A stretch of 58,819 bases of DNA, counting the filler, from Sluysia triapertura (lineage: Eukaryota): the NCBI GenBank assembly GCA_046118255.1. It is 5 parts of 5 records of this genome, joined end to end, with 100 filler letters (N's around TTAATTAATTAA, not from the genome) between each part and the next. Parts side by side here need not be neighbours in the genome. Positions count along the whole stretch, not along the records: positions 11,265 to 22,373 come from JBJNIA010188743.1; positions 22,474 to 34,370 come from JBJNIA010159599.1; positions 34,471 to 45,292 come from JBJNIA010193017.1; positions 45,393 to 58,819 come from JBJNIA010040247.1; 1 more part is not named here. One strand, written 5' to 3'. The position numbers were made by a program, and so were the translations under genes. Shown one piece after another: positions 1 to 58,819 of this stretch. Every line of letters begins with the position of its first letter. Position 1 is the first letter of the stretch. The notes under the pieces are model-generated. The model was not told the origin of the DNA. It saw nothing but the letters and a program-made list of their open reading frames with translations, and made no database searches.

Positions 1-519
1 TGGTTATAATTTGTCTTTAAAGAATAATTTACTTTCTTATAAAGAATAATTTGTATTGTTATTGTTATAAAGAATAAATGGTATTGTCATAATTTATATC
101 TTCTGGTTGTAGTTTTGTGATAATATAACAAATATATCGAGATTTTGAGTTTTTTAGTTATTGAGTTCTAATCTAATAATTTGGGAAAATAAAAGTGATA
201 AAAGACACAGCACATTGATTGAATATGTAAAGGCATTTCTTACTGAATTATAAAAGGATGATGATATGGAGAGAAATTTGGATAAAATTTTGAATTTAGA
301 TTTAAATATGTTTAATGTACAGAGTATGAAACCGAGTGAAGCCAACAATCCTCATCAATATAAAGCAAGAAAATCCACACATTGAAACCAGCGATAAGGA
401 GACAAATACAATTAAAAGAAAGCCTGATCGCCCCAGAAAGAACGAAGAAGATATTTTGATAGCACTGAATACTGTTCGAAAAAACGTTATAGATTTGACA
501 AAAAATAATATACGAAAAT

Positions 520-915
520 GAAGAAGAAATATTAGATTTGGATACAAAAAACATAGTTTATGCGTTTTTATCTAATACGTTACAAAATTCAGTAAATATA
601 AGAAATTATTATCCAAACTAAAGGACTATAGGAATACAATAATAAAACTTATAAAACATTTAGAAGAGAAATATAAGGACAAAGATGTTGGTGATTTTAT
701 AGAGAATGGACAGTATAAATCAATTATTAATAAGAAACTTAGTAAGGGAATAAGCAGAGAAAGATTTAAAATAATTTTAGCTTACACCGTGTTTCAATGT
801 ATTAAAGAAAGGATAACTGATAAGAATAAAATAAATAAGGTTATAGATTTTGTTAATAAGAAAACAAAATTACAGATTGAAGAACAAGGAGGATGGAAAA
901 ATATAATTAAAGGAA
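520..915 (+). pseudogene. Bcl-2-like domain remnant (one frameshift near 575-590)
   Basis: DTKNIVYAFLSNTLQ (541-585) resembles BH4 (Bcl-w DTRALVADFVGYKL). In the open frame 576-1145, LIKHLEEKYKD sits in the BH3 position, KLSKGISRERFKIILAYT aligns to BH1 (ELFRDGVNWGRIVAFFEFG) and IEEQGGWKNII aligns to BH2 (IQDNGGWDAFV). Order and spacing fit; the NWGR motif is degenerate. Confidence 0.55.
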
Positions 916-1049
916 AAGAGAATCAAAAAATTGAAGAAACGTCAAATTTACTTGCAAATTTATTCGGAAACAATGATATGTTAAATACAGCTATACCACG
1001 ATTAGGAAATTCAACAAACAATATGCTCTTCGTGATAAACAACAAAACA

Positions 1050-1985
1050 AAGTCTTTAAAAAAAGTCTTTAGTGTATATCAAGAAGGAAATTTGATAGCA
1101 GCACTGGTTAGAGAATTTATGGTAAAAAGATCAGTGGCGATATAGTATTGTTGTCACCATAGTCATTCATCGATAATAGAATTAAAACCATTTAAGATTC
1201 TGCCCAATAATTGTAGAAATGCCTTCGAAACCGGTTATATAGGATTAGTCAAAGGAGACAAACTAAGAGTGAGAAATAATGAAAAATATTATTTATAATA
1301 TTAGAACTGCCGGAAACGTACTAACAGATAGAACATGCGAACAAGGATCTATAGAATACGAAGGGAAAATATATCACAATGTTGTAGCCCAAGAAACTTT
1401 GTAGTAAGTTTAAAATCTTTAATGAGAGTTTTGATATTGAAAAATGCACAATTATGTCTAGATCATTTTGTAGAATGGACCAAACAAGCTGTAATACAGG
1501 TAAATCCACTTTAACATACGAATTAGATAAGTTCCAGTGTCCTGTAATATTCTTGAAACAAATAAAATTTAATTTAGTATCAGGATTTGTCTAACAGAAT
1601 AATGACAATCAACCAATTGAAGAAATAAAGAAAGAGGAACAAGTAAAGCATTAGATCAAGTAGAAACTCCAACCATTATAATGGCTAGTAAGGAAAAAGA
1701 TGGATTGATTTTCATATCAAAGGGAACGATAATAAAATGCGGAAAAGAAATTATCGAAACCAACTACCAAGGTATTTACCTGTCTGAAAAAATAATATTA
1801 CAAGCCAAAAAAGGAAGAGATTCAAAAAATATAAAATTAAATAGTTATTTCAATAATAAAATAGACTTCTACTACCATCTTGGGTTAATGCCTTTGGAAA
1901 AAATTATCAAATTATGATTGCTCGAGATTATCAGCTGAACAAAGAAATACTACTTACGAAACTGGCAGTGGCCATCATTAATCAC
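1050..1985 (+). pseudogene. Chuvirus-type (class III-like) envelope glycoprotein remnant with stops and frameshifts
   Basis: Ordered motifs across frames: VYQ..VREFMVKRSVAI*YCCHHSHSSII, NCRNAFETG, AGNVLTDRTCEQGSIEYEGKIYHNVVAQ, C..SFC..C..TYE..QC, KCGKEIIETNYQGIYL, NIKLNSYFNNKIDFYYH, QLNKEILLTKLAVAII. These match remembered chuvirus G / retroelement-captured G motifs (YCGMHSH, AG..dG.C..W.NVVVQ, CG...TEHP.L, dl..Y.NsKf.y). Confidence 0.7.
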
Positions 1986-1989
1986 TGAA

Positions 1990-3790
1990 AACCAACTAAC
2001 CAAAGAAGAACAAGGGAAACTTGCAAAACATTTCTCACACTTATCAGGAGTCACAGAAGACGCTACACACATCGTTGGAGTAATGAGAGCTGTATGTGAG
2101 ATAGGACAAAATAAAGTTGAAGTAAAATTAAGAGTAATGAAAAATTGTTATTCAAACAGGACTATCGATGACGATGACGTCTATGTTGACGAACCATTAT
2201 GGTTATTAGGCAGAACCGAATACATAATGCCATCAAAAACAAATAATTCATTAACTGGCCGAATTATGTTCATAGCTTCAGAGAGCAACCAAGAAAAATT
2301 GGATATAGGTATTTCTGATAACTGTGATAACTGTAATAACTGTGAAGGAAAGATAACTGTCGAATTATAAATTATACGAAAGATAATAAATGGTTATTTA
2401 CGGGAACTAAATTAAGGAGGATTGTTAATTACAAAGTACCAACACATATTAACGTAGTAACAAATGCGAAAAATAACACAATAAAGTTACAACGCAATAC
2501 ACAAGAGAAAGATTATGGAAAAATTAAATTAACAACAAAAAGAACAACTATACGAAGTTATATATAGTTATCCTAGAGTAATCTCAAAAACAAATATGAT
2601 ATTGGGGATTCCGTAATTATAAAACACGAAATACCACTAACAGAAGATAGCCATTACGGATGGAATATTAAGATTTAAAAACAATAATGATGAGTGGAAA
2701 ACCATCATTCCAGAATTATTAATTATACCAATATTAATACAGTTCCATGATGGTCAATTATGAGGCCATCTGTCAACAAGGAAAACCTTATCGAGAATTA
2801 AAAGTAAATATTATTGGGAAAACATGGAATCGGATATCAGAAAAAGGGTGAAAGGATTGTTCAATATGTTGTCGACGTAAAAATACTGTCATTGAAACCT
2901 ATGCCAGTACCATTATCCCCAATGGAATTTACCGCTATGAATATTATGGGTCCTCTTCCAGTGACTATCAATGGTAATAAGTATATAATTGTATTCGTGG
3001 ATTATCTGACAAAATGGTCCGAGACTTACCCGATGCCGAATCAAAAAGCCGAAACAGTGGCACAAATATTGGTGGAAAAAATCATTTATAGTTACGGTAA
3101 GGCCTCGCAAATTATTAACAGACCAAGGAACTAACTTTATCAGCGACGTAATCAAATTAGTAGCTAAATTTTTAATATTCTTCGGATTTACACATCACCT
3201 TATCATTCACAAACTGATGGTGTGGTGGAACGCTTTAACAGAACTCTTATTAATATGATTCAATCTTACGTGAATGTTAGACAAACTGACTGGGACTTAT
3301 ATATAGCACCATGTCTTTTTGCATATAGAAGTTATGTACACCCAGCAACTAATTTCACTTCGTTTTATCTAATATACATTTGACGTTCTAACATGCCAGT
3401 AGATTTAGAATTGGTACCACCTACTTCACAGTACTTAGAAATTCCGGAATACGTTACAATAATGAGAGAACAATTACCAGACGCATGGAAATGGGCAGAT
3501 CTTCAAATTAAATATTTTCAAGAAATATATAAAGACACATACGATAAGACAGCCAAAGAACATACTTTTAAAATAGGTGATGAAGTATTGATAGATTATC
3601 CAATAACTAAACCAGGCCAATCACCTAAATTACATAAACCTTTTAAAGGGCCTTATTTAATAACAAAAGTTACTGATACAAATGTGTTCGTTAAAGATCC
3701 TAGTAAAATTAATTCTGAAACTTTTGTAGAACGCGTCAATAGGTGTAAAATTGCACCACAAGAATAATATAACTTAAGAAGTAGAAAAGT
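1990..3790 (+). mobile_element. Ty3/Gypsy pol remnant: partial protease, RT/RNase H deleted, integrase
   Basis: Protease-like LSGVT..IVG..V. Pre-RT motif DIG..IKHEIPLT jumps directly to the integrase zinc finger (FHDGQL*GHLSTRKT..YYW). Integrase core: MGPLPVTINGNKYIIVFVDYLTKW..TDQGTNF..SPYHSQTDGVVERFNRTL. C-terminal FKIGDEVL..KLHKPFKGPY (ORF 3393-3767), then YNLRSRK. Confidence 0.93.
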
Positions 3791-4477
3791 ACAAAAGTCA
3801 AAATTGAGAGTTCAACCAAGACACAAAGACCGAGATAAACCACCTTCAATTCATGCACTATGACATAAACAAGTAATATTCATGATACATTCCCATGGAA
3901 ATGACCTATCTCGTATAATGCAAAATGTACAGTTCAATGGGCGGTACTATTTCAGTAGTTCATAAAAATTTTCTAACTCCTTGGGAGTCAGTGTTTATAA
4001 ACAGACCCCAAGTAATAACATATAGTGTTAATCAAACACAATAAATATCAACGGAACATTACTATGCTACGTAGAAGTAGTAGGACAACACTTACAAGAT
4101 CTAGTAAATGTTTGGGATAGCAGCCCATACGAATTGACATTAGTATGGATGTTATTAATAAATTGGAAGAATGATGATCCACAGCAAATATGGTTTCATA
4201 AAAATACCACCAGGGTCAAATATGATTATACCGCAATTAATAATTCCACAATTCGGTGATGAATTAACCTTATATCAAATACCAATTTCAAATCCGCCAC
4301 TACCGGATATCGTCGATTATACACTTCATTTATCAGATGTATCATGGGGATCACCATCAACAGTCACATCAGAAGAGATTTCGGATTCATCAAGAATTGG
4401 CTCTGAAGTTCTAGATACAGTAATGATAATGACAAATGTAAGAAAAAGATACTGCTTCAGTTAGAGAATATTTTAAG

Positions 4478-5402
4478 AAATTAACTTATTGGGTTTACAT
4501 ATTATTTATAATTTTCCTATCACTAATAACCAACACCATGGCAACAGAAACGGATGAAGAGTACAAAAACATGAATATTGCGATAAATTATGGTGGATAA
4601 ATAATGATTACCGATATTTAACATCAATACTGGAAGTTCGAAATCATTTCTAAGAAAATGATCTTACGACATAAATTTGAAATCTGCTGTATCTATATGA
4701 AAACCACATCATATAAACGGTATTCCACATTGTTTACACTATGGTTATAGACCTGTGTTAATAACTTTCCTTGGATACCCAAAGAAACACACGATATATT
4801 TGGAAATTTAAAGCATTTGGAAAATAGAGAAACAACGGAAGCACCAACAACTTTATCCACTTATAATACAACTAAGAATCAGATAGACAATCCAAACAAC
4901 TCGACTAAACAATCTTATAAATTCTTTATACTAATAATAAAAATCTTATTATACCAATGTTAATTACAATAATTACGGTAGTTCAATGTCATGAGCGTTC
5001 TTTTAAAACCGAACATTTCGAACATTGAAGTAAAGATTAGAATATTGAACCAAAACATTCATGCTAAATTTGCTTGTTTAAAACCTGCCAGACTTAATTT
5101 TAGTTCATGGATAATATATGAAAATTATATTAACGGTGATTTGAAATACCCAGTCACGGTATGTTCAGACATACTACCTATCGAGGATAGACTTATTATT
5201 GTGAAAATTCGTCATTCATTAAAATATTTGCATTTTGAACTTAAAGGAACAAGAAAATACTTAACGATATTGGTTAATATTGCGGAACGATCCGGAATTG
5301 GTAATATTAATAGTAGCAGCAATACTATTTGTAATTGCTCTTGCTATAGTGATATTAATGATTATTATGTTTATATCGAACAAATGTCGATACCCATGTT
5401 GA
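4478..5402 (+). pseudogene. Degenerate type-I membrane protein ORF downstream of integrase (env-like candidate 1)
   Basis: Signal-peptide-like YWVYILFIIFLSLITNTMA at about 4487-4543, a Thr-rich linker, ORF 4991-5479, and a strong TM helix in an alternate frame, ELVILIVAAILFVIALAIVILMIIMFI (5295-5375). Confidence 0.4.
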
Positions 5403-5605
5403 CGCGCATACAGTTCCACATCGAAACACTTACGCTACAAATAATCAAATACTACTTATATACGGAGACTGGCAAATGACTCAAGAAAAATCTACAATCT
5501 TGATATGTATTAATCTATCTTGTATATCAAGTACGTATATCAGTAAACACCATACCTAGAATAATTTTAGTATCTACTCAAAAAGATGTTTATACTAGAA
5601 TATTC

Positions 5606-6424
5606 ATGGATAAAATTAAGTTATTTTCTGTTCAAATAAAATGTTGTATAATGGATTGGCGTGAAACTGAAACAAAGGCAAGTAAACAGGATTTCTACTG
5701 GTTTATAGCCTACATCGATCTTGCTGAATACCAACTAATTAGTGTAACAATAACTATGGAACTGGAGTATGATTCTCGGAGTGACTCAAAAACTATTTTA
5801 ATACGATACTGTAAAATAAGAACTAAGTCATTTATTTTTCAACAATCGCCGACACACAAGGCTAAGACTAAATCAAATGTCTCTAAGAAGTCATCAACAC
5901 TAATTGAATTTCGAATGATCATTTACCGTTATACTGGAAACGTCGTACGCATCCATAACCTACTACACGATAATACATTATTGATTGCCTATGAACTAAT
6001 TGATGGCGTACGTTGTGGACTGATATTGCCAAATGATACTATTCGTTTATATCACCTTCCTGGTAATAAACTAATAAAAGCGGAGATACAAAACATAAAA
6101 GGATTTTGGCCGACAATCAGGTATCATTATGTGCAAATACCTGTTATAGATAAATGCGAAAAGGACTTGATTATAGAACTAGCAAAAAGGCTTAAGATTT
6201 ATAATAATTCGGCAGTTACATCTCGTGTCATGAGCACAAATGCAAGTCTAAAAATTACGAATACTAATAAAAGTTTAAGTAAAATCAATAAGGAATACCC
6301 ATCACTGACTTAATCCAACAATAATTTCATTATAATTGGTAATTATATTTTACTAATAGTTTTACTAGTGACAATAACTATAAATTTTATCATCCTAAAG
6401 TTTTATCTATTTATAATCTATTAA
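5606..6424 (+). pseudogene. Second membrane-anchored ORF of the retroelement 3' region (env-like candidate 2)
   Basis: 235-aa ORF followed, after a frameshift, by IGNYILLIVLLVTITINFIILKFYLFIIY* (about 6335-6424). Same strand as pol. Family not recognised. Confidence 0.4.
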
Positions 6425-6697
6425 AATATAGATTAGGTGTATTGCATAATTGACCATATGTAATAGCTTTACCATTCAGTTTGGGTCATATATGATATTA
6501 AAATTACAAGGATTGTGCAACTGACTGTATGCGATGGTTCGCCAACTTAAAATTTGTATCTACTATTAAATTTAGGATTTTTAAGTTTTAGGTTTTTTAA
6601 TTTAAATTGTTAATATTAATAATTTATAATTAATTATTTCATTCATTTTAATTGAAACTATCTTTTGGAAAATTCATTTTTGATATAAAAAAATTAA

Positions 6698-7175
6698 TCA
6701 AAGAACAAAATCATCTGAATTAGAAAAAAGACAATGAGCAGCATATTCTACAGCAGAAAAATTAGCTTTTTCATTGTTTCTAGCAAGCTCAGATAACCAA
6801 TCAGATTCTGATTTCTGTTTTAACGTAACAATTTTATTAGCTTGTGTAGTTGTTTGAGAATGTTTTGATCGATATAACTTAACAATTTTACGATATTTGG
6901 CAACAACTGGATGAATCCAAGATGATTCGTTGGTAATAAAATTATAAAAGAATGGTTCTGAATCTTCATTCTATAATATTAATAAATACACTTAAGTTAC
7001 AAACCTGAATTATAATTATATAATTTGGAATTTCTTTAACGATGGCTTCTTTAGCTAAAAACATAAGATACTGCTCTGTAGCAGTATTAATTCCCAAATA
7101 TGCCGCAAATTTAAATAAATCGCATTCAGAATACTGATCATCAACAATTTCAGTATAAATAATTGAATTATTCAT
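6698..7175 (-). CDS. Small CEP164 N-terminal-like / WW-domain protein, 2 exons (7175-7005, 6970-6698), 147 aa
   Basis: FAAYLGIN..EQYLMFLAKEAIVKEIP..PFFYNFITNESSWIHP..KYR matches the CEP164 N-terminus (YARYIGIDP..LLWLAREG..P..YYFNF..S.WDHP..YR). A phase-0 GT-AG intron of 34 nt (7004-6971) joins the frames. Confidence 0.75.
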
Positions 7176-10100
7176 ATAAATACTTAATATTATAATAAAT
7201 ATTAATAAACTTCTAAATTAAAATTTAAATTCATGTTGTAGAAATTATAATAAGATTTATACGAATTGAATAAACAAAAATAGACTAAATTTGTAATGTA
7301 CATTGTAAATTGTAAATTTCATTTATTATTTATATATTTGTGAACAAAAATAAAAATACGTTTTGACATTTTATTAATTCAATATTTTGTAAATTGATAG
7401 AAAAAGTATTTCCCTACATGGTAATATTTTTGCCATATCTCTGATGAAGTAAAACCGAACTGTCCAACTAAAAATCGGAGAATATGACTTTTAACTTTGT
7501 CAAACAAAATAATTTAACTATCAATAATTTTACAATAAAATATATTTTACTTAAAAACTTACTGCATTTCGAACAAACTAATAATTATTAGAAAAACCGA
7601 ACTTTCCATGAAATATTTACATTTTCCAACCAATTACATGTTAGATATACTTTATATTTAATGCTAATAAAATTTATGTAAAACGTATTGCAAAAGGTTT
7701 CAAATATGATTTTATGCTTTTTGGGTTGGGTCTTTTAAACTGTCAATCGTAGAAGTAGTAAGGGAAGTATAAGATTTAGGCAAATGCACAAAGACGTATC
7801 TCATAAAATGTGGGTATCGCTGAGATATACATGTGGGCCATCAGACCTTGATTAAATCATCCACTTATTTACTCAACCTAAATCAAAATGCAACCATTAA
7901 GTTGTGAACGGATAATCTGCTAATTCGCTTAAACCATGGACATGGCCTTATTAACACTCGAACAAATTTTGACAATTGTTATTTTGGCTTTTCGAATATC
8001 TGCGATCGACATGCTATGCACTATCGCAGATTAGATATTTAAATACCGGCTTATAACTTCAGAAAGATAATAGAGAAAATAAAAGAATATTTCAGCCGCG
8101 ATTAAGCATTTTGGACCTCAATCACCGCGTTTTATTGGCACTACACTGTAGTAAACATTGATGTGAAAGAATAACGAAAATTATAATAAAACATTTTTTA
8201 GGAAGAATGATGAAAATGAAAATATTCAGAATTTTTAAATAATATTTTAGGCATTAAAAGTACCTTGGAGTTAACAAAAGCCTTATTATCATTAATTCTG
8301 TGATAAAATTAATCGAGTCCGAATCTCAATATATTTTAAAATTTATCATAAAGTAAATACAAAATAATACAGACAATTTTTAGTTCAGTAATAATATAAA
8401 TCAGTCTCTTAATAACAGTCAATAATAATTCGTAAACATAGATGTTAGTGTTGCATCTTCAGTTAAGTTAAATCTAAAATCCTTACTCTATTAATTTTCC
8501 AATATTGATTCCCAAATAAACTTATTATGTTTATTTAAAATTAGTAACAATAACTCGATAATTAAATTGGTTCTAAATTTCGATATATGTTCAGTAATTG
8601 AAAAATAGGTACAATTTATTGATTATTCTCTAACTTCTAGTGTTCACAGAATAAATATAATTCTAATTATTAGTTAAAATGTTTACGAATTCAATTAACA
8701 GGTACAATTATGCCTTAAATCAATTATAAAAATAATTCAATATTAATTTTATTCACTTAAATAAAATCTCAAATGAACTCAATATTCAATATACACATAA
8801 CACACATTTTTTATTTTAATAATGATATATTCAACCCAAAAATTATTTATTATTTTCAAATCAAAAATAACAATTCAATACTATGATAACTACAAAAATC
8901 AAATACAAGAATATGAGTAAAATAACTATAATCAAAAAATCAACAATAGTTCTGTTTATTAACGATATTAAGCATACAATAATATGTCCAAAGAAAAACC
9001 AGAAGTGACGCAACAACATCAATATCTAAAAAGTTGATGATAATAATAATTATTAAATAATTTCGAATAACCTTGTTATACCTTCATAGCAAAAAAGGAT
9101 TTACAAAAAAATGATCCGGAGCCTCCCGAAAATAAAATTATTTAATCACTTAATAAAAATCAAAATTGAAATTAAATTAAATTTGTAACTCAAAATACTT
9201 CAAAAGAATTCGGGCAGGAAGCTTCCCAAAAACTCAAGTTTGACTGACAATAACTTAAAATAAACTGAATATTTCCCCCAAAGTTATTTTCTTAATAAAA
9301 TTTTACTAATGATTAAAATAATAAAATAAATAGTCATGGGTTTTCTTTTTTCTCATTACATTATGCTATGATCGATTGTGTTGTTAATTGTTTAAGTATT
9401 CGCTTTTATATCTCTGTATCGTCCAATCATTCTCCAACTCACAATCAGGAATTTCTCTTACACAAATCATCTAAAACTCTTTTAAAACGACTTTGACATT
9501 TACATGTCAAGCAAAACATAACAATTCGATTAACAATCAACTCTCATTTTTTTCTTCTACTTTGCTCGATCTGTTTTTTCATGAATCACTTCTTACATTA
9601 AAATGACAAATATTATTATTGAAATATTTTAAAATAATGAATTTAACTTCAGTTTTTGCAATTTAATTAATTTTCAATTCCTCACACTCAATTTTTTAAT
9701 GGAAAATGTTTAAGGTTATCATTCCCAAACAAATCATTTCACAAACATTTCAACTTCATTTTCGGATTCTCCTTTTTCATAGGAACCACTCCATACCTAA
9801 TTCATCATTTTTCCATAATTCTAAATATGAAAATGCATCATATTTTAATTAAAAATTAATAAAAATTCGACTTTGTTCAATATGGAAGCTATCTTCGCAT
9901 GAACTTTGTCAAACCTTAACGTCATCGGAAGGTCTCTTTAAAACACATGCATACACAATTACAGTTTTAACATAGCATTTCTCACTCAAAAGTTTTTTTT
10001 AATTAAGTTAATTAAGATTTTAATTAATTTAACTTATTTTATTCCACGTTTAAAGTTTTAGTATGGTTATAAAATTGTTAAATAAATACTCAGGAGGTTC

Positions 10101-11164
10101 TAGATGTTTTCACCTTCACCACTCTGATTCCTTTTTCTACTTTTTTATTTCAGTTATTAATGTATTAAATTTATATTTAATATTATTAAGCAAGATTGTA
10201 ATTCTTGAATATTTCAAAGGTTCCAAACATTTTACAAGGTTACTCGAAAGTATCATGAGTTTATTAAGGTCTCAAACCTCTTGAAATATTCCAAAAGATC
10301 ACAAGGTAACAAATGATCGCAAGGTTTAGAAGATCAAAGACATCTTCATACCTCAAGACATCTTTCCAAACCTTACTTAAGTCTTCACAAGGGTCTCAAT
10401 ACAAAGGTCTTTTGAACTTCAAGGTGTTGTTCGGTTTCAAAATGATTATAAACATTTTATTGTTCTGTTGGGATTAATGAAAGGTGTAAAGAAGTACATA
10501 ATTCTATATTTTGTATTTTATATTTTTAAAGTTTTGTATTTATGTAATTTTTAAAAAATATTATAAAAATCATTAAAATTTATATATTTTAAAAAATTAT
10601 TAATTTAATTATAGTAAAATTATTATTATTATTATAATTTCAAAAAAAATCTAAAAAGAAACTTCTAGAAAGAAGTTTATTTAAATGTATTAAATTTTAA
10701 AATATGTCTTTATGATTATATAAAGACAGTGACAAATAAAGAAAACTCCATTGGTAAAATTTTGGAAGCCATAATTAAAAAGTCAATTTCATTTTTCAAG
10801 TCGCCATATTTGTGAAACAATGAAGCTATTTCGCCATTTGGTATACAACAACAAAATCGCATTGGTGCAAATTGATTATAGTGGTATTGGATTGCTCTTC
10901 GTCAGAAATTCTGTCAAATTTCAATTTTTAAATCAAGAAGATTAAATTGTGTCCCGCGTCTACGATTAGAGGGAACGATTTTCAACAACACAATTAATTT
11001 CAAGCAGAAGAAATATTTATCCAGCTTCCATATTTGTTAATTAATCGTAAGTTTAATTTACATAGGTTTTTAACTTTCTGAAGAGTGATAAATTACACTT
11101 AAAATATCCTTTTTCACGGTTGGTCATTAAGGCCAATCACAAAATCTATTTTAAAATATAAAAT

Positions 11165-11264
11165 NNNNNNNNNNNNNNNNNNNNNNNNNNNNNNNNNNNN
11201 NNNNNNNNTTAATTAATTAANNNNNNNNNNNNNNNNNNNNNNNNNNNNNNNNNNNNNNNNNNNN
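11165..11264. other. Assembly gap, N44-TTAATTAATTAA-N44 (same design at 22374-22473, 34371-34470, 45293-45392; plain gaps at 28418-28550 and 45040-45170)
   Basis: Identical 100-bp layout four times; the linker gives stops in all six frames. Confidence 0.95.
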
Positions 11265-11804
11265 ACCTTAAGCGCTTTTGAGTACTTTCGCGGTAGATAT
11301 GAGCGCAATATAAATTAATATATTATTATTATTATTATTATATTAATGCAGGCCAGGTCTTGAAAATAATTAAAATAATTTTTTCGTTAAAAATTAATAT
11401 TTACCTAAAATAATTAAATTTTAAAAATTAACTTACTAAAAATAATTCTTTTATTGCTAAAAATAATTTTCTTTATTAATTTGAAATTACTTTTTAAAAA
11501 TAAATAATTTATTTTATTTAAACAAATTTATTTTAATTTTATTTGTATATTTCTTATTTAATTTTAATTTATAATTTAATTAATTATAATAATAATAATA
11601 TTTATAAAATAACATAAACAAATATAAAAAGACATAAATATAAAAACATAGATCAAAAACATTTACATCTTTACAATTTATTATAATCCCATTTAAAATT
11701 TTTATGTTTGTATTTACCAGTTGTATCTTTTATATTTTATTAAAAAATTAATTTAATAAGCATTTATTTTAATATTTGTTTTAAAATCTGTTTATAGAAG
11801 AAAA

Positions 11805-11910
11805 GGTTCAGTTTAAGAACCAAATTAAAATATCCACATTATTACTAAAGGTTCGGTTTAAGAACCTCATTAAAATCATCTTTTGGTTCAAAGTAAGAAC
11901 CATATTAAAA
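11805..11910. repeat. Three direct copies of a short palindrome GGTTC-N7-GAACC
   Basis: ggttcagtttaagaacc (11805), ggttcggtttaagaacc (11850), ggttcaaagtaagaacc (11885), each followed within 2 nt by attaaaat. Confidence 0.8.
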
Positions 11911-12277
11911 TATTATTACAGCTAATTTTTAAAATAAATTTTCATTTAGAATATATTAAGACGCGAGAGATTTTTAAGTATTACACCTCCAGTTACTTTA
12001 ACTAACTTTATACACAAAATCCAACGGCTGGCCCTAACCGGTAAGTCCAGTACGTTGGTGAACTCACTTTAACTTTACTTTATTCTGACACACTTCACAC
12101 TTTTCTTACAATCTAAACAGTGCATTCACGATTGATGTTATACATTTGGAGTCGTTAAATGTAACGGAACATAAACAGGAATGACATGGATTAGTTATTA
12201 GGAATGAGAGGAATTAAAGTCGTTGTCAAAAAATGTCTTTAAAATGTTATTTAAATTCAAAACCCTACAATAAGTTA

Positions 12278-12708
12278 CTAACCGCTTTCATCACTTTCAA
12301 ATATATGAAATAATTTTAATGATTTATCTTCACTGTCAGGTAAAACATTGTTACCATTTATTTCTGATGTAAATGGAATAAATTTCATATTTTCAATATT
12401 AGTTTGTGTTGTCAATACATTTCGATAATCTGGATTTTGCGTAAAACTCGAAAATCGGCAAGGCACTTTTTTCGTTATTGTATTCATTGGTTGAAATGAC
12501 TTTTCGCTACTTGGTTCTTCAATAATTGAGAAGTTTGTAAACCTATCTGCTAAAATTCCATCATTTTGTTCTGATTGATTTTTATATGTTTTAATATTAG
12601 GCTTAGGACTAGATGTCATAAAACTAGTTTTTTTAGGACTGTTACTAAATGATTGCCATACTACATCGGATTTGAACTGTGTTTGTACAGCTTTATCAAG
12701 CGGTTCTA
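12278..12708 (-). CDS. Probable terminal exon, low-complexity Ser/Thr/Asn-rich unknown protein
   Basis: Frame stays open upstream of the 113-aa ORF to a ttttaatttag acceptor near 12709; composition is coding-like. Confidence 0.35.
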
Positions 12709-13229
12709 CTAAATTAAAATATATTTGGATTTTGTAATAAAATGAAGTTGTAAATAAATATTAAAAATTTATCAAAATATATAAAGCTTACAAGATCTAA
12801 ATAAATAAATTAGAATAATAATCAGTTATATTTGCAAATATCTTTCATCAATATTCGAATTAGAAATTATATACGTATTGTAGAATTGAATGATTTTTAC
12901 TATTTAAAGATTTTAGTTTAAAATTAAATGTGTTGATAAATTAATTCTTTCATTTTATTTATTTTTGATATTATTAAACATTGAGAAGTTATAAATTCTC
13001 TGGCGTTACTACTTAAATTTGATTTTATATTACAATGAATCACGAAGTAAAATATCTTAACATAAATTTTATTAGGATAAACAAAAAATTTAAGATTTGA
13101 ATTTAAATTTTGTTTTTCTTTAATGTTTTCCCGAGCATATTTCGTTTTCGATCTTCCATAGGTACTAAAGAAAATAAAAGGATATAATTGATCAGCAAGA
13201 ATAATAATGATATTAATAACATGCAAAAA

Positions 13230-14790
13230 TTGTAATTACTTTTAAGTAATGTTCGTAGACGAAGTAAACTGGAAAAACCACAGAGAATAACATTGATGAA
13301 GTGTTCGTAGTAAGATAACTTCTGAACAGACCTGTGTCCGTGATTGCGTGAACTAGTCGAGGATTGAGCCGAGTTATAGAATCGATTAATAGATTACACT
13401 TGATTGACTGTTCTTGACTTGACATTAACACTTTAGCATTGAATGGCTGCTGCGCTTGATTTGTTGGTTCCGAATTATTGTCTTTATTTGATCGTTTCCG
13501 AAGATCATTTCGCCATTTCACAAAAAAATCTATCAAGGCGTATGTAACTTGAGTGTTTTCTTCTTTACTAAAAACTTCGTCCCAACGTCTAGTTAATTCT
13601 TTATTTAACTTGTTTGGAGATATCACTAGTAAGGATTGAGAATATCAACCAGAACTGTCGTCATTTTTATGGATATACTGAATGACTTTTCAAATTATCT
13701 GTTCTTGAACAGCATTCTTACATACGAACAATTAACAACTAAGTATGCTGTTATGGCTAACACTAAAGCTAACTCGAATTTCTCATTCTGTGAATAAGCT
13801 TGAACTAATTGTAATCTTGAAGTATCAACTAAACAGCATGTTTTATTATTGTCTGACAACACACATCCGATCACGATAACGACAAATACAATCGTAATTA
13901 TCGTCTGAACTTAAAGTTTGCATGAGTATTGATGGTGAAGCCATGCGTATTTCGATACGTTTATTTAAAATAGCTCGTAGGAATAGAGGATGATATATGG
14001 TTCGTGATGGTGAAGAGAACCATTTCAAAGTTCCATCATTCGATACACTAACAATTTTATCTATAAATTCAACAGGTTCATAGAATTTAATGCCAAGAAA
14101 TTCTGACGTTAGGAAGACTAAAGGTTTTACCAACATTGGCTTTTACCAACATTACATAAAAATTAGTTATTCAATATCGAAATGTAAACAAAAAAATGTT
14201 CAGTTCGTGCTCTAATAAAAACAAGATCATGAAATAATTCAATGCATTGATGTGAATATTAAATTCGAAAATCAAAATGATATTCCTTTTTATGCGGCCT
14301 TTATACGAATAATAAATAATAATAATTTTGCAATAATTGTTTTTGGTTAACTTCAATATAGTTGATCATTGACTGTGGTAGTATATTATTAAATGGTTGT
14401 TTCTGAATGAAGTTTCTCATCGGTGTATTACAAGATAATTTCTTTATGTTATCAATGTTAGAAATGATTCCGTAATCACTTATCTCACTTATAAATACTT
14501 TTTCGTCACTAAAAACAAGAAAACATTGAACATCATCTATCACCGGCGCTAGAAGAATATGTTTCTTATAAAAATCTTTGAGCACAAAATAAAAATCTGA
14601 AACAACTTTTTTCTCATAATTTTCTGGTCTTGATGATAAATTACTAATTACATTACGTGAAATAGGATACACTTTATATTCAGCAACACCTTCAAAATTA
14701 TATGACATTTCAAATGTGTTTAATAAATTTACTCAAGTGATCAGCTTTTTTAACTTCTGTCTGCATTTTACTAATTATGCCAATGCTTAT
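13230..14790 (-). pseudogene. VPS39: VPS39/Vam6-like pseudogene (CNH domain plus following region)
   Basis: KDFYKKHILLAPVIDDVQCFLVFSDEKVF ~ KNFSKKIQQIHVVSQFKILVSLLENNIY. TLKWFSSP..HPLFLRAILNKRIEIRMASPSILMQTL ~ LNWTDIP..QPPYIIAVLPRYVEIRTFEPRLLVQSI. QNEKFELALVLA ~ QDKQFELALQLA. YALIDFFVKWRNDL ~ LALIDYLTQKRSQL. Multiple stops and frameshifts. Confidence 0.8.
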
Positions 14791-14818
14791 TTTTAGATTT
14801 GTTTTTACTCTGTCTATG

Positions 14819-15760
14819 TTGATTGGACGTCCAATCAATTGCTGTATTAACATTACGAGTTTATATGTGATTTAAAATAAAGATATCGCTGAGAGGCACA
14901 CTAATAACCGTCATCAGTCAGCAGTTTAAAAGTTATATAGACTGAATTATAGTAGCTAACAAGAAAATTAGCTAATTGAATAAAGTAAAATAACAATAAT
15001 AATAATGTTACTATTATTATTAAAATTATAAAGTACATAAATCTTTTGCTTCTATATAACAAGATCTTTCTTTTTAGCTTCTTATTTTCTTGACATAAAT
15101 GAATAACATTGCATAAATAATATTCTCTTTTATCTATGTTGTCTTATATTTATCTAGATAAATTTTGCAACACAAGTTTCGAATCTCGTTACTCTTGGAA
15201 AGGAATTTATCAAGTAATTAACAAAGTGTGGATTATAGAAAATGTTTAGGGAAATGATTACTAGTTAAACTGTTTGAGAAATGCTATTTTGTTTGCAATG
15301 TCTAGAATTGGTTTCAGAGTATTAATGGTATTAGAGATTATAAACTTGAAATGTTTTGAATTAAATTTTGAGATGTAAATTTAATAATTTGAAATGTAAT
15401 TGTGATTCTAATGTTAAAAGATAATGAATGAAATGTTTTAAATGCATTTTTTAAATGTAAATTAGTGGTTTTAACTGAAGATACGGTATAGATCTTGAAA
15501 ACTTGTGAACGTAAGTGTTTTGAGGTATATAGATCTGGAAGAAATAGAATATGAAAAGATTTAGATGGAAAACTAGTTGAAATGTTATGGAATGTGTTGA
15601 ATTATTTTTTTAATGTTTCGATTAATTTTTTGAAGTAATGTGTGATCTAAATGCTATGTAATTTTGTCTAAAGCGTTTGAAAATAAAAAAAATTCGTGAA
15701 ATATTGTGAAGGGCGATTTTGTAAATAAAATTTGTTAAAAGTTATAGGTTTGCCACCATA
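14819..15760. repeat. Dispersed ~0.9-kb repeat, copy A, headed by a 20-bp palindrome TTGATTGGACGTCCAATCAA
   Basis: Alignable by eye with 51513-52320 and 54431-55395, e.g. ttgaaatgttttgaatt..gatgta..tgtaattgtg..taatgtta.aagataatgaa, and tatagt.gctaacaa. Confidence 0.8.
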
Positions 15761-18700
15761 TCAATTAAGTGCAAATCCTTGATTTTGGAATCGAAAACTA
15801 CGCTGGTGAAACAAGTTAGATGTGGAATTCACTCAGATAAATCAAGAATATCTAATAACTTCTATTTTTTCGATTTTGAAAAAATAATATTGAAGCAAAG
15901 CTTTATTTATGTTTAATTTTGAGTAATCTTGATCAATCTTAATATATTCAACTCTTTATTAAGCACAATAGAATTCAGGAATAAATTTTAAAAATTTCGT
16001 CAAATAAAATCATAACTTTGTCAAATCTACATTTTTAACAATTCATTGACCAATATTTTTCACTTTCTTTCTAACAATAATGTATTCACTTTGTAACAAT
16101 CCTTTAACAATATTTAATAACATGTCTCACATCTTTCTAAATCTGTAATATTGTTTTTATTTTATTTTCTTGAAAAATAAATAATATTTCCTAGGGATTT
16201 TCATGAATAGAATAACATGAAGTTTGATCTGTAACTGAGTTCTTTGGCACTCTAGCAATCGAGTTTGTTGTCTTTAAAATCTAAACCTTCTGTACCATCG
16301 CTATATCATTTTTACCTTGGTATTATCAAAGCTCCTAACTTCATGAATAATTCTACTGGAACAAAACAAATATTACATTTTTTAATCTTCATTTTAAAAA
16401 AATTCAAATAATTTAGCAATCGAAAGTTCATAAAAAATATAGAATTAAATACTAATGTTATAATAGGTTGATTATTGGTTTCATATGAAAATAAATGATA
16501 TATTTATTTATTTACATTTCTAAAAACGACATTACACCTTGAAATAATAATTAATTATTTATTTTTTGATTAGAAAAGCAATACTCGCTAGTTTTTTAAT
16601 TTTTAAGTATTAAAAATTAATTATTAATTATTAATTTTTTAAATTATTTTGTTACTTTGAATATATAATTATGAGATATTAAAATTATTATAGTTTTAAG
16701 TCTTTATTGTTTTTAAAATAAGCTAAAAAACGGTAATAATTTCGTTGTTAAAGTTTGTTTAATTTAATTCAAATGGATTATTATCAAGGTTCTGTAAGTG
16801 ACTTCAAACACTAACAAAAATACGCTTAATGATCATTTAATAATTTTTGTTTTCTACAACAATAAACAATAATTTAACATCGATAATATAAATAAATAGA
16901 ATTGGTTATAATATAAGTTAGTCTTCCGAATTTTTTATTTCAACATCTCAAAACAACTTTTAATCTAAATTAAAAAGTTTAGAGTAATTTTACAACTTTA
17001 AAAATTCACGAATTAGTTTAATAAATTAATTAAGAATACAAAATTGAATTTCACGAGCTGTCAAAATTAGTCCATATTTAATTCACTATATGTAATATCT
17101 TTCAAATAAGTTCCATAAGGAATAATATATTGCAAGTAATAATAAGCTTTCCAAATAAAATCGGTGTCGTTGTATATCATATTAAGGTTCTTAAGAGCAT
17201 ACAAAATAATTTACTATTAATCTTATTCAGAATGACTTATTCAGTATGAATTCTTCTATCAAGTCAGGATATAAAATTAAATTTTTATTAAAAATAAAAA
17301 TTAATGTGTATTTTTAAGAAAGAGTGACTTTAACAATTAATCAAGGCCCACCGAAACAGTTCTAAATCTAGTCATGTATCTTGGACAAAATAAATGAATT
17401 TAAAAGGATTTGTTAAGTTTTATCCATTAGATAAATAATTAACCACAAATGTTATACAGATTGCGTCCAGTAAACAATGAAAAGTGCTAAAAAATAAAAT
17501 TATTTCTATATTAACGTCTCTAAATTTTTTCTAGCAGCATAGAATAAATGTTGTTTTATTTATATATGAATACATTTCAAATTATATCCTGATTTATTTT
17601 GTCTTACTTCGGAATGTAATAAATAATTTATTGTTTTCAATTAACTCCGATAATCATAAACCTTTTTCAATTTATAATTTACTTATCTTTTCTCAAAACA
17701 ATTAATATAAAACAAGTAAAACAAGAAAATAATTTTCTTTAAATATTATATAATAAATAGTTAAATTTAAATTTAAATATAATAAATTTAGAATAACTTA
17801 CTTAATTTTTTCTTCTCCATCCCCGAATATTTAATAAATACATCATGTATGTAATATTTTATAAACTTTTGTTTTAATTTAAGAAATAAATCTAATTACA
17901 AAACAAGATATAACGTCCGTTTTGAAATTTATGTATTTTACATATACTCAGTACCATATTATTTTTGTATTTTTTACTACAACTCTACTAGTACTATAAC
18001 TACATTTTTTTACTATATTTTTTAAATGATTTAAAAATTCAATTAATTAAATTTATTCTACAATTTATGTAATTAATTACTTTATATTTTAATAATTGTA
18101 ATAAATTTAGTTTAAAATTAAAAATAGTTTAAAATTAATTTAATTTAACTTTCTTTTTTGCTTAGAGCATTTTATTTTTTTATTATTTTTCAGCTATATT
18201 GTTGTCTTTGTTAAGGTTTTGGAAATAATTTGATTTTGTTTAAGATTAAATTTTAAATAATTTTTTTAGTTTAAAAGTTTTATTTTATTTTGATTTAATC
18301 TTAATTTCTAATATATTTTATTCATTTCCGAATTCCTTTAAATAATGTAATTATATATTTGCGAAATTCGGTGACATTTATTTCAGCATTATATATTCGT
18401 TTGACTTCATAATATTAACCTTGCCATTATATCTCCAAATTCAATTATCATTGGTCACAAGCCTACCAAAAGGCTTATTCGAGATATAGTCTCACCAATT
18501 ATTAAATTTTATAAAATTAACTGATTCGAATTGCCGACCTCTTGACATGCAGCCACATGATTAATCCTTTAAGAAGTTATCAGCATTATTTAATAATTTG
18601 TTTTTATTACATTAAATTGTACTTTAATTTTTAAATAGCATTTTTATCCTATTCAATTTCCTACAGAATTTAATATATAATCAAAAAATAAATCAAATTT

Positions 18701-21489
18701 TCTACATAATTATTTTCCATGTAATACTTAGTAAATAACTGAAAACTATAATTATTATATATTTTCTGTTAACGTTTACATTTGCAATATTATGTAGACT
18801 GATTGTTATATATTTTTATTAAAACATAAAACCAAAATTTACTAAGAAAAACTACAATTAGTATATTAAAGGTTTTTTTAATAATTTTGTGAATTGCATT
18901 AAAGGTATTAGTAATTTTTTAGGCAATGATTAATAAACGAGTACATGTAATTCATAATAGCGTTTAAATTCATATTTAACATTTATGTTCAGGTTTTAAA
19001 TTATTTAAAAATCGATCTCACCGATATAAAGAACATTACGCATAATTATAAAATAACAACTCTTTCATTTGTATTCAAACAACATAAATAACACTTTATT
19101 TATGTAAAAGACTAACAAATCACGATTAAAAAATAGTGGTTCGGGATAACAGATATCCTGACTCTGCTCTTTGCGTAACTAACAAACATAATAAGCCTTT
19201 CTGGCATTAGTAATAACTTTTGGTGGACGAATGCCCACTTTTCTTAATCCATTAATGGTTTTATACATTTCAAAATTAAATTCGTTAACTTTTTGTCGAG
19301 ATTTCATCATCTATGGTAAAACGCTTATTGAATTCAATGAGCTTTATGAATACAATTTTTGAAACATTATGAATTGTATTACAAAATGAACATATGGTGA
19401 TCTTAAAAAACTTTCTTAACTTCAAACGAGCCAAATTAATGTCAATTAAATTAACAAAAGTCTTTATTGACAATATCTAACTTTACTTTCTTTTCGACAT
19501 TTTCTAACTTCTGCTTTTCAACAACATAAAACTAATAAAGATTTATTTTATCGTATATTTGCACAACAAAAAGAATGCTGTTATTCATAAAACTATTAAT
19601 TTTTAAATTTCATTATTGTGCTGTAAGGCACCAATATTAAAATAACGTAAAATATAATTTATGTATTTCAAACTATAATAATTAATATATTTCATTAAAT
19701 AAAATATATAATTTTTTGTTCTTTATATATTTATTATTTTTCTCATACATATAAAATATATTATAATCTAATTTTCATCTGTGAAATAATTCGAAATTCA
19801 AAATTCCAATAAAGTAATAAAACGTTCATTAAGACGTTGAAACAATGTCAAATCGAACACTAGTGTGCTTCTTTTAGGCCTCATAAGCGTAAAATTTCTA
19901 TTAATATCAAAATATTTTGTATCATTTTCCAGTTATATTATTGTAATATAAAAATTATATAAACTATTGCTTATTGACTATAATTTCAAAGCATTAGCGT
20001 CTTGTATCAGCACTTCACATTCTTTGTTATTCTGATTATGACTAGTTTCATTGATTCATCATTTTTTATATTATCTTTCTCGATGTTCCTTAAAGGGAAT
20101 CAACCAGGTGTACAGTAATTGGTGGGTCAGAAACACATTCTTTATAATAAGGTTCTATATTACATTCGGCACTATTTTGGTGATTCCAATTGTCTGACTA
20201 GAATCTGGGTTTTCTGAAGCTTCCCTGACAGTAGTTCCTATCCTTCTAAGTTAGAACTAACTTGTTGCCTATTATTACAGTTCGAATCTCTATTGATTCC
20301 AATTCAGTTTCTTTGGCTGAAACATTTGTAAACTCTATTTCTTCATTTAATCTATTCACATTCATCTTCATTAGCTTCTCAATCATTCTTTGTAAAAAAA
20401 TTTATCATCGTATCTAATGTCTCTTGCAGTATTAAATAAAAGACGTTTCAGAATCAACAAATTATGTCCTGATGTTATGTTATCTTTAAATACATCACAA
20501 TCAATTTCCTTTTGAATAATCTTAAAAAATACACAATTCTGCCATAAAAAACTTGAACTATATTAATAGTATTGATAAAGGTTTGAGTTATTTATTAGAT
20601 ATATTTTATGAATTATATTAGATGTTTTGCGGGTAAATATATAAGATTAAGAAAGTAATGTAAAAGTTATGTAGATGTAGATGTTTGGTATGTTTGATGT
20701 ACGTTTAAAATCATAAATTAACATTACATAATTTATTCGGTATAATCAAATGTAAAAAGTAGATGAAATACTCTGTGAATTGTCTAATAATATTAAAATA
20801 TGTTTCTAAATAATAAAACGCAAATGTTTAATTATCTTCATGATTAATTAATTAGTCGGTTTAACTATTTTGAAGACATGATTGTAACAAATTTTATTAG
20901 GATCATTTATATTATAATAAATAAAGTATCAGAATCATTATTTAACATTTCTATTTGCAAGAACAAATATTTATAATTTGAATATTTTTCATATATATTA
21001 ACACTAAACGTGATGGTATGAATAGGTGTACATCTAACCTTGATACATTTAGTGTTAATCTACAATAACTCTATTATGTTTAGTTTGTAATTTATTCCGT
21101 TACATTATTACATTATGTAAATTAAAATCTTAGTCTGAGTAAAAAAGACTGAATAAATAAATAGTATTTATGTAAATCTTTTACTGATAATATTAATTCA
21201 TATAAAAATATGTCATTTGAGCAAAATTGCACCAATATAATATTGAACACATCTTATACAAAATCTTAGATGTGTGACTTATGTTGAAACAAAAACTGGA
21301 CAATCTTAAAAGTACCATAACGAAAGAAAATTAGCAAAAACATATACGAAAACAAACATTTTTCAATGACTGACACAGAAATATTGAATATGAAATATTT
21401 CATTCTCAAACTGTCAAGATTCTTATGAATACCGATCTTCTTTAGAGGATCATGACTATTTTATAAGTTTGGTAATAACATCATGCTAA

Positions 21490-21790
21490 TGAATTAATCA
21501 AAAATTTATTTTTGTTGGTAGTTCGGTGATGATGTTTTGGCACATTGCTTCAAAAACATAGACTCAAATTTACTATCTGCAGATATTACAAAAGAATTAA
21601 AGAAGCAAATATTAAACATATTGAATATCACTTCATAAGTTAAGACATGGCTTTATAATTATGCATCGGAAAGTATTTGAAAATCACAAGTAATAAATAA
21701 CCATTGTTGTCTTTTATTAAATGCACAATGAAAAAACCACAATTTCGGTAATTTATTTGTATGCGTTTTGTTTTACAACTTATACAAGAA
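21490..21790 (+). pseudogene. Possible guanylate-kinase (MAGUK GK-like) remnant
   Basis: Fragments IFVGSS, RIKEANIKHIEYHFIS and HCCLLLNAQ occur in GK order. Heavily broken. Confidence 0.25.
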
Positions 21791-22315
21791 AATTGATATT
21801 ACAATTCGAAAATCTAAAAATGGAAAAGAATAAAATAAAATAAAATTGAACCTTCCTGACGTAATAGCCAGAAGAAAAAACTGCGGATTGACAAGAACAT
21901 CGTAGAAATATAAAATATGTAATATTAATAAAATCGAAATGAAATACACAAAATACAAATTAGCAAAACGGATTTAAAGAAATTATGTGGTCGAAGTTAC
22001 ATTATAGAATGAAATTAAATATTATATAGAAGAAATTGGAATTAAATTATAGCAAATATTTATTTATAAAGTAAAATTAACTATAAAGAAAAATTATTAT
22101 AGAAAAAAATTTTTAAAAATATTAGTCAAAATATTACCGTTTAAGATTACGGCATGAAAAAGATAAATGAATTGATTGTTTTACAAGTTACATGACTATT
22201 TATAAATTATTCGACAGCAATTTTTAAAAGCTTATGAAATCAGAAATTTTTAAATACTGTTACACATTGTTTTGGTAAATTGTAAATTTTTAGTTATTGA
22301 TTTTAATAAATTCAA

Positions 22316-22358
<43 letters not shown>

Positions 22359-23638
22359 ATTATTATTATAATTNNNNNNNNNNNNNNNNNNNNNNNNNNN
22401 NNNNNNNNNNNNNNNNNTTAATTAATTAANNNNNNNNNNNNNNNNNNNNNNNNNNNNNNNNNNNNNNNNNNNNCAACTTGTGGAGAGCTTGCAAACCTTT
22501 TATAGCCACAAACATAAATATATAAGTGTAACTTTGAAAAAAGGGGTACAAACTTTATTTCCTCCAACAAATAATTTATTGATAGGTACTACTTCTGACT
22601 CTAGAAAACTACATTGCTTACACTGATGAGAGATATTACAGATAGACTGAGTTAGAGTCAAATTGTTCAATATTACATGATCCCGTTATCTCTCAGACTT
22701 AGAAATAGAATCTAAGTAATCGTCAGCAATGAATAATCAGCCTTTGAAAATTTACAGAAAATTATGTGACCCGTTTTTTAGTATTTTCATACTTTCATCT
22801 ATTTGTGTGATTCGTGCTTTGTGCAAATAAGAAAAAGGATATCGAGTCTTGTTGCATTCCCATTGCCAATCACATGAGTATACTCGTGTTTGATTTTCAT
22901 ACATGTAAATGATTATTTATGACAAAATATGTGTGTATTTATCTTGAAATAATAAAACATAGATAAACAATAACACTCAAAACTGAAATGGCATAGCGAA
23001 TAACTTCATACAATTTAGACTTAGCAACGAATGAGTTACTAACGGTTTTATTTTACTTAATTTAATGTGGAATTTGATTATACAAACAATTTAATATATA
23101 AAAGTATATTTAATTTCAATTTTCTGTGCCTTCTACACTTTTACGTTAACTTTACCTTATTATAACTCAATAATTAAACAAATCTGAAATATCGATATAT
23201 TCTTTAAAATATCACAATTATACCATGAAAATTATTTTATAAACTAATAAAATATAAAATAAAATACCTTCATAAAATTATACAATTATTAATAAATTAC
23301 TACCAGGGGTAACACAACTGAAATAAGGCCCGTATTAACTAAAATATAATGAATAAAAATAAGTTACTAACCCTTTCCTTTAAAACCCTTACATGTTTAT
23401 TTTAGTTGATTACTAAAGAATAAGCTTCAATTTTACGGTTATCCACGTATGAATTGAAACAGCGTCCCTAAAGCTGAAAAGCTTTCGTTATCTTTATTGT
23501 TTTTCTCTTGTTAATTTGTTTCTAATCTTCTGCAAAAGCATAACTACTTATATAGCAATTTTAGGATAATTTGGGAAATTGAAAGAGTCAATTCTTTTTA
23601 GTTGGTAATAAGCTGACAGATTTTAATTTTTATCATCA

Positions 23639-23688
23639 CCCAATCAGAGTGCAGATAATTCTCAATATTTTTAAACACTCTGATTGGG
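23639..23688. promoter_or_regulatory. 13-bp perfect inverted repeat carrying two opposed CCAAT boxes
   Basis: CCCAATCAGAGTG-N24-CACTCTGATTGGG, about 140 bp upstream of the ATG at 23826. Confidence 0.55.
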
Positions 23689-23825
23689 CAGTAAAAAGAG
23701 AGAAAGATTTCAGACAGCGAACAATTAGAAATTACTTTTTCAAAAAAATATTCAGACTCAATTAAAAAACCAGACAGTTAAAAATTCAGACAAAAACATT
23801 AAATTTCAATTCTCGAAGGTTAAAA

Positions 23826-25138
23826 TGCATGATGATTTTATTACACAATGTATTAACACCGATGTAAAATTAATGCTGTTTTCAACGTATGTCTCAACTG
23901 GTGTTTTATATCATTCTATGATGATAATCGAAACGAGATAAAAAGATAAAGAATTTTCTTTGATATTACGAACTAGTGATAGTGTAAAGATTGTTAATGA
24001 TTATACTATGATGTTGAGAACTGAAGATTTTAAAGCGTACAGTTTGTTCTTATTAAAGATGTTATCTGAAGAAATAAACAATCTAATATTATCTTTAAAT
24101 AAAGTCATTAATAGCTACAAGATGGATGATTTGTATTCATTTGTGTTTAAATCAACTCTCAATATTAATATAAACTGTTGGAATCTAATTGAACTAAAAC
24201 GTGAATTCTTAAATTCCCTAGTATCAGAAAAATGGGCCCACCTTCCAAAATCGTTATGGTCTAATAATTACAATCATGGTAAATATGTTATGATTCCATT
24301 TAGTGCTAGTTATGAAGATAATTTTATATCACCCAGAATGCATGTTAATAATCGTTTTTTAGTTTTAGCGTATTATCATGAAAGAAATGGGTCTAGTTTA
24401 ATTCGATGTAGTCAATATTCAAACGTGACATTAAAAATGAGTTTCATTGATCCGATAACTAAACTATTGCGACATCAATATGAATTTATGAAATTAAGAA
24501 TAACAACCGCTCTAATTAAAACTCCAATATTAGAGAGTAAACCATTCAAGAACAATGATTGCGTAATTGATATAGTGAGAAATATGCAGACAGACCTTCG
24601 CAAGTTAGTTGAGGTCGAAGATGATGACCACTACATTAATGTATCCAATCAGAATATATGTCGATATTTATTACGAGTAGCCTCCAGTAACTGGCACGTC
24701 CGAATACTAAACCTAATTCTAGTTAGTCAAATTTTAGTTCAATCGATTTTGAGTCATCCTGGTATGACCTACGTATTGATGAGTGAAACAAGATATGATT
24801 ACGAACTGATTTTGTCAAGTATTGTACAATTAATTTCACTACCAGATACTACAACTACACAACGAAGTCATCAATATATCTTGTCATTACGGAAAGACAC
24901 AGGTACAGTCGCAAACAATTTTTATGAATATTTATGTAATTTCAATTCTGTTAGTTTTAAATTGATTTGTTTGTCTAATTACTTTTTAGTTATTCAAAGA
25001 AATTACTGGATGGTGAAATACTGGCGAGTAGGATATGAAGATCGTTATGATGCAGTTGTTGATAATTTTCAAATTTTTCAAACTAGGGAAATAAAATTTT
25101 ATGTTCAAAAATTTTATTTGTTTAATAATAAATCTTAA
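23826..25138 (+). CDS. Myotubularin-related pseudophosphatase (inactive MTMR-like); may be a pseudogene
   Basis: NNRFLVLAYYHERNGSSLIRCSQ ~ RNRIPVLSY.H.NGA.L.RCSQP. SSNWHVRILNLI. YVLMSETRYDYELILSSIVQLISLP replaces HCSDGWDRT..SLAQLLLDP, so there is no CX5R. Frameshift between ATG 23826 and the 392-aa ORF; downstream conserved blocks look deleted. Confidence 0.75.
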
Positions 25139-25776
25139 TAAGAGAATTTTAATCCTAATCCATCAATTCTATGTTAAAATTTTTTTCACGAATATAACGA
25201 CGAAGTATATTATAAAGATTAACTTTAAATATAGATTCAAGACATATTATTATTTGAGCAATTCTAAATATTATTATAAAATTCATGAGGAAACTAAAAC
25301 TGTGACAACAGTAAAATTAAATAAAGCGATGAATATGTCTTACGACCAAACACTAAACCTTAGGGTAGAGATTTATCTAATAAATTTATCAGACACGTTC
25401 ATATATTTTAAGATATTACTCAGTCTTATCTTTCGTAATAAAGTTAATAATACGTCCTCAAATCCAGCTTATACCTTGAAAATAAATATTAAGTTTAGAA
25501 ATTAATTTTCAAAACTTCTTTTAAAACATTACTCGTCACATTTCAAACACATAACTACCATAATTGAATTGTAATCATTTATTATAATAAAATTTTGTTT
25601 AATATTATAATTTCATTTTTGAATTGTATCTATTGTCTTAATTCGAGTTTACTATAAAGTTCCTAATAGATAAACGCATATTTTTTAACGTTAACCAACT
25701 TAATTAATTATAAATTAATAAAAAATCCCTACAAGATAATAGTAAAAGAATTACCATAATAAAGTAAAGTATTTTA

Positions 25777-25950
25777 TTCAAAAATCTTTTTAGATCTAAT
25801 TTAAATTCACTAAATTATTTAATCTCGCGGAAACAGAATAAATAATTATCTTATGACCTCAATTATTTCCAATTTTCTTAACGCTGACACCTATGCATCG
25901 GCCCTTAAGTGCGTAAGCCCGATGTCATAGAGGACTCTCGTATATAAACA
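25777..25950. repeat. Dispersed ~180-bp repeat with GC-richer hairpin core (copy 1)
   Basis: ctgacacctatgcatcggcccttaagtgcgtaagcccgatgtcatagaggactc versus ctgacatctgtgcatcggcccttaagtgtgcaaggccggcgtcatagaagactc at 32481. Confidence 0.85.
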
Positions 25951-26941
25951 CATAAATAAAAATAAAATAAAATTAAAAGTTTTATAAACCAAATTCTCAC
26001 AATATTTTACAAATTGTAATCAATACATATCTTTCAATTAATTTTTTGTACAAAAGCGCTTTTTTGCTACTATTTTATTAGGCAAAAATTCTAATCTGTG
26101 ATAATTTTTTATTATTAATTTTTCCTTTGCTTAATTACTCCGCTTGCTCAGCCAATTTACTTTCTATATTACTCACTATAAATATTTAAATACACATAGT
26201 TTGTTATTATTATACTACTACCATTACTATTAATTACACACATCGGTTTTTATTACATAAACACTTACCATAATGGAATTTTTAAAACAATACTTATTTT
26301 AAATTTTAATTTAATTATATATATTTCCAATTATTTATTCCAATTATATTCCAATTATTTACAATATTATTATATTTTATATTATTTTAGTTTACTTGAC
26401 CCAGACACACATTTTGCTTGTATTTATACTCATGTATTTGTTGTGCCGTATGTATAGATACCATCTATATCAATGGAATAAAACGATAAGGAACATTAAT
26501 AATACAGCAAAAACAACGACAGTGACACCGTGACAGAAATAACAATAATTTTATTATTTATTTTGTTTATGTGTGAAAGCTTATGAAGTGTATGAAGTAT
26601 ATAAAAAATGGAAATATAGAAATGAGCTTTGTTGCTGTTATTATTTTGAATTTTGGTTGTTTATATGTGTGGTGTTCAACACTTATCAAACTCCTTTCTT
26701 TCTCATCGCATACACACACGTACATACTCACATATTAATAACTTCCTACGGAATGATGAAAAATTTAAAAGCACTGCCTGTTAAAACTGTTACAACCAAA
26801 CCAAGTTTGAATTTTTTAGATGAGTCTCCTACAGATAGGATAAATCCTGTAGGGAGAAGTGATGGTGTTGTCTTATGGTGTTATGTTATGGTGCCGTTTT
26901 ACTATAAGTCAAATAGCTGTAATTTTAGAGATGTAGTTATT

Positions 26942-27440
26942 ATGAATAATGATGATGACAGTGCAAGAAGGTCATCCACTGATTCACCTCCGAAAGAAAG
27001 TAGAAATCAAAATTTAAATGTTCTCGGGAACCACACTTTTATAAATACAGGCCAATGGGCAAGGTACATGACAGATGAAAAAGTTGATGTTTATTTTAAC
27101 GCTAAACCTCTCAGTGAAGCTGAACCTAAAATTGCATAATCGAAATGAGTTAAAGATTTATGAAGATGAATATTCGAATTTTTTAAATTTAATGCTGCTG
27201 TATATGATAAGTAAATGAAAGATCGGATATTGGAATTAATCGAACTATCATTTTCAAGCGAAAATAGCTTAAATATTAAAGGATATAAAGTACGTTTAAA
27301 TTTTAATGAAGAAAGAAGTACGACAGTGGCCACGAAACCAGTTATCGTTTGTCCTATCGAAACCATGAAAGTTTTTGATTTTATCTGATGAGTCTGTCGC
27401 GAATACATTTACGCAACCCGAAATCCATGGATTTCCAATG
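26942..27440 (+). pseudogene. Possible non-LTR retrotransposon ORF1 remnant
   Basis: Low-complexity N-terminus, several stops, and a motif V..FISDESVANTF resembling L1/Tx1-type ORF1 (P.FI.DE.I...L). Weak. Confidence 0.2.
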
Positions 27441-29330
27441 AATCATATCAAAATTTGAAGTTAAAATTTCGAAGATTTGGATGATACAAATATGAGCTTT
27501 GGTTAGCAGTACTATCGAAATCTGAAGATTAGCGGTTTTCGGAGGTATCATTGTACAATTGTTTTATTATCTTAAATTTTTCAGGTGTGGTCAAACAAAA
27601 GGTCTGGAAAGTAAAGCGCGGTATCCAACAAAACTTATAAAAACACTTTTTTTATATGATAACTTTAGTTTTACAAATTTTAGTGAATATAATTTAGTTT
27701 TTAACGTTTTTCAATATTTTATCAAATATTTTATTAACTCGTCCATTAAGCACAAAATTTGTAACCCAAGTACCAGTTTTCAATTAACTCGGCTAAAATA
27801 TGTTTCTATTATCTTATTTTGAAGGTAAAATAGGTCATTGAACTCACCATATGTTAAAAATAGACTAATATTTAGATTATAAATATACTAAATTTTTCTT
27901 TATGTAGGTTGTACATTAAGATTACCACAATAATAATCATAATCATAATAATAATCATATTAGACATTGTGAAGAATTTCACAGACGTCATCTTTGGCGA
28001 AAGCGAAAATACAGATAATGCTCATGTTGCACAAATACCTCTAAAGTAAGTTTACTTCGGGACCGGTGTGATTCTGAATAAGAATCATATGAATAAAGTA
28101 TATTTTTTAATTCAAAACATTCTAAAATTGTATAACAATTTTATGTTAAGATTCGTTTTAAGAAAATTTTGGTCCAAAAATTAAGTCTATCTTGAACACC
28201 AAAAATACGATATATATTGTAAATAAATCATTATTTTAATTGCAGAGATAATTGAAAATGTTTTACTGGTTCAGGTAAATAAACAACACTCAAAATAAGT
28301 ATTATTAAAACAAGCAAATTTTTTATAATTACAATTATGATGATTATTATTATTGTTATTATTATTATGATTATTATTATTATTACAATTATTAATATGA
28401 TTATTATTGATTATTATNNNNNNNNNNNNNNNNNNNNNNNNNNNNNNNNNNNNNNNNNNNNNNNNNNNNNNNNNNNNNNNNNNNNNNNNNNNNNNNNNNN
28501 NNNNNNNNNNNNNNNNNNNNNNNNNNNNNNNNNNNNNNNNNNNNNNNNNNTATTGAAATTAATTAAATATAAAACTTAATAATTATCAGTGTAAAAAATT
28601 GCTTTGCTTGTCATTTTTAAAATTTTCCATTATATTTTCTTTATAATTAAGTAGAAATTTCTAAAGCAACAACATTGACATATTGTTTTGTGAGACTAAA
28701 TTATTTTTATAACAAATATAAGTGTTTCTATTTTGACAGAAGCAATTTTGGGAGAAATTATTTTAATTTTTAGCTTGAGATTTAAAACTAATTTAAGAGC
28801 TCTACCTAAATTACTAAACAGAAAATTATGATAATGCAAAATTTTAAAATGTTTTATAATTATACTAAATTATATAAATTTGGATTTGTTAAATTTGTAA
28901 ATAGTATTTAAAGTGAATTAGAGTAATTGTGGAACATTGTATGTTGTACGAACAAGTATATTCTCAACAGTTACATGGAATTTGTAGTTAAATAATTGTA
29001 ATGAATGTGTTCTATCTAGGATATAATCTTCTAATCAATGTGGGCACAATTCTGGATAAAATCATAAAATAATCTACATATTATATATATAATCTATTGA
29101 TGAGATTGGTTACGATAGTCATATTAATTTCATTTATATCAGTTGTGGTATGATGGTTTTTGACACAAAATATTAATTAGTAATCGAACTCGTCGTGTCT
29201 TTGAGAGAGATTATATTAACCCATCTCTGTTAGTAGTGAAAATTATACTTAAAATTATTTATTCGATCTTTGAGATCTAAATCCTTTTGGAATATTCGAT
29301 CTAGTGGTGTGTTTAAATTTAAGTCTAAAA

Positions 29331-29578
29331 TTTCCCCTCAATATATCGGGGTCCTTACTAAAAATTGATTTTAAGTGGATTTTAAGAAATCAAAATCGCC
29401 TTAATAATAAAACAATTTACTCTTCCATAGAACCAAAATCCGATGATTAAATCCTTTGACGAAGTTGTTCGATACCAAATTGAAATAGCACTGGTAACTT
29501 AAGCAGAATTTTCCAAAATGGCTGACTGATAAATTAAATGGCTATTTTCATTAAATTGATACTAGTTTATATACTATT
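29331..29578. repeat. Dispersed repeat with YY1-like AAATGGC motifs (copy 1; copy 2 at 34061-34370)
   Basis: Shared ends cccctcaatatatcgggg and aaatggc.attttcatt..attgat.ctagtttatatacta. Confidence 0.75.
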
Positions 29579-30349
29579 CATCAGCCATTGAAAATCGATG
29601 AAATATTCTGGAACATTCTGGAAGCTTCTATTCTATTTATAGATGGAAATTTTCTTTTTTAGAAATTTTATTTTCTTTTTTGGGAAATAAAAATTTTTAG
29701 GTATTTTTTTGACACTTAGAAATAATTTTAAAACATTTTGTGAGATTTTAAGGGTTCGTGATGGCAGACCTAGCAATACGAAATAGCATTAATAGATCAA
29801 GTATTAAATTAGATATGCAAAGGAAGAAAAACATAAAGGAATTTGAATTAAAGAAAATTAATGAGGAAATGTCAAAACAAGTTCTATTGACACAATACCA
29901 ACAAAATAATTCAAAGTTATTTCGGTTTTATTGATTATTATTAATAATTCATTATATTGTCTAAAGTTTATTAATGTAACTGTATCTGTTATATTACCTC
30001 ATTTCTTTTAAATAATTACAGACCTATATCAAATATAACACTTATCAAAATTGATTGAAAAAGCAGTTCTTAGATGAAAATAAACTTCTTACAACGTATC
30101 AATAAGCCTATCAATAAAAAGAACTAGAATAACTAGAACTGAATTGATAAAATAGTTTGGAAATAAATATTGTGAATTTAAATGTTTTATTAGTAAATAT
30201 GATTTTAATTTATATGAAAATAGGTTCTTACAACCTTTTATTATCTTAAATTTTAAAATTTCTATTTTTATATTAATGTTCAACGATTTTACGTAGAAAA
30301 ATGAATTTAAGAGTTTGTAATTGAAGAACGAAAATTTATAGACATTAAA

Positions 30350-31714
30350 GTTTCTATTCAAAACATAAAATTTAAAAATTTGGGTATTTAATAATTTCTT
30401 CGTGTCTTCAGTGCCCTTGATCATCCACGTTTGGTTATCTAAAAAGGAAATAGAAATCAAATTGTTTTCAGTGTAATAATAAAAGAAAATTACTTTGTTA
30501 TAACCATTATAATTAACGTTTTCATATATTTTCGAAATTGTTTCAATATAATTCAGCAAGTTCGTAAGTCTAAACAAGTGATCCATGCAAGAAAAGCGTT
30601 CGGCTCCTTGATTCACTAGTTGATTGACCGTATGTGCATATAAACAATTGGTTCCGAATTTCATACACTCACCATTTAGGACACTATTATATGGGTAAAA
30701 TGCCATATTAATCCTTTATTGGAATATTTATGAAACATTGAGTTGCTAGGAAACGATGGAATATATATTATATTCTTGGATATAAGACAATGACAATTAG
30801 AAGTAATAGTATCATGACAAAGAAAGCATTTTAGAATCTTCTTTACGTTTTCCTTTTTATTCAGTATATAATTCAGATATATTTATTAGTAGAAGTTTGT
30901 CTGAAATTAAATTCAAGCCCGTATTCATTGATCTTGTTATAAACATTTGGATGATATCTGTGTTTAGAAGGTTATCCTCTTTAAATCGTATATCGGCCAT
31001 AAGCATTCTTTTACCAGTAACAGAATAACCGTAAACTATACAAAAAATCATTGGTGCGAGCTCTACACTTGCTTCCATTCGGAAACTCGACATTCCTTGG
31101 ATCATCTCAAATTCATCTTTATAATTTTCAAATAGTTCTGCACTAATCGACATCGTAATTTCATGAAAGGCTTACTCTTTTACATCTTCATTTAATCTTG
31201 TCACTTTTATATTCAAACGACATTGAAAAAATATAATGATAGAGTTGTCCGTGATTAATCTCATTCTATTTCCGGAACTGATGATGAGAATTTGCGAATT
31301 ACAAACTTTACTTTTCGTGACTTCGAATATATTTTCATAGGAATGTGTAGGAGTAATGGTTTGTTATATTTTGATTAGCAATTCTTTTTGAAAAATTAAG
31401 ATCGCACATAGAATGGAGGACAAACAAATAAATATTAAAAATGTTGATCTCATCAATTTTTTCTGGAATACAATTGGATGAGCTTTTTCGTCGTCATGAT
31501 TATAATGTTCTTGATCATTGTTACATGTATTTAATAAAATGCTTTTATTTAGTGGAGTGGTAATTTCCAACTCAGTTGTAGAAGTCATTGTATTCATGTT
31601 CATAGGTCCGATTGTTCGAGAAGTATGGTCAATAGTTGATACTCGTTTTACGAAACGTTTGTCTATTATTAAATCTAAATAATCTGTTGTCTTTACTTTG
31701 TGATAAAAATGCAT
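30350..31714 (-). pseudogene. Type-II membrane protein with SEA-like domain, interrupted
   Basis: TM FLIFICLSSILCAILIF, then FQCRLNI..SAELFENYKDEFE..LAPMIFCIVYGYS..MLMADIRFKE, resembling an SEA module. In-frame stops split it into three ORFs. Confidence 0.4.
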
Positions 31715-31951
31715 CGAAAATTGTACTTTTTCGTTTAATAATTACAATATTAGCAATCATCTAATTTATTCATTAATTATAAAATATAAAAGTTATTTCA
31801 TATAATTGTTTGCTGTAATTCTAATTTCTAATTCTTTAATTTTTTAAACATCAAATAGTTGTAGTACGTTTCTCCAAAATATTTGAAAAATCAATGACGA
31901 AAAATTTTTTTTGCACACTACTATGTCCTCACAATGATTTTACATTAGCTG

Positions 31952-31997
31952 CCCAACCAGAGTAATATAAATAATGAAGAGAGCTACTCCGGTTGGA
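31952..31997. promoter_or_regulatory. Imperfect inverted repeat related to 23639-23688
   Basis: CCCAACCAGAGTA-N20-TACTCCGGTTGGA, about 240 bp upstream of the minus-strand ORF start at 31714. Confidence 0.4.
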
Positions 31998-32133
31998 CAA
32001 CCAGTAATAACACACATTATTTTTACGTTACAAGTCAACCACTCTCAATGGTTGATAGTGGTAATCACTGATTAAATAACGAAATTAAATTAAAAATGAT
32101 AAAAATAAAAGTGAAAATAATAATAACAACAAT

Positions 32134-32171
<38 letters not shown>

Positions 32172-32357
32172 GTTGTTGTTGTTATTATTATTATAAATAC
32201 ATAAATTCTTTGAAATCTTACACGAACTTTCTTTATTTCTTTTATTTCTGGACATATGACACACTTAACCGACTAAATAATATAATTTTAATTTTAATAA
32301 AAAAATAATCGAGTGTATAATAAAAGTTAATTTTTTATAATAACTAATTTAAATTTG

Positions 32358-32540
32358 ATTCAAAAGATCTTTTTAGATCGCATTCAAATTATTTGAAAAT
32401 ATAATCTCGCTAATATTAGCAGACATACATAATTGAAAGCATTACCTTTTGACTTCCACTACTTTCCATTCTCCTTAATGCTGACATCTGTGCATCGGCC
32501 CTTAAGTGTGCAAGGCCGGCGTCATAGAAGACTCATAAAC
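32358..32540. repeat. Dispersed hairpin-core repeat (copy 2)
   Basis: Homologous to 25777-25950, including ttcaaaa.atctttttagatc and taatctcgc. Confidence 0.85.
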
Positions 32541-32779
32541 ATTATAATTAAATCTTTTATCAAATTCTCACAAAAAACGAAAACAATGGGCATTTCATTA
32601 CTGTTATGACAGAAGAGGAATTACAGTCAGGGAACAGAACGCCACTCTATTAGATATATATAAAATGATTATACCTATAAGCTTAAAGAGGTTGGTGAAC
32701 TAGTATCTATGAACGGTATCTAATAAAAATAACGCCGTTCAAGGTTTATGAAAAAAGTACAGAATAAATAAAAGCCTAA

Positions 32780-33060
32780 TGTGTTATTGGAATAAATAGC
32801 CCGATCACCTTCAATTATCTATTAAGTTCATATAATTCGGATCAATTGTCAGGATTCATTGATAGATATTTGGTTCCCTATTTTAGGCAAAATCCGAATA
32901 AATCTGAGTAATGCCAGATTTCATAAATTTGAGTCTACCTTGACTTTTTTAAGAAGCAACATCCACTTTGAATTTCTTGTTCCTTATTCCTCGGAACTGA
33001 ATTTATTTAGTTTCTGTGACCTTGAAGGTCATTTTCTTGTAGAAATTATTAAGGCCTTGA
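32780..33060 (+). mobile_element. IS630/Tc1-family DDE transposase remnant
   Basis: SYNSDQLSGFIDRYLVPYFRQNPNK, NARFHK and FEFLVPYSSELNL match the DNARFHK / FLPPYSPELNPIE motifs. Confidence 0.75.
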
Positions 33061-33562
33061 GGACTTTAAAATAATTATTATTTTTTATGTAAATATTATT
33101 ATTATTATTAATTTAATATTATCACTATTTAAAATCATTATTATATTATCATTATAATTACATTATAAAATCATCATTTGCTAATACTTTATTAACTAAT
33201 ATATTTTACACCTTGACGATCATATACCTACTAGCATGCATACTCTATGTAATAAGTCTTGAATTGCAGTTGAACTCATTAAAATTATTTATTTTGCTTT
33301 ATAATTAAGTTTAAGAAAATTCATGTAATAAGTGAAACTTTTTATACATCGTTTATGGAAAAAGTTTTATTATTGAAATAATAAATATTTCATAAAATTC
33401 TTCTTTGATATATATGAAAAAATATTATATTCTAATTGGTTTTAAATACTTACTTCACATGAGAGCCATTTTAAATTAATATATTGTTATTGTTGGTGAA
33501 TTACTAAAAATAACTAATATAAATAATTTAGAATATCCATTTAAAATTGAAACTACCAAGAT

Positions 33563-33568
33563 AATAAT

Positions 33569-33630
<62 letters not shown>
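33563..33630. repeat. (AAT)n microsatellite; similar tracts at about 22317-22373, 28340-28417, 32136-32193, 37416-37475, 54630-54668, 57455-57524
   Basis: Seen directly. Confidence 0.95.
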
Positions 33631-33631
<1 letters not shown>

Positions 33632-34060
33632 GTTAGAAAAAAATATTAAGAGCGATATAATAATATTAATGATAAAAAAATAATAGCATAATAATAATTA
33701 TAGTGCTGTGGTTTTTATTGATACTTAAATCTAAACTTACGGCAAAATGAAAAATTCAGCAGGGTCTGGTTACAGTAAGCGTCTTATCCCGTAACAATAT
33801 AAGTTATGAAAAACGTAGTAACCTAAACTGACATTTTAAATATGTGAGGATCAAATTATAATGATTTAAGGTTCAATTATTAAATAAAGTCTCAAACGTC
33901 TAATGAATTTTTACTTGAAAAATTACAAAAATCAAATAACTAAAATTGTTTATAGAATAAAAATACAAATAGACGGAAAAAGCAAAAATCTCAATAGTTT
34001 ATTTTAATGTTAAAACTCTCTTGAACCTTTAACTTATTTAATTATGATTTTGAACTGTAT

Positions 34061-34370
34061 TTTACCCCTCAATATATCGGGGAAACCTTAAAATTAACTA
34101 AAAATAATAATATTTTAAGTAAAGTTTAGGATATTAACTTCCTTAAATAAAGAAAATATCATATCTTAAGAAAAACAAATTACTTTATTCATGAACATTA
34201 AATATTGATTGTTGTCTAAAATTTCCAAATCGAATTCTGGTGACTATTGACGGATTGTAAGCAATGATTCTCCAAAAATTGTTTTCCAGCGATTTAAAAA
34301 ATGATACCAATTTCAAAATGGCGCTGTGCAAATGGCGATTTTCATTGTATTGATGCTAGTTTATATACTA
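34061..34370. repeat. Dispersed repeat with YY1-like motifs (copy 2)
   Basis: caaaatggcgctgtgcaaatggcgatttt; homologous to 29331-29578; runs into a gap. Confidence 0.75.
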
Positions 34371-36594
34371 NNNNNNNNNNNNNNNNNNNNNNNNNNNNNN
34401 NNNNNNNNNNNNNNTTAATTAATTAANNNNNNNNNNNNNNNNNNNNNNNNNNNNNNNNNNNNNNNNNNNNACGCCATAGGTAAGTCGTATACTGTAAACG
34501 GACTCATAATAATTAATTATTTTGCTGTAGGTAAGTCTTTAGGTTAAGAAAAGAACCCAGCAATATTAACTAAATTAAAGAAAAATTTTTATGACAAACC
34601 AAGGGTGACGCAACTAAAAAATACACTAAAAAATTCGAAAGGGAGATTTTCCGAATTAAAATTTAAAATATTAATAGAAACAGAATTTAATGGGGAATCA
34701 CTCAAAATATATTTCAACACAAAATTGATCGGAGAATCTCCCAAAATATATTTTAATACTTTACAAAATTAACGGAGAATTTCAAAAAAAATATTTCAAA
34801 ACAATGCAAAAATATAAATGAGAGAGAGCTTTTCAAAAATCAATTTATAAATAACTTTTTTATTCTTCAAGTCGCTTCTTATCAATTAGTTTTAGTTAGA
34901 AGGTAGTTAACTTGTTTCAGTAATGATTGAATAATATGACCCTAATTAAGAAGCATTAATTTTTTAGATAAAGTATTAGCTTATGTGGTTACAGAAAAGC
35001 CTCTTAACGGCATAAGACTTTGCTCAAAAACATTTTGCCGCAGGTTAAGTGTTAGGAAAATCACAGCAATAGGCACTAAATGCAGTAGAAACTTTAAATT
35101 GGCGCTGTTAAATACAAATTATTAATTATTATTTTATTAAATAATTTTATGAAAAAATTTTTAGAAAAAACCCAATTTTTAAAAAATATTTTATGTTGTT
35201 TCCCCTAATTCAACTTTTTAAAAATATTGAATTTCGAAATATTCGACATTAATAATTTTTACACTTTTCCTAAAATTTTGATTCTTTCTATTTATGTATT
35301 AATAAAGTAACACTTTTTACTTAGCAACATTAATAATTGTTTAAGTGTACTGATGAAATCTATTTATAAGCGAGTTATAATTTGAATTAGATTTAGAAAT
35401 CTGTGAATATTATTTTAAAATGCGCTGTCGTTTATGTTACATTTATGATTTATAATCATAATTGGATTTACTTGGTCGCTAATATTAGGTTAAAAGTAAG
35501 TTACATTTGTCTCTAAATAATGATTAAATTTTTATCACTTACTACTAAAACTGATGAGTGTATTTATAATAGATTTTCGTACATTTTGTTTCACAATAGC
35601 ATTTTATTTTAGAAAATACATTATTTCAGAAAAGTGTTAAAATTATACAGTTTTATTTTTTAATGTATTTTACGAATTTTTAATTTAAATTAATACTTTA
35701 ATCTGGAAATTCGTACAAACTTCAAATAATATCTTTAGATTAACTGTAGCCACAGATAGTTGCTTGAGTCATCTGATGACACCGTGACGTGTTTCAACTA
35801 AATTGTCATTACATCATCGATGCGTGTCATCTATAACTGATGTCTCAACAAACAGCACACGCTTTAGTGAAGACTGTGTCATTCCAGAAGAATATTAAGA
35901 TTAAAACTTTAGTAAGTACAAGATTTGTGGGAGAAGTAAATTAAATATAGATTTTACAAATGTTAATTATTGTATTTATTAATTTTATAAGCGAATACGA
36001 TACAAATATGCACATTTCTGCACAATAAAGTGTTATATTTTAGAAAAAAGCGCATAATACTGACGACTTATACATTTTCAGGAGTTTGATCCGATAATTT
36101 ATTTATTTCACCTATCTATTGTAAGTAGTAACAAATATAATGGACCAATCAAGATCGGTTTTAGTTGCCTTGGAAAATAATGGGAAATTTAACAATTGAG
36201 CAGTTTCACATAATCACTACTAAGATTGTCGTCCAAGTCGACTGGAAATGGTGAAGTGGATCTTATTTTCTCATTCAGTTATTATCATATTAGATGATGA
36301 TGACGAAATAATTTTCGTGTTGTAGCGATCAGACGAATTCTGAAGAGAGCATTTCATTATCTGGCTGCATTAATTTTCAACAGCTCAAAGAAAATCATAG
36401 TTTTCTGCCTATGTTAAACTTATCCACATTCAAGAACAGTGTACAAAGTACTCATTTTTATTATGTTGTCATAAAAATTGGAGTAGAATTAACATGGCGA
36501 TGATTTATTTACTTTTGATTGAGAAAGATGCAGGCAATACAAATAAATTGTCTTCTATTTCGATATTTTGAATTATCAAAATATTAATTTAAAA

Positions 36595-36825
36595 CATGAC
36601 ACCGTAACTAGCCTCTGACGGGCCCTGTGCAAGATATTAAATTCGGGTCCCTTTGTAGCACCAAAAGAACAATTATATTTGTAACGAACAGTAAGCATGT
36701 TCAAAAGGTATGCAGATTCACGGATTAGAAAACGGATTATAAGAATATTGTCAGCATACATAAATTTTCGGTAACCTTCTAAGTGCTCCTCTGAGGCCTG
36801 GGCCCTGTGTAGGTGCACATATTTT
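36595..36825. mobile_element. hAT-like MITE remnant inside a decayed minus-strand ORF
   Basis: Begins ..ccgtaactagcc..gggccctgtgca and has a second gggccctgtgtaggtgcac; GC-rich island typical of CAGTGGCGTAACTAG-type MITEs. Right TIR not found. Confidence 0.45.
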
Positions 36826-37413
36826 ACTTAACTATTTAATTGATTCATTTGAAATAGCCATACAGTGATATTCAATAAAGAATCGTCCGTTGAAGACGTA
36901 ATCTCCTTGGCAACGAATTTGTCGTTCCAGAAGATATAAAAAACATGCTTATTTATTTTATAGCAATTAAGTGTTTTTGTACGCAGTGAAGAGTGTGAAG
37001 AGTTTACCGGAACCAGTAAGACATTTGTAAGATTATTTCGACTGTCATTATTACTTAAGAAGAATTCAATTGTTTTATAAACTAAGAATAACTTTGTCAA
37101 TAAAATAGTAGTCATGCCAAATAAAGGGTTGTTTATGCAATTCTAATGATGATTTATTGTTTTTTTATAGAAAATTAAATAATTGTATTTATTAATAGAT
37201 ATTCATTAAGTCATAATAGATATTTATTCCCATTTTAATCTTTTTAGTTTTCTATTTATTCATTTAATCTTATCTCCATTTAGCATTCGCAATTTCTTAA
37301 TTTTCTCATTCATAATCCGTTCATTTTCTTTACTAACCAGCCACGATTCATATTTAATTTTTTAAATGAAACAAATTTATATTTTGTGACTGACTATTAT
37401 TTATAATTATCTA

Positions 37414-37475
<62 letters not shown>

Positions 37476-39652
37476 TCAATTTTGCACTTATAAGAAAAAT
37501 CATTTTTTATGTTGAATATGATCTTTGTTTATCTATAGATATTGACATTCTTTTTTGATAAGTAATAAAGTTGATAATTAAAATTTTATAAATGATTTTT
37601 TGTTTTTTTCATAGATATTCGATTTACAATCTCAATGTCCCAATCGATACATCTATCGTAGCATAAAAAATAAGGCCAAATTTAGATTACCAAACTGATA
37701 AGTCGATAAGAAATCTTGTAATGAATACGATAAATATATGTGAATTTACGTTTTTAAATTGAATATTCTAAAATATAAAGTATTTTATTACATTTCTTCA
37801 ATTTTTAAATTCATTTTATTTTAGCATTTAAAAAAGTTTAAGTATTAATTTAATAGTTCATTTAGTTTGGAGCCATTGAGCAATTAATTATTGTAACATG
37901 AGGCGATGCATAAAATCAACAGTAACATATGTTAGATGGAACTTAGGATAGATGATATAAGTGGTCATTGAATATAATTATTTAATCATCGTGGACGAAT
38001 AAGTTATAAAATGAAATTAATCATGCATAAATTGAAGAATTATCTCGATAAATAATCACACTACTCACAAGCGGCATTTTAATTAATTCAGTATCAAGTA
38101 GTATTGTTGGATATTTAATAATGGCGGCCATTTGTTTAATGTTTAATATTAAATAACTTGGGATCATTTTTGATATTAATCTTGCTTGAATATTCACGAT
38201 AACATATGTTACACAACAATTCATTTTTCTTGTTTATCATTTTTCAATTTGTACTTCTCAAATAATCAACATGTAATTGTATTCTGTAAATTATTAGCTT
38301 ATTAATTTTATTATTTAAACCGCCAACAAAAGTACAAAATAAAGATTCATTTAAACAAATATAATTAATTTAAAAATTACTGTTTCAAATTTTAACAAAA
38401 TTAAATAATTCACGAGCTTTAATTAATTGAATTAAGGACAATGGAAAAATAATGATAATTGAATATGTTAAGGTACACACGAATTTAGGCACGTGTGTAT
38501 ACTATCGTGGAGCATTCGATAAATAATGATAAATATGATGCTTTAGACAAGCAATAAATAAACTGAAACAACGATGACTCATCACAATTCAGTTTGTTTT
38601 TTGGAAACTTATTTGACATATTTTTAATGGCAGGATAAATATATATGTACACTGGATACAGTGTTGCTTCCATCAGAAAATATTATATCGTTATCATATT
38701 TGAAGATTAAAGTATTTACTCAAAAATTGTTAATCTTTGTTTTAATAATACCTATTGCATTAAATACACTCGATAATTTATGTTACAAATATTATAACCG
38801 TTTTTACGGTTAATTTGTCCTTGAGGATTACGAATTTTATTGATTGATAATGTAATCGAGCCAAATAAATCAGTTATGTAATTAAAAGTAACTATAATTA
38901 TGTAATAATAAATAAAATAAACAATTGAAAATAATTATGGGTTTCAAAATTGATGATGATCATGCCCAAGTGAATTTGTATTAATAAAGTTGTGATATTT
39001 CGTTGTTTGACTGAATTAAAATATAAATATTAAACATTGTTTATTTCGTAATCGTATTATCATTATCATTGTCATTGTTATTGTAGAATATAGTGTTGTT
39101 ACTTAATCGTAGTAATACGATATGTGTATGACCTAATTTTGTGTTATTTATATCGATTTAATAATGATACGACTTATCATCGTCTGAGTCACCCGAACCA
39201 CCCTAAGAATCTCACTTTCCATCTTATTGATGTTATATAATTTAAGTCGTCGTTCATTATATTTCTTTTGAAGCATATTTAATATTATCCATTGTTATTC
39301 GCCACGTGTTTCGGGTCCACAATATTCCAAGTAATTTATGATATTTGAGTTTTATAAATCCGTTTTAATTGTAATATCAATCTGGAAATTGTTATTAGTA
39401 CCGTTTATTTATCCAAATATGGTTTATTTATTCAGTGCTGTTAAGTTTCTAAGTGACAGTGACATTGATGATGATGATTATTATTATATTCTAATATCTG
39501 GACGTAGCATTCACACTTTTTGATACATTAATTGTGTTAAGAATCATAATAATAATAATTATTATAATTATAATTATATAAAAATAAACATCAACATTAG
39601 TTTCGTAGATGTTAATTATTCGATTAGAGAGTTACAAATAGGACATCCCCCA

Positions 39653-40643
39653 ATTTTTGATGATATACAAACACAATTTATATTATAACAAATTAACAAT
39701 ACAATTTAATAAATAAAACACGAAAAAAATATTACTTATTTATAGTTTCCAATTTTAGTACATTTAATTATTATTATATTGCATTTAGTTAAATAAATTT
39801 TGTTTCAAAAGTATAATAAGACACATTATGCAAACTTTTTATTTAAGAGACTATACAACGTATTGTACAAAATTAGTATTTTATTGATGTTCCTGAGTTT
39901 TAAATGCCTCTTCTACACACCTTTTCCCGATCATCCAATATTTCATGTTTTAACTCAGGAAAATGGAAAGATTGCAAGTATTTCCAAAAAGTTAAGCAGA
40001 TCAAGACATGCGAAAAATACAACATTGTCTACAACTCGCATAATGCCAATCTTAGCGCTAAACTGCAGTAAAGCAACAGTATGGAGAATATTAAAAAATA
40101 GTGGTGAGGTCGAATTCATTAAAATGCTCACTAAACCTCCACTTACTGATGCTCAATATAGCAAGAATTAACTTTGCCGAAAATCATATTAATAACCACA
40201 CTGACTGACCAAGATAATATTCTCAGATGAGAAGAAATTTAATTTGGACGGTCCTGATGGTTATAAATATTACTGGCATTATCTAATGGATTCAAAAGAA
40301 ATATTTTCTACTAGAATTTGTAATAGAGGATCAGTTAGGGTATGTGATGCCATAGTTCCGTTTGTCAAACTTCAAGAAAATATCAATGTCATCTTTCAGC
40401 AGGATAACGCTCCTTGTCATCGATCTAAAACTACACTTAATAAGTTCAGTGAAGATGGATACTTTTGAAACGAAATTTATTTAACTAAATACAATATAGT
40501 AATGAAAAGGGTACTAAAATTGGAAACTATAAATAAGTAATGTTAGTTTATTCGTGTTTTATTTATTAAATAGTAGTGTTATAATATAAATGGTATTTGT
40601 GTTATAATATGAAATATGTTTGTTTCATATGTCATCGAAAAAA
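39653..40643 (+). mobile_element. Tc3/Tc1-like DNA transposon, internally deleted, with ~160-180-bp TIRs
   Basis: [47 protein letters not shown]. 39653-39814 is the reverse complement of 40459-40643, e.g. ttacttatttatagtttccaatttt versus aaaattggaaactataaataagtaa. Confidence 0.92.
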
Positions 40644-41819
40644 GCATTATCGAAATAAACTATACTTTGAGTCATTCGTTTGCCAATGAAGTCTTGCTCT
40701 CGCTCCAATACTTTATCTGACGAATGTTTGCTCTTCTGTATTTCTTTAATTATTGCCAAATAATAATTGATGAATCTAAATATCTAATCACAAATATTAC
40801 AATAATAATACTCTTCGGCGTGTGGCAAATCTTTTCGTTTCCCTTCAATAAGAAATTCCATGTATTCCTTAATTATTCGAGAAATTACATATAATATAAA
40901 TTATATTATATTATAAATAATTTAAAACAAAATAGCATGTCATATGATCTCATTATTTTAATGGTTGTATTTTATTTATAGAACAAACTTTGAAATGTGT
41001 CCCAAAAATAGGACATTTCGTTCAAAAATGCTAGCTCTGTTCAAAAATGATTGTCTTAACAATATAAGATGACAATATAATGTCATTTGTTTATGGACAA
41101 TAAAGAATGAAAAAAATAATAAAATAATTTTTGGGAATTATAATAAGTTTATAATAATTTTATAAAAATTTCCAATTTTTGACTGTTATTTTCTTTTCAG
41201 TCCAAATATCTTTAAATCATGGAAATCAAACATTGTGAAGTAACGAGGAGAGAAATTTATGTGACGAGGAGAGAAATGCCATCGTATAACACTTCTAACA
41301 ATAGGAAATTGCCAAAAGGAACGAATAACATGCTATTTGGAAGTAATGTATTACGAGATATGTAATAATATAATTTATAGTTATATATATTCATAAATAA
41401 AAAAGTTATCTAAAGTGAAATTGATGTTAATAAAACTAACGATACAATCATTTTTGAACGGAGGTACATTTAAATGGTATATCTTTGAAAATTGCACAAG
41501 AAAGGTTTCATTGTTCCATGCTTCATGATAATTTTTATTCCGTTGACGGAATCAGAAAAAGTTAGATAAATTAAAAGCAAATAAAAATTAACGACTACGA
41601 TCTGCACTAAACGACCTAGGCAAAACTTTTCCTTATGTTCTCGAAAAAATAAAATACAAAGATTCTTAGTAAAAAGATTCTAACCAGATTTCTTTTTAAT
41701 AAAATATTTACGATATTTTCTTTGAATATTTGATCAATTTCCGGAATTCTTCCAGCCTAAATTAATTAATAATCAATTATAACATTATTTTTCATTATTA
41801 TTTCATCATAAGTACACCT

Positions 41820-42125
41820 GTTTTTATGCGATTAAGGCGACTAGACGTCCCACCAAAGATGTTCGATGAAACATTTCTGAATTGGACACCGAGAACCAAT
41901 CGAATGGCCTGCTTGATTTTTTTCTATGGTGAGTTTTAAAGAACGCAGTTTATTCTAAAAAGCCAAATTTCAGTGGAAACTTGCCAGAAAGTATGTCTCA
42001 GTGTTGTCAAAACATGCCGTACATTTTGAACATTTGTAAATACTAAATATACCTATTAAATTTGTCGTTTTTGATATCTAATTTATATTTAAGTTTGCGG
42101 TTCGATTACTTTTGGGACACCATAT
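41820..42125 (+). mobile_element. mariner-like (DD37D/DD41D-type) transposase 3' remnant with right TIR
   Basis: LDFFLW*VLKNAVYSKKP and terminal HFEHL*; ends ttttgggacacca-ta. A partial mirror gtgtcccaaaa lies near 40997. Confidence 0.7.
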
Positions 42126-42817
42126 ATATAAAGTTGGTATTAAATCAAGATATGACTAGGAATTATTAATTATTAAATTTATAGATATTGATTTAGAAAT
42201 GATTTTGACAAGCTTATGAAGATATTTGATTGGCCCGTAACCGAATGCTAATTAACGATAATAAATTTCATAAACAAACATTGTTTTAATATTCATTAAA
42301 ATTCAATATTTAAATTTTAATTTAACCCATAAATTCAAAGATCAGGAAAATAGATGGTGAGTGTCGGATTTTTCAAGATACTTGGACGTTTGATTATTTA
42401 TTTATCGAGCAAAATGGAAAGCCTTGAAAAGAGTGATGTGAATAAAGTGGTAAATATCAGGCACTTTTTGATTTTTATTCAGAATACATTTATTCTAATG
42501 GGAAGTATCCTATCCTGGTGAACCATGCAAAAAAGAAGTAATTTCCCTTCTTTTCATTATTTTCAAAATTGAAACAATTATAAAACAAGATTTACCGATA
42601 GCAATAATGAATAATGATTTGTTGTTGGCATCGACAGGCCTGATACATTAATTATTCAAATTTTGGATTTTAGAATACAAAAGATTTTTAAAATACATTG
42701 TTTCTTATCAACTTACTTGCTTATTAAATGTAAAACTAAAATATTTTTAAGAATCTTCATTATTTTATTAATTTTAAGCAACTTGAAAAGTGCTTTTTCT
42801 TATAATATTTTTAAGAA

Positions 42818-42884
42818 ACCCTCCGGACCGACACTCTCTCAGAAAACGTAATCCGGCCAAAATGTTTCGACCCCTGATCTAGAC
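42818..42884. mobile_element. hAT-Charlie-like element end
   Basis: aatccggcc..tttcGACCCCTG followed by aTCTAGAc, which fits the NTCTAGAN target consensus. Confidence 0.45.
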
Positions 42885-45208
42885 CTTCAAACTTTAAAAT
42901 TTAAATCATACATTGATTCATTTATTTCTGTTTTTAATCAAGTATATAACCGTTATTTTCAAATTACCGTCGACATCTCTTGCTAAACCACCATTATCAT
43001 TCAGAAATTCCACCAATACTTCTGCTTTAATCATTCCACCGTACTAAACATAATTAATTATAGATTTAATGACGTAAATCATAATAGGACAATAAAAACA
43101 ATGTGGTACGAAGAATGGGAATGTATGATTCAATGAATGCTCTCGATTCAGAAAACGAAAAAATAGATACATTTTATCAAGATGCAAATAAAACAATAAA
43201 ATAAGTGAAGCATTAACGAGAAAATTAAAGTAGAGCAAGCAAAAGGTACGAAAATAAAAACAATGAACGTTTCGGTCTATTTTTCATGAAGTAAAACAAT
43301 TAGAATAACTCAAATTAATAATAAAAATTGATAATAGTTTCAGAGGGTTGGTGTACATCCTTAGAAAGCCATGATTACTTAAAACATTTAATTATGATCT
43401 CTTTTTGAATAATTCATAAATTTAGATTGTTAAAACAGATTGATCGATAGAAACAGATCAATATTTTCATAATATTTATGATAAAACAAGTCTTATTTAG
43501 CTTCGTAATCAAAATTAGCGTGCTCAAGTATTCCCTCAGTTACATGATCGACTTGACGATTCCATTGATGTTTGTAGTGAGTAGTATGTGATATTCAAAT
43601 TAAAACTTACAACATAACCCCTTTCTTTACTGGAAATTGGAAACCAATATATCATTGGATTATTTGATAAATAAAATCTGAATAACAAAGATAACGCTAA
43701 TTTAAAATGTAGCTAAAATTAAATTAAGTACCACAAAAAGGTTCTATATCGTATTCTGTATTCTAAGAAAATTAGAAGATTGTTGATGTTGATATTTGTT
43801 GATGTAGTTAAAGTTTATTTTCTTTTAATTGTTTTATTTATATTTTATTAATTTTATTATAAATACTATTTGTTTTAAGTATAAAATCCATATTAATTAC
43901 TATAATAAATGCGATTATCATTGTAAATAAATAATAAAATTTAATTAATATATTAAATTAAATAATGAATAAAATTAACTTCTTTTGTTTAATCAAATTA
44001 TTTTATGAAATTAATGTTTTAATAAATCAATTTTATGAAATTGTAAACAAGCAATGTGGCGTCCAGAATTACAGTATTCACACAATATACAATTCTAATC
44101 TTCAAGAAACAATCGAAAATTAAGATCATTCTTGTTAAGTTTAATCACGTCATCATTTTAATTCGGAGGGCATAAAATCTACACTTAAAATATTATTAAT
44201 AATAATAATACTAATAACCTTTAATTTTGTTTTGTTTTTTTGACCTAAATGTGTATCATTTTGTCTTGAGTGTGCATAATTAATATAAGGAATTAACTTT
44301 TATTGTTTTTCTATTAAAATAATTCTCAACGTATATTGTCATTTGTTAGAAGGCTAGCTTAATTTGTAAATTTCGTTTTAAATAACTAAAATCAATTACA
44401 TTGTACACCAGACCCTACGGCTAGTTTATTATGTGAATTTTTTAAATTAATTACGTGATTTATTGAGATTAATTCAGACACAAACATGTTTAACTACTTG
44501 ACTGTTTTCTAAAATTCTAAAAAATCCTAATATGACTTCATCTTAACAGATATAAATCATGATTATTAGGTGGACTAAAAACATTCAGGTATTTTGTAAG
44601 ATTAAGTTTAATTTACCATAAAAATTTTACTAAGTAGTAGTAGAATTATTAGTATTACTAATAGTGGTAGTAGTAGTAGTAATAAATATATACTAACATA
44701 TCTTTTAAATTTCCGAGATTTTCTACATGAATTTTGAAAAACTTAATCTATAATGCATTAAAAGACTATTTCTTATTAAAACATTCTTACTCGTTCTTCT
44801 GTTTTAAATGCATTTGCTACGTTTTCAATAACTTCACAGTATCTTCCACACCCTGCATTATAAAATATATTGTGTCATTATCATAACGTAGTTTAATAAG
44901 GCATCATTTTGAGTTTTACAACGAATACATAAATGATGCATGTGAAAGAAGCAAATATTGATAGACTAATTCGATGAATGAAGAAATATGTGAAATAATT
45001 TATGGGCGACAGTTTGTCGAGTGGCAAAAATTTTATTATNNNNNNNNNNNNNNNNNNNNNNNNNNNNNNNNNNNNNNNNNNNNNNNNNNNNNNNNNNNNN
45101 NNNNNNNNNNNNNNNNNNNNNNNNNNNNNNNNNNNNNNNNNNNNNNNNNNNNNNNNNNNNNNNNNNNNNNACAAAGTGCCAAGTAGTATAATTGAATATA
45201 TTGAAAAT

Positions 45209-45280
45209 ATATTGGTAGCTCAGTGGTAGAGCATTCGAACTGCGCAGCGATGGTCCCGGGTTCGATCCCCGGTCAGTCCA
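45209..45280 (+). tRNA. tRNA-Ala(TGC)-like pseudogene or SINE head
   Basis: Intact A box/D arm TAGCTCAGTGGTAGAGC and T arm CCGGGTTCGATCCCCGG; TGC at the anticodon position; TTTT terminator. The anticodon stem and first two acceptor pairs do not pair. Confidence 0.6.
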
Positions 45281-45873
45281 TTTTACGAAGTCNNNNNNNN
45301 NNNNNNNNNNNNNNNNNNNNNNNNNNNNNNNNNNNNTTAATTAATTAANNNNNNNNNNNNNNNNNNNNNNNNNNNNNNNNNNNNNNNNNNNNGGACTTCC
45401 GTAATGTAAGCATTTGTAAATTATTGTCATAATTTTAAATTCTATTCTTGCTTTTATTGGCAACCAATGCAATTCTTTGAGATAGGGTGTTATATGAGAT
45501 CTTCTTCCAACTTGGAGGATTAGTCTTGCTGCTTGATAAATTATAAGACTGGAAATAATGTTTAAGTAATGTTTAAATAAATAATATTGAAATACAATGT
45601 AATAATGTGTGCTATAAATTATATTATTTTATCAAAAATAAATCTTCAAGAAAAAATTGAACAGGAATCACTTATACATTTATTGTTTAAATAAGTACAT
45701 ATATATTTATATAATAATTTTTATTTTTTCTTTTCATTTATATTGTATAAAAATAAATTGTTTGCAATTCAAAAATAATTCATAATTTAGTACGTCATTT
45801 GTTCTATTGTTTATTTCAAAATTTATTTTAAACTAATTCACAATTAATAAGTTTTCAATTAATTAGCCATATT

Positions 45874-47190
45874 ATGAATAATCAGAAAAATAAAGTTACA
45901 CCTATTGGTCTTTATATGAAATATCATAATAAAAATTCTGATTCTCCTATTAATTATTCCGAAGCTTCTTCTTTGTTTAAGTCGCTAAGTAATCATATGC
46001 GTGACTATTATACAGTTGAAGCAAAAACTATAAATAGGAGAAATGCTCAATCGACATATACTTCTCAGAAGGATTCGTTGGGGAATAATCTGAAAGATGT
46101 AGAAGCTATGGAATTGCGCAAAAAAAATTGGATAAAGAACGCTGAACAAAAGATCGACCAAATGTGCACTGGAAATAAAATTTTCAATAAAGTTTTTTAC
46201 GTTGCTAGAATATCAGGATGCGAATTTAATAGACCGCTACAGTATGAGCATTGTTATGTGCCAGGTGAAATAACTATTTTTAAATTTACACTTAATCGTG
46301 GTATATTGAATGAATTAATTTTATTTCCACAAACTATTCAAGTTCCTCCAGGATATCGTCAAAGTCTAAATGAAGAATGTAATATAATTTTTAAATTAAT
46401 TGATGTTTTAGTGGAAGAAAGGGTTGGGTGGAAGCCAGACATGTTTAAATTAAGTCATGAAATAGAAGACTGCATAAATGGAATCAGAACCTTCTTCGGT
46501 GAAGACATTAATGATCCTATTTTTGTACCTGTATGTTTAATTAGCATTTAAATCAAATTTAGTTAATTCGTTACAAAAAATTATTTTGAATATATTTAAA
46601 TTTAATATATTAAATTATTTTTATTAGTTTCTTTATCCAATACGAATTTAATTTTCAAGTACTTTTAGATACAATTTTTATTTGTAATCGGATTGGAGAT
46701 TGATATATTTTTGTAATTTTTCTATTTTATATTTAAGATGCCAGATCAACTTTCTTGGGTTGGGCAAGGACTCTACACGTTATATGAAGAAGCAGGTAAA
46801 GTGTGTCCTTGGATAAAATCTTTCGAAGATTGGGGTGCAAATACTAGGTTGTATTCTTTTGAATACTTAATTTCTAGAATAATGAACACTTTTTGTTCTG
46901 ATAACATTACAAAGGGAAATATTAAGCCAAAGTATGTACTAGATTATTGGTGTAATATGGCAACTGATTATGGTGCTGAATGTTGCGATCGTCATACTCA
47001 TTATGGAATGGCTAATCAGTGTTCGACTAATATGTTAAAAAAGCAATTATATATGAGTTTTTTGTTAATCAAATCAATTTATCAAGACAGTATGCCTGAT
47101 CTCAAATTAATTGTCAGTGAACAATTTTACAGAAGCTTAGATTTTTTATTGCAATATGACCATGTTAGTTTTAATAACTTCGATAAATAA
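45874..47190 (+). CDS. mael: Maelstrom homolog (HMG box + MAEL domain), exons 45874-46530 and 46738-47190
   Basis: Degenerate HMG box; DSLGNNLKDVE linker; YVPGEITIFKFTLNRGI ~ PAEIA..KFSL..GI; VPPGY; C-x2-H-x8-C (CDRHTHYGMANQC) completes the ECHC zinc site. Phase-0 GTATGT..TAAG intron 46531-46737. Confidence 0.88.
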
Positions 47191-47984
47191 TCTTTAAACA
47201 AATTAAAGTTTGGTAATTTAAACATTAAATTGTTTAGCTTTATTTATTGGTATTGGCTTGTAGTATGCAACTTATTATAAAATAAACTTGTTAATATTTA
47301 TTGAGGTCGTTTGTATTATAAGTTGCCAAGAATTATCTCGTAAGTAGAAGTTTGTGTTTGTGTCGCTTGGCAACGAACGTGTTAATCAAAAGCCTTCAAA
47401 ATTAATTAAGTTTAATTCAAAATGGAAAGTTAAAAAATATTAATTAAGTTGTTGGATAGAAATTATGATGATGGACTGATTTCGCCAAATAATATAGGAT
47501 GTCTTAAGTTTAATAATATTGTGATATCACGAGGACTTCTAATTGTATTACTTTTAGACTTGTGTTTATTCATACTTTTATCATTAATTATTTTGCTGTA
47601 TTGCTTATAATTACAAAAAAATAAGCAAAGACAATGTATTTTCATAAACGTTCTAATAAAACATTTACAATATTTGGATCACTGAGCACAAGAAATGTTT
47701 CAATTTAATGATACCTTTCTCTACTTACGCAAAAGAAGGAAATAATGTTTTACGAATAATACGTTCATTATTAACCATTTTGAGATATATCGAAAACAAT
47801 TTTTGAAAATAAATTATCAATTCATCTATGCTTCTATTTACAAAATTTAATGTTAATGCATGAACTACCAAGAGAAACATCACCGAACCGAAGTACGTTC
47901 TGGTGCTTTAGTGATCACATTCATCTGATAAATAATCATCAATATTTGGAGAAACACATTCTGAACTCAATAAATTAAGAGTAA

Positions 47985-48203
47985 ATATTGATTAAATCTT
48001 TAACTATATCTACATAACCACAGTGGCAGACCCAATGAATAAAAAATAATCCTTCAAACGATTCCAAGCTTCCCATTTGAGTTTTGCTTCAATCGTTGCT
48101 TGATTAAAGTATCCAAAAAAATTTAATGTTCTGCATTTAAAGAACCAACAATTCTGGGTAAAACCTGAACAGCTTTATCAAATAGTTCATCATTTTCAAA
48201 ATC
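47985..48203 (-). pseudogene. ACBD6: ACBD6-like (acyl-CoA-binding + ankyrin) pseudogene with internal deletions
   Basis: ELFDKAVQVLP..FFGYFNQATI/EAKLKWEAWNRLK (ACBP), joined to FIHWVCHCGYVDIVKDLI (ankyrin LLHWACDRGH). Confidence 0.7.
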
Positions 48204-48482
48204 TTACATCTTTCTTTAAATTAATTTGCAAAATGTCTTTAGACAAAAATGGGCAGCCAAATCAGATAAGTAATTTACCAAAAGTATTTGATAGGAATAC
48301 ATTTAGTGATTCTCAAATAACAACTTATCGATTATCTGGTAATGAAACCATAATAAAATATTTTGGTCTAGTTAATCAAGTGATAAATTGATTTTTTACG
48401 CACTTTGTCAAAATTTTGAGTTTTTCTTGTAGAACATTAGATACAAATCTTTTTGATGATAATACCCAAATTATATGAGGTA

Positions 48483-48648
48483 TCGTATTTTCTTCTGTAT
48501 TATCCGCACTTAATGTATAGCCCGCATTATAAAAATCAACTTTTTTCTTTAGGATCAGTAAAATAAATTTCTAAACTATTGATGTATAACCCGCACCACA
48601 AAACACTTTTCAGTGTATAGCCCGCAGACTATAGGTAAGAAAATACAG
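48483..48648. mobile_element. Tc2/pogo-like MITE with TA target duplication
   Basis: TA|tcgtattttctt ... aagaaaatacag|TA, with internal repeats tgtata(g/a)cccgca x3. Confidence 0.7.
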
Positions 48649-48949
48649 TACATACGTTAAAGGAGCTTGTATACCCAAGAAAATAGTTATGCATTAATAA
48701 TAATTAACATTTTTGTTTGACAACACTATCTTCTGTTGGAATCGGTCGATCAGATAGAAGGTAAAATGTACTTTCCATTCAGCATATATATTGAATTTTT
48801 TCAGTCCAGTGTCTAGAATAATGATCATACTGATCTTCCAAAATAATTAAATTAATATTAATAATTATTGATAATTTGATTGATTCACAACATCTAATGG
48901 AAATTGAAACTGAGAAATTCGAAAAAGGTGATTTCAACATAACAAAGAA

Positions 48950-49265
48950 CATGCTTTTTAGTTTCCATATGTTGATCCGACGACAAAGGTACGGGACGAT
49001 TTTCTTATTCCCGATCTCATACACGATATCCGCTGCCTGCAAATGATGTAACAGGATGATGAATTACTTCAGCACACTATCTGAGCAGAATTGAAAATAT
49101 CTTCAGTATCCATACTTTTTTTCTCTTGTTGGCCACCTCTTTATTCAGATCCACCAACAAAAGTCTGTTCACTAGTTTCGAAATCAATGTAACAATGTTG
49201 ATATAGTGTTGTATATGTCAGGTACGTTTTTACATGTGTTTGTGAAATGATATAAACTAATCATG
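48950..49265 (-). pseudogene. NSFL1C: NSFL1C (p47)/UBXN2B-like pseudogene fragment
   Basis: QTFVGGSE*RGGQQ..EDIFNSAQ..AEV..TSFAGSGYRV ~ QRFYAGGSERSGQQ..DDLFKGAK..FAGGGYRLG. Confidence 0.7.
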
Positions 49266-49419
49266 GGAGAGATGTTGAGCTATCACAGATGGTTTTTTAA
49301 TTTATTAAATATTTAAACTAATATTTAACTCTCCTTCGTTGTCATACAAATTTAATTTTTTTAACAAATAAAGAAAATTAAATTAAATATGCTATGTACA
49401 TTAAGAAAACTTATTTGAG

Positions 49420-49640
49420 AAATCTCATCCGATACATTTTCTCCAACAGCGTTCTAAATCGAAAATCCATGTTTGAAAAAAGACCGATTCTACTCTAAGA
49501 ATATTTATCTATGAAAGCGAAATGCTTCACAAGATATTCTTTAACTGTCTGAAAAGATGAAAATTCGATGGTGCCAAGTCTGTACTGGCCTTTAATAAGG
49601 AAAAAAGCAAGATTTGGACTAAGCTGAATGTGGAATTTGC
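49420..49640 (-). mobile_element. mariner (DD34D) transposase C-terminal remnant
   Basis: STDLAPSNFHLFRQLKNIL and FFKHG..LERCWRKCI ~ SPDLAPSDFHLF..RW.KCI. Confidence 0.75.
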
Positions 49641-50189
49641 ATTATTTTGCTTAAGTTAATTTAAGTACATTTGGTTTGAAGGCATTTTTGCTATCATTTT
49701 ACTGTGGCTTGTTTGGTTAAAATTAACCTGAGTTAAATTAAATTTTATTTTAACTTTATAAATTAAATTAACAATGTTTGCTTTAAAAATTTCATCGTTT
49801 ATTATTTTATTCATTAAAAATATAAAATACCAAGACTTAAATTTATTGTAAATCAAATTAAAGGTGTGACGTAAACTAAAATTTATTAATTTTATAAGAA
49901 TGTTAATTACACCACTCACGTCGTGGATGTTCTTGTAGGATTCTCCCTTAATAATAAATAAAAATAAAAAATATCTGTCAATGTAAGATAAGTATTTAAA
50001 ATTACTTCGAGTCTTGAATTGTTTAACCGATTATCAGATTCAATATTGCTCGTAGTTCCAGTGAAAGTTTGATTGGTCCACAATCCATGATCAGGTGCGT
50101 TATTTTGTACTGACATGAGTAGATCACTCAATCGACTTAAATGTCTGTTACAAAATTGATTTTTTGATCAGAGATAAATTGATTCGAAG

Positions 50190-51295
50190 ATGTCATGGAA
50201 ATAACGGCAATGTACACCAAATTTGAGACATATGCTGGCTTCGTTTAACTGATATGGGCACTGAATTGGTATTTTGTGCACACAAGAAATTCCACTTGAA
50301 TTTTGTATAGAAGATTCAAATTGCTTGATCTGGTCGAGCAGATTGGACATACTTTGTTTAATTTTGTAAACATTATAGTTGATCATATATAATCAAAGAT
50401 GGATCAACATGTATAGATTTTATTGAATTTTTGATATGAATCTAATTCAATTTTATATTTCTTCAGAATTAAACAACACAATACATCAGATTCAGATTCT
50501 TCATTTAACAAATATTTTACCTCATGGAATAAATTTGGCCTGTTGTAGTGAACTCGAAGAACAGCTGTTTCAGTTGATAGAAACAAAATTTCTTTTACAT
50601 CTTGAATGACTTTATCTGACGCAGTTGCAATTAAACCCATCACTAACATACCACACAAATGTTGTTTAATAATATGTAAACTTTTATAATCCGATCTAAG
50701 ATCATGAACCAATTGACAACAACAATTAACTTCATCTATAACAAATCGACCCAATCGATCATCGGTGTTTGCTTTCGCGAGTGCTTTCATAAAATTTTTT
50801 CTCTGCAACTTTCTGGAGTTACAAAGATAAGTTTATATTGTGGTTGTTCAATGGAATTTTGTAAGGCTTTATAAACTTCGGTTAGAATTTTTGTTGCACA
50901 ACTTGAGTCTAAAACTATACATGTAATCTCAAAACTTTCTGAATTACGAATTTGATCTTGCATTAATGATATAAGTGATAATACGACAATTGTGACTTTT
51001 CTATCATTTGTGGGCTTTATTAAAGTACAGTCATTCCCATGGAGAATTGCACTCATAATATTTAACTGCATAGGTCCTAAACTTGATAGTTTAAAATGAT
51101 TTCTGTTAACTTATCTTTCCATTTTGTCCCATCACAACTTTGAGTACATTTAGATCGTTTAGGCTTATCTTTAATAGGAACAAGCTTTAACTTCTCATTA
51201 TTAAGGATTTCAATATGACTTTTGATGTTAACGATTTGATCTTGCAATCTTTTAATTTCATTGTGAATTTCAATAAATCTTTGTTGACTATTCAT
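50190..51295 (-). pseudogene. RECQL: RecQ1 (RECQL) helicase pseudogene
   Basis: N-terminal coiled coil; degenerate motif I (KPTNDRK, then a deletion); LISLMQDQ; KLIFVTPE; IDEVNCCCQLVHDLRSDY ~ DEVHCCSQWGHDFRPDY; GLIATAS; YNRPNLFHEV. Stops and frameshifts. Confidence 0.92.
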
Positions 51296-51512
51296 TTAAT
51301 AATTATGTTATTATATAATTAAAGACAACTGTTTTTAATTTTTTATTAAACATTTCATCAAATCTATTATATTTTATTAACTGACAATTTTGTTTAGTTG
51401 ATTTTTACTAATTTTTTGTTGTAATTCGTTCAGTTAAAATCAAAATTAGATTATTATTTTTGCGAATCAAAACGCGCGCAATTCCACTATCTTTATGCAG
51501 CAACTCACGAAT

Positions 51513-52320
51513 GATTGGACGTCCAATACCAATCATTAATTGGGCGTCCAATACCAATCATTAATTGGGCGTCCAATCAGGCTATACCAAATATGATCTG
51601 AATAGTGTCTCATCGGTAGACAGCAAGCATGAAATATTGAATTGGCTTTAATTGATCTGTCTACTGATGACATATAATGAATGAAGTTTGGTTGTTAGGC
51701 CAGTTAAAATACTGGTGACCAAATTAAAATAAATGATTACATAATAAAAATGCGAAAGCGAAATAATTAGATAAAATAAAATAATATTATTATTAAAATT
51801 AGTCAAAACCAAATGCACAAACTTTGTCTTTCTTTTTCTTACATGATCTTCCTTTTGTAAAATCTTTTTTCTGAACATATTTTCTGAAATATTAATAAAT
51901 TTAATAAAAAATATAAATGTGGCTAAAGATGTTAGAGAAATTGATGAATGGATATAATTGAGGAGGTTAAAGAATTTTCATTTTAATGCAGTGTTTTAGA
52001 GTTGAATTAAAGATGAAATTTTAAAGTTTTTTAAAGATATAAAAGTTGCAAATGTTGAAGGATTGTGACTTTGAAATGTTTCAAATTAATTTTGAAATGT
52101 ATATTTGGTACTTTGAGATGTAAAATTTGATTCTAGTGTTGTGAAATTATGTGTTAAAAATGTTTTAATGATATATGAAATGTACATTTAATGGTTTGAA
52201 TGTAAGATGTGATTTTGGTGTTGTAAAATTGTAAATTTAAAATGTTTTGAATTGAGCATAGTTTTAATAGATCTTAAGAAAAAAAGGTATAGAAAAAGGT
52301 TTTGATACTTTTTAAAAAGG
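51513..52320. repeat. Dispersed CCAAT-palindrome repeat, copy B, head locally triplicated with 25-bp period
   Basis: attggacgtccaat, then (gtccaataccaatcattaattgggc)x2 and gtccaatcag. Body aligns with 54690-55150. Confidence 0.8.
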
Positions 52321-52399
52321 TAAATGAACAATGTAAAAATATGATTTGAATAGCTATTTGAATCTCAAGTTATGGGTTAAAAAATTCTGGATACTGATA

Positions 52400-52640
52400 A
52401 ATCACAATAGCTTCAACTTTTTATTTCATTACAATGAAGGTCAGAGTTGACAGACTCTTCATCAGGAATCAATTCGAAGTGAATTATACTTCAAATTCTA
52501 CGAAATGCAAATCAAGAGAGTTTTTCAAATATACCTTTTTAAACTTCGGGTTGACCAATCTAGCCTTTACCTAACCATTCATTTTTAGTTCCTTTGTTAC
52601 GATAATACCTCATTGCGTCATTGGGATATTGCATTTTCTC
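52400..52640 (-). mobile_element. mariner transposase central remnant
   Basis: YYRNKGTKNEWLGKG..IIHFELIPDEESVNSDLHCNEI ~ YYDN..RK.W..GE..GIIHFELLP.G.TVNSD.YC.QL. Confidence 0.7.
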
Positions 52641-53327
52641 AGATTTTCATTCAGTTTAAATTGTAATTCCTTGCGATACTTATTAGTGCCTCCTAACAAT
52701 TTCAAACTTCGATATTGATTCGATCGAGAAATTTAAGCTCATTTGATATTGTTTAAACACCTTGAATTAGGTTGATTCTCGACTAAACATTCTTCATTTG
52801 TTCGCGTAAATATTCATAAATATATAATCCAAGGTTTGTTTTCCTTTCTCAATGTTAAATTTGTTATATAAAGTGGGACAGTGAAAACACAGTTAAAAAT
52901 AGATAATGTTTTATTTTAATTTTTATTGTAAAAGGATTATTCGGTATTTTATATAAAATGTTTGTTTAACAGATAAATGTATATTTTGATATTTTTGCAG
53001 ATAAAAAATAAAAATGAAGGTCAACAACGAAATGAAACTGATATGAGTAAATTAGATTGGAACGATTATTACGATCGAAGTGGTATTGAAGATATTTTAA
53101 CCTCAATGCACCAAGTTTCATTAGAAGGGTATAATTATTTAATAATTTTACAAGTTCATTATTTTTAGGAACCGTTCAATCAATGGCCGAAATAATGTAA
53201 TTTTCTATTTTCTAAATTGGATTATTAAAAATATTTAAAATAAAATATTTTATACTGTATAAGATTTAATTTTTTTGTTTAAAATTTTAAGAAATGAAAT
53301 GAATATTGAAATTTTAAAAATTATTAA

Positions 53328-53556
53328 CCCCTTCTCGGTTTATTTATTTTTCAAGTGTATGGTCGAAAACTGGCTATTTTTTTATTAACAAAAAAACAAA
53401 ATTAGTGTATAAAGATATTTCCGACGTCGTTTTATAAATATTACGAAGATTACACTTATTTTTCGTCTGATTGTTTTGGTGCCGTATATATAGGGCATTT
53501 TATGCTCTGGTCAGTTTTAGTTATGCCGTAAATATACAGCATGAACAGGGAAGGGG
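53328..53556. mobile_element. piggyBac-derived MITE
   Basis: TTAA|CCCCTTC ... GAAGGGG|TTAA, TIR match about 13/16; subterminal palindromes gccgtatatatagggc and atgccgtaaatatacagcat. Confidence 0.8.
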
Positions 53557-53624
53557 TTAATGAAATAAAATTAATTTTTTGCAAAATTCAAAATAAATCA
53601 AATTACTTTATGCAATTGTAAATT

Positions 53625-54310
53625 CTAATTACATTTATCTTCCTGTAATTGTTCATACAACTTCTTATCATACCTATTTTTATTGACTGATTTATCCGTT
53701 GATTGATCGAATGAGTTTTTTTGTTTCTGTTTCATTGAAGGAATGCTTGCTCACAGAAGAGTAAGATACAATCTAAACTAAAATCCATTTAACTGGTACA
53801 AAATAAAACTTTATAATTAATAAACATAGAAAGCACATAATTTTCAATAATAATTATTAATAATAATATGATAATTATAATAAAACAAATTTCCAAAAAT
53901 AGGCAATGCTTTTAGTTCACTTTCTGAACATTGACAATATCTCGTGTTCAATGATGAAATTAAATAATATACAAGAATACAATCAATTTCAGTTGAGTGA
54001 GTACTCTTTAAATTATAAGTTATAATCTTGAATAGATAATTTTTATGATGATCATTATTGATATCAATTTTTGTTTGTATCAAATTCGTTGCATCTTTTA
54101 ACAAAGGGAAATAACAGTTTCTCTTAATAATACGTTAGATTCATCTTCCAAATTATTATCTTTTACTTGCTCAATATTGACAGAACAGACAACATAACCA
54201 ATTTCAAGATTACTTTTTTTAGCAAAGTTGAATACTAAGTTTATATCAAAATATCTAAATAACATATGCTAAAAAACTAAATGTATTTTCTAAATTCATT
54301 ATTGGACATC
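53625..54310 (-). pseudogene. Unidentified interrupted coding-like sequence
   Basis: Consecutive frameshifted ORF pieces (MLFRYFDINLVFNF.., ORF 53844-54104, a charged tail). No family recognised. Confidence 0.3.
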
Positions 54311-54430
54311 AATGATCAGAAGAATTATATTTAAACGAATAATGTTACTTTAAGTATCAAATTGTTTTTGTCTCGTAATATTAAATTTATAATAATGTAC
54401 GGTTTTATTTTCAATTTTCTAGTGTCAATA

Positions 54431-54634
54431 TTGATTGGACGTCCACGGTTGTGTTTACAATTAGTAATAAAATGTAATGATTGGACGTCCAATCAGAACA
54501 GTTACATCTTTTGCTTTAAAATGTTGATGAACTCACACTGTCATCTGTTTAGAAACTGTCAGCTGATGACAGGTTATAGTGGCTAACAACAAAGTTTAGT
54601 AGTAGTAATAATATTGATAAAATTAATTTTAATA

Positions 54635-54667
<33 letters not shown>

Positions 54668-55395
54668 TACAATGAAAATAATGCATAACTTTTCCCTTTG
54701 TTTTGTTTACATACACTTTCTTTTATACAACTTTATTTCTCAACTTATTTTCTATAATATTAATAAATTGATAAAAGGTATTGATGAAACTAAAGATGTG
54801 AGAGGGATTAATGAATGAATGTAGTTGTGGAAGCTAAAGAATTTTCACTTTTAAAGCAGTATTTAGAGTTGATACTGGAATGAAATTTTAAAGTTTTTCA
54901 AAGATATAAATGTTGTAAATGTTGAAAGATTGTAAATTTGAAATGTTTTGAATTGCTTTTAAGATGTGCATTTGATAGTTTAAGATGTAATTGTGCTTTT
55001 AATGTTACAAGATAATGAAAAAAATGTTTTAGCCGAATTTTTAAATGTAGATTGATGGTTTTGACTCAAGATAAAGTTTGGATGTTGAAAGCTTGTGACT
55101 TTAAAGTGTTTTGAGGTACGAAAATGGTTTTAGTGAATTTGAAAAAAATAAAATATAAAAGGTTTTAATAGAAAAATAGGTAGTGTCATGGAATGTGGTT
55201 TTATATGCTATATGTTAGATTAAATTTGCAATGTTTTGAATTAATTTTTTAGGTACATGTTTGATGATTTTGGATGTTATGAAATTTTGTGTTTAGAATG
55301 TTTGAAGGTATTAAGAATTGTAAAATGTTCTAAAGGATTATTTTTTTGTGTCGTGATGAAATAAAATTTTTAAAGTAATGGGTTGACCACCACAT
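54431..55395. repeat. Dispersed CCAAT-palindrome repeat, copy C
   Basis: 18-bp palindrome TGATTGGACGTCCAATCA at 54478-54495, partial second copy at 54431. Ends gggttgaccaccacata, like ggtttgccaccata near 15748. Confidence 0.8.
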
Positions 55396-57451
55396 ATACT
55401 TCACTCAATATTCAGAAATACTCGAACTATTACAACCTCAGAATTACTAGATACATCATAGTGATTTATTTATTTCAGCCTGAAATTTTGGTATTAGGTC
55501 AGATTAAAAACATGAATTATATGTCTTATTATTATTATTCTATATATATATATATAGTTGTTGGGTAGATCGTTCCCTAATTGATTCGGATCATAAAATT
55601 CAGCCCCCTTTAACGTTTCATAATAAAAATAAAATTGAAAATATTAAATCTTTAAATTTTTACTTGATAAAGGTTATAGAAATTGAAAGAAAAACTTGGT
55701 TACTTCTTACTAGGTATTGGAGTTGCAGCCTATATCTTACAATGTATACATGTGCAATCCAATTTAAACAACTTTTACCAACGAATGAAACCAATATTGT
55801 AACCCAAAGGTGAATATTACTGAATACTAATTTCTAGAATATTGTATATATAACAAAAATTCATAAAAGACGATCTAACATCAAGTTTTAAAATTCATTT
55901 GCAGAATTCCTCATCCATCCTGTCACTTAGATAAAAGTCATTGAAATGCTTTCTCTGCGAGCTACTCATTTTTAATTATGACTTAATACTTAAAACATTC
56001 TCAGTTGAATATATGTTCCTTGTTTAGGGATCCTTTTCTGTACGTACTTCGAATACTTTCATCCTCAACAGCATCATTCAATTTCATCAAATCCGAAAAA
56101 TGGTCACTAATACCATAGTTACTAATCTCATAATCTCAATCACATATTTGAAGTTATAATACTGTTGGATACTATGTTACATTTAATCCATTTATTTTGT
56201 TTATTAATTCTAATGTTATTGCGCTGAATGTTACGAAAGATTTATTTGGTGAATACGTATAAGAGTGATTTATAATAAGATCTTTATTTGATTTATGTTT
56301 TGGCGTAACAAGATGAATTTTTATGAAAATGTTAAACAAAATTATGAAACATTTATTTAGCCTCGAATGACGAACTATAAAATAATTAAAATTTTTATTT
56401 ATAGAATTATGAAAATATTTACATAATAAAATTTTATGTATTCAGTTAATTATTAATAGATTCGCGTTATCAAAATTGATGACATTATTAAATTTTATTA
56501 TAAAATTCTATTAAATAAAACTGGGAGAATTTAAGAACAAAAGTAAGAAAAATATAGTCTGAACAAAAAACAATATAGCAAGACGATTCATAACAAATAA
56601 GAATATAAATGTGCTTTCTTACCTTCATCTTCGAGATATCGTAGTTTGTAATAGTATAACAGCTTCTGATATGATAACAAGCCATATTGGAATGCTTGAG
56701 GAGTACAGAGTAAATTATAATACGACTAGTGTCTACTAGAACAATGATAATAATGTATCCAGAACATGGCAGTAACACCTTTATTGATTTACAGCTTTGA
56801 TCATTAACGAATTTTCCTTTTCCATATTAAATGCTAAGTTAATTTTGTTCACAGGTTCAACTTGAAATATTACAGTAGTGTTCAGATATCAACATGTTTT
56901 ATTTAGACATTCAACTTAGTGAATAAGACGATTTTGTTTATAGATTGATCGCTGCGTATTGATATAATTTTATTTATGAATTGAGCTTTAGATAGTGTGA
57001 CGATTTTATTTACATATTTCTTCTCAAATATCAACATAACTTTCTCGTAGTATAACAATTTTGTTAACATATGAATATGAACGCATTTCTATTTAGAGAT
57101 TAGTTTTAAATATTGAGGTAATTTTGTATACACAAACGTCTTTAAATGTAAGCATACTTTCATCTAAACATTCATAACTTTATCTATTTGTATTAAAATG
57201 ATGTAGTATTTATTACGATAACCGGATGATCGTCCCAAATAAATCCATTCGTGATAACTAGATTTATTTGTGTAAACCAAATTCATATTCACGTACTGCT
57301 GTCGACATTTATACTGCGTATTAACTAAAATTGTTGTGCCACAGTTTTATCTCACTGAATTTATTGTGAGCTGCTACTAATTTTAGTAGCTTATTTATAT
57401 TACACTGCATCACCACATCGTACGATGCAATAGATTAAAAATTTTTAGAAA

Positions 57452-57521
<70 letters not shown>

Positions 57522-57524
<3 letters not shown>

Positions 57525-57912
57525 AGATAATGTACATTTCCATTTAATACACCTAATTTCTTAACCTTGCACAGTTTATATTCAGCTTCTTCAGGATAAA
57601 TTCTGTGCAAGTAAAATCGACTTTTCATAAATTACTCGCACATGTTCACCAACTTTATCAATCGAGATTACATCCATAAAACGAATTATATTATCTACTT
57701 TTACTAACTTTAGTTTCAAAACTCTTTGGTGCTTCATTATAAGATGATGCCTATTTTGATTTATTTCTAAAAACAATTGCTAACGGTAAGTTTTCTCTTT
57801 TTATATGAGGTCCTGATCTTGTTTTTGGTACAAAATTAACACCTCTTTCATCTAGCATCTACGACTTTGGTGCATTCAGTCGTTTCAAATGTTTTCTAAT
57901 TCCTCTGGCCAT
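57522..57912 (-). pseudogene. RPS4: 40S ribosomal protein S4 (eS4) pseudogene, intronless, truncated at a microsatellite
   Basis: MARGIRKHLKRLNAPKS*MLD..SGPHIKRENLPL..FMDVISIDKVGEHVRVIY..KSRFYLHRIYPEEAEYKLCKVKK; two stops plus frameshifts. Confidence 0.93.
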
Positions 57913-58289
57913 GTTCTCAAATTCAAAATAGAATCTTCTACTTTGACTACAGCTTTTTATAATGGCATTATACAATTATTTTCCGGCATTAAGAAGGAGA
58001 AGCAATTTAAAAAGTGAATGTTATAGAAGTTTAAGAATAAATTAGATTATTGTTATAGAAATTTCATTGTTTGATTTTAAGTTTTTAGAGGTCTTGATGT
58101 TTGTGTGATAGTTCTACATGTGATTGTACATTTGTTTGGTATTTTTGTGAGTGTAAAGTGTAATAATTTGTTTATTTTAAATATTTTATAATATTTGTAA
58201 CATTTTAGTGAAATTTTAAATGAGAGGTTTGAACCGCCAAAATACAGTATCAGAAAATCTGAATAAACTTAAATATATTTGATACATTC

Positions 58290-58819
58290 CCTCTTAAATT
58301 TTAATCATTTTTCTCTTTGAGTCCATCTTAAGGATTCAGTTTCATTTCCCGAAAATTTTTATATCTTTAAATTCTGATTATGAAGACGGAAATTCATAGC
58401 AGATATGAGTTCCTGCATCTGTGCTCTGGTTATCGTATTATCATTCATTATATTTTTGCTTATCGTTTTCTTTTTTTATTCGATATATTTTTCTTATTTG
58501 AATCAATATCCTTTTAATAACCAGTACTGCTTCAGGTAGACACTTTTGTTTAATGAAAAGTTAAATATAAAAACTTTCCAACTTTCAAAAGACTATATAA
58601 AACTTTGTTAAAACCTCACTCTGGACATCAAATTGTAACAAAAAGCAACGTTGATATTTATTACTTGAAACTAAAAACTTGTCTGTTTTAAATTATGCTT
58701 CTTGCCTTTAGACATATTCTTTACTAACAATTAACAACTCTTACTCAATTTAAAATTATTAGTAAACAAGTAAATCTTAAAATTTTTCGAACTTTACTCA
58801 CTAACATTTAGTTACTTTC
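58290..58819 (-). mobile_element. Probable LTR retrotransposon 5' end: LTR end, PBS and gag start
   Basis: Minus strand ..TGTTACA-att-TGATGTCCAGAGTGAGG (58630-58614) resembles a tRNA-Leu-type PBS (TGGTGTCAG.AGTG.G); followed by MNDNTITRAQMQELI..KFSGNETESLRW, gag-like. Confidence 0.5.

Follow-up and report, generated by a model that had tools for sequence, protein, structure and literature searches.

Positions 520-3860 of the window (the whole 58,819-nt stretch of Sluysia triapertura DNA analysed here, filler included) very probably contain what is left of a Burro-like Ty3/gypsy retroelement, a copy that is dead and has suffered internal deletions; the Bcl-2-like domain of such elements would likely serve to block death or stress signalling in the host. 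The copy is a fossil: having lost the signal, half of the envelope glycoprotein (G), the reverse transcriptase (RT) and RNase H, it is incapable on its own of the functions proposed below. The combination of a Bcl-2-like domain with an envelope has been in print since 2018-2019 and is not a new kind of system. What is added here is support for the fold, a non-canonical BH1 motif, fast divergence, a patchy presence among relatives and a putative ER anchor provided by the Env signal.

A Bcl-2-like reading frame in the window

An open stretch of 189 aa in frame +3 spans 576-1145. Its translation contains a BH1-like motif at positions 744-785 and a BH2-like motif at 876-908, in agreement with the preliminary description of this DNA. 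The segment 576-917 (plus strand) is assigned to a Bcl-2-like domain comprising predicted helices 2-8, with a non-canonical BH1 and a GGW-type BH2; the assignment draws on a leave-out profile, on tblastn and on the fold of a relative, L003. When the window was scanned with the profile, positions 639-914 ranked first among 1177 six-frame pieces (E 2.3e-8, against E 0.47 for the runner-up), scoring 32.8 bits against no more than 11.5 in the 997 reported of 1000 shuffles and 3.2 for the reversed sequence. The tblastn matches of the window domain are to L003 917-986 (E 9e-4) and P0002 10-87 (E 0.006).

The alignment termed A2 comprises the domain of six relatives and that of the window, with boundaries set by eye. 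The profile used to score the window was built from the six relatives, realigned with the window left out.

Taken alone, the window peptide finds no Bcl-2 in Pfam, in PDB sequences or in the Atlas, and a word-indexed homologue search with 576-1142 gave nothing among 110 candidates of near length. A single-sequence model of 576-935 had a pLDDT of 49 and a fold search with it returned no clear match, the best one (Z 6.2) being the TetR-like protein HrtR, with Bak at rank 5. Thus, the Bcl-2 fold suggested in the preliminary description could not be read from the window's own model, but it was found in L003, to which the profile ties the window. We tested whether the Bcl-2 frame had been selectively retained here and reject the idea, since an open run of 567 nt is expected by chance (P 0.71-0.93 from decay alone, with 11-15 estimated breaks in 3250 nt).

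Two less certain features lie upstream. A BH4-like helix piece at 517-600 (plus strand; motif at 541-582) had been described as separated from the domain by a frameshift; it is indeed seen in the translation of frame +1, but the profile of the relatives does not match it, and we list it as tentative. The L003 domain model has a helix at 3-19. An ORF at 330-521 (plus strand) with an AT-hook-like basic motif may be a remnant of an upstream linker, possibly the polar linker preceding the Bcl-2-like domain. RGRP motifs resembling that of this segment occur in L003 and P0008; its alignment to the relatives is not significant (best E 0.09). No match to a ubiquitin-like domain was found in positions 1-620, the window beginning inside the repeat.

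Intact relatives carry the domain ahead of the envelope

A search of 1.84 billion representatives with the 576-1292 peptide, an X being placed at its one stop, identified two proteins, P0002 (E 5.6e-9) and P0003 (E 6.6e-6). Both were found through their G part, yet in both a Bcl-2-like domain precedes G. Further searches yielded P0004-P0016 and four metagenome loci, L001-L004, the first three of which come from one assembly and are 42-56% different in G. No relatives were found among viral contigs. No usable match came from the Atlas, whether searched with the window domain or with residues 28-166 of P0006, and P0006 matched no Bcl-2 in PDB sequences or Pfam.

In the intact relatives, a Gag with a CCHC motif is followed by a ubiquitin-like domain, the Bcl-2-like domain, a polar linker, a hydrophobic signal, G and a membrane anchor; beyond the anchor come one or more proteases, RT, RNase H, integrase, a second signal and a second membrane protein. 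A one-ORF architecture is seen in L001, L002, P0007, P0008, P0010 and P0013, and the succession from Gag to G to protease can be followed within one ORF in L002, L004, P0007 and P0008. For example, the 3703-aa ORF of L002 runs from a CCHC Gag through ubiquitin-like domain(s), Bcl-2-like domain, signal and G to proteases, RT, RNase H, integrase and a second membrane protein, with hydrophobic segments at 1202-1220, 1768-1786, 3305-3323 and 3591-3609. A ubiquitin-like domain lies upstream of the Bcl-2-like domain in L003 (E 4.4e-5) as well as in L002, and whole relatives match PF24664 with E values of 1e-50 to 1e-90. According to Pfam, P0013 (3003 aa) and P0010 (4844 aa) have the gypsy order PR-RT-RNase H-IN; P0010 also contains ankyrin repeats, C2H2 domains and up to 7 aspartyl-protease stretches. 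These data bear out the proposal that the window holds a decayed retroelement with an envelope, the intact relatives of which encode a Bcl-2/Env polyprotein. The outcome named in advance as refuting it, a G that elsewhere is never linked to the domain, did not occur, since the two are linked in 6 of the 14 relative sequences scanned.

The six positive relatives are the same six that built the profile; P0011, P0012 and P0014-P0016 were outside the scan.

Several additional features were observed in the relatives. P0008 has four aspartyl-protease Pfam stretches in one polyprotein. In L001, L002, L004 and P0013, the C-terminal 300-450 aa form a second signal and membrane-anchored protein after the integrase, in the same ORF, for which no convincing Pfam family was found; L001 has an extra block of signal and membrane anchor between its proteases. 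Separate ORFs in L001 (10617-12107) and L002 (12085-13473) encode a DEDD-type exonuclease (RNase_T, E 1.4e-5 and 0.0011), and near them, downstream of the polyprotein, lies a coiled-coil-looking ORF, in an order that differs between the two loci; neither type of ORF is present in the window. Finally, a small conserved helical domain precedes the ubiquitin-like domain in L003 (1693-1950) and L002 (2440-2700) and, by eye, in P0007, P0008 and P0013. A TFIIS-N-like identity, guessed by eye for this domain, had no Pfam support.

Fold and BH motifs of the domain

At the N-terminus of P0002 and P0003, Pfam Bcl-2 is matched with E values of 0.00096 and 0.2, respectively, and in L003 with an E value of 0.025, all below the curated cut-off. 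Comparison of P0002 with PDB sequences gave Bcl-xL or Bcl-2 in all of the 60 best of 85 matches. With the A2 profile, two designed helical repeats ranked first, followed by Bcl-2/Bcl-xL (E 0.002-0.02). The domain of L003 was modelled with a pLDDT of 77.5 and a pTM of 0.73 and has seven helices. In a fold search with this model (VIA, 48,161 chains), ranks 1 to 35 are all occupied by cellular or viral Bcl-2-fold proteins, beginning with KsBcl-2 (Z 9.8, rmsd 3.0, 120 aligned) and including Hydra Bcl-2-4 (Z 9.2) and GIV66 (Z 9.0); the first unrelated row has a Z of 5.4, bearing in mind that Z values below 13 can be generic for helical folds. Identity in these structural alignments ranges between 9% and 19%. 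With Foldseek, 43 of 43 among the matches listed belong to the Bcl-2 family, the best having an E value of 4.2e-3; there was no match at E 0.001 or better, viral library included. In the viral library most names near the top are viral Bcl-2 proteins, weakly matched. The third of these is the Bcl2 of a lancelet adintovirus (E 0.06), another integrating mobile element with a Bcl-2 cargo.

Leave-one-out profiles placed each of the seven rows (7/7) above its own shuffles, L002 by the smallest margin (16.9 vs 10.8). Altogether, on the models and profiles the Bcl-2 fold is well supported for the family and, via the profile, for the window. The cellular and viral proteins compared (Bcl-xL, Mcl-1, KsBcl-2, GIV66, A179L, F1L, N1L, A52) share with the domain the same predicted helical fold of about 120 residues. 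The domain differs from them by the missing NWGR, by its setting in a retroelement polyprotein and by the tail anchor, which the Env signal would replace.

The BH motifs are unevenly preserved. At BH2, GGW is found in six of the seven domains and the tryptophan in all seven. At BH1, the WG of NWGR is kept in none of the seven, with K or R at the R position in five. Since NWGR is missing, the window domain is called Bcl-2-like rather than canonical Bcl-2. The BH1 glycine is required for BH3 binding, and poxvirus proteins of the A46/A52/B14 type act on immune adaptors. We take N1L, A52, B14 and A46 to be Bcl-2-fold proteins. It is quite possible, although not the reading we favour, that the domain acts like A46, A52 or B14, on innate-immune or autophagy adaptors or on ER stress during Env synthesis, and not on apoptosis. 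The loss of both W and G from BH1 in all seven domains, against a canonical motif in Bcl-xL, speaks for such a role, as does a divergence much faster than that of G. On the other hand, the best structural matches (KsBcl-2, Hydra Bcl-2-4, GIV66 and Mcl-1; Z 9.0-9.8) are BH3-binding pro-survival proteins, even if a fold shows no function, and A52, B14 and A46 rank lower (Z 5.4-6.6). Furthermore, Burro1 already uses an anti-apoptotic module, according to a second-hand statement in the available part of PMC13465017.

The glycoprotein and its junction with the domain

Positions 1050-1982 (plus strand) encode the middle portion of an envelope glycoprotein of the chuvirus/gB type (class III), recognized by tblastn with L001-L004 and P0002-P0013 (E down to 3e-34). 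Against the intact relatives, this region falls into four pieces spread over three frames, with stops and frameshifts. PF24664 matches two of the pieces weakly (E 0.0034 and 0.0075). The C-terminal half of G and the membrane anchor are absent from the window.

Between the domain and G, positions 918-1049 (plus strand) correspond to a shortened linker. Near 1038 it lacks both the segment for the Env signal and the beginning of the G ectodomain: there is no hydrophobic segment or Cys in frame, and the hydrophobic signal and first cysteine motif of G are absent from the window in all three frames. The peak hydrophobicity of the linker (KD15) is 0.47 in the window against 1.1-3.1 in the relatives, and the distance from GGW to VYQE is 62 aa instead of the 86-126 aa of the six relatives. 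In sequencing run X1, 33 contigs leave the window sequence at 1038. The frame had been described as continuing into the start of the glycoprotein. It is in frame with G, but the true G start is not entered, since the signal and the first cysteine motif are absent.

A deletion between the domain and G, together with a window peptide that by itself matches no Bcl-2 in Pfam or PDB, is what one would see if a host Bcl-2 pseudogene, or an unrelated helical sequence, had been deleted onto a chuvirus-derived glycoprotein by chance. We find this barely credible. The intact relatives hold both parts in one frame, residues 51-260 of P0003 align unbroken to window 690-1241 across the junction (E 5e-12), and the domain region is covered by contigs as deeply as G and integrase. 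The linkage of the Bcl-2-like domain to G is not a chance fusion, because the intact relatives share the domain before G, the profile picks out the window frame and L003 folds as Bcl-2.

pol remnants, decay and abundance of the element

Gypsy pol had been noted beside the domain, and a Ty3/gypsy integrase is indeed present at 2629-3860 (plus strand), with H2C2 zinc finger, core and C-terminal domain interrupted by stops and frameshifts. It matches PF17921 (Integrase_H2C2) with an E value of 1.3e-13, rve weakly, and the relatives in tblastn with E values down to 7e-99. Over 2740-3860, identity is 50-54% to L001, L002, P0010 and P0013, 37% to L004 and 27% to the insect sequence P0009. The plus-strand segment 1984-2160 is probably the C-terminal half of an aspartyl protease, without the catalytic motif; it was recognized by eye and by position, with no blastp or Pfam support. 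A post-protease domain at 2164-2450 (plus strand) occupies the position of Burro's dUTPase-like motif (2164-2316 aligns to residues 2251-2301 of L002, E 0.005); Pfam dUTPase matches neither the window nor L002. Alignment also places a pre-RT segment at 2496-2651 (plus strand), with RT and RNase H deleted directly behind it. Positions 2586-2651 align to P0013 1665-1685 (E 6e-4) and L002 2383-2404, and positions 2629-2760 align about 500 aa further on in the relatives. RT and RNase H are gone, since the pre-RT match passes at once into pre-integrase sequence.

Because G lies upstream of pol, the region is the middle of an element, with large deletions, and not the 3' part that the preliminary description had taken it for. 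The parallel then drawn with BEL/Pao elements (Anakin) did not hold either: in P0010 and P0013, the RT, RNase H and H2C2 integrase recognized by Pfam are of gypsy type, with no Pao family appearing at E 1 or better, which makes the element a Ty3/gypsy one.

Downstream, decayed ORFs of up to 269 aa (3900-6313, plus strand), in a less deeply covered part of the repeat, are possibly a 3' accessory region. They match neither the relatives (post-integrase membrane protein included) nor Pfam or PDB. A MATH domain, guessed by eye in 5504-6313, received no support in the searches. No BIR or MATH family was found at E 1 or better in the window pieces and relatives scanned, several of the relatives being 5'-truncated. 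No direct repeat of at least 40 nt that could represent an LTR was found in L001, L002 and L004 (contigs of 4-17 kb) or in window 1-7000.

Summed contig depth in run X1 is 30,557-148,653 over positions 1-3900, 523-19,151 over 3901-6300 and 26-51 over 6901-8100. This depth is flat per contig and is not a copy number. The run also includes the host DNA that flanks the element, identical over 1694 nt, and may be the source of the window itself.

In view of the excess of depth over 1-3900 relative to 6901-8100, the element is a highly abundant repeat; in this one run it is covered roughly three orders of magnitude more deeply than the neighbouring host gene. Coverage remains high over the large deletion points near 1985 and 2650, neither of which has a loose end among the 6 listed of 2034. 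One could thus envisage that the deleted form is a non-autonomous, high-copy subfamily with Bcl-2-like and integrase sequence, mobilised in trans. This we consider unlikely: a depth that is flat per contig shows no bridging of the junctions, 1038 and 2148 are points where many contigs part from the window, so at least those deletions are not common to all copies, and the stops and frameshifts in 520-3770 of the window copy number about 13-15.

Relationship to Burro and other envelope-bearing elements

The accessible text of Arkhipova and Yushenova (2019, PMC6431247) describes planarian Burro elements as having Gag, a Ubi2/SUMO-like domain, a BCL2-like motif, env between BCL2 and protease, and a dUTPase-like motif between protease and RT. 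The Burro env gives matches to mononegavirus fusion glycoproteins. That text names Grohme et al. 2018 as the source for the BCL2-like motif of Burro-2, -3 and -4 and notes decaying Burro fragments in Dugesia japonica. The combination that the preliminary description had regarded as new is therefore the published Burro layout (PMC6431247, in the part available). Comparison with descriptions of Burro/GYPSM1, rather than with Burro sequences, indicates that the intact relatives have the same polyprotein order; env between gag and pol, BCL2-like directly before env, and very high copy are features also found in the window or relatives. The described Burro ORF1 (4873 aa) is similar in length to that of the ankyrin-bearing relative P0010 (4844 aa); most intact relatives, at about 3000-3700 aa, fall short of this, and Burro, as described, exceeds 30 kb with long LTRs. 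Burro1 has BIR and MATH, neither of which is seen in the window or relatives. Because BIR and MATH were not seen, the window copy is filed as Burro-like rather than Burro1.

Chary and Hayashi (eLife 2026, PMC13524379), in the portion accessible, report gypsy elements of GAG-ENV-POL order whose Env is of the gB type, from Nematoda, Bryozoa and Platyhelminthes. The Platyhelminthes C1a errantiviruses among them resemble the relatives in having Env between gag and pol and a gB/chuvirus-like envelope. Ectodomain motifs common to the window can be seen by eye in the Env of Smed_errantivirus_1-6, and the C1a size of about 14.5-18 kb fits the L001 and L002 contigs. Bcl-2 does not figure there: in the main text and seven supplements, as available, "bcl" and "apoptosis" have 0 occurrences. 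Anakin, a BEL/Pao element described by Dezordi et al. (2020, PMC7642597, available in part; see also PMC10084718), is likewise a retroelement with a chuvirus-like G (PF24664). Compared with Anakin as described there, pol here is Ty3/gypsy and G lies upstream of it. In the insect gypsy sequence P0009, G lies downstream of the integrase and is 19-23% identical to that of the Burro-like group.

Distribution and divergence of the domain

Absence of the domain is informative where a sequence reaches upstream of the domain's place, as in P0007, P0008, P0013 and L004. The remaining absences are uninformative: P0005 begins within G, P0004 and P0010 only a short way ahead of it, and P0009 is the insect sequence with G after pol. 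Since it is missing in P0007, P0008, P0013 and L004, the domain is dispensable. In a G tree of 12 rows, L002, whose domain is degenerate, and P0013, which has none, are sisters (support 97/96), with G 77% identical; the contrast points to loss or exchange of the domain. Since just 2 of the 9 inner branches of this mostly unresolved tree are starred, we relied on those two pairs alone.

Pairwise identities show that the Bcl-2-like domain diverges faster than G: 45% vs 78% for L001/P0002, 31% vs 54% for P0003/L003 and 17% vs 58% for L001/L002. Fast divergence, the L002/P0013 pair and a 567-nt open run that matches decay alone would all be consistent with a passenger captured once, now decaying and functionless. 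Yet the domain sits in frame and in the same place in six elements that differ by 22-66% in G, its BH2 tryptophan is invariant, and it still folds as Bcl-2 in the L003 model. We thus judge a passenger role to be quite improbable and the weaker of the two rivals to an anti-death function; an immune-adaptor role is the strong one, because BH1 is altered.

A possible mode of action

We envisage that an intact polyprotein would be threaded through the ER membrane. On general membrane-protein topology, the Gag, ubiquitin-like and Bcl-2-like parts would stay in the cytosol, the internal Env signal would direct G to the lumen of the ER, and the anchor of G would bring pol back to the cytosol, a topology with which the hydrophobic segments of the relatives fit. 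Signal peptidase and the element's own protease could then cut the chain. In six relatives a hydrophobic peak lies 27-64 aa after BH2; with this arrangement the Bcl-2-like domain would stay membrane-anchored like cellular Bcl-2, remaining on the cytosolic face of the ER with the Env signal as a stand-in for the cellular tail anchor. Held there, it might engage factors of the host's death or innate-immune pathways, probably by a route other than a canonical NWGR groove. Most likely, the domain would dampen death signalling in the element-producing cell.

In a fuller version of this scheme, which as a whole we hold to be doubtful, Burro-like elements would carry a functional Bcl-2-fold protein that evolves fast, is freed from the Gag-Env-Pol polyprotein and is held in the ER membrane by the Env signal peptide acting as tail anchor. 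It would occupy a cargo slot between Gag and Env whose content can be exchanged, and the present genome might represent either a deleted subfamily of high copy number or a host beyond those planarian families from which Burro is known. If true, the Bcl-2-fold protein would be a second host-protecting module beside the BIR domain of Burro1. That an anti-apoptotic BIR/RING module of Burro1 protects planarian stem cells is relayed second-hand by a Hydra paper (PMC13465017, available in part), and the role of the BCL2-like motif is the question touched here. No functional test of this motif was found in the literature searched, most subscription papers being outside its reach. The intact relatives offer natural, foldable domains for such a test, with altered BH1, fast divergence and repeated loss.

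Surrounding host DNA

The window is AT-rich eukaryotic DNA (GC 20-33%). Starting at about 6.7 kb, it contains host genes with introns. Exons of a WW-domain gene, presumably CEP164-like, are found at 6698-7217 on the minus strand (E 3e-4), ending close to the end of the repeat. At 23942-25138, a single ORF of 398 aa contains a divergent myotubularin-like domain (E 1.2e-8). Two plus-strand ORFs of 239 and 157 aa at 45832-47190 match no convincing Pfam family. A diverged direct repeat with a spacing of 2867 nt occupies 51898-55280, and a related fragment is present at 15341-15508.

Follow-up and report, generated by a model that had tools for sequence, protein, structure and literature searches.

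The window, a stretch of 58,819 nucleotides of Sluysia triapertura DNA, very probably holds a single copy of a Burro-type Ty3/gypsy LTR retrotransposon (a GAG-ENV-POL errantivirus) that has decayed and lost internal sequence through two large deletions. An earlier note on this DNA had described a chuvirus-like glycoprotein joined directly to a Gypsy protease fragment; the remnant we describe here extends past the coordinates of that note, with a Bcl-2-like domain upstream and a spacer and an integrase downstream. As far as sequence comparison tells, the link between envelope (env) and protease is native to one element, since four relatives are single open polyproteins that match the env and the integrase of the window in order. 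The odd junction between the two would thus reflect decay rather than a new viral capture.

An envelope remnant without its distal half

Three-frame translation revealed glycoprotein motifs distributed over all three plus-strand frames from about 1040 to 1985. By itself, one of the 16 ORFs scanned (1621-1914) matched the Pfam family PF24664 (Monjiviricetes_fusion) weakly, with E=0.0034 and 15.8 bits against a cut-off of 27. When we built a profile from the envs of nine relatives (668 model positions), it identified four domains in order, covering model positions 23-348 of 668 on window positions 1041-1985 (iE 2e-26, 1e-16, 1e-15 and 7e-6), while the best match in the reversed-window control had E=2.6. 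This confirmed the series of ordered glycoprotein-like motifs ending near 1985 that had been noted previously. Profile, Pfam and the fold of the relative P0003 together place the N-terminal half of a gB/chuvirus-type class III env at 1032..1985 (+), where it lies in five pieces in frames 3, 1, 2, 1 and 3; the frame changes four times, and two stops interrupt it.

The distal part of env (model 349-668) was not found in the window by the same profile. In 9 of the 11 relatives scanned, distal env contains a hydrophobic segment, which lies about 207-215 residues past the last shared motif in the seven relatives for which this motif could be placed. Over 991-2400, none of the window frames attained the threshold for such a hydrophobic anchor, confirming the lack of a transmembrane anchor reported in the earlier note.

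In addition, we examined the predicted fold of the glycoprotein, using the relative P0003 rather than the window sequence itself. The AlphaFold model of P0003 (pLDDT 70) matched chuvirus-type G at E 2e-40; its match to herpesvirus gB (E 9e-14) had a TM of only 0.27-0.32 and an rmsd of 20 and is therefore a match at the domain level. In sequence, P0003 was 17-22% identical to the seven top-scoring viral folds. The proposal of a chuvirus- or gB-like glycoprotein is borne out by this fold together with the PF24664 family. Based on sequence and on the model of P0003, the env is predicted to be a chuvirus/gB-type class III glycoprotein, carried as cargo of the element.

Gene order in related polyproteins

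A HMMER search with frame 1 of 1276-2367, in which stops were replaced by X, retrieved 30 proteins at E<=0.001. Two of these, P0018 and P0025, were unrelated repeat proteins and were set aside. Pfam scans covered 18 of the 30 proteins, with 12 short ones left out, and PF24664 was present in 15 of the 18 (E from 7e-11 to 3e-95), while one protein had no family. In 8 of the 15 env-bearing proteins a protease follows env in the same ORF. Four proteins (P0007 and P0009, as well as P0033 and P0035, which came from a cluster look-up) have a single ORF that runs from env through at least one protease, RT and RNase H to integrase. All four matched the env pieces and the integrase of the window collinearly in tblastn. 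The window was 34-43% identical to the relatives in the env piece and 45-51% in the integrase, compared to 35-54% and 53-84% among the relatives themselves, so that its env and integrase identities are no more discordant than those found among relatives.

Upstream of env, P0016 displayed a Gag zinc knuckle followed by weak ubiquitin-like (E 0.03) and Bcl-2 (E 0.055) matches, P0003 and P0012 carry a Bcl-2-like domain ahead of env, and a zinc knuckle precedes env in P0010 as well as P0016. We detected no gag in the window, which opens inside the element. As the relatives show, the intact element is one long ORF that leads from (Gag) through the Bcl-2-like domain and the gB/chuvirus-type env to one or several proteases, and on through RT and RNase H to integrase. 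According to established Ty3/gypsy biology, the protease of such a polyprotein presumably processes it, and reverse transcription would copy the element and spread env along with it.

Several relatives carry more than one aspartic-protease unit in one ORF: P0010 has four after env, P0007 has three, and P0035 (4844 residues) contains seven D-T-G motifs, five before RT and two after integrase, plus C2H2 and ankyrin matches. The available part of PMC6431247 mentions one protease for Burro. P0009 appears in the databases as HBK71150.1, a hypothetical protein from a Flavobacteriaceae MAG, and most likely represents animal DNA binned with a bacterium. Word-based protein searches, from which proteins >2000 residues were excluded, returned nothing for P0001 or ORF 1621-1914 and only two proteins for alignment A1. 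A search of metagenome contigs yielded no relative.

A predicted Bcl-2-like domain upstream of env

The stop-free frame 576-1142 continues into the start of env. Its first 155 residues matched the pre-env region in three relatives out of 11 (E 8e-5 to 8e-4, a level reached by 0 of 200 shuffles), which are exactly those with a pre-env region ending in a GGW motif, and the same three relatives match Pfam Bcl-2 (best 2e-5). The window piece alone gave no Pfam Bcl-2 match, and single-sequence PDB and Atlas searches of 576-1040 likewise returned no match to Bcl-2. A broad pre-env profile, our first attempt, reached only iE 0.098, and a four-sequence profile retrieved mostly Bcl-xL chains at E 0.03-0.1, ranked behind one designed helical protein. 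Folding 576-962 as a single sequence gave a poor model (pLDDT 46), with which the fold search was uninformative. By way of the three relatives, we place with moderate confidence a predicted Bcl-2-like domain (BH1/BH2-like end) at 633..947 (+), in frame before env. A second match to the Bcl-2-like region was also observed after the integrase of P0033, albeit weakly (E 0.67).

Positions 1..575 (+) appear to be an upstream part of the same repeated element, displaying high summed contig depth and weak matches to the N-terminal regions of relatives, the best of which (E=0.004 over 14 residues) is at 414-455. A short basic motif at these positions, before the Bcl-2-like domain, is common to the window and three relatives. 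Since the window begins inside the element, gag and the 5' LTR are out of view.

The env-protease junction and a probable first deletion

A protease profile constructed from 22 protease units of eight relatives (116 model positions) matched 1975..2151 (+) at model positions 20-78 of 116 (iE 4e-5; best in the reversed window 3.5). This stretch is the middle part of a retropepsin-type protease, without the catalytic motif and the C-terminal end. The match begins about six residues past the D-T/S-G aspartate, in agreement with the previous description of a protease fragment that lacks its catalytic motif and lies directly at the junction. The remnant was undetected by Pfam alone; the best single protease match, to P0013, scored 57 compared to a shuffle mean of 23.

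In the relatives, the first protease aspartate is found about 330-420 residues past the last env motif kept in the window (593 in P0012), whereas the protease remnant of the window starts a dozen codons past this motif. Judging from this difference in spacing, the first deletion would have removed distal env, the anchor and the N-terminus of the protease, amounting to at least about 320-410 codons, and more if the surviving protease is a later unit; the estimate derives from proteins that are 35-65% alike rather than from an intact DNA copy of the same genome. Positions 1975-1985 belong to both the env match and the protease match, each in a frame of its own, and this short overlap may suggest a microhomology-guided deletion. 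As a lesser reading, the anchor-less form of env could be shared by a non-autonomous subfamily.

Missing RT and RNase H, and the downstream region

Profile searches showed that 2158..2651 (+) is homologous to the protease-to-RT region of relatives, comprising the spacer and the first RT-region residues (iE 8e-5 and 2e-7; tblastn to P0033 1597-1685). The spacer had no Pfam dUTPase match; the published call of a dUTPase-like domain in Burro used HHpred. An RT/RNase H profile gave no match in the window, and nothing of either domain is left from about 2651 to the zinc finger of the integrase (P0033 1685 to about 2190). This loss of about 500 codons would represent a second, separate deletion. A Ty3/gypsy integrase, with H2C2 zinc finger, core and C-terminal region, follows at 2653..3824 (+) and is broken by stops and frame changes. 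It matched Integrase_H2C2 (PF17921, E=1e-12) above the cut-off, and the identity to the four relatives given above extends over about 300 residues. The pol order in the window is thus protease, spacer and integrase, with RT and RNase H deleted, and the full order is present in the four relatives. Stops and frame changes have accumulated as well, so that the window copy makes no functional protein.

Beyond the integrase, 4002..4241 (+) may be a further protease-like remnant, matched weakly (iE 0.004) by the protease-to-RT profile; D-T-G motifs follow the integrase in P0007 and P0035. A less repeated tail extends over 4242..6550, with a summed depth of 400-25,000 compared to 27 at 6787-7000, and gave no match to relatives, Pfam or the Atlas. 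Among the repeat families listed for the window there was no LTR-like direct repeat. Two long stop-free frames, 4982-5479 and 5504-6313 (+), lie after the integrase in moderately repeated DNA. Neither had a significant match to Pfam or relatives, nor did ORF 5504-6313 in the Atlas, and they are possibly accessory ORFs of the element or part of another repeat.

Genomic setting

The window is a gapped eukaryotic scaffold (616 N) and is AT-rich, with 16-33% GC per kb. One sequencing run holds part of 300-4500 (share 0.36) and may be the source sample rather than independent support. In this run, the whole stretch 1-3978 is highly repeated: contigs reach a summed depth of 15,000-172,000, against 27 at 6787-7000, and the repeat family comprises 11,046 contig pieces, of which 4,421 are <90% alike. 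Summed contig depth is not a copy number; it shows high repetition and diversity on both sides of the junction.

Elsewhere in the window we observed a divergent myotubularin-like ORF of 398 codons at 23942-25138 (E=1e-8), a tRNA-like sequence between two N gaps at 45209-45280, just above the Rfam gathering score, and copies of another diverged repeat, 70-85% alike, at 51898-52123, 54765-54990 and 15341-15508.

Alternative origins of the junction

A deletion or a recombination at about 1980 might have joined two copies, or two subfamilies, of one Burro-like family that lay in tandem or were nested. This family shows great abundance and diversity in the run, and the nearest relative is P0033 for the env piece but P0013 for the protease piece. 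However, the low protease scores do not resolve subfamilies, all parts occur in the order of one reference polyprotein, so that one internal deletion suffices, and RT and RNase H were removed by a second deletion of the same kind. We therefore regard such a fusion as improbable. Of the two options offered in the earlier note, an element with env upstream of pol is supported by the collinear polyproteins, combined with a deletion at the junction, whereas the fusion of two different nested elements is not.

We similarly give little weight to an assembly artefact, in which a collapsed repeat was stitched together from different copies. The scaffold is gapped, its sequence here is extremely repetitive, and none of the contig pieces listed reaches across the junction, but a hole among contigs proves nothing, and the copy has many letters of its own compared to the other contigs of the run, as an old single insertion would. 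Loose contig ends were found at 1038, 2148 and 2362 and none at about 1985 among the best 6 of 1619 loose ends; likewise, none of the 15 joints listed, of 148, falls at about 1985.

It is very improbable that a chuvirus glycoprotein EVE was inserted independently and came to lie beside an unrelated Gypsy element, or became fused to it. Among viral folds, those nearest to P0003 are indeed chuvirus-type glycoproteins, and fragmentary Gypsy sequences have been found beside Jingchuvirales G in arthropods, without clear capture (PMC10084718). In contrast, the closest sequences to the longest env piece are retroelement polyproteins (33-47% identical), compared to the far lower identity between P0003 and the viral folds, and the env is in frame with the Bcl-2-like domain, as in the relatives. 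Furthermore, no relatives were found in viral contigs. The collinear polyproteins largely refute this explanation, and the earlier view of a chuvirus EVE in its own right is not supported, the env being native to retroelement polyproteins.

Finally, there is hardly any room for a BEL/Pao element of the Anakin or Tas type, although mosquito Pao elements carry a chuvirus-derived G (PMC7642597). Peptidase_A17, DUF1758, DUF1759 and DUF5641 are marker domains of BEL/Pao elements. They were matched by 0 of 18 relatives at E<=0.01 and 0 of 11 at E<=1, and were not found in the window pieces either, while the relatives match the RT_RNaseH and Integrase_H2C2 families. Among solved structures, the profile of the relatives comes closest to Ty3 Gag-Pol (E 1e-44). 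The pol is thus predicted to be Ty3/gypsy and not BEL/Pao, as the earlier note had favoured.

Host and significance

Taken together, these results point to one decayed Burro-type copy which, as a dead member of a highly repeated family, has little significance alone. They indicate that the Bcl-2-env-pol layout with a chuvirus/gB-type env forms an abundant family in the Sluysia triapertura genome, and that, in genomes of this kind, a chuvirus-like G is as a rule cargo of an element and does not testify to a recent chuvirus infection. Most likely, a triclad flatworm is the host. The copy would matter more in any other host, a rather unlikely case in which a Burro-type element would have been amplified elsewhere through wider ancestry or horizontal spread. 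An apoptosis-regulator domain, the Bcl-2-like one, fused to a gB-type env would then be massively amplified in another animal lineage. This runs against the view of Burro1 as planarian-specific in PMC13465017, a paper that cites its expansion in freshwater as well as land planarians.

Comparison with known elements

Anakin, a Pao element with a chuvirus-derived G in mosquitoes (PMC7642597), carries the same broad class of glycoprotein on an LTR element, with a BEL/Pao pol there and a Ty3/gypsy pol here. Jingchuvirales glycoproteins and their EVEs have Pfam PF24664 and the nearest viral folds in common with the env described here, at only 17-22% identity to P0003, and our scans of window ORFs showed no viral N or L gene. 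The lack of a clear Gypsy capture in PMC10084718 has been superseded by PMC13524379, which describes GAG-ENV-POL Ty3/gypsy elements with a gB/chuvirus-like env in flatworms, nematodes and bryozoans.

Supplementary file 1 of PMC13524379 includes six Schmidtea elements, Smed_errantivirus_1-6, in the group Platyhelminthes_C1a. Compared by eye, all six Schmidtea ENV rows in supplementary file 2 share the VYQE-type start and the TP..KC..TNY.G.Y.S end of the window. In the part of this file covered, these domains I-II motifs were not seen by eye in 18 nematode rows or in the insect rows compared. Smed_errantivirus_1-6 thus resemble the window element in their Ty3/gypsy pol, in a gB-type env upstream of pol and, by eye, in their env motifs, but are intact copies, unlike the window copy. 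The name Burro has 0 occurrences in the main text of PMC13524379, and that Burro is a GAG-ENV-POL errantivirus is an equation we infer. The link of the window element to Burro most probably holds, based on architecture and on the motif comparison by eye.

The closest likeness in layout is to the giant Ty3/gypsy elements Burro and GYPSM1. Planarian Burro polyproteins comprise Gag, ubiquitin/SUMO-like, BCL2-like, env, PR, dUTPase-like, RT, RH and IN domains (PMC6431247), and the domain order of P0016 is the order given there. The window and its relatives share with these elements a single ORF in which a Bcl-2-like domain leads in frame into env, with protease and spacer next and then RT, RNase H and integrase, and Burro has a very high copy number, like the family in the window. 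Of the further Burro cargo, relatives display the weak ubiquitin-like match in P0016 and the ankyrin match in P0035; Gag, BIR, MATH, ankyrin and LTRs of Burro are not within the window, and its dUTPase-like domain was not detected with Pfam. Unlike Burro, the window copy is a remnant of 4-6 kb with half an env and neither RT nor RNase H, and decayed fragments with stops and frameshifts are described for one planarian species in the same paper. In the available part of PMC6431247, the Burro env is compared with gypsy Env and with fusion proteins of mononegaviruses, and gB is not named. The paper places this env "between BCL2 and PR" and describes it as the first case of an env that lies in frame between gag and pol, so that the Gypsy-linked chuvirus-type G, which the earlier note considered notable, is real but already known.

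Follow-up and report, generated by a model that had tools for sequence, protein, structure and literature searches.

In Sluysia triapertura (GCA_046118255.1), the window analysed here, a stretch of 58,819 nucleotides made up of five joined parts, contains three dispersed copies (A, B and C) of a repeat of about 950 bp, all in the same orientation and 62–74% identical, together with relics of genes on the minus strand (Table 1). A Gypsy-type integrase relic is also present in the window, as are truncated-looking WW-domain and BCNT fragments that lie without the repeat.

Table 1. Features of the window; positions count along the whole stretch.
Feature	Position	Strand	Basis or remark
Copy A, both ends present	14811..15758	+	colinear with C, ends read from sequence
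Copy B, with a diverged head and an incomplete, approximately placed right end	51512..52378	+	51657-52307 aligned to C
Copy C, both ends present	54423..55394	+	nhmmer, alignment, boundary reading
Perfect 20-bp palindrome of A, longest perfect one in the window	14819..14838	.	
25-bp tandem of the palindrome unit in the head of B, 2.6 copies	51514..51577	+	Tandem Repeats Finder, 97% matches
Head of C, two palindromes 46 bp apart	54431..54495	.	outer imperfect (54431), inner perfect, 18 bp (54478-54495)
(TAA)n microsatellite of C, separating head from body	54606..54682	+	
Decayed ~81-bp tandem units of A, G far above C	15330..15700	+	autocorrelation peaks 67 and 81
82-bp tandem in the body of B, 1.9 copies	52093..52248	+	
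Conserved right-end block of A, ends in CCA	15722..15758	+	14/18 match to the end of C
Gene relic adjoining A	13216..14766	-	coding-like minus segment in composition HMM
RECQ1 pseudogene adjoining B	50452..51295	-	PDB E 9e-18, tblastn
Broken reading frames left of C	53700..54309	-	no family match
RPS4 pseudogene	57521..57912	-	Pfam E 4e-10, PDB E 4e-16
Region D, G-skewed, similar end motif	58010..58240	+	

Copies and Boundaries of the Repeat

The homology of the three same-orientation copies, noticed in the initial annotation, was upheld. A and C are colinear from end to end, with 639 of 1,027 columns identical (62%), and B matches C at 466 of 665 columns (70%) over 51657-52307 of B. Body alignments among the copies scored 170–360, against shuffle maxima of 72–87, and nhmmer gave E-values of 1e-25 to 1e-44 for pairs involving C but only 0.001–0.025 for A and B. 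Similarity is uneven along the element: the head of B beyond the palindrome is barely homologous (B-C score 36, shuffle maximum 31; A-B 33, maximum 49), and A is only weakly similar to the other copies across its middle third (A-B 70, maximum 56; A-C 55, maximum 66). The repeat is nonetheless a real family of homologous copies, with the plus-strand order T-run, GC-cored palindrome(s), short core, (TAA)n, spacer, decayed repeats of about 81 bp and conserved right-end motif.

The left flanks of the copies are unrelated, all three pairs scoring within the shuffle range, as do five of the six pairs of right flanks; those of A and B are marginally similar (61 against a shuffle maximum of 44, and 67 against 66 on longer flanks). 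In the two complete copies (A and C), a search reaching 4 bp around each boundary found no target-site duplication (TSD); in this search 77% of random site pairs yield a match. A T-run of 4–5 nt lies directly left of A and C; none lies beyond their right ends or directly before the palindrome of B. The termini of A and C read TG...CA, with the boundary uncertain by a few bases; such ends fit an LTR and point away from the DINE-1/HINE elements discussed below. The inverted repeat between the element ends is 3 bp at most. The right end of B (~52378) was placed by eye from a short motif.

A weak fourth match (~58050-58238) had been proposed upstream of the RPS4 relic and was not sustained as a copy: region D gave no nhmmer match to the repeat in either direction, and its alignment scores (50–65) fall below the shuffle maxima (63–79). 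It has in common with the repeat only the G-over-C skew and the right-end motif, for which a post hoc regular expression has three matches, one each at the end of A, of C and of D.

The Head Palindrome and Its CCAAT Boxes

Each copy had been described as starting with an exact palindrome containing a double CCAAT box. The exact palindromic 14-mer does occur three times in the 58.8 kb (14822, 51514 and 54480), against 1e-4 expected, and always in a head; in C, however, the outer palindrome is imperfect and the exact 14-mer sits 57 bp inside the element. It is the longest invariant run in the three-way alignment (14 columns versus 11) and is better kept than its flanks. With three exact copies, all in heads, the palindrome belongs to the repeat. 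The claim of a mobile repeat that includes the palindrome as an integral part is supported.

CCAAT is the binding site of NF-Y. The two boxes inside the palindrome are 9 bp apart, and those of separate units are 25 bp apart on the same strand in the tandem of B and 46 bp apart in C, both more than 19 bp. In the human NF-Y data reported in PMC4889920, double CCAAT boxes less than 19 bp apart are absent and a spacing of 25 bp is favoured. By this human rule, the 9-bp spacing excludes double NF-Y occupancy of the palindrome, so that the suggested double-CCAAT promoter fails in its original form, although single NF-Y binding at the palindrome is possible and the boxes of the B tandem have the favoured spacing. 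CCAATCA occurs 20 times in the window, against 4.8 expected, with 11 occurrences outside the heads. A consensus TATA is absent from all heads, and the head motif as a literal string was not found in the literature searched.

Body and Right End

Shorter relics of the (TAA)n microsatellite of C occupy the corresponding position of A (~14990-15030) and of B (~51775-51800), and such tracts are common throughout the window. The tandem units of A are backed by internal alignments, and 15330-15760 contains 81 G and 21 C; within the window, G-over-C skew is highest in the three bodies. A common 3′ terminus or TSD had been named as a check on the repeat: the right-end blocks of A and C are indeed alike, whereas a TSD is lacking. 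For the block of A, the end of C is the best non-self site, but it ties with one unrelated site at 486. In A and C, AATAAA stands 30–35 bp short of the right end; it occurs in 15% of 50-bp stretches.

Searches for a 3′ subTIR gave 9/11 matches in C, equalled by 5% of random 130-bp stretches, and 6/11 in A and B; the copies are old. Stems of 5 bp were found near the 3′ end of A and B, with a random background of 50%, and none of at least 5 bp in C, and the ends fold with z of +0.8 to +1.0. The right end was rejected as a decayed head motif (13/18 in C only, a score reached equally by five unrelated sites) and as a minus-strand primer-binding site, there being no common LTR beyond it.

Coding and RNA Potential

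The element is non-coding. Mismatch spacing is flat modulo 3 (286/279/272 and 128/121/119), 28 of 31 alignment gaps are not multiples of 3, and open reading frames of at least 52 aa in the module gave no convincing Pfam match; a protein-coding or intron-split gene family was rejected on these grounds. A structured RNA or tRNA-like end was likewise discarded: Rfam returned no family (in 51300-58400, two miRNA matches fell below threshold, of which one was just the hairpin of the C head; around A there was none), ARAGORN found no tRNA, and folds are ordinary (body z = -0.15). An array of Pumilio sites was dismissed on a single canonical site across four bodies. The right flanks do not qualify as relics of a partner ORF, with no mutual tblastx match among the best 40 rows and Pfam E-values of only 0.025–0.055. 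The repeat had no match among phages and plasmids, nor the 23-nt head pattern among prokaryotic genomes; these collections hold no eukaryotes, and the blanks therefore say little.

Neighbouring Gene Relics and Placement

A minus-strand relic had been placed beside each copy, and this was confirmed for B. The RECQ1 pseudogene has an intact 5′ end but has lost 13 codons at the Walker A motif and carries two frameshifts; its best relative found is 45% identical, and homology to a 617-aa relative ends near residue 303 of the latter, leaving the pseudogene 3′-truncated. The neighbour of A, possibly VPS39-like by resemblance of motifs, was not confirmed as VPS39 by homology searches; it is presumably 5′-intact and 3′-truncated, and it probably keeps an intron (a 43-nt GT-AG candidate at 14732-14690). 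Left of C, no Pfam match was obtained and the composition HMM does not call the sequence coding-like; this neighbour contains an intron-like stretch, and its sequence is 86% A+T at 53793-53893. The RPS4 relic was verified as a disabled gene, with a stop at a conserved Trp and frameshifts, and peters out in a microsatellite. It is 5′-intact and 3′-truncated, and no repeat head lies upstream of it. Neither it (~390 bp) nor the RECQ1 relic (~840 bp) contains an intron-like stretch. Homologue searches found no parental genes.

The palindrome lies 53 bp (A), 218 bp (B) and 122 bp (C) from the nearest plausible ATG. Head-to-head adjacency reached p of 0.007–0.053 for two of the three copies. The coding-like HMM segments run into the heads of A and B. 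Placement head to head with gene starts is thus only modestly above chance, and a weak preference of the repeat for gene 5′ ends is possible. Fifteen of the 22 coding-like segments are on the minus strand. There was no sign that the repeat carried or switched on the adjoining genes.

Interpretation

The repeat is best described as an uncatalogued, degraded, non-autonomous transposon-like element with a possible gene-start bias. We give roughly even odds (about 0.5) to an old family of mobile DNA, non-autonomous and non-coding, that most resembles DINE-1/HINE, the partners of Helentrons, with its own recognition hairpin and without the relics as cargo. Three dispersed homologous copies with two sharp, unlike ends support a mobile family, and the perfect left-end palindromes of 20, 14 and 18 bp could be read as a 5′ subTIR plus complementary repeat. 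DINE-1/HINE elements such as Cg_HINE of oyster and HINE-Mo of mite are described as non-coding and about 1 kb long, with unlike ends, a left hairpin and no TSD, and as carrying a microsatellite, a variable spacer, central tandem repeats and a short conserved right block (PMC2374699, PMC4067079, PMC7492417). The module orders given for Cg_HINE (PMC7492417) and DINE-1 (PMC2374699) are the order seen here, and Helentron families less than 70% identical are reported to be able to retain near-identical terminal motifs (PMC4067079). The present repeat differs in the lack of a clear 11–15-bp subTIR pair or 3′ stem-loop, in having (TAA)n where those elements have a GTCY-type microsatellite, in the low identity of its copies, and in that no partner transposase was seen (no RepHel match among the 187 ORFs of the window). 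Insertion at T-rich (TT) sites is a further trait of such elements; the T-runs here lie left of A and C and at neither right end.

On this DINE-1/HINE-like reading, the palindrome would be the terminal hairpin that a rolling-circle transposase, supplied in trans, recognizes; this role would account for the invariance of the palindrome amid the drift of the copies and for its local repetition in B and C. In this relic-dense region, copies may have landed or survived in the T-rich gaps that immediately precede genes, with the result that the hairpin end would face gene starts, and the adjoining genes would have decayed through deletions of their own, not carried by the element. The repeat would then be one more non-autonomous family in a poorly studied, A+T-rich eukaryote, of help in annotating repeats. 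Strict head-to-head targeting of gene starts across the genome would raise its importance, since the element might in that case supply promoters or give rise to partial gene duplicates in a compact genome.

A solo LTR, derived from an LTR retrotransposon and carrying the CCAAT boxes in U3 near the left end, would explain the TG start and CA end of A and C, the length and the position of AATAAA, and the Gypsy-type integrase relic lies in the same window. We consider it rather unlikely: neither complete copy has a TSD, of which a true 4–6-bp example would keep all but one base in 42–82% of cases at such divergence, the repeat does not match the Gypsy relic, no internal retroelement adjoins any copy, the end inverted repeat is 3 bp at most, and AATAAA turns up in 15% of 50-bp stretches. 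The 9-bp spacing of the boxes also differs from the 19-bp-spaced LTR class described in PMC4889920. Less probable again is a paralogous, plus-strand non-coding transcription unit, domesticated or never mobile, whose CCAAT promoter is common with a head-to-head neighbour. The strand asymmetry of the bodies is typical of a transcribed strand, and the CCAATCA enrichment, the conservation of the palindrome and the box spacing in B, favoured in the human data of PMC4889920, agree with it, but the same data count against double occupancy of the palindrome, and neither an RNA family, a stable fold nor a TATA was found. Selection for the promoter of a neighbour is hard to argue, since the sole confirmed neighbour is dead.

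Gene capture offers two further explanations. Taken on the minus strand, the repeat might be a rolling-circle element that bypasses its 3′ hairpin and copies the 5′ portion of the gene downstream to a new site; this is unlikely, if a little less so than the transcription unit. The 5′-intact, 3′-truncated RECQ1 and RPS4 relics, and presumably the VPS39-like one, fit it, as do the minus-strand excess of coding-like segments, the adjacency of two copies and a CTAG just outside the outer hairpin of C. The terminal palindrome, the lack of a TSD and the setting among gene fragments of one orientation recall Helitrons of the HLE1 type, gene-capturing forms included. However, canonical HLE1 elements are described as having a TC start, a CTRR end and insertion between A and T (PMC11417382), which the copies do not consistently show: CTAG occurs in one of three, with A and not T as the next base on the minus strand, and neither A nor C has a TC start at its opposite end. 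No new common terminus was found beyond the relics, RPS4 has no demonstrable copy upstream, and the WW-domain and BCNT pieces look truncated without any repeat. A stronger version, in which the hairpin of a rolling-circle element doubles as a CCAAT promoter, inserts head to head at gene starts and transduces each gene's 5′ half, is improbable; if true, a small repeat family would be building a graveyard of 5′-intact, 3′-truncated housekeeping copies in a compact animal genome.

Pack-type TIR elements leave partial, apparently intronless gene copies beside a repeat. A transposon of this type, or an LTR-mediated retrocopy, would hold host cDNA between two element ends, and the RECQ1 and RPS4 relics without intron-like stretches resemble such products. 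Partial and chimeric copies are described as typical of LTR-mediated retroposition, where partial, apparently intronless copies likewise adjoin the repeat (PMC5131818). In contrast to both systems, the repeat here lies on one side only: no inverted or direct second end was found beyond any relic in the window, and A-C homology halts at the CCA motif, with no common LTR beyond. The intron candidate beside A and the intron-like stretch beside C also tell against a cDNA origin, and with the missing TSD the earlier proposal that the element carries host cDNAs is not supported; we regard a Pack-type element or LTR-mediated retrocopy as very improbable. The marginal similarity between A and B in their right flanks would agree with such an origin.

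The Repeat and Its Copies

The initial annotation had proposed a repeat in three copies (A, B, and C), and this repeat is real. Self-comparison of the window aligned B with C at 74% over 550 bp (466/665 columns in the full alignment), A with C at 70% over 476 bp, and A with B at 73% over 183 bp; the A-C alignment spans the palindrome to a common end motif (639/1027 columns). Bodies scored 170–360 vs. maxima of 72–87 for composition-matched shuffles of each segment. Among the heads, the left ends that carry the CCAAT palindrome, A-C clearly exceeded shuffles (53 vs. 36), B-C did so marginally (36 vs. 31), and A-B did not (33 vs. 49). Left flanks were unrelated in all three pairs, while one of six right-flank pairs (A-B) exceeded shuffles (61 vs. 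44), a signal that weakened once the flanks were extended (67 vs. 66). Region D, once proposed as a fourth copy, did not hold up: it gave no nhmmer match and beat shuffles in none of three pairs, and no repeat was demonstrable upstream of RPS4. Since other gene-like frames also seem to have C/A-rich stretches upstream, region D may reflect general upstream composition.

On the plus strand of A and C, a T-run of 4–5 nt precedes a start at TGTC and the palindrome. Next come a weakly conserved core of ~120 bp, (TAA)n, and a spacer rich in A+T, then decayed ~81-bp units with four times as many G as C, and finally a right block whose last bases are CCA. The palindrome occurs twice in C and as a 25-bp tandem in B. 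Alignments of the copies carried no coding signal (no three-base rhythm in mismatches; 28 of 31 gaps not multiples of three), and neither an RNA family nor an unusual fold was found for the repeat.

Positions of features in the window
Feature	Position	Strand	Observation
Repeat copy A	14811-15758	+	
Repeat copy B	51512-~52378	+	
Repeat copy C	54423-55394	+	
Region D	58010-58240	+	
VPS39-like relic	13216-14766	-	Left of A
RECQ1 relic	50452-51295	-	Left of B
Relic left of C	53700-54309	-	Reading frames matched to no named gene
RPS4 relic	57521-57912	-	
Gypsy-type retroelement	~570-4500	+	Broken; integrase matches in three frames
Viral fusion-protein match	1621-1914		Weak (E 0.003); within the Gypsy-type retroelement
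Palindrome arm and skew	9420-9950		Arm, then the + strand's most C-over-G-skewed stretch; order opposite to the repeat's; no homology to it
12-bp all-frame-stop palindrome	11209, 22418, 34415, 45337		Identical; inside N gaps
Three short spaced repeats	11785-11910		Imperfect GGTTC...GAACC palindrome; just past relics left of A
C/A-rich stretches	20570-20750; 25950-26500		Apparent on sense strand, upstream of gene-like frames
CCAAT inverted pair	23639-23688		Perfect 13-bp arms containing CCAAT, 24 bp apart; ~140 bp upstream of myotubularin-like frame; not related to the repeat
Myotubularin-like frame	23825-25137	+	In-frame stop near 23939
Second repeat, two copies	25691-25937; 32265-32534		~70% identical; hairpin-like G+C-rich block near right end
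Paralogous CCCH-finger frames	30542-30694; 50105-50257	-	tblastx 31% over 51 aa; weak Pfam zf-CCCH_UNK matches; second starts ~100 bp past stop of RECQ1 homology
Tc1/Tc3-type relic	39667-40600		83% identity between terminal inverted repeats (151 bp)
tRNA-like sequence	45209-45280	+	Flanked by N gaps on both sides; Rfam score 31.7 bits; no ARAGORN call; possibly a SINE head
Presumably mariner-like relic	~48500-49700	-	

The Palindrome and Promoter Activity

The exact 14-mer core of the palindrome occurs three times in the window, always in heads (1e-4 expected), so it is tied to the repeat body and is not a promoter motif that occurs independently. A single arm also occurs outside the heads, at 9420, and CCAATCA is enriched across the window (20 vs. 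4.8 expected). The literal 14-mer had no match as a string in a literature search. The double-CCAAT NF-Y promoter proposed earlier is doubtful in that form: in human data, assumed to carry over to this genome, double boxes <19 bp apart are absent and spacings peak at 19, 24–27, 36, and 43 bp (PMC4889920), so that boxes 9 bp apart, centre to centre, speak against double binding within one palindrome, although one NF-Y trimer could bind. Two wider spacings, 25 bp in the tandem of B and 46 bp between the paired palindromes of C, match or come close to those peaks. The heads may therefore have promoter activity.

Element Class

DINE-1/HINE elements are described as having a left flank of subterminal inverted repeat (subTIR), complementary repeat, and microsatellite, followed by a variable segment of 10–500 bp, an array of tandem repeats, and a right flank of 60 bp (PMC2374699; PMC7492417); the repeat has the same module order. 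DINE-1/HINE elements lack target-site duplications (TSDs) and insert preferentially in T-rich sites, and their terminal motifs stay almost the same even between families <70% identical (PMC4067079). A doubled left terminus like that of C is reported in one Xenopus family (PMC11417382). From this module order together with those traits we infer that the repeat is a rolling-circle element of the non-autonomous kind, in which the palindrome would serve as transposase recognition hairpin. Of the two features that would establish membership, a 3′ subTIR (9/11) was found in C only, and 3′ hairpins in the copies were no more frequent than background; by its architecture alone the repeat would be HINE-like. 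The ends do not show the features of a canonical Helitron. The main rival is a solo LTR, with which ends reading TG...CA agree, but a TSD is missing: neither complete copy (A, C) has one 4 bp or less from its boundaries, under a relaxed rule that gives TSDs in 77% of random site pairs. The repeat is probably a non-autonomous transposon, old and built like a HINE element.

Neighbouring Relics and Gene Capture

Coding-like segments were called with a composition HMM, for which 18 ORFs lying outside the modules served as the training set. It found 17–29 segments depending on the setting; at the middle one, 15 of 22 were minus-strand. Minus segments stop at the head of A and at that of B; none was called left of C. 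A minus-strand 5′ end lies within ~250 bp to the left of 5–8% of random and 8–14% of non-coding positions, giving p = 0.007–0.053 for at least two of three copies; counting C as well lowers this to 1e-4 to 3e-3. Because there are only three copies, the model is crude, and the pattern was noticed post hoc, the head-to-head placement hints at a preference and does not prove one.

The RECQ1 pseudogene left of B (PDB E 9e-18) has its ATG 218 bp away from the palindrome. With 14 of 150 matches used as queries, its homology to a 617-aa relative spans about residues 13 to 303, and no insertion of intron size interrupts it. The pseudogene has lost 13 codons at Walker A and carries frameshifts, one of which no single GT-AG intron removes. 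The relic left of A, which we take to resemble VPS39, gained no confirmation of that identity from database searches. A 43-nt intron (81% A+T) would join its main frame to an ATG lying 53 bp away from the palindrome. In the WW-domain gene, the intron used as control measures 34 nt and has 82% A+T, one of five solutions there; chance joins are frequent in window DNA (as many as 19 solutions at a single junction), so the 43-nt intron is a candidate only. Intron sizes of small parasitic animals are treated in PMC6543705. The identity of RPS4 was confirmed; its frame is broken by a stop codon at the position of a conserved Trp and by one frameshift that no intron resolves.

By the HMM, coding-like segments adjoin the repeat at A and B but not at C; RECQ1 is confirmed as a pseudogene, and VPS39 is a tentative identity. 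In Pack-type elements, element sequence flanks the captured gene on both sides. The same is described for LTR-mediated retrocopies (PMC5131818). No second end was found beyond any relic within the window, which speaks against the proposed capture of host cDNA. End-bypass transduction by a rolling-circle element, which does not require a second copy of the end and suits the 5′-intact, 3′-truncated RECQ1 relic, is improbable. The repeat-pseudogene link is partly confirmed, its cause lying among several readings.

Other Content of the Window

The window (G+C ~26%, 616 N, CpG without depletion) holds eukaryotic gene pieces with short introns and transposon relics. A Pfam scan of 187 stop-free ORFs of at least 52 aa without N, plus one RPS4 piece, found integrase, Tc3-type HTH, myotubularin, WW, BCNT, and RPS4 domains. 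A single intron could remove the stop in the myotubularin-like frame (three solutions), so this frame is not demonstrably dead; the CCAAT inverted pair upstream of it folds better than 200 of 200 shuffles. The 12-bp palindrome within the N gaps is an assembly spacer, not biology.
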